DNA of 64,000 nt from Acetobacteraceae bacterium (GTDB lineage Bacteria; Pseudomonadota; Alphaproteobacteria; Acetobacterales; Acetobacteraceae), in contig JAVQZW010000005.1 in NCBI GenBank assembly GCA_033582875.1, positions 5,655 through 69,654 on the forward strand, written 5' to 3'. The position numbers and the translations under genes are program-made. Positions 1-64,000 of the stretch are shown here, piece by piece. Position 1 is the first letter of the stretch, and every line of letters begins with the position of its first letter. The notes beneath the pieces were generated by a model that searched no databases, was not told where the DNA came from, and was given only the letters and a program-made list of their open reading frames with translations.

Positions 1-2
1 AC

Positions 3-455
3 AACTACTACACGAACCAGGTGGCGACAGCGCAGATCCTCGTTGAAGGCTGGCGCGCGGCCGGGCTGAACGTCGAGATCCGGATGGTGGAGAACTGGGC
101 GCAGATCTTCTCGCGCGAGACGCCGCGGGCGATCCGCGACTGGTCGAACAGCGCGCCCTTCAACGACCCGGTCTCGTCGATCGTTAATCAGCATGGCCCG
201 CGCGGGCAGCAGCAGCAGGTCGGCGAATGGACCAACGACGAGTTCAACCGCCTCTGCGAGGAACTCGAGACCTCGACGGATCGGGCGCGGCGGCGCGCCC
301 TGTTCCGCCGGCTTCTCGAGATCGCCGAACGGGAGGATCCCGCCTACACCGTGCTGCACCAGAACGCCACCTTCACCGCCAAGCGGCGCGACCTGCGCTG
401 GAAGGCGAGCCCCGCCTTCGCGATGGACTTCCGGCCGGGAGCGTTCGGTGGCTGA
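3..455 (+). CDS. ABC transporter substrate-binding protein, family 5 (C-terminal part; 5'-truncated by window edge)
   Basis: The frame from position 3 reads NYYTNQVATAQ...GLNVEIRMVENW...RDWSN...EDPAYTVLH, paralogous to the two downstream SBPs. Confidence 0.9.
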   Translation, partial: NYYTNQVATAQILVEGWRAAGLNVEIRMVENWAQIFSRETPRAIRDWSNSAPFNDPVSSIVNQHGPRGQQQQVGEWTNDEFNRLCEELETSTDRARRRALFRRLLEIAEREDPAYTVLHQNATFTAKRRDLRWKASPAFAMDFRPGAFGG

Positions 456-2019
456 CCCTCGGCCCCTGACGCGGCGGGCGCTGCTCGCCGCCTCGGCCTC
501 GCTCGCCGCGCCGGCGGTCGCGCAGGCCGACCCGCGGCCGCAGGTGACGGTTGCGGTGCAGAACATCACCACCTCGAACACGCTCGAGATGCTGCTCGAG
601 CAGTCGAACGTCGGCACAAGGATCTTCCGCAACTACGTCGAGCCGCTGATCGACACCGACTGGCTCGGCGACATGTCGCTCGTTCCCGGCCTTGCCGTGT
701 CCTGGAAGCGGCTCGACGAACGCGTCGTCGAGTTCGACCTGCGCGAGGGCGTCGTGTTCCACGACGGCGAACCGTTCACGGCGGAGGACGTCGTCTTCTC
801 CTTCGGACCGGATCGGATGTGGGGCGGCGGAGCGCGCGAGGTGCCGCCCGCCGTGCCGCAAGCGGCGCGCCAAGCCTTCCCCGCGTTCGCCGCCATGGAG
901 GCGGTCGGGCCGCATCGCGTCCGATTGGTCAACAGCCGCCCCGATCCGGCCCAGGTCGGACGGATGGCGCGCACGATCGGGGTGATCGCTCCCCGCCGGT
1001 CCTTCCTCGCAGCGCCTTCGTTCATGGATTGGGCCCGTCGTCCGATCGGCACTGGCCCCTATCGCGTGGCCGAGTTCCGGCCGGATCGCGCCCTCGTGCT
1101 CGAGCCGCACGATCGGCACTGGCAGGGACGGCCGCCCTTGCGCCGTCTCCGCTTCCTGGAAGTGCCCGAAGTCGCGTCGCGGATCAACATGCTGATCTCG
1201 GGCGAGGTCGAATTCGCGACCGATATCCCCCCCGACGAGATCAGGGCGATCGAGAGCGATCGTCGCCTCGACGTCGTGGGCGGGCCCATCAACAACATTC
1301 GCTACATCGTCTTCAACAAGTCCCACCCCGCCCTTGCCGACCCGCTGGTGCGGCGGGCGATGACGCATGCCGTCGATCGCGAGGCCATCGTCTCCGCGCT
1401 GTGGGAGGGCAGGACGGCGGTGCCGCGTGGGCTGCAGTGGGAGTTCTACGGCGCGTTCTTCCTGGCAGACTACGACACGCCCCGCTTCGACCCCGGCGAG
1501 GCGCGGCGCCTCCTGCGCGCCTCGTCGTATCGCGGCGAGCCGATCCCGTGCCGCTGCCTGAACAACTACTACACGAACCAGCTGGCGACCGCGCAGATCG
1601 TGGTCGACGGGTGGCGCGCGATCGGCCTCAACGTCTAACTGCAGATGGTGGAGAACTGGGGCCAGATCCTGGGGGGCGATGCGGCCACGCGCGGGGTGCA
1701 CGACTGGTCGGCCTCCGCGGTTGTTCCCGATCCCTCCGTTCAGATGGTCGGCACCTGGGGCCCCGCCGGCGGCCCGTGGCGCCGCCGCCAATGGTGGAAC
1801 GACGAGTTCGCCCGCCTGTGCGAGGAGTTCGAAACCAGTCTCGACGAACCGAAGCGGGTGGCGATGTGGCGACGCATGCTCGTCATCATCGAGCACGAGG
1901 ATCCGGCCTACGTCGTCCTGCATCGAAACGCCAATTTCACCGCCAAGCGCCGCGACATCCGCTGGCGGCCCGCCCAGTCGTTCGTGATGGATTTCCGCGC
2001 CCACAACTGGGGAGCCTGA
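448..2019 (+). CDS. ABC transporter substrate-binding protein, family 5, Tat signal; interrupted by in-frame TAA at 1636-1638
   Basis: GTG start at 448, LTRRALL twin-Arg signal, LVPGLAVSW, FHDG, IGTGPY. The ORFs ending at 1638 and 1645..2019 are in the same frame on either side of one TAA. Confidence 0.85.
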
Positions 2020-2059
2020 CCTCTTGCCGGTGCCGGCTCCCGCACAATCGGAGGCTCAC

Positions 2060-3664
2060 ATGCCGGAACTTCGGCGGCGCACCCTGCTCGCCGCACCGCT
2101 CGCGCTTGCCGCGCCCGCGATCGCGCAGGGGGACGGGCGACCTACGCTCACCGTCGCGGTGCAGAAACTGTCCAACTCCAACACCTTCGAGCCGCCGCGC
2201 GAGCAATCGAACGTGGGCTTTCGCGTCCACGGCCTCTATTCGGAGCAGCTGATCGGCACGGATTGGCTGGAAGGGGCGCGTCTCGTCCCTGGCCTAGCCG
2301 TCTCCTGGCGCAGGATCGACGACCGCACGATCGAGTTCGACCTTCGCCCGGGCGTCCGTTTCCACGACGGGAGGGAGATGACGGCGGAGGACGTCGCCTT
2401 CTCGTTCGGCGAACGGCTCTTCGGGGTCCGTGGAGCAACCGGCGAGGGGCGGTCCGGCGTGCTCGCCGGCGCGGCCGGCAAGGAGCCGCCGCCCGAGGTC
2501 GTCGCCACGGCGCGTCGCACCTACCCAGCCCTGGAGCGGATCGGAGATTCTCGACCGCCACCGCGTGCGCTTCGTCAACGCGCGCCCCGACGTCACGCTC
2601 GAGGGGCGGATCGCACAGAGTGTCGGCGCGATCCTCTCGCGGGAGGCGTTTGCCGCCGCGGATAGCTGGCTTGCCTGGGCCCGCGCGCCGATCGGTACCG
2701 GCCCGTATCGGATCGCCGAGTTCCGCCCTGATACGCTGCTCGTGCTGGAATCACACGACGCCTATTGGGGCGGCCGCCCTCCCGCGCGTCGGCTCCGGTT
2801 CGTCGAGGTGCCGGAGGTCGCAAGCCGGATCAGCGGGCTCCTCTCGGGTGAGTTCGACTTCGCGTGCGACATCCCGCCCGACCAGATCGCGACCGTCGAG
2901 CGCAATTCGCGCTTCGAAGTGCTGGGCAGCCCGATCAACAACATCCGTAAGTTCGCCTTCGACAAGACCCACCCTGTGCTTGCGGATGCCCGCGTGCGCC
3001 GCGCGATGAGCCACGCCATCGACCGGCAGATGATCGTCGACACGCTCTGGGCGGGCAGGACCAGGGTCCCGCGCGGCATGCAGATGGAAAGCTACGGCGC
3101 GATGTATCTCGCGGACTGGGAAAACCCGCGCTTCGATCCGGCAGAAGCCCGGCGCCTGCTGCGCGAGGCGGGCTACCGCGGCGAGGTCATCCCCTATCGC
3201 CTGCTCAACAACTACTATACAAACCAGGTTGCGAACGCTCAGATCGCGGTGGAGATGTGGCGGGCGGTCGGGCTAAACGTGCAGATTGAGATGAAGGAAA
3301 ACTTCTCCCAGATCACTGCGCGGACGCCGGGCCGGGCTGTGCGCGACTGGTCGAACACATCAGTGTTCGGCGATCCCGTAGCAGGCATCCTGCGCAACTT
3401 CGGCCCGCGCACGGAAGCCGAACGCAACGGCGAGTGGACGAACGCCGAATTCGACCGTCTCGCGCAGGCGATCGAGGCGGAGACCGACATCGCGCGCAGG
3501 CGCGAGCAGTTCCGCCGTCTCCTCACCATCATTGAGCGGGAGGATCCGGGCTACATCGTCCTGCACCACGCCGCTGCGTTCACGGCCAAGCGCCGCGACA
3601 TCCGCTGGCGCGCGTCCTCGGGGTGGGCTCTCGTCTTCGGGCCGGGCAACCTCGCGATCGGATC

Positions 3665-3668
<4 letters not shown>
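2060..3668 (+). CDS. ABC transporter substrate-binding protein, family 5, Tat signal (frameshift ~2543)
   Basis: GGAGG RBS then ATG 2060, LRRRTLL signal, SNVG, FHDG, IGTGPY, NNYYTNQ, RDWSN. Joined from ORFs 2024..2665 and 2430..3668. Confidence 0.88.
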
Positions 3669-4642
<974 letters not shown>

Positions 4643-4646
<4 letters not shown>

Positions 4647-5630
4647 GTGACCTCGTTCTCGTCGCTGAACGGCTCCGCAAGGTCTACTGGCTGCGGCGCG
4701 GGCTTGTCGGACGGTCGGTCCGTGTCGTCGCGGTCGACGACGTCTCGCTTCGCGTCGAGCGCGGCCGGACGCTCGGCCTCGTCGGGGAATTGGGGGTGCG
4801 GCAAATCGACCACCGGGCGTCTCGTTCTTGGGCTGGAACAGCCAGACCATGGGACGGTGACCGTGGAAGGCGCGCCCATGCCGGACCCCGGCTCCCCCGA
4901 ATGGCGCCGCCTTCGCTCGCGCCTGCAGATGGTCTTCCAGGACCCGCTCGGCGCTCTCGATCGCCGCCTGACCATCGGCACGCAGATCCGCGAGCCGCTC
5001 GACATCCATCGCATCGGCCCGCCGCGGCACCGCAGAGAGCGGGTGCTCGCCCTCCTTCGCGCGGTCGGCCTGCGGGAGGACCACGCCGAGCGCTACCCGC
5101 ACGAGCTCTCCGGCGGACAGAGGCAGCGCGCGGTGCTCGCCCGCGCCTTGGTCACCGATCCGGTGCTCGTGGTCGCAGACGAGCCGATCAGCGCCCTCGA
5201 CGTCTCCATCCAGGCGCAGGTGATGAACCTGCTCCTCGATCTGCAGGAGCGTTTCGGCATCGCGATGCTGTTCATCAGTCACGACCTTCGCGCCGTGCGC
5301 CAGGTGAGCCATCGCATCGCGGTGATGTATCTCGGCCGCATCGTGGAGGAGGGCGATGCGGACCAGATCCTGCGCTCTCCCGCCCACCCCTACGCGCGCG
5401 CGCTCGTCTCGGCGATCCCCCATCCCGGCCGCGCGGTCAAGCGCATCATCCTGCAGGGCGATCCGCCGAATCCGGCGAACCGTCCGCCGGGCTGCTCCTT
5501 CCATCCGCGCTGCCCGGCAGCCGTCGTACGCTGCCGGACCGACACCCCCCCGCTGGCGCCGCGGAGCGACGGCCGCCTCGTCGCCTGCCACGTGGCGCAC
5601 GAGCGCGCGGACGCTCCGCTGGCGGCCTGA
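4643..5630 (+). CDS. ABC transporter ATP-binding protein, DppF-like (frameshift ~4790)
   Basis: GE.GCGKST split by a frameshift, LSGGQRQR, DEPISALDVS, GCSFHPRC. Confidence 0.9.
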
Positions 5631-6569
5631 TGATCCGCTTCCTTCTCACCCGTCTGGGCCGGGCCGCTCTGACGCTGATCCTCGTGGTCACGTTCGCCTT
5701 CGTCGTGCTGCGGCTTTCGGGCGATCCCGCACAGATCATCATGGGCGCCGACGCGCCGCCGGAGGCGGTCGACGCGTTCCGCACGGCCTGGGGCCTCGAT
5801 CAGCCGATTCCCGTCCAATACCTTTACTATTTCGGGGCGATCCTGCGCGGCGATCTGGGGCGGTCGATGCGCGACGGGCGCGACGCAATTGTCCTCGTCA
5901 CGGAACGCATTCCCGCCACCCTCACCCTCACGGTTCCCGCGCTCGCGATCAAGCTCGGACTCGGCATCCCGGCCGGCATCTACGCCGCGCTGCACCGGAA
6001 TTCGCCGATCGACCGGGCGCTGATGGTCGCCGCCGTCGCCGGCTTCACCATGCCTTCCTTTGTGCTCGGCCTCCTGCTCGTCCTGATCTTCGCCGTCAAC
6101 TTGGGCTGGCTTCCCTCGGGCGGTCAGGAGAGCTGGCGCCACGCCATCCTTCCCGTGGTCACCCTCGGCCTGGGCGGGGCGGCGGTGCTGGCGCGCTTCA
6201 CCCGGAGCGCGATGCTGGAGGTGCTCGGCCAGCCCTACATCCGGACGGCGAGCGCCAAGGGGCTGACCTGGCGCGACGTGGTCTGGACCCATGCCCTGCC
6301 GAACGCCGCGATCCCTACCGTGACCATTGTCGGGTTCATGGTCGGCAGCCTGATCGCGGGCGCGGTCGTCGTCGAGAGCGTCTTCTCCTGGCCTGGAGTT
6401 CGGTCGCCTCCTGGTGGTGGCTGTGGCGAACCGCGACCTGGCCGTGGTGCAATGCATCCTCCTCCTGGTTGCGGCGACCATGATCGCGGCCAACCTTGCC
6501 GTGGACATCCTCTACGGCGTGCTCGATCCGAGACTGCGTACCGGTGGTCGCCGCGCGGAGGCGGCGTGA
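5630..6569 (+). CDS. ABC transporter permease, DppB-like (frameshift ~6400)
   Basis: MIRFLLTRL..., GLDQPIPVQY, EAA-like YIRTASAKG, VESVFSWPG. The shifted frame ends DILYGVLDPRLR...TGA 6569. Confidence 0.88.
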
Positions 6570-7455
6570 TGGCGGGCCCGCGGGTCGCCGAAAGCGCCGT
6601 GCTGCTCAACGCCGTCGCCAGGCGCCTCCCGGTCGTTCTGCCGCCGTCGACGGCGCTTGCCCTCGGCTGGCTCGCGTTGATGGTCTCGGTGGCGGTCTTC
6701 GCCGACCTGCTCAGCCCCTTCCCCCACACGGCGCTCGACCTTCGCAACCGACTCGCCCCGCCGGTCGGGCTCGGCGGGACATGGATTTCATCCGCTCGGC
6801 ACCGATGAGCTCGGGCGCGACGTGCTGTCGCGGCTTCTCGCCTCCATTCGCACGAGTCTCTCCATCGCCTTCGGCGCGACGCTGATCGGCGCGGCCTTCG
6901 GCACGTCACTGGGCTTCCTTGCTGCGCATTTCCGTGGCGTCGTCGAACAGGCGGTGCTGGCGCTGGTCGACTTCTCGGCGACCATCCCGATGCTGATCTT
7001 CGCCCTTTCCGTCTTGGCCTTCTTCGGCAATTCGCGCGCGCTGATGGTCGCCTTGCTCGGCCTGCACGCCTGGGAGCGCTACGCGCGGATCGCGCGCGGC
7101 CTCGCGATCGCGGCCTCGGTGCAGGGCTACGCCTTCGCCGTGCGCCAGCTCGGTGCCGGTCCCTGGCGTGTCTATCTGCGGCACGTGCTGCCGAACATCG
7201 CCTCCACGCTCATCGTCTCGATGACCCTCGCCTTTCCGGAGGTGATCTTGCTCGAGTTCCGGCCTCTCCTTCCTCGGCCTCGGCGTCCAGCCGCCCGACA
7301 CCTCGCTCGGTTCCATGGTCGGCTACGGGCGGGACTATCTCACCCGCGCGCCGTGGATCCTGCTGTCCCCGGCCGCCGCGATCGTGCTCACCACCCTCGC
7401 CGTCTCGCTGCTCGGCGACTGGTTGCGTGATCGGCTGGATCCGACCTTGCGCTGA
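6569..7455 (+). CDS. ABC transporter permease, DppC-like (frameshifts ~6790 and ~7257)
   Basis: HPLGTDELGRD, RHVLPN, ESGLSFLGLGVQPP, LLGDWLRDRLDP recovered across frames. Confidence 0.85.
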
Positions 7456-7482
7456 CCCGTTCCTGAGGTTGGCCGAGAGACG

Positions 7483-8901
7483 ATGATGCGGGTTGTCCTG
7501 GTCGCTCTCGACGGCCTTCGCCCCGATCTCGTCGGTCCCGGACTGACCCCGAACCTCGCGCGCCTCGCCGAGCAGGGGGCTCGCTTCGTCAATGCGACCA
7601 GCGTCTTTCCCTCGGAGACGCGCGTCGCGACGCCGTCCCTCGTGACGGGCTGCCGCCCGGAGCGGCACGGCATGGTGGCGAACACAATCGTACGACCGCA
7701 GCGCGAACCGGCTCGTGCGCACCAAGACGCCCGAGGAGCTTGCCAGCCTTGCCGCCGGATCGGTGAGCCCGATCGAGGCCGAGACGGTCGGCGAGCTCCT
7801 CGCGAGGCGAGGTCGGTCCTTCGCACTCGTCTCCTCCGGAAGCGCGGGAGCGGCGCGGCTTCTTCACCCTCAGGCGGAACGGCTCGGGCAGTTCCGCTGG
7901 AGCCCGGACGATCCTGGTTGCCGGGGGCCCGGACTTGAGGCGCGCTTCGGCCCGCCGCCTCCGCCGGCGCTGCCCAACCTGGGAAGGATCGCGCATGCGG
8001 GCCGGGTCTTCGTTGAACATGTCCTGGCCGAACTGGAACCTGATGTGGCCCTGCTCTGGCTCTCGGAGCCCGACTTCTCCTTCCATTACGCGGGGCTCGG
8101 CTCGCCGGTCGCGCGCGAGGCCCTGCGCGCGGCCGACGCCGAGCTCGGACGCGTGATGGCTTGGCGCGACGGTCAACCGGATCGGGAGCGGATCGTTCTC
8201 GTTGCGTTTTCCGACCACGGCCATGCGACGGGCACCCGGCGCGTCTCCGTCGTCCAGGCTCTGAACGCCGCCGGCTTCCGCGCCGGAGAGGACGGAGAGA
8301 GCGACATCGTCGTCGCGGGAGGAGGGGCGGTCGGGCTGTGGCTTCGCGACCAGGCCGCCCTGCCCTCCGTCGCCGAGTTCCTCGCTGCCCAACCCTGGGT
8401 CGGGGTGCTGCTCGCTCTTGCGCCCGACCGTCTTCCCGCAGGCTTGGCGCTGCCCCTGTCGCTTACCGGCTCCGCCCATCGGCGCAGCCCCGACCTCGTC
8501 TGCACGTTCGCGGGCAGCGATGCCCCGGATCCGTGGGGGCTGTCGGGAACCGCAGCCTTCGATTCGGCGGATGTGCCCGAAAGCGGCGGCATGCATGGGG
8601 GTCTGCATCGGACCGAACTGGGGACGGTGACTGGTCATGGCAGGTGGCCCCGTGCGCCGTGGAGCGAGGGTTCGGGAGCCGGTGCGACCTCTGCGACATC
8701 ATGCCGACCGTGCTACACCTTCTTGGGCTATCCGGCCCCGGGATGGACGGCAAGCCGCTCCTCGCCGCGCTCGACGCGACGGAAGAGCGAGGGGCATCTG
8801 CGGAGCGCTTCAGCCTCGCGCGCGGCTACGCGCTTGACGGCCTGCGGGACAGCCGGGGCCGCTTTTACCCACGCGCGGCAAGACCAGCGGAGCGCGGCTG
8901 A
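7483..8901 (+). CDS. Alkaline-phosphatase-superfamily enzyme (nucleotide pyrophosphatase/phosphodiesterase, PhnA-like), cytoplasmic; several frameshifts
   Basis: VLVALDGLRPD, FPSET (Thr nucleophile position), RHGMVAN, EPDFSFH, FSDHGH, GMHGGL, DIMPTVLHLLG. No signal peptide. Confidence 0.82.
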
Positions 8902-9330
8902 CCCGCGCGTTTGCCCTTCACCGCCGACGACCCCCGAAAGGAGCCACGACGGGAAGCCTCGTCGGTGGCCCGTAGAGCCATGCCGGAAGAAGTCCGGGTT
9001 ACTCCCGGTGTGGATCGCACGTGCCATCCAAGGAGCGCGGACCGGCATCGGGCGATGATTCGACCGTGCCGCAGAGGCACGCCTGCCAGAGCTCCGGATC
9101 CTCGTTCTCTGGCCCACCGCAGTCCTTCCGCGAAGGATGGCGCGTGGCGGCGGGCTCGATCCGCCTCGCCCGCGTCTCCGCCGGCTGTCGCGACCGGGGT
9201 GACGGGCCCCCCTGAAGCAAGTCCCGGTGGGACGGGCTTCACCTGTTCGCCTGCCGGAGCGACGGCCCAGCACCACCCATCCACGACGACGGCGGGCGCG
9301 CATCATGCGCGAGATTGTTCCCCGATCCTC

Positions 9331-9445
9331 TGTCGCCGTCCCGCCGCGAGACCTCGATCCGACATGCTTGTGGATCGCTCAGGAAGATGAAGCTCGGCAT
9401 GAGCTCGCTGCCGGCGCGCAATTACGCGATCGTTGCGGAGGTTGG
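9331..9445 (-). pseudogene. Possible decayed C-terminal remnant of a VOC/glyoxalase gene
   Basis: The minus strand reads TIA*LRAGSELMPSFIFLSDPQACRIEVSRRDG, resembling the alphaproteobacterial glyoxalase C-terminal pattern LMARFFF.DPDGY.IEV. It contains an in-frame stop. Confidence 0.3.
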
Positions 9446-9740
9446 GCGCACTTCGGTCGGCGCTTCATAAGCGGCGTGTCTTTCATCGATTCGATTCTCG
9501 CGGCAGGGCGGCACCGCTTAACGAACGCCCAGGGCTCCCTTCGCCCTTCCGTGCCGGTCCGATCGGTCTCGGACGGGCTCTTCCTGCCGCGACGAGACCC
9601 CCGGCAAACCTGTCGGCCGGGAACCGAACGGCCACGCCGGACCAGAACGCGCCCCGCAGAATGCCGCCGAAAGCGGGCCGCTGGGCTTGCCAACGGTCAT
9701 GGGAAGGGCAAGCCATCGGCCGTTCCCGCCAGCGCGATGC

Positions 9741-11334
9741 TCACGCCGCGTCGCGGCGGTTCTCGACCAGGGCGAGCACCTGCGCAAGCCGGTCGGCTTG
9801 TTCTGCCCTCTTGTCGGTGCGGATGCGGTTGACGCGCGGAAAGCGCAGCGCGACCCCCGAGCGGTGTCGGTTGGAGAGCTGTGCGGCGTCGAAGGCGATC
9901 TCCAGCACCAGCGACTTCTCGACCTCGCGCACAGGGCCGAAGCGGGCAATGGTGTGGTTGCGGATCCAGCGGTCGAGCCAGGCGAGCTCGGCGTCCGTGA
10001 AGCCGAAATAGGCCTTGCCGACGGGAACGAGCTCGCCGTCGTCGGTCCATACCCCAAAGGTGTAGTCCGAGTAGTAGGAGCTGCGCTTGCCGTGCCCGCG
10101 CTGGGCGTACATGAGCACGGCGTCGATCACGAAGGGGTCGCGCTTCCACTTGAACCACGGGCCCTTCGGCCGGCCGGGCACGTAGGCGGAGGCGCGGTGC
10201 TTCAGCATCAGCCCTTCTATGCCCGCCTCGCGCGCGCCGGCGCGAAGGGCGGCGAGCTCGTCCCAGGAACGGAACGGAACCAGCGGCGAGAGGTCCATCC
10301 GCCGCGGCGACGTCCTCGCCAGCCATGCCTCCAGCCGTGCGCGGCGATCGTCGAACGGCAGCGGCCTGAGGTCCTCCGCGCCCTCGAAGAGGATGTCGTA
10401 GAGGCGGATCATCGCGGGGAAATCACGCAGCATCCGCGCCGAGACCGACTTGCGGTTCAGCCTCTGCTGCAGATCGGAAAAGGGCGCGACCCGGCCATCG
10501 CGCACGACGAGGAGCTCGCCGTCCAAGACGGCGTGCAGCCCGCGCATCGCCTCGGCAACGTCCGGAAAGGCCGCCGTGATGTCCTCGCCCGCGCGGGAGA
10601 AGAGCGCGACCCCGCCCGGGCCGGCGCAGGCCTGCACGCGAATGCCGTCCCACTTCCACTCCGCGCGGTAGTCGGCCGGATCGAGGGCGCGGAGGTCCCC
10701 GTCCTCCAGCGGGTGGGCGAGCATGGGGGGGCGGAAGAGGGGCCGGTCGGTGCCGAGCGGCATCGGCCCCCGCCCCTCGAGCCAGGCGAAGAGGGCGAGG
10801 TAGGGCGGGGCGGAGGCCGACCAGGCCTCCTCGATCGCGTTCACGTCGACTCCGTAGTGTTCGGCGATCGCAACCTTCACCAGGCGGGCGGAGACGCCGA
10901 CGCGCACCCCGCCCGTGATCAGCTTGATCAGCGCGAAGCGCGCCGAGGCGTCGAGCGAGTTCGAGCCAGGCGGCGAGCAGGGCCGGAACCTCGGCGCGCG
11001 AGACGGTGGCGAGCGCCTCCACCACCTCGGCCAGAGTGGGCGGGGGCGCGGGTGGTGTGGACGGGGCCGGCCAGATCAGGCTCACCGTCTCGGCGAGGTC
11101 GCCGACGTAGTCGTAGGACCAGCCGAACAGAACGGGGTCGGTGCGTTCGGCGACGAGGGCGCGGATCAGCCCCGGCTTGGCAGCGGAAAACGAGAGTTCG
11201 CCCGAGATCGCGGCGAGCCCAAAGCCCCGCTCGGGGTCGGGGCGGGTCGCGATCCAGTCGCGAATCAGCGCGATCTTGGAGATGCGCGCGGGCGAGAAGA
11301 CGAGGCGTTCGAGGAGCTGGGCGAAGGGCGTCAT
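9741..11334 (-). CDS. ATP-dependent DNA ligase of the ligase-associated DNA damage response cluster (frameshift ~10960)
   Basis: N-terminal SYDYVGDLAET, motif I EWKWDG, LDGEL, EGLMLK, WFKWK, OB-fold LRFPR. Confidence 0.93.
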
Positions 11335-12383
11335 GCCGCCTCCTCCTCCACCGACGCGGTCACCCCCCCGCCCTCGTCCTCCTCGCCGCGACCGATCAGC
11401 GACAGCGCGCGGCCGCGGATGCCGCGCGAGGCAAGGGCGTGGATGAGCGCCTCCTCGCGTCCGTGGGTCACCCACACCTCGGCCGCGCCCGTCGCATCGG
11501 CCGTGGCGTTGAGTTCGTCCCAGTCGGCGTGGTCGGAGATGACGAGGGGCAGTTCCACGCCGCGCGACTTCGCGCGCTGGCGCACGCGCATCCAGCCTGA
11601 GGCGAGAGCGACCACAGGGTCATGAAGACGCCGCGCCCAGCGGTCCTGGATCGCGCCGGGCGGGGCGATGACGAGCGCGCCCCGAAGCAGGGGCTTGTCG
11701 GCCGCGGTGGCGGGGCGGAGGTCGCCGAACTCGTGGCCGAAGGCGGAATACACCTCGATCAGCGGGAACAAGGCGCCGTGGAGATAGATCGGGCGGTCGT
11801 AGCCGGCCCGGCGCAGAAGCGCGATCAGCCGCTGCGCTTTGCCGAGCGCATAGGCGCCGACCACGTGGGTGCGGTCGGAGAACACCGAGAGCGAGTGCAA
11901 CAGGCGTGCGATCTCGCCCTCCGCAGGCGGGTGGCGGAACACCGGCAGGGCGAAGGTCGCTTCGGTGACGAGAAGGTCGCAGGGCACGGGGGCGAAGGGC
12001 GCGCAGGTGGGCTGCGGGCGGGGGGAGTAGTCGCCCGTGATCACCACGCGACAGCCGCGCCATTCGAGCAGGGCCTGGGCCGAGCCGAGCACATGGCCGG
12101 CAGGGAAGAGGGTGATGCGGACGCCGCCGACCTCGAGCGTCTCGCCGTATCGGAGCGGCTGCTGCGAGAGCCCCGCCCGCCCTTCGCCGAGGCGGCGGGT
12201 CATCAGCGCCAGGGTCTCGGGGGTGGCGAGCACCGCGCCGTGGCCCGGCCGGGCGTGGTCGGCATGCGCGTGGGTGATGAGGGCGCGGGGCACGGCGCGC
12301 GCGGGGTCGATGAACAGGTCTGCCGGTTCGCAGTAGAGGCCCTCGGGCCGGACGGAGAGCCAAGTTTCGGGGTGCGGCGTCAT
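11331..12383 (-). CDS. Ligase-associated DNA damage response exonuclease (MBL/beta-CASP)
   Basis: ITHAHADH, AGHVLGSAQ, VTEATF, YALGKAQR, ASGWM, ISDHADW, VTHG. ATGA overlap with the ligase. Confidence 0.93.
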   Translation of the reverse strand: MTPHPETWLSVRPEGLYCEPADLFIDPARAVPRALITHAHADHARPGHGAVLATPETLALMTRRLGEGRAGLSQQPLRYGETLEVGGVRITLFPAGHVLGSAQALLEWRGCRVVITGDYSPRPQPTCAPFAPVPCDLLVTEATFALPVFRHPPAEGEIARLLHSLSVFSDRTHVVGAYALGKAQRLIALLRRAGYDRPIYLHGALFPLIEVYSAFGHEFGDLRPATAADKPLLRGALVIAPPGAIQDRWARRLHDPVVALASGWMRVRQRAKSRGVELPLVISDHADWDELNATADATGAAEVWVTHGREEALIHALASRGIRGRALSLIGRGEEDEGGGVTASVEEEAA

Positions 12384-12466
12384 CGAGCGGGGATGTGGGC
12401 CGCGGCAGCCGGGTGGTGAACTCCGCGGTGTGTGGCGGACGTGCCTTGCGCGACTACACTTGAAGC

Positions 12467-15106
12467 GTGACGCGCCCAGTCCCCGTCCCAAAGCCCACTC
12501 TCGCCCCCCTCCCCGCCCCGCTCGCGGCGTGGTTCGCGCGCCGCGGCTGGCAACCGCACCCGCACCAACGCGCCGTCCTCGCTGCCGTCCGTGCCAACCG
12601 CTCCGCCCTGCTCCTTGCGCCCACGGGCGCCGGCAAGACGCTGGCGGGGTTCCTCCCCACCCTCGCCGACATCGCCCAGACCCCCCGCGCCGGGCTGCAC
12701 ACCCTCTACGTCTCCCCTCTCAAGGCGCTCGCAGCCGACATCGCGCGCAACCTCGAACGCCCCATCGCCGAGGCAGGGCTCCCGATCTCGATCGACGTGC
12801 GGACAGGCGACACCGACCAAGCCTCGCGCAGGCGTCAGCGCGAGGCCCCGCCCAACATCCTGCTCACCACGCCGGAAAGCCTCGCCCTTCTCCTCTCCTT
12901 TCCGGACTCGGCGCGCCTGTTCGCCACCCTGCGCACCGTGGTGGTGGACGAGATCCATGCGCTGGTGGGGACGAAGCGGGGCGACCAGCTCGCGCTCTGC
13001 CTCGCCCGCCTCGGCACGCTCGCCCCCGCCGCCGTCCGCATCGGGCTTTCCGCCACTGCCCCCTTCCCGGACCGCCTGGCCGCATTTCTCTCGGCGGACG
13101 GGCGAGGCACGGGCGTGGAACTCATCCACGCCCCTCCCGGCGCGCAGCCGCAGATCGAGATCCGGCTGCCTGAGGGCCCTCTGCCCTGGTCTGGGCACAT
13201 GGGCTTGCTCGCGGCCGAGGAGATCTACCGCCTGATCCGCGCCCACCGCTCCACCATCGTCTTCGTCAACACCCGCGCCCAAGCCGAGCTCGTCTTTGCC
13301 GCGCTGTGGCGGCTGAACGATGACGCTCTGCCGATCGCGCTCCACCATGGGAGCTTGGCCCGCGACCAGAGGCTGAGGGTCGAGGCGGCGATGGCCTCGG
13401 GCAAGCTTCGCGCCGTCGTCGCCACCTCCTCGCTCGATCTCGGCATCGACTGGGGCGCGGTCGATCTCGTCGTGCAGGTTGGCGCGCCGAAGGGGGTCTC
13501 GCGCCTTTTGCAGCGCATCGGGCGGGCCAACCACCGCTGGGACGAGCCTTCGCGCGCCGTCCTCGTCCCCGCCAACCGTTTCGAGCTGCTCGAGTGCCTC
13601 TGCGCGCTCGATGGGGCGCGCGAGGGCGCGCTGGACGGCGACCCGCCGCCGCCAGGGGGCCTGGACGTGCTCGCCCAGCACGTGCTGGGCACGGTGTGCG
13701 CGGGGCCGATCCACGCGGACGACCTTTACGCCGAGGTGACCCGCGCGGCTCCCTACGCGAGCCTCTCGCGGAAGGACTTCGACGACGTGGTGCGCTTCGT
13801 CGAGGACGGGGGCTACGCGCTCGCGGCCTACGAGCGCTACCGGCGCCTCTTCCGCGACTCGGAGGGCAGGCTGCACCTCGCCGACGAGCGGGTGGCGCGG
13901 CGATGGCGGCTCAACATCGGAACCATCGTCGAGGCGCCGTTGCTGAAGGTGAAGCTCGGCCGCGGCTTCGGCGGCGCGGTGCTCGGCGAGATCGAGGAGT
14001 ATTTCGTCTCCCTCCTCAACCCCGGGGACACGTTCCTCTTCGCCGGCCGCCTCCTGCGCTTCGAGCGGCTGCGCGAGACCGTGGTGGAATGTTCGCCCGC
14101 GCAAGGCGACGACCCCAAGGTGCCGGCCTATGCCGGCGGCCGGCTTCCGCTGACCACCTTCCTCGCCGACCGCGTGCGGGCGCTGCTTCAGGACCGCAGC
14201 CGCTGGCAGGGTCTGCCTCCCGACGTCGCCGAGTGGCTCGAGCTGCAGCGCAAGCGCTCGCGCCTGCCCGGGCCGGCCGACCTGCTGGTCGAGACCTTCC
14301 CGCGTGGCGGACGGTGGTTCCTCGTCGCCTACTGTTTCGAAGGGCGGAACGCGCACCAGACGCTGGGCATGCTGGTCACGCGCCGGATGGAGCGGATGGG
14401 TTTCCGCCCGCTCGGCTTCGTCGCCACGGATTACGTCCTTGCCGTGTGGTCGGCCGAGGAGCCGCGCGACATCGCACGGCTCTTCGACGAGGACATGCTG
14501 GGCGAGGATCTCGAGGAGTGGATGGCCGAATCGTCGCTGCTCAAGCGAACCTTCCGCCACGTCGCGGTGATCGCGGGGCTTGTCGAGCGCAACCACCGGG
14601 GCGGAGCGAAGACCGGGCGGCAGGTGACGGTGAACACGGACCTGATCTACGACGTGCTGCGCAAGTACGAACCTGACCATGTGCTGCTGCGCGCCACCAG
14701 GGCCGATGCGGCGCGGGGGCTTGTCGATGTCGGCCGGGTGGCGCTGATGCTTCGCCGCGCACGGGGCCGGATCGTGCACATGGCGCTCTCCCGCGTCTCG
14801 CCTCTCGCCGTTCCCGTCCTGCTCGAGGTCGGCAAGGAGAGTGTTGCGACCGGCGAGGGTCAGGACGCGCTTCTCGCCGAGGCCGAAGCGGCCCAGTTGC
14901 TGGCCGAAGCGCGCGGCGAGGCCGAGCCCCCGGCCGCCGCGCCGCCCCCGCTGCGCGCGGAGCGCCCCGTGCATCCGGTGCATCGGGCCAACGTGGCGCG
15001 CGACCGCAAGCGCCGCCCCGGCGGCATCGCCCTCGGCACGCAGGGCCGGGCCACCTTGCGCACCATACGCTCCCGCCGCCAAGATCCGCTGCCTCTGTCC
15101 GAATGA
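12467..15106 (+). CDS. lhr: Ligase-associated DEXH-box helicase (Lhr-core)
   Basis: APTGAGKT, SPLKAL, TTPES, DEIH, GLSAT, HHGSL, SSLDLGID, QRIGRANH, NIGTI. Confidence 0.93.
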   Translation: MTRPVPVPKPTLAPLPAPLAAWFARRGWQPHPHQRAVLAAVRANRSALLLAPTGAGKTLAGFLPTLADIAQTPRAGLHTLYVSPLKALAADIARNLERPIAEAGLPISIDVRTGDTDQASRRRQREAPPNILLTTPESLALLLSFPDSARLFATLRTVVVDEIHALVGTKRGDQLALCLARLGTLAPAAVRIGLSATAPFPDRLAAFLSADGRGTGVELIHAPPGAQPQIEIRLPEGPLPWSGHMGLLAAEEIYRLIRAHRSTIVFVNTRAQAELVFAALWRLNDDALPIALHHGSLARDQRLRVEAAMASGKLRAVVATSSLDLGIDWGAVDLVVQVGAPKGVSRLLQRIGRANHRWDEPSRAVLVPANRFELLECLCALDGAREGALDGDPPPPGGLDVLAQHVLGTVCAGPIHADDLYAEVTRAAPYASLSRKDFDDVVRFVEDGGYALAAYERYRRLFRDSEGRLHLADERVARRWRLNIGTIVEAPLLKVKLGRGFGGAVLGEIEEYFVSLLNPGDTFLFAGRLLRFERLRETVVECSPAQGDDPKVPAYAGGRLPLTTFLADRVRALLQDRSRWQGLPPDVAEWLELQRKRSRLPGPADLLVETFPRGGRWFLVAYCFEGRNAHQTLGMLVTRRMERMGFRPLGFVATDYVLAVWSAEEPRDIARLFDEDMLGEDLEEWMAESSLLKRTFRHVAVIAGLVERNHRGGAKTGRQVTVNTDLIYDVLRKYEPDHVLLRATRADAARGLVDVGRVALMLRRARGRIVHMALSRVSPLAVPVLLEVGKESVATGEGQDALLAEAEAAQLLAEARGEAEPPAAAPPPLRAERPVHPVHRANVARDRKRRPGGIALGTQGRATLRTIRSRRQDPLPLSE

Positions 15107-15786
15107 CCGCCGCGCCGCTCCATCTTCTCGGGGAGCGCCTGATGCTCGACCCCTCAGGCGCGCTGTGGTGGCCGGCGCGCCGGCTGCTCGCGGTGGCCGA
15201 CCTTCACCTCGAGAAGGGGTCGGCTCTCGCCGCGCGGGGGGCGCTCGTTCCCCCCTACAATTCCCGCGCAACTCTCGAGCGGCTCACGCGCCTCGTTCGT
15301 CTCTATCGCCCCGAGCGTCTTCTGCTCCTCGGCGACTCCTTTCACGACGGGAAGGGAGCAGGCCGGCTCGGCGCGGCGGAAAGGGAGGCGCTCGCAGCTC
15401 TCGCGCGGCTTACCGCCATCGTCTGGCTCGCGGGCAACCACGATCCGGGAGAGGCGGAGGAGTGGCGCGAGACGCCTCTGATCTTCCGCCATGTCCCGCG
15501 CGGCGAGACGGGTGAGATCGCGGGGCACCTGCATCCGAAGGCGGCGGTGTCGATCCGCGGGACCTGGGTCGCGCGCGCCTGCTTCGTCGCCGACAGCCGG
15601 CGGCTCCTTTTGCCCGCCTTCGGCGCCTACACGGGGGGGCTTGATGTGCGCGACCCTGCCATCCGGCTCCTTTTCCCGCGCGGCGGGCGGGTGTTCCTGG
15701 TCGGCAAGGACCGGCTGTTCAGTTTTCCGTTGGCCGCCGTCGGCCCGCTTTCCGAAGCCCAGCCCAGGGCCATGTCAGGCGCGTGA
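15103..15786 (+). CDS. pdeM: Ligase-associated metallophosphoesterase/endonuclease PdeM
   Basis: VADLHLEKG, LGDSFHD, GNHD, GHLHP, LPAFGAYTGGL. ATGA overlap with lhr. Confidence 0.92.
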   Translation: MTAAPLHLLGERLMLDPSGALWWPARRLLAVADLHLEKGSALAARGALVPPYNSRATLERLTRLVRLYRPERLLLLGDSFHDGKGAGRLGAAEREALAALARLTAIVWLAGNHDPGEAEEWRETPLIFRHVPRGETGEIAGHLHPKAAVSIRGTWVARACFVADSRRLLLPAFGAYTGGLDVRDPAIRLLFPRGGRVFLVGKDRLFSFPLAAVGPLSEAQPRAMSGA

Positions 15787-17240
15787 GCAACGCCGCCCCA
15801 GCGCCCGTCCTCCTTTGGTTCCGCCAAGACCTGCGTCTCGCCGACAACCCGACGGTGCGAGCCGCGGTCGAGACCGGCCGGCCGGTGATCCCGGTCTTCG
15901 TGCTCGATCGCGAGAGCGCCGGGGCGTGGGCGCCGGGCGGGGCGTCGCTGTGGTGGCTGCACCACTCCCTTGCCTCGCTCGCGCGCTCGCTCGCGGCGCG
16001 CGGGTCGCGCCTGATCCTGCGCCGCGGGCGGTTCGAGGAGGTGATCCCTCGACTTGCCGCCGAGACGGGCGCGCGCCTCGTCCTCGCCAGCCGTCTCTAC
16101 GAGCCCTGGGCGCGGGAGGCCGATCGGCGCACGGCCGAGGCGCTGCGCCGCATGGGCGTGGAAATCCGCGGCTTCAACGCCTCGCTGCTGTTCGAGCCCT
16201 GGACGGTGCGGACGAAGACGGGCGGGCCCTACGGCGTCTACACCCCCTTCTCGCGCGCCTGCTTCGCTTTCGGCCCCCCGCCCAAGCCCCTGCCCGCCCC
16301 CGATCGTCTGCCCGCGCCGCAGACCTGGCCTGGTTCCGAGCTGCTCGCTGACTGGCGGCTCCTGCCGACCGCCCCCGACTGGGCCGGGGGGTTGCGCGAG
16401 ACGTGGACGCCCGGGGAAGAGGGCGCGGAAGCCCGGCTCGCTCGCTTCCTCGCGCGCGGCCTCGCCGCCTACGCCGAAACCCGGAACCGGCCCGATCTCG
16501 ACCTGACCTCGGGGCTCTCGCCGCACCTGCACTGGGGCGAGATCTCTCCCGCCCGCATCTGGCACGCGGTCGAGGCCTCCGCCCAGGCGCGGAGCCTCTC
16601 TGCCGAAACCTTCCTCAAGGAGTTGATCTGGCGGGAATTCTCCTACCACCTGCTGTGGCACCGGCCCGAGATGCCGGATCATCCGCTCAAGTCCGACTTC
16701 GCCCGCTTCCCCTGGCGCAGCGACCCTGCCGCTCTGAAGGCGTGGCAGCGCGGGCGCACCGGCTACCCCATCGTGGATGCCGGCATGCGCCAGCTTTGGC
16801 ATACGGGATGGATGCACAATCGGGTGCGGATGATCGTCGCCTCCTTCCTGGTCAAGCACCTCCTTTTGCCCTGGCAGGAGGGCGAGGCTTGGTTCTGGGA
16901 CACGCTGGTCGATGCCGATCTCGCCTCGAACAGCGCCTCGTGGCAATGGGTGGCCGGAAGCGGTGCCGACGCCGCGCCCTATTTCCGCATCTTCGCCCCC
17001 GTGACCCAAGGGCAGAAGTTCGACCCTCAAGGAGACTACGTGCGACGCTGGGTGCCTGAACTGGCGAAACTGCCGACGGACGTGATCCACGCGCCTTGGA
17101 CGGCGCCGGCAATCGTTCTCAGCGACGCAGACGTGGAGCTTGGGCGTACTTACCCTCGCCCGATCGTCGATCACGCCGCCGCCCGTGCCCGGGCGCTCGC
17201 CGCGCTTGCAACCATCACCCGCGACAAGGTTTCCGCCTGA
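15783..17240 (+). CDS. Deoxyribodipyrimidine (CPD) photolyase, likely class III/I
   Basis: WFRQDLRLADN, TSGLSPHLHWGEIS, ELIWREF, TGYPIVDAGMRQL, GWMHNRVRM, N..SWQW (Asn at the flavin N5 position). Confidence 0.95.
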   Translation: MSNAAPAPVLLWFRQDLRLADNPTVRAAVETGRPVIPVFVLDRESAGAWAPGGASLWWLHHSLASLARSLAARGSRLILRRGRFEEVIPRLAAETGARLVLASRLYEPWAREADRRTAEALRRMGVEIRGFNASLLFEPWTVRTKTGGPYGVYTPFSRACFAFGPPPKPLPAPDRLPAPQTWPGSELLADWRLLPTAPDWAGGLRETWTPGEEGAEARLARFLARGLAAYAETRNRPDLDLTSGLSPHLHWGEISPARIWHAVEASAQARSLSAETFLKELIWREFSYHLLWHRPEMPDHPLKSDFARFPWRSDPAALKAWQRGRTGYPIVDAGMRQLWHTGWMHNRVRMIVASFLVKHLLLPWQEGEAWFWDTLVDADLASNSASWQWVAGSGADAAPYFRIFAPVTQGQKFDPQGDYVRRWVPELAKLPTDVIHAPWTAPAIVLSDADVELGRTYPRPIVDHAAARARALAALATITRDKVSA

Positions 17241-18566
17241 ATGCACGGCACGCTTTCCCCTCCGCAGCGCGAGCGGATCGCCGTCATCGGCGCCGGAATT
17301 GCAGGACTTTCGGCCGCCTGGCTGTTGCGAGACGTGCACGACGTGGTCCTTTACGAGGCCGAGCCTCGTTTGGGCGGCCACGCCGACACCCAGGAGGTCG
17401 AGGTCGCGGGCGAACCGGTCGCGGTCGACACCGGCTTCATCGTCTACAACGAGGTGAACTACCCAAACCTCGTCGCCCTCTTCTCTGCCCTCGGTGTCGC
17501 GACCGAGCCCTCGGACATGTCCTTCGCCGTGGCACGCCTGGATCGTGACTTCGAATACGCGGGCGGCAGTTTCGCCCAACTCTTCGCCGACCCCCGAAAC
17601 GCGGCTTCCCCGCGGTTTTGGGGAATGCTGCGCGACGTTCTCCGCTTTTACCGCCGGGCGCCGTCGGTTCTCTCTGCTGCTGACGACACGCTCACCTTAG
17701 GGGCGTATCTCGAGCGCGAGGGCTTCGGTGCTGCCTTCGTGCAGGACCACCTGTTGCCGATGGGGGCGGCGATTTGGTCGGCCTCCGTGGAGGGGATTCG
17801 GGACTTTCCCGCCCGCGCCTTCGTGCAATTTTTCCACAATCATGGGCTTCTGCGGCTTTCTGGCCGCCCGCGCTGGCGGACCGTGACGGGGGGCTCGCGC
17901 CGCTATGTCGCAAGGATCGCCGCTGCCCTAGGCGATCGGGTCCGGCTGGGTCGCCGCGTGGTTGCCCTGCGGCGAGACGAGACCTCGGTGTGGCTTTTGC
18001 GCGAGGGCGACGTTCCCGAACGCTTCGACCGTGTGGTCCTCGCCGTGCACGGCGACCAGGCGCTCGCCTTGCTCGACCCTGCGACCGAGGCCGAGACGCA
18101 GATCCTCTCCGCCGTTCGCTATCAGGAAAACCGCCTTGTCCTGCACACCGATCCCGCGCTGATGCCGAGGCGGCGCCGGGTGTGGTCGTCCTGGAACTAT
18201 CTCTCGGCCGGGGAGGCCGACGAAACGCGTGCCGTGTGCGTCAGCTACTGGATGAACCGTCTGCAGAACCTGAAGACCCGCCTGCCGCTGATTGCTTCGC
18301 TCAACCCCTTCCGCGACCCTAACCCAGCCTCCGTGCTGGTCGAGCGCGTCTATCGTCACCCGCAGTATGACCGCGCCATGCTTCAGGCGCAAAAGGCGCT
18401 GCCCGCCATTCAGGGGCGCGATCGCCTGCACTTCTGCGGCGCCTGGTGCGGCTATGGCTTCCACGAGGACGGCATCGCCTCGGCGATCCGGGTCGCCGAG
18501 GCGCTGGGCGCGCCCCCTCCTTGGCGCGCCACGATTGCCCCGGCCGGGGGCGAGACCGTGCGGTGA
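17241..18566 (+). CDS. FAD-dependent oxidoreductase (COG2907), UfaD/RSP_1091-like
   Basis: GAGIAG Rossmann motif, LGGHA, VDTGFIVYN..NYPN, GAWCGYGFHEDG. Adjacent to DUF1365 and a Cfa-like gene. Confidence 0.88.
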   Translation: MHGTLSPPQRERIAVIGAGIAGLSAAWLLRDVHDVVLYEAEPRLGGHADTQEVEVAGEPVAVDTGFIVYNEVNYPNLVALFSALGVATEPSDMSFAVARLDRDFEYAGGSFAQLFADPRNAASPRFWGMLRDVLRFYRRAPSVLSAADDTLTLGAYLEREGFGAAFVQDHLLPMGAAIWSASVEGIRDFPARAFVQFFHNHGLLRLSGRPRWRTVTGGSRRYVARIAAALGDRVRLGRRVVALRRDETSVWLLREGDVPERFDRVVLAVHGDQALALLDPATEAETQILSAVRYQENRLVLHTDPALMPRRRRVWSSWNYLSAGEADETRAVCVSYWMNRLQNLKTRLPLIASLNPFRDPNPASVLVERVYRHPQYDRAMLQAQKALPAIQGRDRLHFCGAWCGYGFHEDGIASAIRVAEALGAPPPWRATIAPAGGETVR

Positions 18567-19327
18567 CGGATGCCCCCGCCCACATCCTCTGGGCACGGGT
18601 GGTGCACGTGCGCCACCGCCCGTTCCGGCACCGGCTCGAATACCGCATCTGGTCGCTTCTGCTCGATCTTGATCGTGCCGAGGAGGCGGGCCGCGCCTCG
18701 CGGCTGTTTCGGGTCGAACGTCCAGGCCTCGTCTCCTTCCGCGCGGCCGACCACGGCGCGCGTGACGGCTCTCCGCTCCGGCCCTGGGTGGAGCGTCAAC
18801 TCGCCGCGCAGGGCGTTCCGCCGCCGGCCCGCATCCGCCTGCTCGCCCTCCCTCGCGTGTTCGGCTACGTGTTCAACCCGATCTCGCTGTTCCTCTGTTC
18901 GGACGCCGCCGGCCGCGACACGGCGGTCGTCTACGAGGTGAAGAACACCTTCGGCGACCAGCACGCCTATGTCGCGGCCCTCGCGGGCCAGGGGCCCCAT
19001 CGCCACGCCGCCGACAAGACCTTCCACGTCTCGCCCTTCATCGGCATGGACGCGCGCTACCGCTTCACCCTCTCCTTCAAGGGCGACCGCTTCGGGCTCG
19101 TGATCGACGAGACGGAAAGGGGCGAGCGGCTTCTCACCGCCTCCATGGTGGGACGGCTCGAGCCGATGACGGACGCCGCCCTGGCCCGCGCCCTCCTTCG
19201 CTTCCCCTTCGTGACGCTGAAGGTGATCGCCGGCATCCACTGGCACGCCCTGCGGCTGTGGCGGAAAGGGGCGCGCTACCATCGCTATCTGCCGCCGCCC
19301 GAGGTCGAACCCACGCCCGCCCGTTGA
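18563..19327 (+). CDS. DUF1365 protein, UfaO/RSP_1090-like
   Basis: HVRHRP, PRVFGYVFNPIS, YEVKNTFGDQH, KTFHVSPF, IHWHALRLWRKG. GTGA overlap with the upstream gene. Confidence 0.9.
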   Translation: MTDAPAHILWARVVHVRHRPFRHRLEYRIWSLLLDLDRAEEAGRASRLFRVERPGLVSFRAADHGARDGSPLRPWVERQLAAQGVPPPARIRLLALPRVFGYVFNPISLFLCSDAAGRDTAVVYEVKNTFGDQHAYVAALAGQGPHRHAADKTFHVSPFIGMDARYRFTLSFKGDRFGLVIDETERGERLLTASMVGRLEPMTDAALARALLRFPFVTLKVIAGIHWHALRLWRKGARYHRYLPPPEVEPTPAR

Positions 19328-19335
19328 GCCCGCTC

Positions 19336-20565
19336 ATGTCGGTTTCCGAAGACGTCCTGCTCCGACCCGCCGAAGCCGCCGCCCGCCCGCGCGGCCTCGC
19401 CGCCCGCGCCCTTCGCTTGGCCGGGCTGATCCGGTCGGGCGAGCTCACCCTGATCCTGCCCGACGGGTCGGTGCATCGCGTGATCGGCGACCGCCCCGGG
19501 CCCTCGGCCACGGTGCGCCTTGCCAGCCTGCGCGCGGTGCGCCGCTTCGCCTTCGGCGGCTCGCTCGGCTGGGCGGAAGCCTGGCTGGATGGGGACTGGA
19601 CCACGCCCGACCTGCGCGCGGTGATGGCGCTCGCGGCGGCGAACGAGCAGGAATGGCGGCGGGTGCTGAACGGCCGCCCGCTGGTGCGCCTCATCTCGCG
19701 GCTCGCGCACCGCCTCCGTCCCAACACGCGGCGGGGGGCGAAGCGCAACATCGCCGCCCACTACGACCTCGGCAACGACTTCTACGCCGCGTGGCTCGAT
19801 TCCACCCTCACCTACTCGTCCGCCGAGTTCGCCGATCCTGCCGCGGAGAGCCTCGAGGAGGCGCAGAGGCGCAAGGTGCGCAACCTGATCGCCGCGCTCG
19901 AGCTTGCTCCGGGCGCACGGATCCTCGAGATCGGCTGCGGGTGGGGGTTTCTCGCCGAGACGGCGGCGCGCGAGTTCGGCCTCTCGGCGGTCGCGATCAC
20001 GCTGTCGCGCGAACAGCATGCCTACGCCGCCGCGCGGATCGCCGCGGCGGGTCTAGCCGATCGGGTCGAAGTGCGGCTGCAGGACTACCGCGACGTGCGC
20101 GGCAGCTTCGACGGCATCGTCTCCTGCGAGATGTTCGAGGCGGTGGGCGAACGCTACTGGCCGGCCTTCTTCCGCACCGTGCACGACCGCCTCCGCCCCG
20201 GCGGGCGGGCGGCGCTGCAGGTCATCGCGATCGCCGACCGCTTTTTCGACGACTACCGGCGGGGGGCCGACTTCATCCAGCGCCACGTCTTTCCGGGCGG
20301 CATGCTGCCCTCGCCCGGCCGGCTCCGCACCGAGGTGGCGCGGGCCGGGCTCGTCTGGCGCTCGGACACCTGGTTCGGCGCCTCCTACGCTGAGACGCTC
20401 GCGCGCTGGCACGAGCGGTTCCGCGCCGCCTGGCCCCGGCTTGCCGCCTCCGGCCGCCACGACGAGCGGTTCCGCCGCCTGTGGGAATACTACCTGCTCT
20501 ACTGCGAGACGGGGTTCCGGGCCGGGTGGATCGACGTCGGTCGGATCGTGCTCGCCCGCGCCTGA
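19336..20565 (+). CDS. Cyclopropane-fatty-acyl-phospholipid synthase family SAM methyltransferase, UfaM/CfaS-like
   Basis: NIAAHYDLGNDFY, LEIGCGWG, EMFEAVG, FIQRHVFPGGMLP, WEYYLLYCE. Alternative TTG start at 19324. Confidence 0.92.
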   Translation: MSVSEDVLLRPAEAAARPRGLAARALRLAGLIRSGELTLILPDGSVHRVIGDRPGPSATVRLASLRAVRRFAFGGSLGWAEAWLDGDWTTPDLRAVMALAAANEQEWRRVLNGRPLVRLISRLAHRLRPNTRRGAKRNIAAHYDLGNDFYAAWLDSTLTYSSAEFADPAAESLEEAQRRKVRNLIAALELAPGARILEIGCGWGFLAETAAREFGLSAVAITLSREQHAYAAARIAAAGLADRVEVRLQDYRDVRGSFDGIVSCEMFEAVGERYWPAFFRTVHDRLRPGGRAALQVIAIADRFFDDYRRGADFIQRHVFPGGMLPSPGRLRTEVARAGLVWRSDTWFGASYAETLARWHERFRAAWPRLAASGRHDERFRRLWEYYLLYCETGFRAGWIDVGRIVLARA

Positions 20566-20571
20566 CGTCCC

Positions 20572-21891
20572 ATGCCGCCGCCCCCGGGGCGTCTGCCGCG
20601 CCCAATTCTCGCCGTCTACGGGCTTGCCGCCTTTCCGCTCGCCATCCTCGGCCTGCCGCTGAACGTGTATCTGCCCGCGTTCTGGGGCGAGACGATGGGG
20701 CTTGGTTTTTCCACCGTCGGCGCGGTGCTGCTCGCCACGCGCCTGTTCGATGGCCTCACGGATCCGCTCGCCGGCGTACTGTCCGACCGCACGCGGTCCC
20801 GCTTCGGGCGCCGGCGGCCCTGGATCGCCGCCGGCGGCCTGATCGCGGCGCCGGCGGTGTGGCTTCTGTTCGTCCCGCCCGCAGGCGCCGGGCCGGTCCA
20901 CCTCCTCCTCTGCGCATCCTTTGTCTATCTCGGCTGGACGCTGATCAATGTGCCGCACTCGGCCTGGGGGGCCGAGCTTTCCGCCGACTACGACGAACGG
21001 GCGCGCATCACCGCTTGGCGCGAAGCGGCGACGCTTGCGGGCATTGTCGCCTCGGCGCTCGTGCCGGCTCTCGCGCCGGGCGGGATCGCCTCCGATCTGC
21101 GCACCCTCGCCCTGGTGACTCTCGCTCTTGCGGCTCCTGCCCTTGTCCTCCTGCTCGCGGTGGTGCCGGAACCGCCCCCACCTGTGCGCCGCGCCCCCCG
21201 TCGCCCGCTTCGCGAAACGATCTTGATTCTCTCCCGCAACCGCCCGTTCCTTAGGCTTCTCGCGGCCTGGATCGTCAACGGCGTCGCCAACGGGCTGCCG
21301 GCGGCCTTGTTCCTGCTCGTCGTCACGCACCTTTTGCGCGCCGAAGCGCAGGCCGGCGTGCTTCTGCTCGCCTATTTCCTCGCCGGCATCGCGGCCGTGC
21401 CGGTCTGGACCTGGATCGCCTCGCGCACCTCGAAGCACCGCGCGTGGTGCCTCGCCATGCTATGGGCGTCGGGGGTGTTCGCTTTCGTCCCCCTCCTCGG
21501 GCCTGGGGACTGGCCGGCCTTCCTGGTCATCTGCGTGCTGACAGGGGCGGCGCTCGGGGCCGATCTCGCTCTGCCGCCCGCCATCCAAGCGGACGTGATC
21601 GACCTCGACCACCTCGAAGGCGGTGTGCCGCGGGCTGGGCTCTTCTTCGCCGCGTGGTCGATGGCGCATAAGGGCGGCAATGCGCTTGCCGTGGGCATCG
21701 GCCTTCCTCTTCTGGAGGCGCTCGGCTTTCGGGTGACGGAAGGGGTGGCCGAGGGTCTCGGCGCGCTCGTTCTGCTCTACGCGACGACGCCGATTGCGCT
21801 GAAGCTCGGGGTTGTTGTCCTGATGTGGCGCTTCCCGCTGGACCGCGCGGCGCAGGGCGCGATCCGCGCTCGCCTCGAAGGCCGGGCGTGA
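20572..21891 (+). CDS. MFS transporter (GPH/MFS_2 sugar:cation symporter-like, RSP_1089-like)
   Basis: Multiple hydrophobic segments, DGLTDPLAGVLSDRTRSRFGRRRPW, WGAELS.DYDER, ADVID. Confidence 0.9.
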   Translation: MPPPPGRLPRPILAVYGLAAFPLAILGLPLNVYLPAFWGETMGLGFSTVGAVLLATRLFDGLTDPLAGVLSDRTRSRFGRRRPWIAAGGLIAAPAVWLLFVPPAGAGPVHLLLCASFVYLGWTLINVPHSAWGAELSADYDERARITAWREAATLAGIVASALVPALAPGGIASDLRTLALVTLALAAPALVLLLAVVPEPPPPVRRAPRRPLRETILILSRNRPFLRLLAAWIVNGVANGLPAALFLLVVTHLLRAEAQAGVLLLAYFLAGIAAVPVWTWIASRTSKHRAWCLAMLWASGVFAFVPLLGPGDWPAFLVICVLTGAALGADLALPPAIQADVIDLDHLEGGVPRAGLFFAAWSMAHKGGNALAVGIGLPLLEALGFRVTEGVAEGLGALVLLYATTPIALKLGVVVLMWRFPLDRAAQGAIRARLEGRA

Positions 21892-22607
21892 GGCTCGATC
21901 TACCGTCGCGCTTTGCGGGCATCCGCGTGGTCGGCGACGTGCACGGCGAGGCCGCGCCCTTCCGCGCCGCCGTGGAGGGAGCGCGGGCCGAGCGGCTCTT
22001 CGTTCTCCAGCTTGGCGACCTCACCGACTACGGCCCCGACTCCCCTGGCGTGCTCGCTCTGATGCTCGAGCTTCTCGAGCACGGCGAGGGGGTCGCGCTG
22101 CTCGGCAACCACGACCACAAGCTCGCCCGCGCGCTGGCCGGGCGCCCGGTACAGGTCGAGCCCGAGGGGCTGGGCCGCACGCTGGCGCAACTGGCCGTGC
22201 GGCCGGACCGCGAGGACCTGGTCGCGCGGACCCTGCAGGCGCTCGGCCGGGCGCCGCTTTGGCTTCTCTGGCGCGATTGCCTGTTCGTGCATGGCGGTTT
22301 CCACACCGACATGCTGACTCGCCCCTCGCCTGTCGGGGCTGAGGTCGGGCGGCCCGATGCGCTCGCCGCCCGCGCCCTCTTCGGGGAGACCGTGCGTGGC
22401 GAGGCGGATGCGCGCGGATTTCCCATCCGGCGCATCGACTGGGTGCACCGCATTCCGCCCGGCCTCACGGTCTATTGCGGACACGACAATCGTGGCATGC
22501 CCGATCGGCCTTATGTGATTGACGGCTGTCGCGGCGGGCGCGCGGTCTTCCTGGACACGGGAGCGGGCAAGGGGGGCGTGCTGACCTGGCTCGACCTTGC
22601 GGCCTGA
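21888..22607 (+). CDS. Calcineurin-like metallophosphoesterase (Pnkp phosphatase domain/PrpE/ApaH-like)
   Basis: VGDVHG, LGDLTDYGPDS, GNHDHKL, FVHGG, YCGHD, LDTGAGKGG.LT. GTGA overlap with the MFS gene. Confidence 0.85.
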   Translation: MRLDLPSRFAGIRVVGDVHGEAAPFRAAVEGARAERLFVLQLGDLTDYGPDSPGVLALMLELLEHGEGVALLGNHDHKLARALAGRPVQVEPEGLGRTLAQLAVRPDREDLVARTLQALGRAPLWLLWRDCLFVHGGFHTDMLTRPSPVGAEVGRPDALAARALFGETVRGEADARGFPIRRIDWVHRIPPGLTVYCGHDNRGMPDRPYVIDGCRGGRAVFLDTGAGKGGVLTWLDLAA

Positions 22608-22622
22608 TCGATCGGGGAACGC

Positions 22623-23159
22623 ATGCAACTCATCATCCTAGGGATTGCCGCGCTCCTTCTTCTCGCCGGTTGCGGAGGGGGCATGAAGGTCGAGAACTTC
22701 GCCGGGCGCACGCCCGAACTCAGGCTCGAGGAATATTTCGTCGGGAGGATCAAAGGCTCCGGCCTGTTCGAGGACCGCTTCGGCACGGTGCGGCGCACCT
22801 TCACGTTCGGCATGACCGGGCGGATGGACGGCAACACGCTGATCCTAGAGGAGGATTTCCTCTACAATGACGGCGAGCGGCAGCAGCGCGTCTGGCGCCT
22901 CACCCGCACCGGCGAAGGCGCTTGGGAGGGCCGCGCCGATGACGTGGTCGGCGTCGGCGTCGGCCGCGGCGCCGGCAATGCGTTCCAGCTTGCCTACACC
23001 TTGAAGCTGCCGGTGGGCGGTTCGGTGTGGGAGGTGCGGTTCGACGACTGGCTGTTCCGACTCGACGAGGAGACCGTGCTGAACCGGGCCAACGTGTATC
23101 GGTGGGGGATCTGGGTCGGGCAGGTCATCACGACGATGCGCAAGCTGCCCGAGGGCTGA
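22623..23159 (+). CDS. DUF3833 family lipoprotein (RSP_1088-like)
   Basis: Lipobox LLLAGC, LEEYF.G, EDFLY.DGE.Q.R.W, FDDW, VLNRA. Confidence 0.85.
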   Translation: MQLIILGIAALLLLAGCGGGMKVENFAGRTPELRLEEYFVGRIKGSGLFEDRFGTVRRTFTFGMTGRMDGNTLILEEDFLYNDGERQQRVWRLTRTGEGAWEGRADDVVGVGVGRGAGNAFQLAYTLKLPVGGSVWEVRFDDWLFRLDEETVLNRANVYRWGIWVGQVITTMRKLPEG

Positions 23160-23323
23160 GAGGCGCTTCCGCATCGGTCCCGTCCGCACCGCGAAGGGCA
23201 ACCCGGCCGGCCCGGGAGGAGCGCCTGTGAGCACGGGGCGGGTCAGGCGTTTCGTGGAGACGCGCGTTGAGGAGGGTGGCTTGAGGCTGCCGGCGCCGCG
23301 GCGGCCGAGGCCGCGATCGCCGT

Positions 23324-23371
23324 GTCCAGCCGAGGGGAGCGAGACGGAGATCACCTCGTCCAGCCGAGGGG
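23324..23371. repeat. Direct repeat GTCCAGCCGAGGGG (14 bp, 34-bp period)
   Basis: Exact copies at 23324-23337 and 23358-23371. Confidence 0.7.
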
Positions 23372-23516
23372 GGCAAAGAGAGGGAAGGCAGGGTCTCGGC
23401 TCCTTCGCGTTCCCGGCAGTCGCAAAGCGGTTTCGACGGGACCCGGAACAGCCGAGGTCGTGCCCTGAGAGCCTCTTCCCGCACGCGGCTCATGTCGGCC
23501 GACGTGCGAGTCTCTC

Positions 23517-23825
23517 CTAGCTTGCGGTTTCCAGCAGCAGAGGCTCGGCCCGCGCCGCACTTCGCTCGCGCGCGTAGGCTTGCAGGACCCGTTCGGGCGG
23601 GATGGTGCGCGCCACCTCGCCGCGCTTGTCGAAGAACTCCAGGACCAGAAGGCCCGCCTCAGGGTCGAAGCGCAACGACGGGTTCAGAAGCGGCGGCGGC
23701 AAGCCAGACACGGAGGCCGGGCCGCCGCGCGGCGGTGCGTCGATTCCGCCCGCCGGAGTTGGTCCGCTCCGCCATGCCGCGAGCGCTGATGCCGCTTCCA
23801 GGGCACTCGCACTCGATGCGATCAT
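23517..23825 (-). CDS. Small FlaG-like hypothetical protein
   Basis: GGAGG RBS before the ATG. LRFDPEAGLLVLEFFDKRGEVARTIPPERVL resembles the FlaG core (..GEVIRQIPPEE.L). Confidence 0.65.
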   Translation of the reverse strand: MIASSASALEAASALAAWRSGPTPAGGIDAPPRGGPASVSGLPPPLLNPSLRFDPEAGLLVLEFFDKRGEVARTIPPERVLQAYARERSAARAEPLLLETAS

Positions 23826-23984
23826 CGCTTGGCCCTCCTGCCGCGGCCGGCAACGCCTTCTTCGCTGCCGATCACGGCCGCTGTCCTTCGCAGGCGGCCC
23901 GCCGAGAGGGACCCACCCGATGGGCCGGAAGCCGCGCGCGAACCCACCTGCGAAGGCTCACAGCGCATCGTTAAACGAAGGTGG

Positions 23985-24000
23985 TTAACAGGAGGTTAAC
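23985..24000. promoter_or_regulatory. CtrA-binding box TTAA-N7-TTAAC
   Basis: TTAAcaggaggTTAAC matches on both strands, with an extra TTAA at 23971-23974. It lies about 160 bp upstream of the FlaG-like gene. Confidence 0.7.
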
Positions 24001-24009
24001 GCAGCGGGG

Positions 24010-24816
24010 CTAGCGCCGACCCGTCACCCGTCCCACGAGCGGAAAGTAGAGCGCGTAAGGAAGGACCCGCATCGTCTTCAGGATGGCGACGAAACGCCAC
24101 GGGAAGGCGACCTCGAACCGCCCGCGCGCCAGCCCTTCCGCGATCCGCTCCGCCGCCCGCTCCACCGGCATCAGGAACGGCATCGGGAAGTCGTTCTTGT
24201 CCGTCAGCGGCGTCTTCACGAACCCCGGGTTGACCAGGGTGATCATCACCCCCGCCCGGTCGAGGTCGAACTTCAGGCTCTCGCTCATCGCAATCAGCGC
24301 GGCCTTGGTCGCGCCATAGGCGATCGCGCGCGGCAGTCCGCGGTAGCCCGCGACGGACGACACAATGCCGATCTGGCCACACCGGCGCGCGATCATCGCC
24401 GGCATCACCGCGGCGAGCGCGTTTGCGGTCCCAAGCAGGTTCACCTTCACCTGCAGGGCGAAAGAGGCGAGGTCGAAACGCTCGGCACTGTCCGGCAGGT
24501 AGGTGCCGGCGTTCAGCACGGCGAGCGCGATCGGCCGCCCGGCCCGCCCCTCCACCTCCCGCACCGCTTGGGCCAAGGCCTCCGCCTCGGTCACGTCCGC
24601 CGGGGCGGGCAGGATCCGCCCGCTGGGGACTTCGCCCGCGAGCCGTGCCAGTTCCTCCGCCCGCCGCGCGGTGACCGCCACCGTCCAGCCGCGACGGACG
24701 AGCTCCACCGCCAGTTGCCGGCCGATCCCGGACGAGGCGCCCGTGATCCAAGCAAGGCCATCCTCGGGCCGCGCCGGTCTCGGCCGCTGGCCCAACCCAC
24801 CTCGCCCGTCAGCCAC
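24010..24816 (-). CDS. Short-chain dehydrogenase/reductase (RSP_1087-like)
   Basis: WITGASSGIG, LNAG, SSVAG, YGATK, PGFVKTPLTDKNDFPMPF. Confidence 0.9.
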   Translation of the reverse strand: MADGRGGLGQRPRPARPEDGLAWITGASSGIGRQLAVELVRRGWTVAVTARRAEELARLAGEVPSGRILPAPADVTEAEALAQAVREVEGRAGRPIALAVLNAGTYLPDSAERFDLASFALQVKVNLLGTANALAAVMPAMIARRCGQIGIVSSVAGYRGLPRAIAYGATKAALIAMSESLKFDLDRAGVMITLVNPGFVKTPLTDKNDFPMPFLMPVERAAERIAEGLARGRFEVAFPWRFVAILKTMRVLPYALYFPLVGRVTGRR

Positions 24817-24954
24817 GCCGCCACCTCGTCGCGATCATCGTGTCACGATCTCCCTCCCCTGTCTGTGCACCATGCCCTTGGCCGCGACGGCGTCGATCGC
24901 CGGATCCCTCACCGCGGCGGAACAAGTGTGGCGCAAGGTGAGGCGCAGCAGCCC

Positions 24955-26520
24955 TCACGCCGCGCGCTCTGCTGGAGGTGCGGCGCGCCGCGGTGCGACG
25001 CGGTCGAGGAACGCCGCGGCTTCGCTGCGCATCGCCGCCACCTTGGCGGGATCCATCCGGTCGAGCGTGCGGTACATCTGGGCCATGCGCGGATTGCCTT
25101 CGAAGCGCGCGCGGTGGCGGGCGAGGAAATCCCAGTAGAGCATGTTGAAGGGACAGGCGCCTTCCCCGGTCGTGCGCTCGACATCGTACCGGCAGCCCGT
25201 GCAGTAGTCGCTCATGCGCGCGATGTACTTGCCCGAGGCGGCGTAGGGCTTGGAGGCCATGATGCCGCCGTCGGCGTGGATCGCCATGCCGTGGGTGTTG
25301 GGCAGTTCCACCCACTCGAACGCGTCAGCGTAGACCACCATGTACCATTCGTTCACCTCCGTCGGGTCGACCCCGGCGAGCAGGGCGAAGTTGCCGGTCA
25401 CCATCAGGCGCTGGATGTGATGGGCGTAGGCGAGCTCGTGCGTCTGGCGCACCACCGAGTCGATGCACGCCATGCCGGACTGGCCGGTCCAGTAGAACGC
25501 GGGCAGGGAACGATCCGCTGCCAGCACGTTCAACGTCTTGTAGCGCGGCATCGCCAGCCAGTAGAGGCCGCGCACATACTCGCGCCAGCCGAGGATCTGG
25601 CGGATGAAGCCCTCGACCGCATTCAAGGGTGCCCGGCCGGCGCGCCAGGCGGCCTCGGCCCGGCGGCACACCTCGCCGGGCAGCAGAAGCCCCAGGTTGA
25701 GCGAGGTCGACAAGAGCGAGTGGAACAGGGTCGCCTCGCCGCGCGCCATCGCGTCCTGGTAGTCGCCGAAGCACGCGAGGCGTTCGGCGATGAAGCGCTC
25801 GAGCGCGGCCTCCGCCTCGCGCGCCGTCACCGGCCAGGCGAAGGTGTCGATCCGGCCCCAGTGAGCCGGGAAACGCTCCGCCACCAGAGCCATCACCTCG
25901 CGGGTGATCGCATCGGGTTGTGAACGATACGGTGCGGGAACAGCGAGGTCGCGCGGGAGACGCTTGCGGTTCTCGGCATCGAAGTTCCAACGCCCGCCGG
26001 CGGGCTCGTCGCCCTCCATCAGGATGCCGGTGCGGCGGCGCATCTCGCGGTAGAAGAACTCCATGCGCAGGCTGCGCCGCCCCTTCGCCCAGGCCCGGAA
26101 CCAGTCGAGCGGGCAAAGGAAGCGCCCGTCCTCGCGGATCTCGACCGGCACCCCCGTCCGCTCCTCCCAGCCGCGCATGTCCTCGAGCACGCGCCACTCG
26201 CCCGGATGGGTGGCGATGATCCGCGCTGGGCGATGGCGTTCGACCGCGCGGGCCACCTCGCCGGCGAGCGTGCCGGTGTTGGCCGGATCGTCGAGCCGAA
26301 CGTAATCCACCCGCACACCGCGCGAGGCGAGGGCGCGGGCGAAATGGCGCATGGCGGAAAGAACGAGCACGATCTTCTGCGGGTGGTGGCGCACATAAGT
26401 GCACTCGCCCATCACCTCCGCCATCAGCACGACGTCGCGCCCAGGGTCGAGCCCCGCGAGCGAGGCGATGCTGCGCGAGCACTGGTCGCCGAGCACGACC
26501 CGGAGCGCGCCGCCCGCCAT
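24955..26520 (-). CDS. FeS-BCP cryptochrome/(6-4) photolyase (PhrB/CryB family)
   Basis: LGDQ, HHPQKI, WNFDAENRK, YAHHIQRLM.TGNF, SKPYAASG, Fe-S cysteines GMAC / DYCTGC / CPF. Confidence 0.93.
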   Translation of the reverse strand: MAGGALRVVLGDQCSRSIASLAGLDPGRDVVLMAEVMGECTYVRHHPQKIVLVLSAMRHFARALASRGVRVDYVRLDDPANTGTLAGEVARAVERHRPARIIATHPGEWRVLEDMRGWEERTGVPVEIREDGRFLCPLDWFRAWAKGRRSLRMEFFYREMRRRTGILMEGDEPAGGRWNFDAENRKRLPRDLAVPAPYRSQPDAITREVMALVAERFPAHWGRIDTFAWPVTAREAEAALERFIAERLACFGDYQDAMARGEATLFHSLLSTSLNLGLLLPGEVCRRAEAAWRAGRAPLNAVEGFIRQILGWREYVRGLYWLAMPRYKTLNVLAADRSLPAFYWTGQSGMACIDSVVRQTHELAYAHHIQRLMVTGNFALLAGVDPTEVNEWYMVVYADAFEWVELPNTHGMAIHADGGIMASKPYAASGKYIARMSDYCTGCRYDVERTTGEGACPFNMLYWDFLARHRARFEGNPRMAQMYRTLDRMDPAKVAAMRSEAAAFLDRVAPRRAAPPAERAA

Positions 26521-26555
26521 CTCCGCCACGCTCGCCGCCCCCTGCGCGCCTGCCG

Positions 26556-27203
26556 TCAGCTCCGCACGTAGCGGATGGTCGAGCCGTCCTCGCCGGTGAA
26601 GAGCAGCCCCGACCAGACGCCCTCAGCGTCGTACCAGATGTCGAGGGTGAGATCGCCGCTGACCCGGAAGCGCCGCGCCGGGCGCATCGCCGCGCCGACC
26701 GGAACGATCTCCTCCTCCACGGGCTCGATCCGGGTGGAGAGGAGCCGCCCGCCCTGGGTGTCGATCACCGGCGAGCGGAGGAAGCGCGCGTGCCAGTACG
26801 AGGTTGAGGTGGCGTCACGCGGGGCGCGGTAGGCGCCGGACTGCGAGCCCTCGACCTCGATCGCGCCCGCAACCGCCCGCGCGCGCACCCAGTAGGGCCG
26901 GCCGTTGCGGTCGGTTTCGCTGTCGATGGCAAGGAGGCGGTCCCGCTCCCAGACCTCCGTGTTGCGATGCCGGTAGCGGTAGGCGACGAGGCCGAGGAAC
27001 CGCACCGCGAGGTCGATCGCGATCCGCACCTCCACCCGCTCGGCCTGCGGCGTGAACTCGAGCACATGCGTGCCGATCGGGGCATCGTTGCGCATGACCC
27101 GGAAAGCGAGCCGGTTGCCGGGCGGAACGGCACCCCAGGACGGGATGGCCGGAAACGGAGCGAAGGCGGGAAGGGCGAGAAGAAGCGGGCGTCGTCCGAT
27201 CAT
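26556..27203 (-). CDS. Exported protein, DUF6134-like, twin-Arg signal
   Basis: MIGRRPLLL signal, IGTH, YRYRH...E.W, TSYW, IWYD..G.W..L.F..DGS.I.Y. ATGA overlap with the upstream SDR. Confidence 0.7.
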   Translation of the reverse strand: MIGRRPLLLALPAFAPFPAIPSWGAVPPGNRLAFRVMRNDAPIGTHVLEFTPQAERVEVRIAIDLAVRFLGLVAYRYRHRNTEVWERDRLLAIDSETDRNGRPYWVRARAVAGAIEVEGSQSGAYRAPRDATSTSYWHARFLRSPVIDTQGGRLLSTRIEPVEEEIVPVGAAMRPARRFRVSGDLTLDIWYDAEGVWSGLLFTGEDGSTIRYVRS

Positions 27204-27928
27204 GACTTGGTCCTCACCGTGGAGCGGCCACCGTCGACCGCGAACACCTGGCCGGTGATCCACGACGCCTCGGGCGAGAGGAGGAAGGCGGCGAGCGCAG
27301 CGGCATCCTCCGCCTCGCCGAGCCGGGGAATGGGGTGCTGGGCGGCGATCGCCTTCGCGAGCGCGTCGTTCTCGGTCAAGGGCTTGGCCATGCCGGTGCG
27401 GGTCAGCGAGGGGGCGATCGCATTCACCCGCACCTGGGGGGCGAGTTCGGCGGCGAGCGCCACCGCAAGCCCCTCGACCGCCGCCTTCACCGGCCCGATG
27501 ACGGTGTGATTGGCGAAACCGGCCCGCGCGGCGACGGAGCCGAACAGCACCACCGCCCCCTCGCCGGCCTTCAGCGCCGTCGCGGCGAGCGCGACCGCGC
27601 GCGCCGCGGCCGCCACGTTCAGCCGGTACGCAGCGAGGTGATCCTCGACGGTGGCGCGCGCGAGCGGCTTCAGCACGATCGAGCCCACGCAGAACGCAAG
27701 CCCGGCGAGCGTGCCTGAGCTTGCCGCCTCGGCCACGGCACGGGCGAGAGCCGTCTCGTCACAGACGTCGGCAACCGTCGCCGGAGCGCCGAGTTCCGCG
27801 GCAAGCGCGGCGAGACGGTCCGGATCGCGACCGGACAGATGCACGGCTCGCCCCTCCCGCACGAGCCGCCGCGCGAGAGCCCCGCCGATGCCTCCCGTCG
27901 CGCCGAACACCAGCACGCGCGCGGCCAT
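27200..27928 (-). CDS. SDR family oxidoreductase, atypical active site
   Basis: GATGGIG, VRVNAIAPSLT, WITGQ..VDGG. NHTVIGPVK stands where YxxxK is expected. Confidence 0.88.
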   Translation of the reverse strand: MAARVLVFGATGGIGGALARRLVREGRAVHLSGRDPDRLAALAAELGAPATVADVCDETALARAVAEAASSGTLAGLAFCVGSIVLKPLARATVEDHLAAYRLNVAAAARAVALAATALKAGEGAVVLFGSVAARAGFANHTVIGPVKAAVEGLAVALAAELAPQVRVNAIAPSLTRTGMAKPLTENDALAKAIAAQHPIPRLGEAEDAAALAAFLLSPEASWITGQVFAVDGGRSTVRTKS

Positions 27929-28101
27929 GCTGTCCCATCATCCCCCGTTCGGTCGACCACCAACATGCTCCGTTACATGGGCTACTGGCGGTGGGCAGCG
28001 ACCGCAGCCCCACAGAGGTGTGATGCGCCCCGGCGGGGCAGACGCGAGGGCGATTCCGTGCCAAGGTAACGGAGGGGTCCCGTCAAGCCGCGCCCGAATC
28101 G

Positions 28102-28636
28102 ATGCGTCAGCTTCTGCTCCTCCGCCACGCCAAGTCGTCCTGGGACGACCCATCGCTTCCGGATCACGACCGGCCGCTTGCGCCGCGGGGACAGGCCGAT
28201 GCGTCCGCCATGGGGGCGGAGATGCGGGCCCTCGGTCTTGATCCCGACATCGTCCTTGTCTCCACCGCGCGGCGGACGCGCGAGACGCTTGCCCTGATCG
28301 AGCCATTCGAGGAGGCGCCCGTGATCGACGCGGTGGAGTCGCTCTACTTGGCGTCCGACCAGCGAATTCTCGATCTGTTGCACGCGGTGCCGGAGACGGC
28401 CCGCAGCGTGCTCGTCATCGGCCACAACCCGGGGCTGCACAACCTCGCCCTAGCCCTGATCGGCCCGGCCGCGATGGCCCGGCGCGAGCCCGATGCGCTG
28501 AGGCTCGCCGAAAAGTTTCCGACCGCCGCCCTGGCCGAGTTCGCCATCGCGACACCCTGGTGGGGGCTCGAACCTGGCGGGGCCGAGACTCGTTCGCTTC
28601 CTGTGTCCGCGCGACCTCCGCCAGCACGCCTCCTGA
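28102..28636 (+). CDS. sixA: SixA-like histidine phosphatase (frameshift ~28584)
   Basis: LLRHAKS, DHDRPL, STARRTRET, IGHNPG, FPTAA. The natural end RLVRFLCPRDLRQHAS* is in the shifted frame. Confidence 0.85.
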
Positions 28637-28662
28637 CCCGGATTTCACCGGAGGGCGAGACG

Positions 28663-30231
28663 CTGCCCGTCGCCCGCCTCGCCAGCGGGGCGGACCCCGA
28701 GGAGGTGTTCGAGTTCCGTCTCGACCCAGCCGCCGTGCCCGCTCTCCTGCGGCATCCGGCGATCGCGGCCCGGCGCGAGGGGCGGGCGCGGTCGTCAGCG
28801 GTCAGCCTTCTGTACCATGACGCTGCCGACGGGCGTCTCGCCGAAGAAGGGTTTCTCGTGGTGCTGGAAACCCGCGGCCGAAGCCGCCTCGAGCGTCTGG
28901 AGCGGATCTTGCCGGCCCATGGCGATCGCCTTGATCCCTCCCGGCCGCTGCCCGTGCTCGCCGAAGTGCCCTCCGTGGGGCCGATCGGGACGGCGGTCCT
29001 CGCCAAGGCGGCCCCGGCCGGCGTCGCGCCGGCCCCCCTCGCCGCCCTTGCGGCCGCGGTCGGTCGGCGGAGCGACCTCCGGCTTGGTGGTCCCGCTCCG
29101 TGCACCCTGACCGTGTATTGTGGTCACCTAAGGACTCTCGCGGCCGAGCGCCCCTTCGCGCTTCTGAGGCTGAGTGCCCCTGTCTCGGCCCGGGCCGAAG
29201 TCGCCCAGCTCGTGCGGGCGCTGGCGGAAACCCTGCCCCTTGCCGTGCCCCATGTCAGCCTCGGCGAGGAGGCGCGCGCCCTCGCCCTCGGCCTTCCCAC
29301 CCGGCCCCTGCGACGCGGCGCGCCTGATCTCGGCAACGCCGAGACAGTGGAGGATGGGGCGATCCGTGCCATCGGCCATCTCGCCCTTGCGCTTGCCGGT
29401 GCTGCTCCGATCGCGGCCGAAGGCCAGGACCCGGAGGGCGTGCACCAGTCACGCGTCGCGATCCGACGGCTGAGGTCGGTGCTGACCGTGTTCAAGGCTG
29501 CGATCTCCTGCCCGGCCATGGACGACCTCAAGGCGCGTGCGGGCGAAATCGCCCGCACCCTCGGCCCCGCCCGGGACTGGGACGTGTTCCTGACCGAGAC
29601 CTTCGCCCCGGTGCAGCAGGCCTTCGCGGAGCGGCCCGACATCGCCGCCTTGGGCAAGGCGTCGCTGAAGGCGCGAGCCGAGGCGTATCGCGACGTGCGG
29701 GCGCTCATCGAGGGCCCGGCCTTTCGTCTCTTCCTGCTCGACGTCGCGCTCGCCTTGGCGGAGCGACCGTGGCGGTCAGTCGCGGAGGAGGGCGACGTCG
29801 AGAGGCGGAGGGCCGAGCTTCTCGATGCCCCGCTCGAGGCCTTCGCCGGCGCTGCGCTGGAGAAGCGCTACAAGCGGATCCGTCGTGACGGCGAGGGATT
29901 CGCCGCTCTCGACATTCCCGCTCTCCACGCCTTGCGGATCGACGCCAAGCGGCTGCGCTACGCGGGAGAGCTCTTCGCCCCGCTCCACGGCGAGAAGAAG
30001 TCCCGGCGTTTCCTCAAGGCGCTCGCCGCTTTGCAGGATGCGCTCGGCCGCCTGAACGACGGCGCGGTCGCCGGCGCACTGCTGGAAAAGGTTGCGGGAC
30101 GGGATGCCGGGCGGGCGCGCGCGGTCGGCGTGGTCGAGGGCTGGGTCGCGCGCGGGGCGGCGACGGCGCGTATGGACGCGGCGGAAGCCTGGGAGGAGTT
30201 CCTCGACCGCGCTCCGTTCTGGCGCGAGTAG
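28663..30231 (+). CDS. CHAD domain protein with degenerate N-terminal CYTH-like domain
   Basis: GVHQSRVAIRRLRS, LGPARDWDV, LHALRIDAKRLRY, LQDALGRLND. Start uncertain (CTG 28663 after GGAGG). Confidence 0.82.
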   Translation: MPVARLASGADPEEVFEFRLDPAAVPALLRHPAIAARREGRARSSAVSLLYHDAADGRLAEEGFLVVLETRGRSRLERLERILPAHGDRLDPSRPLPVLAEVPSVGPIGTAVLAKAAPAGVAPAPLAALAAAVGRRSDLRLGGPAPCTLTVYCGHLRTLAAERPFALLRLSAPVSARAEVAQLVRALAETLPLAVPHVSLGEEARALALGLPTRPLRRGAPDLGNAETVEDGAIRAIGHLALALAGAAPIAAEGQDPEGVHQSRVAIRRLRSVLTVFKAAISCPAMDDLKARAGEIARTLGPARDWDVFLTETFAPVQQAFAERPDIAALGKASLKARAEAYRDVRALIEGPAFRLFLLDVALALAERPWRSVAEEGDVERRRAELLDAPLEAFAGAALEKRYKRIRRDGEGFAALDIPALHALRIDAKRLRYAGELFAPLHGEKKSRRFLKALAALQDALGRLNDGAVAGALLEKVAGRDAGRARAVGVVEGWVARGAATARMDAAEAWEEFLDRAPFWRE

Positions 30232-30361
30232 ACGGGTGCCGCGCGGCTTGAGACGGTCCCGGTCGCTCGCTGCCAGTCGCGTTGACGCGCACGGGAAGCC
30301 CCGGCCCTCGCCGGTCGGTTCGCCGGGGCGTTCCGCTCGAAAACGCGAAAGCGACGACCCG

Positions 30362-30984
30362 TCAGTTCTGCGCGAGTTCCTTCTGCTCCAGCGCGCTCAA
30401 CTGCCGCCGCATCGCATCCAGCAGAGCGACTCGAGGCGGCCGCCCCCTCGCTGGATGACCGCGCCGTACTCGGAGCGCTGGGTGATCCGCAGCGACGTAC
30501 CTTCGGCGACCAGATCGACGATCAGCGGCCGGCCGGAGGCGAAGGACACCAGCCAGTCGAGCTGAACCGGCGCCTGGCCCGGCTGCTCGACCATGGTGGT
30601 GACCAGCACGCCCTCCTCGCCGCGCGGCTGGGCGCGGGTCACCGCGAACCTGAGCCCCCTCAGTTCGCCGAATCGGGCCGAGAGGTTTCGGATCAGGGTC
30701 GCCTCGAACAGGCTGAGATACTCGGCCCGCTCGGCCTCGCTTGCGGTGCGCCAGTGCCGCCCGAGAACGAACTGGGCCACGCCGCGCACGTCGACGGCCT
30801 CGCGCAGGATGGCGGCCACGCGGTCTCGCTTCTCGGCGAGCGGGGAGTCGCTGTCGAGCACCTCTTTCAGCGCCCTGCCGCGGGTTTCGATGAAGGCGGC
30901 AGCCGTGGCTGGGTCGTTTGCCCGGGCCGGCCGGCCAGCAGCGATGGCGAGGGCCGCAATCAGGGTTCGGCGGGACAGGACCAT
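30362..30984 (-). CDS. mlaC: MlaC/Ttg2D phospholipid-binding protein (frameshift ~30425)
   Basis: FVLGRHWR, IVDLVAEGTSL..TQRSEY. Adjacent to mlaA. Confidence 0.85.
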
Positions 30985-31046
30985 CCTCGAAATCTCCTCA
31001 CCGATCGGCGCGACGGACGGCCGTCCCGCCCCTCGACCGGCCGGTG

Positions 31047-31811
31047 TCAGCGGTCATCGACGAAACGGCGTGCTGCGGGGCGGCCCTCGTTGCGGATGTC
31101 CCGCTCGCGCCGCTGCAGATACACCGAACGGAGGGCGGAATAGAAGTCGAGGCTCTGTGCGCGCAACGCATCGATCGGTTCGATCAGTTGTTCGCGGCCG
31201 TCGATCGCCTGGACCGCGTAGCGCCCGAGCCGCAGCGCCTGCACCTGGTCGCCCTGCCCGACCCAGTTCCAGGGATCCATGGCCATGTCGATCGGAAGGG
31301 CGAAGGCATCGCGCAACGTGGAGGGGCCGAGGATCGGCAGCATGAGGAACGGCCCGCCATTCGTCGTGCCGGCCCACACGGCCAGGGTCTGGCCGAAGTC
31401 CTCGAACTGAGGCTCCAACCCCATCTCTGAGGCGACGTCGAAAATGCCGAGGACGCCGAGCGTCGAGTTGATGAGGAACCGCGCGATGGACTTTGCGGCG
31501 TCGTCCGGCCTGCCTTGGAGAAGCTGATTGGCGGCGGTGCGGGGCACGAGCAGGTTGTCGATGACATTGCCCACCCCGGTGCGAACGGGCTTCGGCACCA
31601 GGGTCCGGTAGGTTTCGGCGGCGGGGCGGAACAGGAGGTGGTCGAACGCCTCGTTGAAGGCGAAGACCGCGCGGTTCAGCGGCTCGAGGGGGTCGTTGCG
31701 CTCGAAATATTCCGCCCTCGCCTCCGGATCGGACTGGGGCGGCACGGTCGCGCAGCCGGAGACGACAAGGGCAAGCGCGAAGGCGTGGGCAATGAGGCGC
31801 GGGCGCGACAT
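31047..31811 (-). CDS. mlaA: MlaA/VacJ lipoprotein
   Basis: Lipobox VSGC, DPLEPLNR, RFLINST.G, EDFGQTL..W, LPILGPST.RD. Confidence 0.93.
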   Translation of the reverse strand: MSRPRLIAHAFALALVVSGCATVPPQSDPEARAEYFERNDPLEPLNRAVFAFNEAFDHLLFRPAAETYRTLVPKPVRTGVGNVIDNLLVPRTAANQLLQGRPDDAAKSIARFLINSTLGVLGIFDVASEMGLEPQFEDFGQTLAVWAGTTNGGPFLMLPILGPSTLRDAFALPIDMAMDPWNWVGQGDQVQALRLGRYAVQAIDGREQLIEPIDALRAQSLDFYSALRSVYLQRRERDIRNEGRPAARRFVDDR

Positions 31812-32014
31812 GCAGCGATGACCCCTCAGAGCGAACACGACGGTCGACCGGATTCGGCCTGGCCGGCAGTGCGCCGGATCACAGCGCGCCTCCCCGCATC
31901 GGCCGCGGGCCCGCGCGCGAGACTGCGCCCGAACCCCTTAGCAAAGCGTATAGCGTCGGCGCTGTGTGCGCGACGATGGAAAACCTGGCTGCCCCGGCGC
32001 GTCCCGGGCATCGC

Positions 32015-32497
32015 TCAGCCGCGGGCGCGGAGCAGCCGCGCCTTCTCCCGCTGCCAGTCGCGCTCCTTGATCGCCTCGCGCTTGTCGGCCTTCTTCCTGC
32101 CCTCGGCGAGGCCAAGCAGCACCTTCGCCCGGCCGCGGTCGTTGAAATGGATCTGCAGCGGCACGAGCGTCGCCCCCTCGCGAGTCACCGCGCCGATCAG
32201 GGTCCTCAGCTGTTTCTTATGCACGAGCAGCTTGCGCGGGGCGCGCGGCTCGAAGCGCGACAACACCCCGCCCTGATACTCGGGGATGTAGACGTTGAAC
32301 AGCCAGAGTTCGCCGTCGCGCTCGCCCGCCCAGGCTTCGGACAGGGTCGCACGGCCGTGGCGGAGGCTTTTGACCTCCGGGCCCTTGAGCACGATCCCGG
32401 CCTCGATCGTCTCCTTGATCGCGTAGTCGTGGCGCGCCCTTCGGTTCTGCGCCACCACGCCGCGCGCGATCAGCCCCGGCTTGCCGTCCTTGGCCAA
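32015..32497 (-). CDS. smpB: SsrA-binding protein
   Basis: NRRARHDY, EAGIVLKGPEVKSLR, RKLLVHK, GRKKADKRE. Confidence 0.97.
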   Translation of the reverse strand: MAKDGKPGLIARGVVAQNRRARHDYAIKETIEAGIVLKGPEVKSLRHGRATLSEAWAGERDGELWLFNVYIPEYQGGVLSRFEPRAPRKLLVHKKQLRTLIGAVTREGATLVPLQIHFNDRGRAKVLLGLAEGRKKADKREAIKERDWQREKARLLRARG

Positions 32498-32504
32498 GCA
32501 CGCC

Positions 32505-33386
32505 TCAGTTCAGCAGTCCCACTTCGACCAGCGCCGCCCGCACCTTCGCGCGCGAAGCCTCGCCGAGGGGCGCGAGCGGGAGGCGCGCCGTCTCCTCGCA
32601 CTTGCCGAGGAGGTGGGCAGCGTACTTCACCGGCCCGGGCGAGGTCTCGCAGAACATGGCGTCGTGGAGCGGGGCGAGCCGCGCCTGGATCGCCATCGCC
32701 CGCTTCGCATCGCCCTCTGCCCAAGCCGTCTGCATCTCCGCACACAGCCTGGGGGCAACGTTGGCCGTGACCGAGATGCACCCCACTCCGCCCGCGGCGT
32801 TGAAGGCGATCGCCGTGTGGTCTTCGCCGGAGAGCTGGATGAAGTCGGGCCCGCACGCCCGGGCCTGGGCGAGGGGGCGGGCGAGGTTGGCGGTCGCGTC
32901 CTTCACGCCGACGATGTTCGGGATCCGGGCCAGCCGCGCCATGGTCTCGACCGTCATATCGACCGCGCTCCGCCCGGGTATGTTGTAGATGAAAATCGGG
33001 ATATCGACGGCTTCGGCGATTGCCTTGAAGTGGAGGAAGAGCCCCTCCTGGGTCGGACGGTTGTAGTAAGGGGTGACGATCAACGCCGCATCCGCCCCGG
33101 CCTGCTTCGCATGCCGGGTGAGGTCGATCGCCTCCTCCGTGCTGTTCGATCCCGTGCCCGCCATCACCGGCACTCGCCCCGCCGCCGCCTCGATGCAGAG
33201 CTCCACCACCCGCTTGTGCTCGGCATGGCTCAAGGTCGGCGACTCGCCCGTGGTGCCCACGGGAACAAGGCCGTGCGTGCCTTCGGCGATCTGCCACTCG
33301 ACGAAGTCTTGGAACGCCCGCTCGTCGATCGACCCGTCGCGCCGCATCGGCGTGATGAGGGCGACGAAGGAGCCCCTGAAGCGCAT
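32505..33386 (-). CDS. dapA: 4-hydroxy-tetrahydrodipicolinate synthase
   Basis: ALITP, GTTGES, TPYYN, YNIPGR, GVKDAT, LSGED, ISVTAN. Confidence 0.96.
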
Positions 33387-33508
33387 GGTCTCGCCCGTTC
33401 GTTCTTGGTCGCTACGGTCACCCTGGACCGTGTCGGCGCCCCTGTCCACCCGTGCGCCGCGCAGGCCGCGCTTGTGCCGCCCTCCATCGAGCCCATACAA
33501 CCGAGCGC

Positions 33509-35447
33509 ATGAGGAGGTGCACGAGTTCTCGCGCTTCTCGGCTGGCTCGTCCCTGCCCTGGCGATGGCGCAGGGGCTCGATCCCGCCTGCCGCGCTGCGC
33601 TCGCCGCCGCCTCCGCCGGACGGGCGTTCGAGACGCGGGCCTGCGCCGACCCGGCCGCGGCCACCGCGATCACGTGGCTCAGGCTGCAAGGAGGGCCGGC
33701 CACGGCCGGCGAACTCGCCCGATTTCTCGCCGACCATCCCGACTGGCCGGCCGGCCCCGCCTTGCTGCGACGGGCCGAGGAGGCGCATGCGGCGCTCGCG
33801 GACGACGCTGCCGTCCGCCGGTGGTTCTCCGCTCATGCCCCGCAGACCACGCCGGGGCGTCTGCGCTTCGCCGAGGCGCTCGAAGCCTTAGGCCGTGCCG
33901 CCGAAGCCGCGGCGCAGCGCCGCGCGGCCTGGGTTGATCTGCCGGCGAACCCGGCCGAGGAGCGCGCCTTTCTCGAGCGATGGGGCAGCGTGCTCCGCCC
34001 CGAGGATCATGCCGCGCGGGCCGATCGCTTGGCCTGGGCGCGCGACGCGGAGGGCCTGCGGCGGATGCTCGCCCTGCTCGATCCCCGCCGCCAAGCGGTC
34101 GTTCGCGCCCGGCTCGAGGCCCTCGCCGGCGCGGAGGGCGAGTTCGGCTTCACTCCGGAACTGCGGACCGACCCGATCGTGTTCCTGGAACGCGCGCGCG
34201 CCCTGCGCCGCCAGGAGCGCGACCTCGAGGCCGCGCGCTTCTGGCTTGAGGCCGGTGCGACGGCGCAAGAGGCGGCCGGCGCGGGACGTCTGCAGCCCTT
34301 CTGGGACGAGCGGCAGATCGTCATCCGCCGCCTGATCCGCCATCGCGAGGACCGGCTCGCCGACCGCCTTGCCGCTGCGCACGGCGTGCCGCCGCGGGAG
34401 GACGTTGCCTTTCTCGAGGCCGAATTTCTCGCCGGCTGGATCGCGTTGCGCCGCCTCGGCGAACCCGACCGCGCGCTGCGCCACTTCACCGCGCTCGAAC
34501 GGGCCGCCACCGCGCCGATCAGCCGCGCCCGCGGCGCCTATTGGCGCGGCCGCGCCCTGGTCGCGGCGGGACGCGAGGCGGAGGCGCGCGCCGCTTGGGC
34601 AGAGGCCGCCCGCTTTCCCTTCACCTTCTACGGCCAACTCGGCGCGCTTGCCGCCGGCGAAACCGAGACCGCGCTTCGCGCGCGCATCCGCTCCGCCGCC
34701 GACCCGCTTCCCGACCCCGATCACGCCGCGCTTTGGGAGCGTCGAGACCTCGCCCGCGCCGCTGTCTTCCTCGCCGACGTGGGGGACGCGCGGCGGTCCC
34801 GCCAGCTCCTGCTCCGCCTCGCCGACCTCGCCCCGGACGACGGCGACCGCGCTTTGGCAGCCCACCTCGCCCTGAGGCTCGGCCAGGCCGACACGGCGGT
34901 GTGGATCGCGCGCCGGGTGCAGGCCCGCCACGGGACCGTGCTGCCCGAGGCCGGCTGGCCGGCGCCGTTCGTCCCGCCCCCGGGGGTCGACCCGGCCCTC
35001 GCCCTCGCCGTGATGCGGCAGGAAAGCAACTTCGAGGTCACCGCGGTCAGCCCCGCCGGGGCGCGGGGACTGATGCAGCTGATGCCCGCAACGGCGCGCG
35101 CGATGGCGCGCGAACTCGGCGAGCCCTCGCTTGCCAACCGGCTGTTCGAACCGCTGCCCAACATGACGCTCGGGACCGCCTATCTCGCCAAGCGGCTGGA
35201 GGAGTTCGACCGCGCGGTGCCCCTTGCTCTTGCCGCCTACAACGCCGGCGCGCACCGGGTCCGGCAGTGGCTGGGCCAGTTCGGCGACCCGCGCGTGGGC
35301 GAGATCGACCCCCTGGATTGGATCGAGCTGATCCCGTTCTCGGAGACCCGGACCTACGTCATGCGCGTGATCGAAAGCGCGACGATCTACGAGGCGCGGT
35401 CGGGGAGTGCGGTCTCTCCTCACCCGGTGCTGGCGATGCGGCGATGA
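33509..35447 (+). CDS. Soluble lytic murein transglycosylase (Slt70-like); probable frameshift in signal peptide
   Basis: [33 protein letters not shown]. The signal peptide [18 protein letters not shown] is out of frame with ATG 33509. Confidence 0.9.
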
Positions 35448-36151
35448 GCGGGGTGCTGGCGCGCACGAAGGCGATCGTCTTCTCCGGACACGGCACGGTG
35501 TTCGACGGCGCCGGCGCGGTTCGCTTCGCAGCCGACGTGCTCGGCGAGTCCGCTGGCCCGCTCGCGGCACTCTGGGAGGCCAAGCGCTTCGAATACGCTT
35601 GGATGTCGCAGCTCACCGGGCGACGCACCGATCTGTGGGAAGTCACGGGCGAGGCGCTCGATCACGCGATGAGCGCCTTGGGCCTTCCCGCCAACCCGCT
35701 GCTGCGGGCTCGGCTGATGCAGGGCATGCTGCAGGCACCGCCCTTCCCGGACGTGCGCCCTGCCCTGCTCGCCCTGCGCGAGGCGCGCAGCCGCCCCCTC
35801 GCCGTCCTGTCCAATGCCTCGGTCTCGATGCTGGTGGCGGCGGCGAAGGCCGGGGACCTCTATGCGCTGTTCGATGCCCTGCTCTCCGCCGAGCCGACCG
35901 GCTCGTTCAAGCCCGCCCCGCAGGTCTATGCGCTGGCCTCGGCCCGCTTCGGCCTCGCGCCTGCCGACATCCTCTACGTCTCGGCCCATCCTTGGGATGT
36001 CGCGGGGGCCGCTTCGGCGGGGCTGACCGCGGTCTGGCTCGACCGCGCCCGCCGGGGCCGCGGCGAGTTCGCCTGGGCGCCGCCGGCGGCGGTGATCTCC
36101 TCGCTCGCCGACCTCCCCGCCCTGGTGGCGGACCTGCCCCGGGCGGCGTGA
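35444..36151 (+). CDS. Haloacid dehalogenase type II-like HAD protein, motif I atypical
   Basis: FSGHGTVFD (cf. FDxYGTLFD), LSNA, FKPAP.VY, VSAHPWDVAGA. Confidence 0.82.
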   Translation: MSGVLARTKAIVFSGHGTVFDGAGAVRFAADVLGESAGPLAALWEAKRFEYAWMSQLTGRRTDLWEVTGEALDHAMSALGLPANPLLRARLMQGMLQAPPFPDVRPALLALREARSRPLAVLSNASVSMLVAAAKAGDLYALFDALLSAEPTGSFKPAPQVYALASARFGLAPADILYVSAHPWDVAGAASAGLTAVWLDRARRGRGEFAWAPPAAVISSLADLPALVADLPRAA

Positions 36152-36990
36152 GCCCGCGCCTCGTCCGCCTCTCGGCGTCCGATGGGCTTGCGCTGGCGGC
36201 GCGGCTTTGGGGCGAGCCGTCCTCCCGCACGCCCCTGCTGTGCCTGCCCGGGCTCGTGCGCACGGGTGGGGATTTCGCGCGCCTCGCCGCCCGCCACGCC
36301 AAGGACCGCTTCGTCGTTGCGCTCGACTACGCCGGGCGAGGGCTCTCGCAACGGGCGAGAGACTGGCGACGCTACCGGCCGGAGCGGATCCTCGCCGACG
36401 TGCTCGATCTCTGCGCCGCCCTGCAGCTTGCTCGCGTGGTCGTGCTGGGCACCTCGCTTGGGGGCCTGCTCGCGATGGGGATGGCGGCTGCACGACCGCG
36501 GCTGCTCGCCGCCGTGGCTCTGAACGACATCGGGCCCGAGGTCGGGGGCGCGGGGCTCGCCGCGGTGAAGGCGCTGGTCGGGAGAGAGCACGTCTTCCCG
36601 TCTCTCGAGGACGCCGCCGCCTGGCTTCGGGCCAACCTGCCATGGCTGTCGCTGACCACCGCCGAGGAATGGCGCGAATTCGCCGCGCTCACGGTGGCCC
36701 GAGCACCTGACGGAACGTGGCGAAGCCTCTGGGACCCGCGGATCGCGCGCACTCTGGAGGACGCCCAAGGGCGCGATCTTTGGCCGCTGTTCGGAGCGCT
36801 CGCGCATCTGCCGGTGCTTCTCGTGCGCGGCGGCGCATCCGACGTGCTGACGGCGGCGACGGCGCGGCGCATGAAGGACGCGAAGCCCGATCTCGCCGAA
36901 CTTGTCCTCGATGGCGTCGGCCATGCCCCCACCTTGTCCGAGCCCGCCCTCGCGCCGGCGGTCGATGCCTGGATCGCCGCGTTGCCGTGA
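36148..36990 (+). CDS. Alpha/beta fold hydrolase
   Basis: CLPGL.R, DYAGRG.S, GTSLGG, NDIGPE, RG..SDVL, GHAP. Confidence 0.9.
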   Translation: MSPRLVRLSASDGLALAARLWGEPSSRTPLLCLPGLVRTGGDFARLAARHAKDRFVVALDYAGRGLSQRARDWRRYRPERILADVLDLCAALQLARVVVLGTSLGGLLAMGMAAARPRLLAAVALNDIGPEVGGAGLAAVKALVGREHVFPSLEDAAAWLRANLPWLSLTTAEEWREFAALTVARAPDGTWRSLWDPRIARTLEDAQGRDLWPLFGALAHLPVLLVRGGASDVLTAATARRMKDAKPDLAELVLDGVGHAPTLSEPALAPAVDAWIAALP

Positions 36991-37448
36991 CGCGGGCGAT
37001 CGCCTCCCTGTTCGGCGCGGGCTTCCTTCGCCCCGCGCCGGGAACCTGGGGCTCCCTGGCTGCGCTTGTGCCAGGGGCGGCGGTGCTCGCTTGGGTCGGG
37101 CCGATCGCCGTCCTGGCCGGGGCGGGTCTGATCGCTGCTGCGGGATGGTGGGCGGTGGCGGTGGAGCTCGCGCGCGACGGCGAGGAGGACCCGGAGTGGA
37201 TCGTGATCGACGAGGCGGCCGGGCAGTGGCTCGCGCTGGCGGGACTGCCAGGATTCGGCTGGGTCGGGGTCGCCCTCGCCTTCGCCCTCTTCCGCCTGTT
37301 CGACATCGCCAAGCCCGGCCCCGTCGGCTGGGCGGACCGTCGGCGGGGGGCGACGGGGGTGATGCTGGATGACCTCGCGGCCGGGGCGCTCGCCGCGCTC
37401 GCGCTGCTGCTCTCGCGCCTCCTCGCCCCGCCGGGCCTTCTTCCATGA
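36987..37448 (+). CDS. pgpA: Phosphatidylglycerophosphatase A
   Basis: PAPGTWGS, DP..IVIDE..GQW, FRLFDIAKP, GVMLDD..AG. Confidence 0.93.
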   Translation: MTRAIASLFGAGFLRPAPGTWGSLAALVPGAAVLAWVGPIAVLAGAGLIAAAGWWAVAVELARDGEEDPEWIVIDEAAGQWLALAGLPGFGWVGVALAFALFRLFDIAKPGPVGWADRRRGATGVMLDDLAAGALAALALLLSRLLAPPGLLP

Positions 37449-37937
37449 TCCCGCCTGATGTGCTCGCCGAGGCGGAGTCGCTGCTCGCGGCGTATCGCTC
37501 AGCGAGGCTCAGGCTCGCGACGGCCGAGTTCGTGCACCGGCGGGCTGATCGCCGCCGTGCTGACCGCCATCCCAGGCTCCTCCGACGTGCTGGAGAGGGG
37601 CTTCGTCACCTACTCGAACGAAGCGAAAACCGACCTGCTCGGCGTCGATGCCGGGCTGATCGCGCGCGTCGGCGCCGTCTCAGCCGAGGTGGCGGAGGCG
37701 ATGGTGCAGGGCGCGCTCGCCCGGTCGCGGGCGGACGTCGCACTCGCGGTGACGGGGATCGCCGGTCCGGGCGGAGGGACCCCAACGAAGCCGGTCGGCC
37801 TCGTCTTCCTCGCCGGGATCAGGGCCGGCGGCCCGCCGCGGGTCGAGCGCCACGTCTTCTCGGGGGACCGGGGGTCGGTCCGGCTCGCCTCGGTCCGCTC
37901 CGCCTTCGCCCTCGCGCGCGGCCTTCTTGCGGCCTAA
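37445..37937 (+). CDS. cinA: CinA C-terminal domain / nicotinamide-nucleotide amidohydrolase PncC (frameshift ~37528)
   Basis: TAE-SCTGG split by a frameshift, GFVTYSNEAK, GAVS, TGIAGPGG, KPVG. Confidence 0.88.
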
Positions 37938-38740
37938 CCCCAGTTCGGTGGGCGCTTGTCGAGGAAGGCGCCGATCCCCTCCACCGCCGCCGGGTCGAGA
38001 AGCTGCTCCACCATCACGCAGGCGGCGTCGCGATAGGCCTCGGCGAGCGGGCGGCCTTCCTGGCGCAGGAACGCCGCCTTGCCGCCCTGGACGACGGAGG
38101 CGGGGCGGCCAGCGATCTTCTGCGCCAACGCCTTGGCCTCGGCGAGGGCTTGGCCGTGGGGCACGACGCGGTTGACGAGCCCGATGCGGTGGGCGTGGGC
38201 CGCGTCCACCATCTCACCCGTGAACAGCATCTCGAGCGCGTGGCGTCGGGAGACCGCACGCGAGAGGGCGACCGCCGGCGTGGCGCAGAAGAGGCCGATC
38301 GCCACGCCGGGCGTGCAGAACCGCGCGCCTTCGCCCGCCACTGCGAGGTCGCAGGTGGCGACGAGCTGGCAGCCGGCGGCGGTGGCGATGCCCTCGACCG
38401 CGGCGATGGTGGGCTGGGGCAGGGTGGCGAGGGCCTGCATCACCGCCGCGCATTTCGCCATGGTGGCCTGGAAGAAGGCACGCCCGCCGTCCGGGTCGGC
38501 GCGACGGGCGGTCAGTTCGCGCAGGTCGTGCCCGGCGCAGAACGCCGGCCCCTCCCCCGCCAGGACCACCGCGCGGACCGCCCCGTCGCCCCGGATCTGC
38601 GAGAACTCCGCCTCCAGATCCTCGAGCAGGGCGAAGGAGAGGGCGTTGCGTGCCTCCGGGCGATTGAGGGTCACGATCGCAACCCTTCCTTCCCGCTCGA
38701 CCCTGAGGCGCCGTTCGGCGACCACCGTTCCTTCCGGCAT
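37934..38740 (-). CDS. Enoyl-CoA hydratase/isomerase family protein
   Basis: LNRPEARNAL, FCAGHDL, ATAAGCQLVATCDL, IGLFC.TP, EGIGAFL.KR.P.W. Confidence 0.92.
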   Translation of the reverse strand: MPEGTVVAERRLRVEREGRVAIVTLNRPEARNALSFALLEDLEAEFSQIRGDGAVRAVVLAGEGPAFCAGHDLRELTARRADPDGGRAFFQATMAKCAAVMQALATLPQPTIAAVEGIATAAGCQLVATCDLAVAGEGARFCTPGVAIGLFCATPAVALSRAVSRRHALEMLFTGEMVDAAHAHRIGLVNRVVPHGQALAEAKALAQKIAGRPASVVQGGKAAFLRQEGRPLAEAYRDAACVMVEQLLDPAAVEGIGAFLDKRPPNWG

Positions 38741-38760
38741 GGCCTCCTCCCTCTCCTTGG

Positions 38761-39837
38761 TCAGCGCCCGAGGATAGCGCGGATCTCGGCGGCCGCCTCC
38801 TCGATCATCTCGCCCGTGACGTCGAGATGGGTGGCGGCGCGGCAGCGCCCGCCGAGCACGCTGATCCGGATCCCCCGCGCGGCAAGCCGGGCAGCGAGCG
38901 CCTCCGGGGCCATCCCGGCGCCCGTCGGGTCGAAGAAGACGAGGTTGGTCTCCGGGGCCTGCACGGTCATGCCCTCGATCGCGCCCAGCCGTTCGGCGAG
39001 CAGCCGGGCATGGGCGTGGTCCTCCGCCAGGCGCTCGACGTGATGATCGAGGGCGAAGAGGCAGGCGGCGGCGATCACGCCCGCCTGCCGCATCGCCCCT
39101 CCCATGCGCTGCTTCCACCGCCAGGCCTCGTCGATGAAGCTCCGCGAGCCGCACAGCACCGCGCCGACCGGCGCCCCGAGCCCCTTGGAGAAGTCCAGCC
39201 AGACGCTGTCGAAGCCGTGCGCGAGGTCGGCAGCGGGCATCCTGAGGGCGACGGCGGCGTTCATCAGCCGTGCCCCGTCCATGTGGGTGGCAAGCCCCGC
39301 CTCGCGCGCGACCGCGACCACGGCCGCAAGCTCTTCTGGCCGCCACACCGTTCCCCCCGCGATGTTCGCCGTCTGCTCCACCGCAACGAGGCTCTGGGGC
39401 GGAGCGTAGCGGCTTTTCGGGCGCAGCGCGGCGCGCAGGGCGTCGGCGGAGAAAATGCCGCGCTCGCCTTTCAGCCCGCGCACCGCCGCCCCCGCATTGG
39501 CCCAGGGGCCGCCGTGCTCGGAGGTGACGATGTGCGCCGTCTCGTGGGCGAGGATCTCGTCCCCGGGCCGGCAATGGACGCGGATCGCGATCTGGTTCGC
39601 CATCGTTCCCGAGGGGAGGAACACCGCAGCCTCCGTGCCGAGGAGAGCGCACATGCGGTCGCAGAGGGTCCAGACGGTCGGGTCGTCGCCGAACTGCTCG
39701 TCGCCGACCGCGGCGCGCGCCATCGCCTCGCGCATCGCGGGCGTCGGCTTGGTCTGGGTGTCGGAGAAGAGATTGATCCGCGGCGGCGGAAGGCGCGGGT
39801 CGGGCCGGGCGGGGGTGTAGGAAAGCGGGTTCGGCAT
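38761..39837 (-). CDS. ltaE: Low-specificity L-threonine aldolase
   Basis: SDT.T.PT, VGD..GDDPT, SGTMAN, HMDGAR, FSKGLGAPVG, GGAMRQAG. Confidence 0.9.
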   Translation of the reverse strand: MPNPLSYTPARPDPRLPPPRINLFSDTQTKPTPAMREAMARAAVGDEQFGDDPTVWTLCDRMCALLGTEAAVFLPSGTMANQIAIRVHCRPGDEILAHETAHIVTSEHGGPWANAGAAVRGLKGERGIFSADALRAALRPKSRYAPPQSLVAVEQTANIAGGTVWRPEELAAVVAVAREAGLATHMDGARLMNAAVALRMPAADLAHGFDSVWLDFSKGLGAPVGAVLCGSRSFIDEAWRWKQRMGGAMRQAGVIAAACLFALDHHVERLAEDHAHARLLAERLGAIEGMTVQAPETNLVFFDPTGAGMAPEALAARLAARGIRISVLGGRCRAATHLDVTGEMIEEAAAEIRAILGR

Positions 39838-40016
39838 GCTGTCGCAGGCAAGGGGAGGGCAACCGCGGCCTCTCTGCCCGGGAAAAGCGGTCGCGTCGAT
39901 GGGTCGGCCGTCACGCCGGCGTCAAATCGCCATCCAGGGCTTGCCGAAGGCGAAACGGTTCCGACACACTGTCGTTCTCCGGCCCGAAACGGTCGGGCAG
40001 GGAGAGGAGGCGACGC

Positions 40017-40196
40017 ATGAACGTCCAGCAACGGCTCGCGACCCTGAGCAGCCGCCACGCCGCCCTTGAGGAGAAGCTCGCATCCGAACTGGGCCGTCCG
40101 CGCGCGGACGAGGCCGAGGTGGCGCGGCTCAAGCGCGAGAAGCTGCGACTGAAGGAGGAGATGGAGCGGCTGAAGCGCGAGACCGGCGCCACGTGA
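40017..40196 (+). CDS. DUF465/YdcH family small coiled-coil protein (59 aa; below the ORF-track cutoff)
   Basis: GAGGAGG RBS, then MNVQQRLATLSSRHAALEEKLASELGRP...LKREKLRLKEEM. Confidence 0.88.
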   Translation: MNVQQRLATLSSRHAALEEKLASELGRPRADEAEVARLKREKLRLKEEMERLKRETGAT

Positions 40197-40248
40197 GCCG
40201 AGGTCGGGCGGCGGCGTCCGCTTCTGTCCTGCGCCTTGTTCTTTCCGC

Positions 40249-40737
40249 TCACGTCCCCGGCGTCGGCAAGGGCGGTACTGCGACGGGGGCAGCGCCGCGG
40301 GGCAGCGGCGCACCGTAGATCTTCGCGGCACGGCGCTCGAAGGCCGCCACCATCAGCCGCACCGCCTCGTTGAACACCACGCCGATCGCCGCCTGCAGCA
40401 CGCGCGAGCGGAACTCGAAGTCGACGTAGAAGTCGATCATCGTGCCGCCGTCGCGCGGCTCGAACCGCCAGTGGTTGTTGAGGTAGCGGAACGGACCATC
40501 CAGGTAGCGGACGTGGATGGCGTTCGGACGGTCGAGCGTGACGTGGCTGGTGAACCGCTCGCGGAACACCTTGAAGCCGATGGTGAGCTCCGCGATCAGC
40601 AGCCGCTCGTCGCGATGGCGGATGCGCGCGCCCACGCACCAGGGGAGGAATTCCGGATAGCGCCCGACATCCGCGACCAGGTCGAAGAGCTGATCGGGCC
40701 GGTAGGGAAGGAACTTCAGCTGGGCGTGGGTCGGCAT
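40249..40737 (-). CDS. ratA: RatA/PasT (Coq10-like START domain) protein
   Basis: LVADV..YPEFLPWC, ERFTS.V, GPFRYLNN.W.F, MV.AFE.RA. Adjacent to lipA. Confidence 0.9.
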   Translation of the reverse strand: MPTHAQLKFLPYRPDQLFDLVADVGRYPEFLPWCVGARIRHRDERLLIAELTIGFKVFRERFTSHVTLDRPNAIHVRYLDGPFRYLNNHWRFEPRDGGTMIDFYVDFEFRSRVLQAAIGVVFNEAVRLMVAAFERRAAKIYGAPLPRGAAPVAVPPLPTPGT

Positions 40738-40788
40738 GCCGCCTCAATCTAGGCGCAACACGGCTGAAAGAAAGCGGAAACGTGATCG

Positions 40789-41766
40789 TCAGCCCACGCG
40801 GGCCAGGGTTGCGTCGCGCGCGGCCCGAAGCCGGACGAAATCCGCATCCGCGTGGTAGGACGACCGCGTGAGCGGCGAGGCGGCCACCAGGGCGAAGCCC
40901 TTGCCGCGGGCAAGCGCGGCGAGCTCGTCGAACTCCGCGGGTGGGACGAACCGAGCCACCGGGGCGTGCCTCGGCGTCGGCTGCAGGTACTGGCCGAGGG
41001 TCAGGAAATCGACCTCCGCCGCCCGCAAGTCGTCCATCACCTGCACGAGCTCCACCCGCTCCTCGCCGAGGCCCACCATCAGCCCCGACTTGGTGAAGAT
41101 CGAGGGGTCCATCTCCTTCACCCGCGCCAGTAGCCGAAGCGAGACGAAGTAGCGCGCGCCCGGCCGGATGGTGGGGTAGAGCCGCGGCACCGTCTCCAGG
41201 TTGTGGTTGAAGACGTCGGGCCGCGCGGCGACCACGGTCGCGATCGCCGCCTCTCCCTTGCGCAGGAAATCGGGCGTCAGCACCTCGACCGTGGTGCCCG
41301 GGGAGGCCTCGCGGATGGCACGGATGGTGGCGGCGAAGTGCCCCGCCCCGCCGTCCGGAAGGTCGTCGCGGTCGACCGAGGTGACCACGACATGCGAAAG
41401 CCCCATGGCGGCCACCGCTTCCGCCACGCGGCGCGGCTCGTCCGCATCCAGCGGGGCCGGAAGGCCGGTGGCGACGTTGCAGAAGGCGCAGGCGCGCGTG
41501 CAGACCTCGCCCATGATCATCACCGTGGCGTGCCGGCGGCTCCAGCACTCGCCGATGTTCGGGCAGGCCGCCTCCTCGCACACCGTCACCAGGCTCTTCG
41601 CCCGCATCAGGCGGCGGGTTTCCAAATAGACCGGATGCGTGGGCGCCTTGACGCGGATCCAGGCCGGCTTGCGGGGGATCGGGGTTGGCTCGCGCTTCGC
41701 CTTCTCCGGGTGACGCTCTGCCCCGGTCCGCGGGCGGCGATGGTCGATCTCGATCCGGGTCGTCAT
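40789..41766 (-). CDS. lipA: Lipoyl synthase
   Basis: [38 protein letters not shown]. Confidence 0.97.
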
Positions 41767-41818
41767 GAAGAAGACGTGGCGGCGTGGCGCAGGGTCGGCA
41801 AGCGGGCGCGGTCCCTCT

Positions 41819-43359
<1,541 letters not shown>

Positions 43360-44519
43360 TCACAGCATCATCTGCAGCGGGTCCTCGACGATGCCCTTGA
43401 ACACGCCGAGCCACTCGGCGGCCAGCGCGCCGTCGATCACCCGATGGTCCACGCTCAGCGTCACCGTCATCACGGTGGCGATGGCGAGCGCGCCCGCCTT
43501 CACCACCGGTCGCTGCTCGCCGGCCGCAACCGCGAGGATCGCCGCCTGCGGCGGATTGATGATGGCCGCGAACTCCCGCACCCCCATCATGCCCATGTTG
43601 CTGATGGAGAACGACCCGCCCTGGAACTCCTCGGGCTTGAGCTTGCCGGCCCTGGCGCGCGCGGCGAGGTCCTTCATCTCGTTGGAGATCGCCGCCAGCC
43701 CCTTGCGGTCGGCCTGCCGGACGATGGGCGTGATGAGGCCGTCGGGTATCGCGACGGCGACGGAGATGTCGACGTCCTCGTAGAGCACCATGCCGTCGTC
43801 CCGCCACGACGCGTTCACCTTCGGCACGCGGCGGAGCGCGATCGCGGCGGCCTTGATGATCATGTCGTTGACCGAGAGCTTGAACGCGCCCGGCCCCTCG
43901 GCCGGGGCCTTGGCGTTGAGCTCGGCCCGCAGTTTCAGAAGCGCATCGAGCTCGACGTCGACCGAGGCGTAGAAGTGCGGAATGGTCGCCTTGCTCTCGG
44001 ACAACCGGCGCGCGATGACCTTGCGCATCGTCGTGTGCGGCACGAGGCGATGGGGGACGGCGATGGGCGGGGGCGGCGGATGCGGTGCCGCAGGCGCAGG
44101 TGGCGTTGTCGGGGCAACGGCTGCCGTCGCCGAGGGCGCAGCGGGCGCGGCGGCGGGGGCGACGGGCGCAACGGGGGTGAGGGGCGCGGCGGCACCCTTC
44201 GCCATCGCCGCCTCGATGTCGGCCTTGACGATCCTCCCCCCCGGGCCCGAGCCCTTCAGCGTCGAAAGGTCGATCCCGGCGATCTTCGCCATCCGCCGCG
44301 CCAGCGGCGAGGCGAAGATCCGCCCGCCACCAGAATGTTCCGCTATCGGCCCGTCCTGGCCGTTGCCGCGTGCCGCCGTCGCGGTGGCAGGCGAAGGCGC
44401 GGGAGCGCTTGGCTCCGGCGGCCTCGCCGGTGCGGCGGGCGGCGATGCCGACGGTGCAGTCGCCGCCTCGCCCTCCGTCGACCAGTTCGGCGATCGGCGC
44501 GTTCACCGCCACGCCGGCC

Positions 44520-46099
<1,580 letters not shown>

Positions 46100-46112
46100 C
46101 GCGTCCCCTCCC

Positions 46113-47135
46113 TCAGGCGGCGGTCTCGACCAGCACGTCGGTGTAAAGCTCGCTCTCGGGCGGCTCGGGGCTCGCCTGGGCGAAGTCCGCCGCCTCCTGC
46201 ACGACCCTGACGCACCTCGTCCTCGATCGCGCGCAGGTCGTTCTCGCGCCACCCCGAAGTGCTCGAGCAGGACTTTGCGTGCGCCCTCGATCGGATCGCG
46301 CTCCTCGCGCATCCTCTGCACCTCCTCGCGCGTGCGGTACTTGGCGGGGTCGGACATGGAATGCCCGCGGTAGCGATAGGTGAGCATCTCCAGGAGGTAT
46401 GGACCGTTGCCGCCGCGGACATGGGCGAGCGCCTCCTCGGCGGCCTCGCGCACCTTGAGCACGTCCATCCCATCGACCTGCCGGCCCGGGATGCCCCACA
46501 CCGCGCCGCGCTGGGAGAGGTCCTTGGTGGGCGTGGCGCGCTCGACCGAGGTTCCCATGGCGTAACGGTTGTTTTCGATGACGTAGAGGACGGGAAGCTT
46601 CCACAGCGAGGCGAGGTTGAAGGACTCGTAGACCTGGCCCTGGTTCGCCGCGCCCTCGCCGAAGTAGGTCACGCACACATGGCCGTTCTCGCGGTACCAG
46701 TTGGCGAAGGCGATGCCGGTGCCGAGGCTCACCTGCGCGCCGACGATGCCGTGCCCGCCGTAGAACCCCTTCTCGGCGGAAAACATGTGCATCGATCCGC
46801 CCTTGCCCTTGGAGTAGCCGCCGATGCGGCCCGTCAGTTCCGCCATCACGCCGCTTCGGGTCCATGCCGCAGGCGAGCATGTGGCCGTGGTCGCGGTAGG
46901 AGGTGATCACCTGATCGCCCTCGCGCAGCACGGACTGGATGCCGACCACCACGGCTTCCTGGCCGATGTAGAGGTGGCAGAACCCGCCGATGAGCCCCAT
47001 GCCGTAGAGCTGGCCCGCCTTCTCCTCGAAACGCCGGATCAGCAGCATCGTCCGCCAGGCGGCGAGCAGTTCCTCGCGCGTCATCGCGAGTGCGGCCTTG
47101 CCCTTCCTCCTCGGCGTCGTTTCGGCTGTCGCCAT
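46113..47135 (-). CDS. pdhA: Pyruvate dehydrogenase E1 alpha subunit (frameshifts ~46852, ~46240)
   Basis: [37 protein letters not shown]. Confidence 0.93.
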
Positions 47136-47302
47136 GATCCCTCCCCGAAGACGGCTGTCCGTGCCGCGGCGACGTAACCGCGTCGGCGTTCCCAGGGCAA
47201 GACGCCGGAGGGCGTTGCCCGGACGGTCGCCGCCACGCAACAGCCGTTCTCGGAACCGGGCGGGTGTGTTGCGAAACGTGCGCGGCCGCGCCGGCCCCTC
47301 GC

Positions 47303-47634
47303 TCAGTAGAGGCGGCGGCCCGGACCGTAGGGGATGACGATCTCCTCGGGCTCCGCGAGGTTCAGCATCAGCCGCGCGCGCTCATCCAGCATGTCGCGAT
47401 CGAGGCTGCCCGGGCCGGAGCGAGGAGACGCGGCGTTCCGCCCGCGCCTGTTCCGCCTCCAGCCGCGCGAGTTCGGCGCGCGCCCGCGCGATCTCCTCCT
47501 TCACCTGGGCGAGGGCGATCAGCCCCCGCGTGCCGTGCAGGGTATGCCAGGCGAAGAAGGCGAGCAGCGCCATCCCCAACAGGGGCGGAACGACGCCGAA
47601 CAGAAGCGACTTCACCTCGCGCGCGAAGTGCCAT
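47303..47634 (-). CDS. ftsB: Septum formation initiator FtsB/DivIC (frameshifts)
   Basis: TM segment, G.RG, coiled coil, SLDRDMLDERARLMLNL. Conserved position between eno and pdhA. Confidence 0.82.
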
Positions 47635-47679
47635 GCGGGCGAGCAAACCACTCCCTCCCGCGTCGCGGCAAGCTTTCCT

Positions 47680-49062
<1,383 letters not shown>

Positions 49063-49085
49063 TCAGGCGCCATACTTCGCGCGCC

Positions 49086-50207
49086 ATGAGCGGTCCCGTC
49101 TTCCTCCTTCGCCTCTCCCTCATCACCCTGGCCGCCATCCTGGTCGCGTTCGCCTGGCAGTGGGCGCCGATGCTGCAGTCGATGCTTCTCGCCCAGCGCG
49201 CCGAGCCGCGGGTGGTCACCCCGCGCGGCGAGCTCGCCGACATCGAGCAGGCGACGGTCGCGCTGTTCGAGGCGGCGCGCGGGTCGGTGGTGCACATCAC
49301 GACCACGGAACGGGTGATCGACCCCTGGACGCGCTCCGCGCTTCAGGTGCCGCGCGGCACGGGGTCCGGCTTCTTCTGGGACGAGCTCGGGCATGTGGTG
49401 ACCAACCACCACGTGATCGCCAACGCCTCGGCGGCCTTCGTCCGGCTGGCCGACGGGCGGTCCTACCGCGCCGCCCTGGTCGGGGCGAGCCCGGCGCACG
49501 ATCTCGCCGTGCTGCGCATCGGCGTCGCTCTCGCCCGCCCGCAACCTCTGCCCATCGGCACCTCGAGCGATCTCCGCGTCGGGCAGAGCGTGTTCGCGAT
49601 CGGCAACCCCTTCGGCCTCGACTGGACCCTCACCACCGGGATCGTCTCCGCCCTCAATCGCGACCTGCGCACCGACGGCCAGGTGCTCGAGGGCCTGATC
49701 CAGACCGACGCGGCGATCAACCCCGGCAACTCGGGCGGGCCGCTGCTCGATTCGGCGGGGCGCGTGATCGGGGTCAACACCGCCATCGTCAGCCCCTCGG
49801 GGGCGTTCTCAGGGATCGGCTTCGCGGTGCCGATCGACGTCGTCAACCGCGTGGTTCCCCGCCTCATCGCCACCGGGCGCTACGTCCGGGCGGGGCTCGG
49901 CGTGCGGGTGGACGAGGGGCTGAACGCCGCCCTCGCCGGCCGCACCGGGACCGCCGGCGTGTTCGTGCTCGGGGTCGAGCCGGGTTCGGCGGCGGCACGG
50001 GCCGGCATCCGTCCCGCCGCGATCGATCGCGACGGCACCATCCGGCCGGGCGACGTGATCCTTGCCATCGAGGGCCAGGCGGTGACGCGGCCGGCGGAGC
50101 TGATCGCTTTGCTCGAGCGCCTCACCCCGGGGGCGCGCGTCACGGTCGCGATCCTGCGCGAGGGGCGGCGCATCGAGGTCGCGGTCGAGCTCGATGCGGT
50201 GCGCTGA
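49086..50207 (+). CDS. HtrA/DegP-family serine protease (trypsin + single PDZ), N-terminal membrane anchor
   Basis: GTGSGF, TNHHV, DLAVL, IQTDAAINPGNSGGPL, GDVI PDZ. Confidence 0.93.
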   Translation: MSGPVFLLRLSLITLAAILVAFAWQWAPMLQSMLLAQRAEPRVVTPRGELADIEQATVALFEAARGSVVHITTTERVIDPWTRSALQVPRGTGSGFFWDELGHVVTNHHVIANASAAFVRLADGRSYRAALVGASPAHDLAVLRIGVALARPQPLPIGTSSDLRVGQSVFAIGNPFGLDWTLTTGIVSALNRDLRTDGQVLEGLIQTDAAINPGNSGGPLLDSAGRVIGVNTAIVSPSGAFSGIGFAVPIDVVNRVVPRLIATGRYVRAGLGVRVDEGLNAALAGRTGTAGVFVLGVEPGSAAARAGIRPAAIDRDGTIRPGDVILAIEGQAVTRPAELIALLERLTPGARVTVAILREGRRIEVAVELDAVR

Positions 50208-50225
50208 CAGCGCAGGCGCCCCTGC

Positions 50226-52780
<2,555 letters not shown>

Positions 52781-52798
52781 TCAGGCGAAACGCCGGAC

Positions 52799-53111
52799 TC
52801 AGTTGATGGGTACGATCGGGGCCGGCGCGGGGGCGGCCGGGGCGGCGGGCGGGGGCGAATCGAGCAAGGACGGCGCTTGTCGGCCGCTCTGGTTGATCAG
52901 CGCGAGCGCGAGGCTGAGCGCGAAGAACAGCGTGCCGAGCACGGCGGTGGTGCGGGTGAGCAGGTTCGCCGTCCCCCGCCCGCCCATGAAGGCGCCCGAG
53001 CCCGCCCGAGCTGCCGATGCCGAGGCCCCCGCCCTCGCTCCTCTGCAACAGGACGACCGCGATCAGGGCGATGGTGACGAGAAGGTGCAGGATGAGAAGG
53101 ACGGTGAACAT
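52799..53111 (-). CDS. secG: Preprotein translocase subunit SecG (frameshift ~53005)
   Basis: VLLQRSEGGGLG, GRGTANLLTRTT. Located between tpiA and pyrG. Confidence 0.9.
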
Positions 53112-53176
53112 GCAGAGCCCGGGCTGCCGCTGCCGCTTCTAGCGCCGCCTGCCCCGCCGCGCCACCCCGCCTCCGC

Positions 53177-53946
53177 TCACGCCACGGCGACGGGGGCGGC
53201 GGCAATGATGGCGAGGAACTCCTGCGCCTGCAGCGACGCCCCCCCGACCAGCGCGCCCCCCACCTCCGGCACGGCGAGGATCGGCTTCGCGTTAGCGGCC
53301 TTCACCGAGCCCCCGTAGAGGATGCGCACGGCTGCCCCCGCCGCGCCGAACCGGGCGACGAGGCGGGCCCGGATCGCCCCATGCATGGCGGCGATGTCGG
53401 CCTCGGACGGGGTCCGCCCGGTGCCGATCGCCCAGACGGGTTCGTAGGCGACGACGCCGCCGGCGGCGGCAAAGCCTTCCGGCAGGCTGGCCGCGAGTTG
53501 CGCCTCCACCACCGTCTCGGCTCTGCCGGCCTCCCGCTCGGCCAGTGTCTCGCCCACGCACACGATCGGGGTCAGCCCCGCCGCCATCGCCGCCTCGGCC
53601 TTGGCGCGCACGAGCGCATCGCTCTCGCCGTGGTCTGCGCGCCGTTCCGAATGGCCGAGGATGACGTAGCTGACGCTCCGGCGTCCTCTCAGCATCGGGG
53701 CCGAAACGTCGCCCGTGTGCGCGCCGGCAGGCCCTCGGGTGACAGTCCTGCCCACCGACCGCAACGGAGGAGCCGGCGACCGCCGCGCGCCACCCGCTCG
53801 ATCAGGGTGAAGGGCGGGCAGAGCAGCACGTCCAGCCCCGTTGCTCACCGTCGCAGGCGAGGCCCTCGCGCACGGCCCGCGGCGAGGCGCACGCCGTCCT
53901 CCCCGAGCCCGTTCATCTTCCAATTGCCGGCGATCAATGGCCGCAT
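53177..53946 (-). CDS. tpiA: Triosephosphate isomerase (several frameshifts)
   Basis: [44 protein letters not shown]. Confidence 0.93.
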
Positions 53947-54075
53947 CGCGCTCCCTCCGTCCCTTCCCCTCGGCCCTTTCCATGGCGGTCGGGTCTTCGC
54001 AACCCCCCGCGTTGCGCCCCTCTCCCCCTTCTGTAGGGTCCGCCGCCCGACCCGCCCGGAGGCCCGAACCCCGCG

Positions 54076-55967
54076 ATGCTCGCCGCGATCCGCAACTCGC
54101 TGAACAGCTGGATCGTCAAGGCCCTGTTCCTGGTGCTCATCGCCTCCTTCGCGGTTTGGGGGATCGGCGACTTCGTGCGCGGCACCCCGGCAGAACGCAG
54201 TGTCGCTCGCGTGGGCGATGCCAAGGTCTCGCTTGCCGAGGCGACCGAGGCCTATCAGCGCGAGCTCGCGCAACTTCGCCGCTCCCTCGGCGGGCAGTTC
54301 GAGCCCACCGGCCCGGTGCGCCAAGCCATCGCCGAGGCGGCGCTCGGGCGGCTTCTGGCGTTGCGGGCGCTGGATCTCGAAGTCGAACGGATCGGGGTGG
54401 TGGTGCCTGATGAGGCGCTGCGCGAGGCGGTGTTTTCCGCCGAGGTGTTCCGCGGCGCGGACGGGCGGTTCTCGCGGCTTCAGTTCCAGGCCTTCCTGCG
54501 CAACCAGGGGCTGACGGAACGGCGCTTCCTCGAACTCCTGCGCGGGGATCTCGCGCGCGGGCAGCTGGTGGGGTCCGTCCGCGTCGGCGCGCTTGGCCCC
54601 CGAGGCGCTCGCGGCCGCACTGTTCGCATATCGCAACGAAAGACGGGTGGCCGACCTCGTCGAGCTTCCCTTCGTCGCCTCCCCCGCCCCCGTCGAGCCG
54701 ACGGAGGAGCAGCTCAGGCGGCACTACGACAACAATCCCGACCTGTTCACCGCTCCCGAATTCCGCGCGGTGACGTTCATCCTTCTCGCCGTCGACGACC
54801 TCGCGCGCGAGATCGAGATCCCGGAGCCCCAGCTTCGCACTGCGTACGACGAGAGGAGAGGCGAGTTCTCTTCGCCCGAACGGCGCGTCATCGCCCAGGT
54901 CGTGGTTCGGGACGAGACGCGGGCCCGGGCGATCGCCGCGGCCTGGGCGGCCGGGGCGTCGATGGCGAACATTGTCGCCGAGGCCGAGGCCGCCGGTGGC
55001 ACCGCCGGCGTGCTCGGCCGGCTCTCGCGCGAGGAGCTTCCCCTGCCGGCCCTGGCCGAGGCCGCTTTCGCCCTCCCAGCGGGAGGCGTCAGCGAGCCGA
55101 TCCGCAGCCCGTTCGGCTGGCACGTGGTGCGGGTCGAGGAGATCGAGCCGGCGACGGAACGGAGCTTCGATGAGGCGCGCAACGAGCTGCAGGCGGCTTT
55201 GGCCCGCGAGCGCGCGGCGGAGCTGATCTACGCCCGAGCCAACCGGGTCGAGGATTCGCTCGCCGCCGGGATGCCGCTCGAGCAGGTGGCGCGCGCGCAC
55301 GGGCTTCGTCTCCTGTCCTTCGCCGCCATCGACGCCACCGGGCGCGGGCCTGCAGGGCGAACCGCTCGATCTCCACGGGCTGCCCGGGGAGGCTCTGGCC
55401 GGCGCCTTCGAGGCCGGCCCAGGGGCGATCCCGCGCCTGACCGAGGCTCGCGACGGCACCTTTTACGCCCTTCGCCTCGACGGCATCACGCCTCCGGCAC
55501 TTCGCCCTTTCGAGGCGGTCGTGGCCGAGGTGCGCGCATCCTGGGAGCGCGACCAGCGCCGCCGCGCGATGGAGGAGGAGGCGGCCCTGCTGCTCGCCCA
55601 AGTGCGCGAGGGAGCAACGCTCGAGGAGGCCGCCCGGCGCCGCGGTTGGACGCCGCGCCGCACGCCCCCCTTCCGCCGCGACGGCTCGGAGGCCGGCGCC
55701 CCGCCGCCGCAGATGGCGCAGGCGCTGTTCGCTCTCGCCCGCGGCGAGGCGACGATGATCGAAACCGCCTCCGGCTTCCTTGTCGGCTCGGTGGTGGCGA
55801 TCGAGGCCGCAGGCGAGGACCGTGCGGGGCGCGCCCGCGTGGCGCGCGAGCTCGCGGGCGCGATCGCGGACGATCTCGAGGCGCAGTTCCTCGAGGCGCT
55901 GCGCACGCGGGCGGGGGTCCGGGTCGACGCCAACGCGACACGGCTGATCGCGGGCGACCCGCCGTGA
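54076..55967 (+). CDS. ppiD: PpiD/SurA-N domain peptidyl-prolyl isomerase-like chaperone (frameshifts ~54595, ~55355)
   Basis: N-terminal anchor SFAVWGIGD, parvulin-like [13 protein letters not shown]. Conserved position between tpiA and trpE. Confidence 0.85.
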
Positions 55968-57520
55968 CGCCCGCCCCGCCCGGACCGCGAGGCGTTCCGC
56001 GCTGGCCTACGAGGCGGGCCGCCCGCAGCTCCTCTGGACGACCACGGTCTCCGACCTCGAGACGCCCGTCTCCGCCTTCCTCAAGCTCGCCGCGGGCCGG
56101 CCGAACGCCGTGCTTCTGGAAAGCGTCGAGGGCGGCGCGGCGCGTGGGCGCTACTCCATCATCATGCTCGACCCCGACCTCGTCTGGCGCGTGCGCGGCG
56201 ACCGCGCCGAACTCAACCGCTTCGCTCTCACCGACCCCGAGGGCTGGCGGACGGAGGAGGTCGGCGCGCTCGCCTCGCTCCGTCGCCTGATCGCGGAGAG
56301 CCGGGTCGACATCCCGCCCGGCCTGCCGCCGATGAGCGCGGCTTTGGTCGGCTATCTCGGCTACGACTTCGTCCGCCGCATCGAGCGCATCCCGGAGACG
56401 AACCCCGACCCGCTTGGGCCTGCCTGACGGGATCCTGCTCCGCCCGACCGTGGTCGCGGTGTTCGACACCGTGCTCGATACCCTGACCTTCGCCACCGCG
56501 GTGCGGCCCGCGCCCGGGTATCGGCGCAGATGCGGCGCGCGAGGCGGCGGAGGCCCGTCTTGCCGCCGCCGTCTCCGCCCTCGCCCGACCTCTGCCGCCG
56601 CCGCCCGCCGCGCGGCCCGCAAGCCCCGACCTCGGCCAGGTCGCCTCCAACATGACGCGCGAGGCGTTCGTGGCGGCGGTGGAGCGGGCGAAGGAGTACA
56701 TCCGCGCGGGCGATGCGTTCCAGATCGTGCTCAGCCAGCGCTTCGCCGTGCCCTTCGCGCTGCCGCCCTTCGCGCTCTACCGCAGCCTGCGTCGCCTCAA
56801 CCCGTCGCCCTTCCTGTTCTTCCTCGATTTCGGCGGCTTCGCGGTCGTCGGCTCCTCGCCCGAGATCATGGTCCGGCTGCGCGACGGCACCGTCGACCAT
56901 CCGCCCGCTCGCCGGCACGCGGCCGAGAGGGCGCCACGCACGAGGAGGACCAGCGTCTCGAGCGCGAGCTGCTCGCCGACCCGAAGGAGAGGGCGGAGCA
57001 CCTGATGCTGCTCGACCTCGGGCGAAACGACGTCGGCCGGGTGGCGGAGGTCGGCACCGTGACGGTGAAGGAACAGTTCGTCGTCGAACGGTATTCCCAC
57101 GTCATGCACATCTCCTCGCACGTCGAAGGCCGGCTGCGGGCGGGGTGCGACGCGGTCGATGCGCTGATGGCGGGGTTTCCCGCCGGCACGCTGTCGGGGG
57201 CGCCGAAGGTGCGGGCGATGGAGATCATCGAGGAGCTCGAGCCGGAACGGCGGGGGCTCTATGCGGGCTGTGTGGGCTACTTCGCGGCGAACGGCGAGAT
57301 GGACACGGCGATCGCGCTCCGCACGGCGGTGGTGAAGGATCGCGTGATGTACGTCCAGGCCGGCGCAGGCGTGGTGGCCGATTCCGATCCCGAGGCCGAA
57401 TGGCGCGAGACGATGGCCAAGGCGCGCGCCTTGATCCGCGCAGCGGAGGAGGCGGTGCGCTTCGCCGCCGGCGGCGGGGCGTTGAGGCCGGCAGGGTTCA
57501 GAACGCGCGGCCGCCGCTGA
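55964..57520 (+). CDS. trpE: Anthranilate synthase component I (several frameshifts)
   Basis: [53 protein letters not shown]. Confidence 0.92.
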
Positions 57521-58131
57521 AGGGCTGGGACGGCTGCGCCGGACGCGGCGCTGGCCGCTGCGCACCATCCCACGGGTCCGGAGCGGGGCGGGGGGCGGCG
57601 TCGAAGGGCTGCGTCGGCGCATGATCCTCCGACCAGGGCCGCCGCACACTGCAGGAAGGCGCGACTGACGCGCAACGTCCCGGCCAGTCCCGTCCGCCAC
57701 TGGCCCTCGTCGCCGTCGTGGAAGCGGATCGTCATCCAGTTGCCCCAAGCGAAGGCGTTCACGAAGCCGAACAGCTCCTCGGCCGTGCGGAAGGTCCCCT
57801 CGATCAGCGCGGGGTTGCGCGTTCCGCTGAAGCGCCCGGTCCAGACATGGCGCCCGTCGATCGCGAAGGACACGGTCATCCGCGCCGATGCGGGAACATT
57901 CCACCCCTCTTTGCGCAGATGGATGTAGGCGGCGGTCCGATCGAGCTTGATCATCAGCGCGTAGGGTCCGGTGAACTGGCTGATGCCGCAGAGCGGGATG
58001 CCGCGGTCGCCGAGGGCGAGGTAGGCCTCCCAGACCCCGGCCCGCTCGAGCACCGTGGTGCCTGCCAGCACCGGCCCGCTGCCCAGGGCCAGGGCCACCA
58101 CGACCGCTGCTCGACACCACCCACCGCCCAT
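57498..58131 (-). CDS. Hypothetical exported protein with Pro/Gln-rich tail (probable frameshift ~57625)
   Basis: Signal-like [16 protein letters not shown], then a globular region with two Cys. The shifted frame gives a PTQPF...PSQPF tail ending TGA at 57498. Confidence 0.6.
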
Positions 58132-58235
58132 CGACGTCTCCCGACGACCGGCAGGGGCGAATGCTACCTCCGCACGGGCGGGCGTGCGACGACAAGATCT
58201 GACGGAGAAAGCCGCTGCGCCCCGATCCGGCGCCT

Positions 58236-59458
58236 TCAGGGCTGAAGCCCGAGCGCCTCGGCCGCGGCTTCGGCGAGAGCAAGCAGCGCGCGATCCCGCC
58301 CCGGCGCGGCGAGCAGGCTCAGGCCCACCGGCGCCCCGTCCACCTTCGCCGCCGGCATGGTCACCTCGCAGGCCCCGGCGAAGCCGGCGTAGGAGGTGAC
58401 GCCGATGGTCCGCTCGCGCACCTCGAGGATCTCCTGAGGCGTGGCGGTGAGGCGCGGCGCCGGAATGGGCGAGGTGGGAAAGACAAGCACCGCGCCGCCG
58501 CCGAGCACCCCCCTGAGCCTCGCCGAAGCGGTGGCGCGGAACGCGCGCGCCCAGGCGCTCTTCTGCGGCGTCTGGTGGCGGGCGAGCTCGAAGCGCTGCG
58601 CCACCGCAGGCGACAGTTTCGGCTGCACCGAGGCCACCCAGGGCCCGAGGGCGGCGAGATTCTCCTCATTGTTGCAGGCGCGGAACGCATCGAACCAGGC
58701 GTGCAGCCCCTCGACCGCAACCTCCACCTGCACCGCCCGCCCGAAGCGGGCCTCCAGCCGCTCGAGGACGAGCGACAGCGCCTGCGCCACCGCCGGGTCG
58801 GCGTTCATCCACGCCTCCTCAGGCTTGAGGAGAGGGCCCAAGGCCCCCTCCCCGCCCGCCGGCAGGAGCACCTCGCCCACCCGGCGCAGCACCGTGGCCG
58901 AGCGCGCGAACCAGCCCACCGTGTCGAAGGAAGGAGCAAGCGGCAGCACCCCGCAGGCGTTCACCGCGCCCCAGCTCGGACGGAACCCGAAAAGCCCGCA
59001 ATAGGACGCCGGGATGCGCACCGATCCGGCCGTATCGGAGCCAAGCCCGATGTCGAACAGGCCCGCCGCGCAGCCGGCGGCCGACCCCGCAGGACGATCC
59101 GCCCGGGATAACGATCGGGACAGGCGGGGTTCGTCGGCGTGCCGTACCAGAGGTTTTCGCCCGTCAGCCCGGCGGCGAGCTCGACCGTCTTCGTCCGGCC
59201 CACCATCTCCGCTCCCGCCTCGCAGAGGAGAGTGACGGCCGGAGCCGTCACCACGGCCGGGGGGTGGGTGCGCGCCCAGTCCGGGTTGCCGAAGCCGGTG
59301 ACGTGGCCCGCGATCTCGAACACGTCCTTCACCCCGAGGGTGAGGCCCGCAAGCGGGCCGGACGCCGCACCGGAAAGCCTGATCCGTTCGCCGGGGACAA
59401 AGGCGCCGACGGGGTCGTCCCGATCCGCCACCCGTTCCGCCGTCTCCGCCCTGGCCAT
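58236..59458 (-). CDS. Amidase signature family protein (frameshift ~59100)
   Basis: GVKDVF, PGGSS.GS (across the frameshift), GSDTAGSVRIPASYCG. Confidence 0.9.
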
Positions 59459-59523
59459 CGCGCGTGTCCTCCTCGATCAGCCGGCACTCTACGCCGCCTG
59501 CGGCGCGACGGAACCCCTGCTCC

Positions 59524-59781
59524 TCAGCCGAGGACGAGCTGAAGCAGGGCGTCGGCCAGGAAGGCGCCCGGATAGGCGAAGAGAGCGCCGAGCAGGAGCA
59601 GGATCAGCAGCCGCCGACTGCCCCGGCCGAACCCCGCCAGCAACCGCACCGTTGGCGAGGGTACGCGTCGCGCCCTGCCGCGACGCGCGCGCGCGGGCGC
59701 CTGCGCCGCGCGACGACCGGGTCGTTCCGCGACCCTGGCACGGGCGGAAGCGGGCGGGCGACGACTCGGACGGCGGCTCAC
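59524..59781 (-). CDS. Small putative membrane protein coupled to copA
   Basis: GTG overlaps the copA stop (GTGA). Arg-rich N-terminus, then hydrophobic LLILLLLGALFAYPGAFLADALLQLVLG. Confidence 0.45.
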   Translation of the reverse strand: MSRRPSRRPPASARARVAERPGRRAAQAPARARRGRARRVPSPTVRLLAGFGRGSRRLLILLLLGALFAYPGAFLADALLQLVLG

Positions 59782-62139
59782 CCGCTCCCAATAGCGCGGC
59801 CGCGGCGCGCAAGCAGCACCGCATTTCCCACCACCGAGAGGGAGGAGAGCGCCATCGCCGCCCCCGCAAGGGCGGGCGAGAGGAACCCGGCGGCAGCCAG
59901 CGGCAGAGCGGCGATGTTGTAGGCGAAGGCGAAGACGAGGTTGCCGCGGATGGTGGCGAGCGTGGCCCTTGCCAGCGCGATCGCCTCTGCGGCGAGACCC
60001 GGGTCCGGGCGCAGAAGGGCGACGGCGGCGACGGCGAGAGCCGAGTCCGCTCCCCCTGCCATGGCGATGCCGAGATCGGCCTCGGCGAGGGCAGCGGTGT
60101 CGTTGACGCCATCGCCCACCATCGCCACCCGCCGGCCCGCCCGGCGCAAGGCGGCGACACGCTCCGCCTTGGCCTCCGGGTCAAGCTCGGTCTCGACCCG
60201 CTCGATCCCGACGGCCCGGGCGACGGCGCGTGCCGGGGCCGGAGCGTCGCCGGTGAGCAGGATCGGCTCGCAGCCGAGCGCCCGCACCCGCGCCACCGCC
60301 TCCGCCGCCCCTGGCCGGATCGGGTCGGCGAGCGCGATCGCGCCGAGCGCGCGCCCGCGCTCGACCAGGAACACCACCGTCGCCCCACGCGCCTCCTCCC
60401 TCGCCACGAAAGCGGAGAAGGGGGAGAGGTCGGCGACAAAGCTGCGGGCGAGCCGCGCATTGCCGAGCGCGATTGCGCGCCCCTCGACCACCCCGCGCAC
60501 GCCCTGGCCGGGAACGCTTTCTGCCTCCGCCGCGGGCGCCGCCGCGACCCCTGCCCGCTCCGCCGCGCGCAGGATCGCCGCCGCGAAGGGGTGCGCGCTC
60601 GCCGCCTGCAAGGCGGCGGCAGCCGCGAGCACGCCCTCCTCGCCCGCCACCGCCACCACCTCGGGCCTTGCCTCCGTCAGCGTGCCCGTCTTGTCGAAGA
60701 CAACGGTGTCGAGCCCCCGCGCGCGCTCCAGTGCGGCGGCGTCGCGGATCAGGATTCCGCGTCGCGCGGCGGCACCCACCCCCGCGACCAGAGCGGCCGG
60801 CGTGGCGAGGCCGAGCGCGCAGGGGCAGGCGACGACGAGGACCGAGACGGCGTGCACCACCGCACGGTCGATCGCCGCGCCAACCGCAAGCCACACGACC
60901 AGCGTCGCCGCCGCCAGCACAAGCACGGCGGGGACGAACACCGCAGCGACGCGATCGACCAGGGCCTGGATCGGCGGCTTGCTCGCCTGCGCGGCGCGCA
61001 CGCGGGCAAGCACGCGGCCGAGCAGCGTGCCCTCGCCCACCGCGGTGACGCGGACCACCACCGCCGCCGACCCGTTCACCGCACCCGCCACCACGGCATC
61101 GCCCTGCTGTTTCGCCACCGGCAGGCTCTCGCCGGTGATCAGGCTCTCGTCGGCCTCCGTCTGGCCTTGCGCGATCACGCCGTCGGCCGGGAAGGCCTCG
61201 CCGGGGCGGACACGGACGAGATCGCCCGCGCGCAGGGCGGAGACGGGCACGCGGCGTTCCCGCCCGTCCGGTTCGAGGCGCATCGCCTCCGCCGGACGAA
61301 GCCCGGCGAGCGCCTCGATGGCGGCGGCCGCCGAGCGTTTCGCCCGCTCCTCCAGCGCCTTGCCGAAGAGGACGAAGGCGATGACGAGGACGGAGGCCTC
61401 GAAATACAGCGGCCCGCCCGCCACGAGATGCCACGCGGAAAGCGCGAAGGCCGCCGTGGTGCCCAGCGCGACGAGCTGGTCCATGGTGCCCGCCTGCAGC
61501 GCGCAGCGCGCGCCACGCGCCCCGATAGAACCGCGCCCCGGCGAGAAGCTGCACCGAGGCGGCGAGAGCGAGCTGGACCCAGCCCGGCAAGAGGTGCCTG
61601 CCGGAGAGATGGGCAAGCATGTCGGCGAGGAAGGGGATTGCGGCGAGGAGGGAGAGCGCGAGCAAGGCCCGCTCGCCTCGCCCTGCTGCGGTCTCCTTGC
61701 CCTCGCCGGCCGCGAGGAGGGCGGCGCGATAGCCGGCCCGTTCCACGGCAGCAATGAGAGCGGCGGGATCGACCGCACCGCGCGCCACCCGAACCTCGGC
61801 AAGCCCCGAGGCCGCCTTCACCGACGCCCCGAACACGCCCGGCACGGCGACGAGCGCCCGTTCGGCGTTGCGCGCGCACCCCTCGCCCGTCAGCCCATCG
61901 ACCGTGAGGGCGACCACCTCCTCCGCCACGCCGAAGCCCGCCCGCGCCAGCGCCTCGGCGAGGGCCCGCGTGTCCGTCCGCCCGGGGTCGTAGACGAGCT
62001 CCGCCGTGCGCGTGGCGAAAGAGACCGACGCCGAGGCGACGCCGTCGACGGCGGCCAAGGCGCGCTCCGCCCGCGCGGCACAGCCCCCGCAGGAGAGGCC
62101 TTCGAGCGGCAGGCAGAGGCGCGGCAGGGTGGCGTCCAT
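59778..62139 (-). CDS. copA: Heavy-metal (Cu+) translocating P1B-type ATPase (frameshift ~61505)
   Basis: HMA CGGC, TGES, CPC, DKTGT, HP, GDGVND, YN and MALSS motifs of P1B-1. Confidence 0.9.
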
Positions 62140-62236
62140 GCCGCGATCCTCCCACGCAGCAAGGCCCGGACAAGCGGGGAGGATCGGGTCCCGCCCGTTG
62201 ACCCGCCTCACGCCGGCCCGCATCCTCCGCCGCCCG

Positions 62237-62833
62237 ATGATCCTTCTGATCGACAATTACGACAGTTTCACCTTCAACCTGTTCCACCTCATCGGCGGGC
62301 TCGGCGAGAGGGTCGAGGTGGCGCGCAACGACACGCTCACCGTGGCGGAGGCGCTGGCGCGCGGCCCGGAGGCGATCGTCATCTCGCCCGGGCCCTGCGA
62401 CCCCGACCGGGCCGGCATCTCGCTGGAGCTGATCCGCGCCGCGGCGGGCCGGGTGGCCGTGCTCGGCGTCTGCCTCGGCCATCAGGCGATCGGCCAGGCC
62501 TTCGGCGGGCGCGTGGTGCGCGCACCCGAGCCCTGGCACGGCAAGGTGGACTTCGTGCATCACGCAGGAGAGGGATTGTTCGCCGGCCTGCCGTCCCCCT
62601 TCCGCGCCACCCGCTACCACTCGCTCGTGGTCGACCGCGCGAGCCTGCCCGAGACGCTTGCGGTGACGGCGTGGAACGACCAAGGCCTGATCATGGGGCT
62701 TCGCCACCGCCTCTTTCCGATCTTCGGCGTGCAGTTCCACCCCGAAAGCATCGCTTCCGAACACGGTGCGGCCATCGTCAGCACCTTCCTCGCCCTCGCG
62801 CGCGGTCGCAACCGGGTGGCGGAACCGGCATGA
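62237..62833 (+). CDS. trpG: Anthranilate synthase component II (glutamine amidotransferase)
   Basis: [30 protein letters not shown]. Confidence 0.96.
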
Positions 62834-63876
62834 GCCCCTCCCCTCTGCCCTCGCTCAAGCCGGTGATCGCGCGGCTTGCCGAGGGAGCGACGCTGACGGA
62901 GGCCGAGGCCGAGGCCGCCTTCGACACGCTGATGGCAGGCGAAGCCACCCCGGCGCAGATCGCCGCCCTCCTGATGGCGCTGCGGCTGCGCGGCGAGACG
63001 GTGGAGGAGATCGTCGGCGCGGCACGGGCCATGCGCGCGCGCATGCTGACGATCGCGGCCCCGCCCGGAGCGATCGACGTCTGCGGCACCGGAGGCGATG
63101 CGCAAGGCACCCTGAACATCTCCACCGCGGTCGCCTTCGTCGTCGCAGGCTGCGGCGTGCCGGTCGCCAAGCACGGCAACCGCGCCATTTCCTCGCGTTC
63201 GGGCGGCGCCGACGTGCTTGCGGCCCTCGGGGTGGCGATCGACGCTCCTTTTGCCGTGCTGGAGCAGGCGTTGCGCGAGATCGGGGTCGCCTTCCTGATG
63301 GCGCCGCGCCACCACGTGGCGATGCGGCACGTCGCCGGCCCGCGGGTCGAGCTCGGCATCCGCACGGTGTTCAACCTGCTCGGGCCGCTCGCCAACCCTG
63401 CCCGCGTGCGCCGGCAGCTGACGGGCGTGTTCTCCCGCGCCTGGCTTGCCCCGCTCGCCGAGACCCTGGGCCGGCTCGGCGCCGAGCGTGCCTGGGTGGT
63501 GCACGGCTCGGACGGGCTCGATGAGCTCACGGTGACCGGGGAAAGCCACGTCGCCGAGTGGCACGAGGGCAGGGTGCGCGAGTTCATCGTCCGTCCGCAG
63601 GATGCCGGGCTGCCCGTGTCGCTTCCCGCCGCGCTGAAGGGGGGCGAGGCAGCGGAGAACGCGGAGGCGCTGCGCGCGGTGCTCGCCGGCATGGCGGGGC
63701 CGTATCGTGACGCCGTCGTTCTGAACGCCGCGGCCGCCCTCATCGTCGCCGGCCGCGCGCAGGACCTTCGCCAGGGGGCGGCGATGGCGGCGGAGGCGAT
63801 CGATTCGGGGCGCGCGAAGTCCGCCCTGGAGCGGCTTGTCTCGCTCACCCGCGGGGGAGCGGAGGCGTCGCCGTGA
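62830..63876 (+). CDS. trpD: Anthranilate phosphoribosyltransferase
   Basis: CGTGGD, NIST, KHGNR..SS.SG.AD, FNLLGPL.NP, DGLDE. Confidence 0.97.
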
Positions 63877-64000
63877 CCGAGATCCCCGACGCGCTCGCCC
63901 GCATCTGCGCCCGCACGCGGGCCGACCTTGCCGCGCGCAAGGAGGCTGTGCCTGTGGCCGAACTCGAACGACGCGCCGCCGATGCCGGGCCGCCGCGCGG
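63873..64000 (+). CDS. trpC: Indole-3-glycerol phosphate synthase (N-terminal fragment, runs off window)
   Basis: GTGA overlap with trp[18 protein letters not shown]...PPR resembles the TrpC N-terminus. Confidence 0.75.

Follow-up and report, generated by a model that had tools for sequence, protein, structure and literature searches.

The repair genes in this locus have their closest described counterpart in Pseudomonas putida, where an exonuclease, a ligase, an Lhr-Core helicase, and the endonuclease MPE are encoded in an Exo-Lig-Lhr-Core-MPE repair cluster (Ejaz and Shuman 2018, as cited in the available sections of PMC7826289 and PMC10140301). P. putida MPE generates a mix of 3'-PO4 and 3'-OH ends (available text of PMC7826289), and in a published survey 276 of 319 genomes had MPE adjoining bacterial lhr (available text of PMC8301817). 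The word "photolyase" occurs zero times in the available text of these two papers. According to the accessible part of PMC9841417, deletion of full-length lhr in Mycobacterium smegmatis did not sensitize cells to 254-nm UV in the dark; the full-length Lhr of that organism differs in architecture from the Lhr-Core form examined here.

The light-related genes resemble a second described system, the sigma-E/ChrR (ECF11) singlet-oxygen regulon, which includes phrA-cfaS (ufaM) and RSP1091-1087 in Rhodobacter sphaeroides and the phrB operon PSPTO_1121-1114 in Pseudomonas syringae. The promoter of P. syringae phrB is located inside the gene that precedes it (available text of PMC5507510). UfaO carries DUF1365 (PMC7380195).

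Gene content and junctions of the Elioraea locus

The locus lies in a 64,000-nucleotide stretch of DNA (here, the window) from a hot-spring Elioraea of the family Acetobacteraceae. Families were assigned across the locus with Pfam and NCBIfam profiles, and start and stop junctions were taken from the DNA sequence itself (Table 1).

Table 1. Features of the locus, with positions in the window and supporting profile matches.
Feature	Position	Strand	Evidence
ATP-dependent DNA ligase, LigB type, "cisplatin damage response"	9741..11334	-	TIGR04120, frameshifted
Ligase-associated exonuclease, metallo-beta-lactamase/beta-CASP	11331..12383	-	TIGR04122, 434.3 bits vs cut-off 325
Divergent exonuclease/lhr spacer, 83 bp	12384..12466		Conserved blocks in E. 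thermophila clade
lhr, Lhr-Core type DExH helicase, 879 aa	12467..15106	+	TIGR04121, 1091 bits vs 850
pdeM, PdeM/MPE single-strand DNA endonuclease	15103..15786	+	TIGR04123, 197.6 bits vs 150
phr, CPD photolyase	15783..17240	+	PF00875 + PF03441
UfaD-like FAD desaturase, amine-oxidase/COG2907 type	17241..18566	+	PF01593 4e-26, PF13450
UfaO-like DUF1365 protein	18563..19327	+	PF07103 1e-74
UfaM-like SAM-dependent fatty-acyl methylase, CMAS family	19324 or 19336..20565	+	PF02353 6.9e-81
MFS_2 transporter	20572..21891	+	PF13347 3.3e-79
mpe2, second metallophosphoesterase, Pnkp-phosphatase-like	21888..22607	+	PF00149
DUF3833 protein	22623..23159	+	PF12915 2.9e-59
Small conserved ORF	23517..23825	-	tblastn, 52-78% identity in Elioraea relatives
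SDR oxidoreductase, last enzyme gene of converging operon	24010..24816	-	PF00106 1.1e-41
FeS-BCP type (6-4) photolyase/CryB-like	24955..26529	-	PF04244 4.6e-84
DUF6134 protein	26556..27203	-	PF19630 6.4e-49
SDR oxidoreductase, first gene of converging operon	27200..27928	-	PF13561 1.2e-45

An earlier, sequence-only reading had described nine plus-strand genes joined by overlaps or by gaps of at most 15 bp, and every gene and junction was confirmed. lhr and pdeM overlap at ATGA; the pdeM/phr junction is a 4-nt overlap, GTGA, whose GTG is the sole in-frame start candidate for phr within positions 15640 to 15840. The TGA stop of phr abuts the ATG of the UfaD-like gene, which meets the DUF1365 gene at GTGA. 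The methylase begins either at a TTG (position 19324), giving a TTGA overlap, or at an ATG (position 19336), leaving an 8-bp gap. It is followed by 6 bp, MFS_2, a GTGA junction with mpe2, and a 15-bp gap before the DUF3833 gene. The Lhr-PdeM and photolyase/ufa modules, which the same reading had joined, are thus physically fused here by the 4-nt pdeM/phr overlap.

The exonuclease starts at an ATG at position 12383, 83 bp from lhr, and its stop overlaps the ATG of the ligase at position 11334 (ATGA). The proposed divergent exonuclease-ligase pair and its 83-bp spacer were therefore borne out, but a +1 frameshift interrupts the ligase at about positions 10955 to 10965, where the assembly has one base more than E. 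thermophila. Its C-terminal ORF (positions 9741 to 10907; 616.5 bits) covers TIGR04120 positions 144 to 525, and the N-terminal part, in a different frame, covers positions 3 to 126. The ligase ORF is unbroken in three relatives (L031, L032, and L033). An alignment of four spacers contains the invariant blocks GATGTGGGCC, GAAC, GTGTGGCGGA, and CTACACT.

The converging minus-strand operon also agreed with its earlier description, with the transcription order SDR, DUF6134, FeS-BCP, SDR; the DUF6134 ATG at position 27203 overlaps the stop of the upstream SDR gene (ATGA). Between the two converging operons sits a small minus-strand ORF that was absent from that description and had no match in a Pfam search.

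A second metallophosphoesterase

The product of mpe2 is a stand-alone 239-amino-acid protein. It matches the phosphatase region of TIGR04075 (bacterial Pnkp) weakly (5e-20; 71 bits versus a cut-off of 750) and scores far under the Pnkp, PrpE, and ApaH cut-offs. By profile, it matches the phosphatase domain of Clostridium thermocellum Pnkp (4j6o) at an E value of 2e-19, and 4j6o is also the top Foldseek match of its predicted structure (pLDDT, 88; TMq, 0.72). The metallophosphoesterase motifs are all invariant in 19 of 19 sequences. Four of the 301 genomes in the class sample carry the gene, and in 9 of 80 loci it adjoins lhr-pdeM even without phr. It had been grouped with the ufa genes, which is wrong; mpe2 is an Acetobacteraceae-specific partner of phr and lhr-pdeM. 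By analogy with the polynucleotide 3'-phosphatase activity of Pnkp, mpe2 could plausibly strip the 3'-phosphates left by PdeM.

Conservation of the pdeM-phr neighborhood

The sequence-only reading had named a lack of pdeM-phr adjacency in related genomes as grounds for rejecting it and had suggested a survey that also covered ufa homologues. That objection fails, as adjacency is widespread, with constant orientation. Of 38 loci from relatives, 27 (26 of the 32 from Acetobacteraceae) have phr downstream of pdeM and on its strand, as do 24 of the 100 PdeM-positive genomes of the class sample, at a distance of ≤400 bp in 18 and of 0.9 to 3.5 kb in six more. The two genes overlap by 4 nt or 1 nt in 8 of the 38 loci, seven from five genera of Acetobacteraceae and one from another family. 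The complete string lhr-pdeM-phr-ufaD-ufaO-ufaM was recovered in 11 of 20 class-level pdeM-phr loci. Several of the 20 add a convergent SDR gene, with FeS-BCP and/or DUF6134, and in many other families as well the ufa string has an SDR gene converging on it.

The pdeM-phr juxtaposition is conserved but lineage restricted. Could it reflect chance, or history without functional meaning? Adjacency is missing in 76 of 100 PdeM-positive genomes of the class sample and in 70 of 71 of the phylum sample (1 of 71 has it; outside the class, 0 of 13), and related genomes are non-independent observations. Against this, all 24 class-sample cases have identical order and strand across at least 19 families, the arrangement persists at 42 to 54% PdeM identity, and no other arrangement of phr was seen within 18 kb of pdeM in the 100 genomes. 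We consider a chance or purely historical origin very improbable and strongly disfavor it.

It is also conceivable, but in our judgment improbable, that the photolyase is partnered with PdeM alone rather than with the Lhr/Exo/ligase pathway; PdeM would then either target RNA or cleave single-stranded nucleic acid at photoproducts or close by, and Lhr would merely accompany it. Consistent with this, no lhr was found within 7 kb upstream in 5 of the 20 class-level loci (L154, L156, L158, L164, and L165), and the immediate neighbor of phr is always pdeM and never lhr. However, lhr precedes pdeM in most pdeM-phr loci, the survey cited above likewise places MPE beside lhr, and the order lhr-pdeM-phr in itself puts phr next to pdeM.

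Transcription signals and sigma-E/ChrR control

In other alphaproteobacterial families, the sigma-E (ECF11) motif TGATCC-N16-CGTA occurs between pdeM and phr in 12 of 20 loci, 39 to 110 nt ahead of phr (7 loci have an exact copy and 5 a copy with a single mismatch; background, 12 exact matches in 725 kb). ChrR scored above the cut-off in all five motif-bearing genomes tested. The motif in the pdeM-phr spacer implies that phr-ufa has a separate start in those loci, and so co-transcription with lhr-pdeM is not general to the neighborhood. The same applies to the sister E. tepidiphila clade, where phr-ufa needs a separate start because fasciclin, FMN_bind_2, and fasciclin genes on the opposite strand lie between pdeM and phr.

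The proposed RpoE-ChrR regulon does not extend to this genome: ChrR was not found in the three Elioraea genomes searched (G000, G002, and G004), and the window contains no ECF11/sigma-E promoter motif. Simple scans of positions 9500 to 28300 found no sigma-70-like promoter, and the 83-bp exonuclease/lhr spacer matched neither an ECF11 nor a sigma-70 motif. Terminator-like hairpins in positions 9500 to 28300 gave no signal (9 versus 7.4 ± 3.1 in shuffles).

These results bear on whether lhr-pdeM and phr-ufa are two independent adjacent units, with a phr-ufa promoter within the 3' end of pdeM that depends on an activator or on a sigma factor different from sigma-E, an overlap due only to genome compaction, and separate control of lhr-pdeM, with DNA damage as one possible signal. 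The sigma-E promoters directly upstream of phr in other families, the placement of the P. syringae phrB promoter, and the E. tepidiphila arrangement are all in keeping with such units. On the other hand, the scans found neither an ECF11 motif nor a sigma-70-like promoter, the recurrent 4-nt or 1-nt overlap is typical of co-translated operon genes, and the terminator-like signal is not above chance. We view independent units as rather unlikely, if still a serious alternative. In the E. thermophila clade, no ChrR/sigma-E was found and the pdeM-phr spacer has collapsed to a 4-nt overlap; therefore, all nine plus-strand genes most likely form one transcription unit, as judged from gene spacing.

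A probable light-damage neighborhood

Overall, we think that the locus probably represents an ancient alphaproteobacterial light-damage neighborhood that became one operon in the E. thermophila clade, with a joint role in repair and photoprotection. Its core consists of the genes for the Lhr-Core helicase and the PdeM endonuclease, in most cases accompanied by the exonuclease and ligase genes on the divergent side; its downstream block comprises the CPD photolyase gene, the furan-fatty-acid genes ufaD-ufaO-ufaM, and the MFS and DUF3833 genes; and its facing operon supplies SDR, the (6-4)-type FeS-BCP photolyase, and DUF6134. Families with ChrR/sigma-E retain a canonical sigma-E promoter for phr-ufa within the pdeM-phr spacer, and in the E. 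thermophila clade the nine genes would be transcribed from the 83-bp exonuclease/lhr spacer, presumably in response to light damage. The joint output would be light reversal of UV dimers, singlet-oxygen-quenching membrane lipids, and the Lhr-Core/PdeM/Exo/ligase set, which may unwind, cut, trim, and reseal lesions beyond photolyase reversal. Weighing against this reading are the M. smegmatis result cited above (for an Lhr of different architecture), the narrow spread of the adjacency, the separation of pdeM from phr in the E. tepidiphila clade, the pdeM-phr loci with no lhr within 7 kb, the low profile scores of mpe2, and the frameshifted ligase. The recurrence of this neighborhood in many related families hints at the type of damage handled by the poorly understood Lhr-PdeM set.

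Comparison with known systems

As in the P. putida Exo-Lig-Lhr-Core-MPE cluster, all four repair genes score above the curated TIGR04120 to TIGR04123 cut-offs. Lhr is the short Core form, with Pfam DEAD, Helicase_C, WH_Lhr, and DEAD_assoc domains and no Lhr C-terminal domain (best solved relative, 5v9x), and PdeM matches P. putida MPE (6nvo) at an E value of 2.4e-21 and keeps the catalytic equivalents of His81 and His113. The Elioraea cluster differs in continuing into photolyase and often ufa genes, as in about one-quarter of class-sample PdeM-positive alphaproteobacteria, and in its frameshifted ligase. The continuation into a photolyase gene is mentioned in none of the accessible papers.

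With the sigma-E/ChrR regulon, the locus shares the photolyase, UfaD-type flavoprotein, DUF1365/UfaO, CMAS methylase, DUF3833-size protein, and SDR families, and the published motif precedes the equivalent string in other alphaproteobacterial families. In contrast, Elioraea has no detected ChrR or promoter motif in the window, and its genes form one string fused to lhr-pdeM. The ufa-like genes are colinear with known ufaD-ufaO-ufaM clusters, which the position of the UfaD-like gene matches, and are putative ufa counterparts as judged from family and order.

The best sequence and structure matches of mpe2 are the C. thermocellum Pnkp phosphatase domain and then lambda phosphatase (1g5b); it keeps all binuclear-metal motifs, but it lacks the kinase and ligase-like domains of Pnkp and has a family-specific C-terminal DTGAGKGG motif. 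For the two photolyases, no difference from their relatives was noted. The phr product is closest to 4u63 (E value, 2.1e-166), which we take to be the class III enzyme PhrA, and then to plant cryptochromes. The FeS-BCP protein matches 9hnk, 3zxs, and 4dja at E values of 1e-184 to 1e-193, and four of its cysteines, which presumably bind the cluster, align with those of Agrobacterium tumefaciens PhrB and R. sphaeroides CryB.

Gene content and junctions of the locus

The window has a G+C content of ∼71% and lies in a 3.16-Mb assembly (G000; 12 contigs, 76% complete) at G000:C5:5655-69654. Its nearest relative is E. thermophila YIM 72297, a cultured strain sharing these junctions, with proteins in this region 87 to 94% identical, and, judged from the named relatives, the genome belongs to Elioraea, family Acetobacteraceae. 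Every gene named in the sequence-only reading was recovered with Pfam and NCBIfam, and the junctions it had claimed were confirmed from the sequence. The GTG overlapping the pdeM stop is the sole in-frame start of phr, the CPD photolyase gene. Across the whole window, Rfam gave no matches at gathering score.

Genes, junctions, and other features of the window, in order along the forward strand (converging operon in transcription order)
Feature	Coordinates	Strand	Family or content	Junction or setting
Type I phosphodiesterase/nucleotide pyrophosphatase gene	7483-9058	+	Profile positions 1-75 in ORF 7483-7938, positions 158-315 in ORF 7715-9058	
Ligase		-	TIGR04120 (NCBIfam)	
Extra base in ligase (+1 indel versus E. 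thermophila)	near 10955-10965	-		
Exonuclease (exo)		-	TIGR04122 (NCBIfam)	Followed by 83-bp spacer
exo/lhr spacer	12384-12466			
Lhr-Core helicase (lhr)		+	TIGR04121 (NCBIfam)	ATGA overlap with pdeM
PdeM (pdeM)	15103-15786	+	TIGR04123 (NCBIfam)	GTGA overlap with phr
CPD photolyase (phr)		+	Pfam, NCBIfam	TGA, ATG of next gene directly after
Amine-oxidase-type flavoprotein (UfaD-like)		+	PF01593 (4e-26)	GTGA
DUF1365 (UfaO-like)		+	PF07103 (1e-74)	TTGA overlap or 8-bp gap
CMAS methylase (cfa; UfaM-like)		+	PF02353 (6.9e-81)	6 bp
MFS_2		+		GTGA
Metallophosphoesterase (mpe2)	21888-22607	+		15 bp
DUF3833		+		
Small ORF	23517-23825	-	No Pfam family	In 850-bp gap between converging operons
SDR		-		Converging operon
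DUF6134		-		Converging operon
FeS-BCP		-	DPRP-type N-terminal domain, PF04244 (4.6e-84)	Converging operon
SDR		-		Converging operon
709-aa protein	28102-30231	+	N-terminal SixA-like histidine phosphatase, C-terminal CHAD domain	

The four genes for Lhr-Core, MPE, Exo, and ligase form a widespread cluster whose biochemistry is well characterized. The DExH helicase in the window is of the Lhr-Core type (1091.2 bits against an equivalog cutoff of 850) and also matched the Core helicase in a search of solved structures. PdeM, encoded directly after the helicase, scored 197.6 bits against 150; it matches the P. putida MPE (6nvo), with aligned metal motifs and equivalents of His81 and His113, the two histidines essential in that enzyme. 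The beta-CASP/MBL exonuclease scored 434 bits against 325. As a correction to the sequence-only reading, the ATP-dependent ligase has a broken reading frame in this assembly: fragments match TIGR04120 positions 3-126 and 144-525 in different frames because of one extra base, and the ORF is unbroken in all three close relatives (loci L031, L032, and L033). The phosphodiesterase gene is likewise divided between two frames, which makes two apparent frameshifts less than 4 kb apart and hints at assembly indels; for the ligase, an assembly error and a pseudogene are therefore equally likely. The small ORF between the converging operons is kept at 52 to 78% identity among Elioraea relatives.

Among solved structures, the CPD photolyase was closest to 4u63 and then to plant cryptochromes. 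The FeS-BCP protein is similar over its full length to the PhrB/CryB structures (4dja, 3.5e-184; 3zxs, 9.6e-191), and four of its cysteines align with those of PhrB/CryB; we take these to be the Fe-S ligands. The UfaD-, UfaO-, and UfaM-type genes are encoded together, in the order D-O-M. UfaD is of the FAD amine-oxidase type, UfaO is a DUF1365 protein, and UfaM is a CMAS-type methylase; furan fatty acid synthesis by the R. sphaeroides ufaD-ufaO-ufaM genes has been demonstrated (PMC7380195).

The pdeM-phr link is conserved and directional

The sequence-only reading had proposed a survey for pdeM directly followed by a photolyase. We fetched 38 loci around PdeM from relatives (32 from Acetobacteraceae and 6 from other families). 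In 27 of the 38 loci (26/32 in Acetobacteraceae and 1/6 in other families), phr lay downstream of pdeM on the same strand; contig ends truncate some of the remaining 11. At seven loci the stop codon of pdeM overlaps the start of phr by 4 nt, and at one more the overlap is 1 nt; seven of these eight loci are from Acetobacteraceae, spanning five genera, and the other is from another family. The gap was below 100 nt in ∼10 further loci.

The class-wide sample comprised 300 other genomes drawn evenly over families, 104 of which contained PdeM. We compared the 100 genomes with full-length PdeM matches against the photolyase matches listed, which excluded 41 weaker ones. Among those matches, phr lay within 400 bp downstream of pdeM on the same strand in at least 18 genomes and 0.9 to 3.5 kb downstream in at least 6 more, and no phr occurred in another arrangement within 18 kb of pdeM. 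These genomes, at least 24 in number, represent 19 or more families. Roughly a quarter of PdeM-positive alphaproteobacteria in this sample show the link, among the photolyase matches listed. In a phylum-level sample, dominated by a few large families, adjacency was found in 1 of 71 PdeM-positive genomes and in none of the 13 from outside the class. The juxtaposition is more than chance, and it is lineage restricted. The sequence-only interpretation is partly supported: Lhr/PdeM is genuinely tied to the photolyase-ufa genes, the tie is conserved and has a fixed direction, and the genes are physically fused in the window's clade.

The whole gene string and its variants

A survey for pdeM-phr together with ufa homologs had also been suggested. 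The string lhr-pdeM-phr-ufaD-ufaO-cfa was present in 11 of 20 class-level loci fetched, mostly with MFS and DUF3833 next, and several of these loci also had a convergent SDR gene plus FeS-BCP and/or DUF6134. The window's 18-kb arrangement is thus an old neighborhood and not an Elioraea invention.

A pdeM-phr pair lacking an lhr gene within 7 kb was seen in 5 of the 20 loci. Two loci of one family (L156 and L158; f52) continue after pdeM-phr with same-strand genes for Acyl_transf_3, Ku, and full LigD, and have no lhr within 7 kb upstream of pdeM. In two loci of another (L164 and L165; f150), a PhzF-like gene on the same strand stands directly before pdeM-phr, in the place of lhr. In the E. tepidiphila clade (L034:7700-9843; L035-L037, L067), three opposite-strand genes, encoding fasciclin, FMN_bind_2 (PaiB-like), and fasciclin, part pdeM from phr, and cotranscription of the two is impossible. 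Translation of the pdeM-phr gap in L052 hints at a fasciclin-like opposite-strand ORF.

Regulation differs between lineages

The published ECF11 sigma-E promoter consensus is TGATCC-N16-CGTA (PMC5507510). Among the 20 class-level loci, this motif lay within the pdeM-phr spacer, 39 to 110 nt upstream of phr, in 12 (exact in 7 and with one mismatch in 5); as background, there were 12 exact matches in the 725 kb of these loci, both strands included. ChrR scored over the cutoff in all five motif-bearing genomes tested. In these families, phr-ufa is accordingly equipped with a singlet-oxygen promoter of its own, directly behind pdeM. Further exact matches away from phr, in L152, L153, and L169, may be extra regulon promoters.

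The sequence-only reading had cited the RpoE-ChrR regulon of R. sphaeroides. In Elioraea the picture differs: a scan of the window with two forms of the ECF11 motif gave no matches, and a search for ChrR (TIGR02451) found none in G000 (76% complete) or in two further Elioraea genomes, G002 (98%) and G004 (100%). A general absence of ChrR from Acetobacteraceae is ruled out, as 9 of 61 sampled genomes scored over the cutoff; the absence therefore holds for the searched Elioraea genomes only. In the window's clade, the pdeM-phr spacer has shrunk to a 4-nt overlap. The same gene string carries a sigma-E promoter where ChrR exists and an overlap where ChrR was not found, a regulatory rewiring.

A simple promoter and terminator scan of positions 9500-28300 gave nothing above shuffles. 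The element TGATCCTGCC..GCCTA, which recurs at many loci 145 to 260 nt upstream of phr, was rejected as a promoter because it sits inside pdeM; judged from its position, it probably belongs to the conserved coding sequence of that gene. In the exo/lhr spacer, the blocks GATGTGGGCC, GAAC, GTGTGGCGGA, and CTACACT are invariant in four Elioraea genomes (alignment A2), and CTACACT lies 5 nt ahead of the lhr start codon, GTG. These blocks matched no nameable promoter type; they may be a promoter or operator, and the lhr transcript is perhaps leaderless. Only the four spacers of the E. thermophila clade align, and a comparison between genera gave no common motif upstream of lhr, where both the neighboring gene and the sequence differ too much. 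For the window's clade, the most economical reading of the gene spacing would be one putative operon of all nine genes, with its start in the exo/lhr spacer.

mpe2, a second metallophosphoesterase

The metallophosphoesterase gene had been counted among the furan-fatty-acid-type genes, to which it does not belong: just 4 of the 301 genomes in the class sample carried mpe2 (the window's, the two other Acetobacteraceae, and one of another family). It directly follows phr in most Acetobacteraceae genera, giving lhr-pdeM-phr-mpe2. We sorted 80 named loci centered on mpe2 by arrangement: 38 had lhr/pdeM-phr-(ufa)-mpe2, 9 had lhr/pdeM-mpe2 without phr, 16 had phr-mpe2 without pdeM upstream, 4 had mpe2 alone, and 13 were too short to judge. 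Insertion of the ufa genes into an ancestral lhr-pdeM-phr-mpe2 operon is weakened as an explanation by the full string without mpe2 in many other families; loss of the ufa genes by most members of Acetobacteraceae is no less likely.

All metallophosphoesterase motifs were invariant in 19 aligned mpe2 sequences. The best solved relative by profile was the C. thermocellum Pnkp phosphatase domain (E value, 2e-19), which was also the best fold match (TMq, 0.72; mpe2 model pLDDT, 88), and lambda phosphatase was the next relative. Against the bacterial Pnkp equivalog, mpe2 scored 71.3 bits (cutoff, 750), in the phosphatase region only; bacterial Pnkp is a three-domain kinase-phosphatase-ligase protein, whereas mpe2 has 239 aa. 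Thus, mpe2 resembles the Pnkp phosphatase domain yet is not a Pnkp. The products of the P. putida MPE have mixed 3'-PO4 and 3'-OH ends (PMC7826289). Since MPE leaves 3'-PO4, a putative Pnkp-like 3'-phosphatase next to PdeM and a ligase suggests a possible end-healing step, in which mpe2 would be a candidate phosphatase for MPE-made 3'-phosphate ends. Alternatively, mpe2 may have an Ap4A-hydrolase-like or protein-phosphatase role.

A possible light-stress repair route

The biological role and target damage of the Lhr-Core/MPE/Exo/ligase cluster are described as not known in a 2023 paper (PMC10140301), and the conserved, orientation-fixed photolyase link offers a concrete hypothesis for that target: UV or photo-oxidative damage. 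We tentatively propose, as a possibility less likely than its negation, that alphaproteobacterial Lhr-Core/PdeM/Exo/LigB is a light-stress DNA repair route expressed with the photolyase-furan-lipid operon, with mpe2 recruited as a 3'-phosphatase in Acetobacteraceae. The cluster would process UV or photo-oxidative lesions beyond photolyase reversal, and its expression would be coupled to that of the photolyase and furan-lipid operon, either jointly or by read-through. Acetobacteraceae would have recruited mpe2 as a dedicated Pnkp-like 3'-phosphatase to heal the 3'-phosphate ends made by PdeM, and the healed ends could then be sealed by the cluster ligase. Both single-unit transcription and the photodamage role are inferred.

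In M. smegmatis, deletion of full-length lhr sensitizes to crosslinkers and not to 254-nm UV, although lhr expression is UV induced (PMC9841417); the deletion phenotype counts against a simple UV role. The photolyase link offers a lead, open to experiment, on a repair pathway that is so far unexplained, and cultured species are among the bearers of the cluster (Elioraea thermophila, E. tepidiphila, and Roseomonas).

Comparison with known systems

In a survey of Lhr context (PMC8301817), 276 of 319 genomes had MPE beside a bacterial lhr. A literature search for Lhr/PdeM with photolyase returned no paper linking them, and the word "photolyase" is absent from the accessible text of PMC7826289 and PMC8301817. 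We found no published account of the repair cluster adjoining photolyase-ufa, and figures or supplements of Ejaz & Shuman 2018/2019 and Dufour et al. 2008 may bear on priority. We rate the locus as a variant combining already known systems, with the adjacency of the two lacking a published description that we could find. The lipids of the furan fatty acid pathway are 11Me-12t-18:1, 11Me-10t,12t-18:2, and 9M5-FuFA, and the window has candidate genes for this pathway. The lipid and photolyase module is that of the R. sphaeroides sigma-E/ChrR core regulon.
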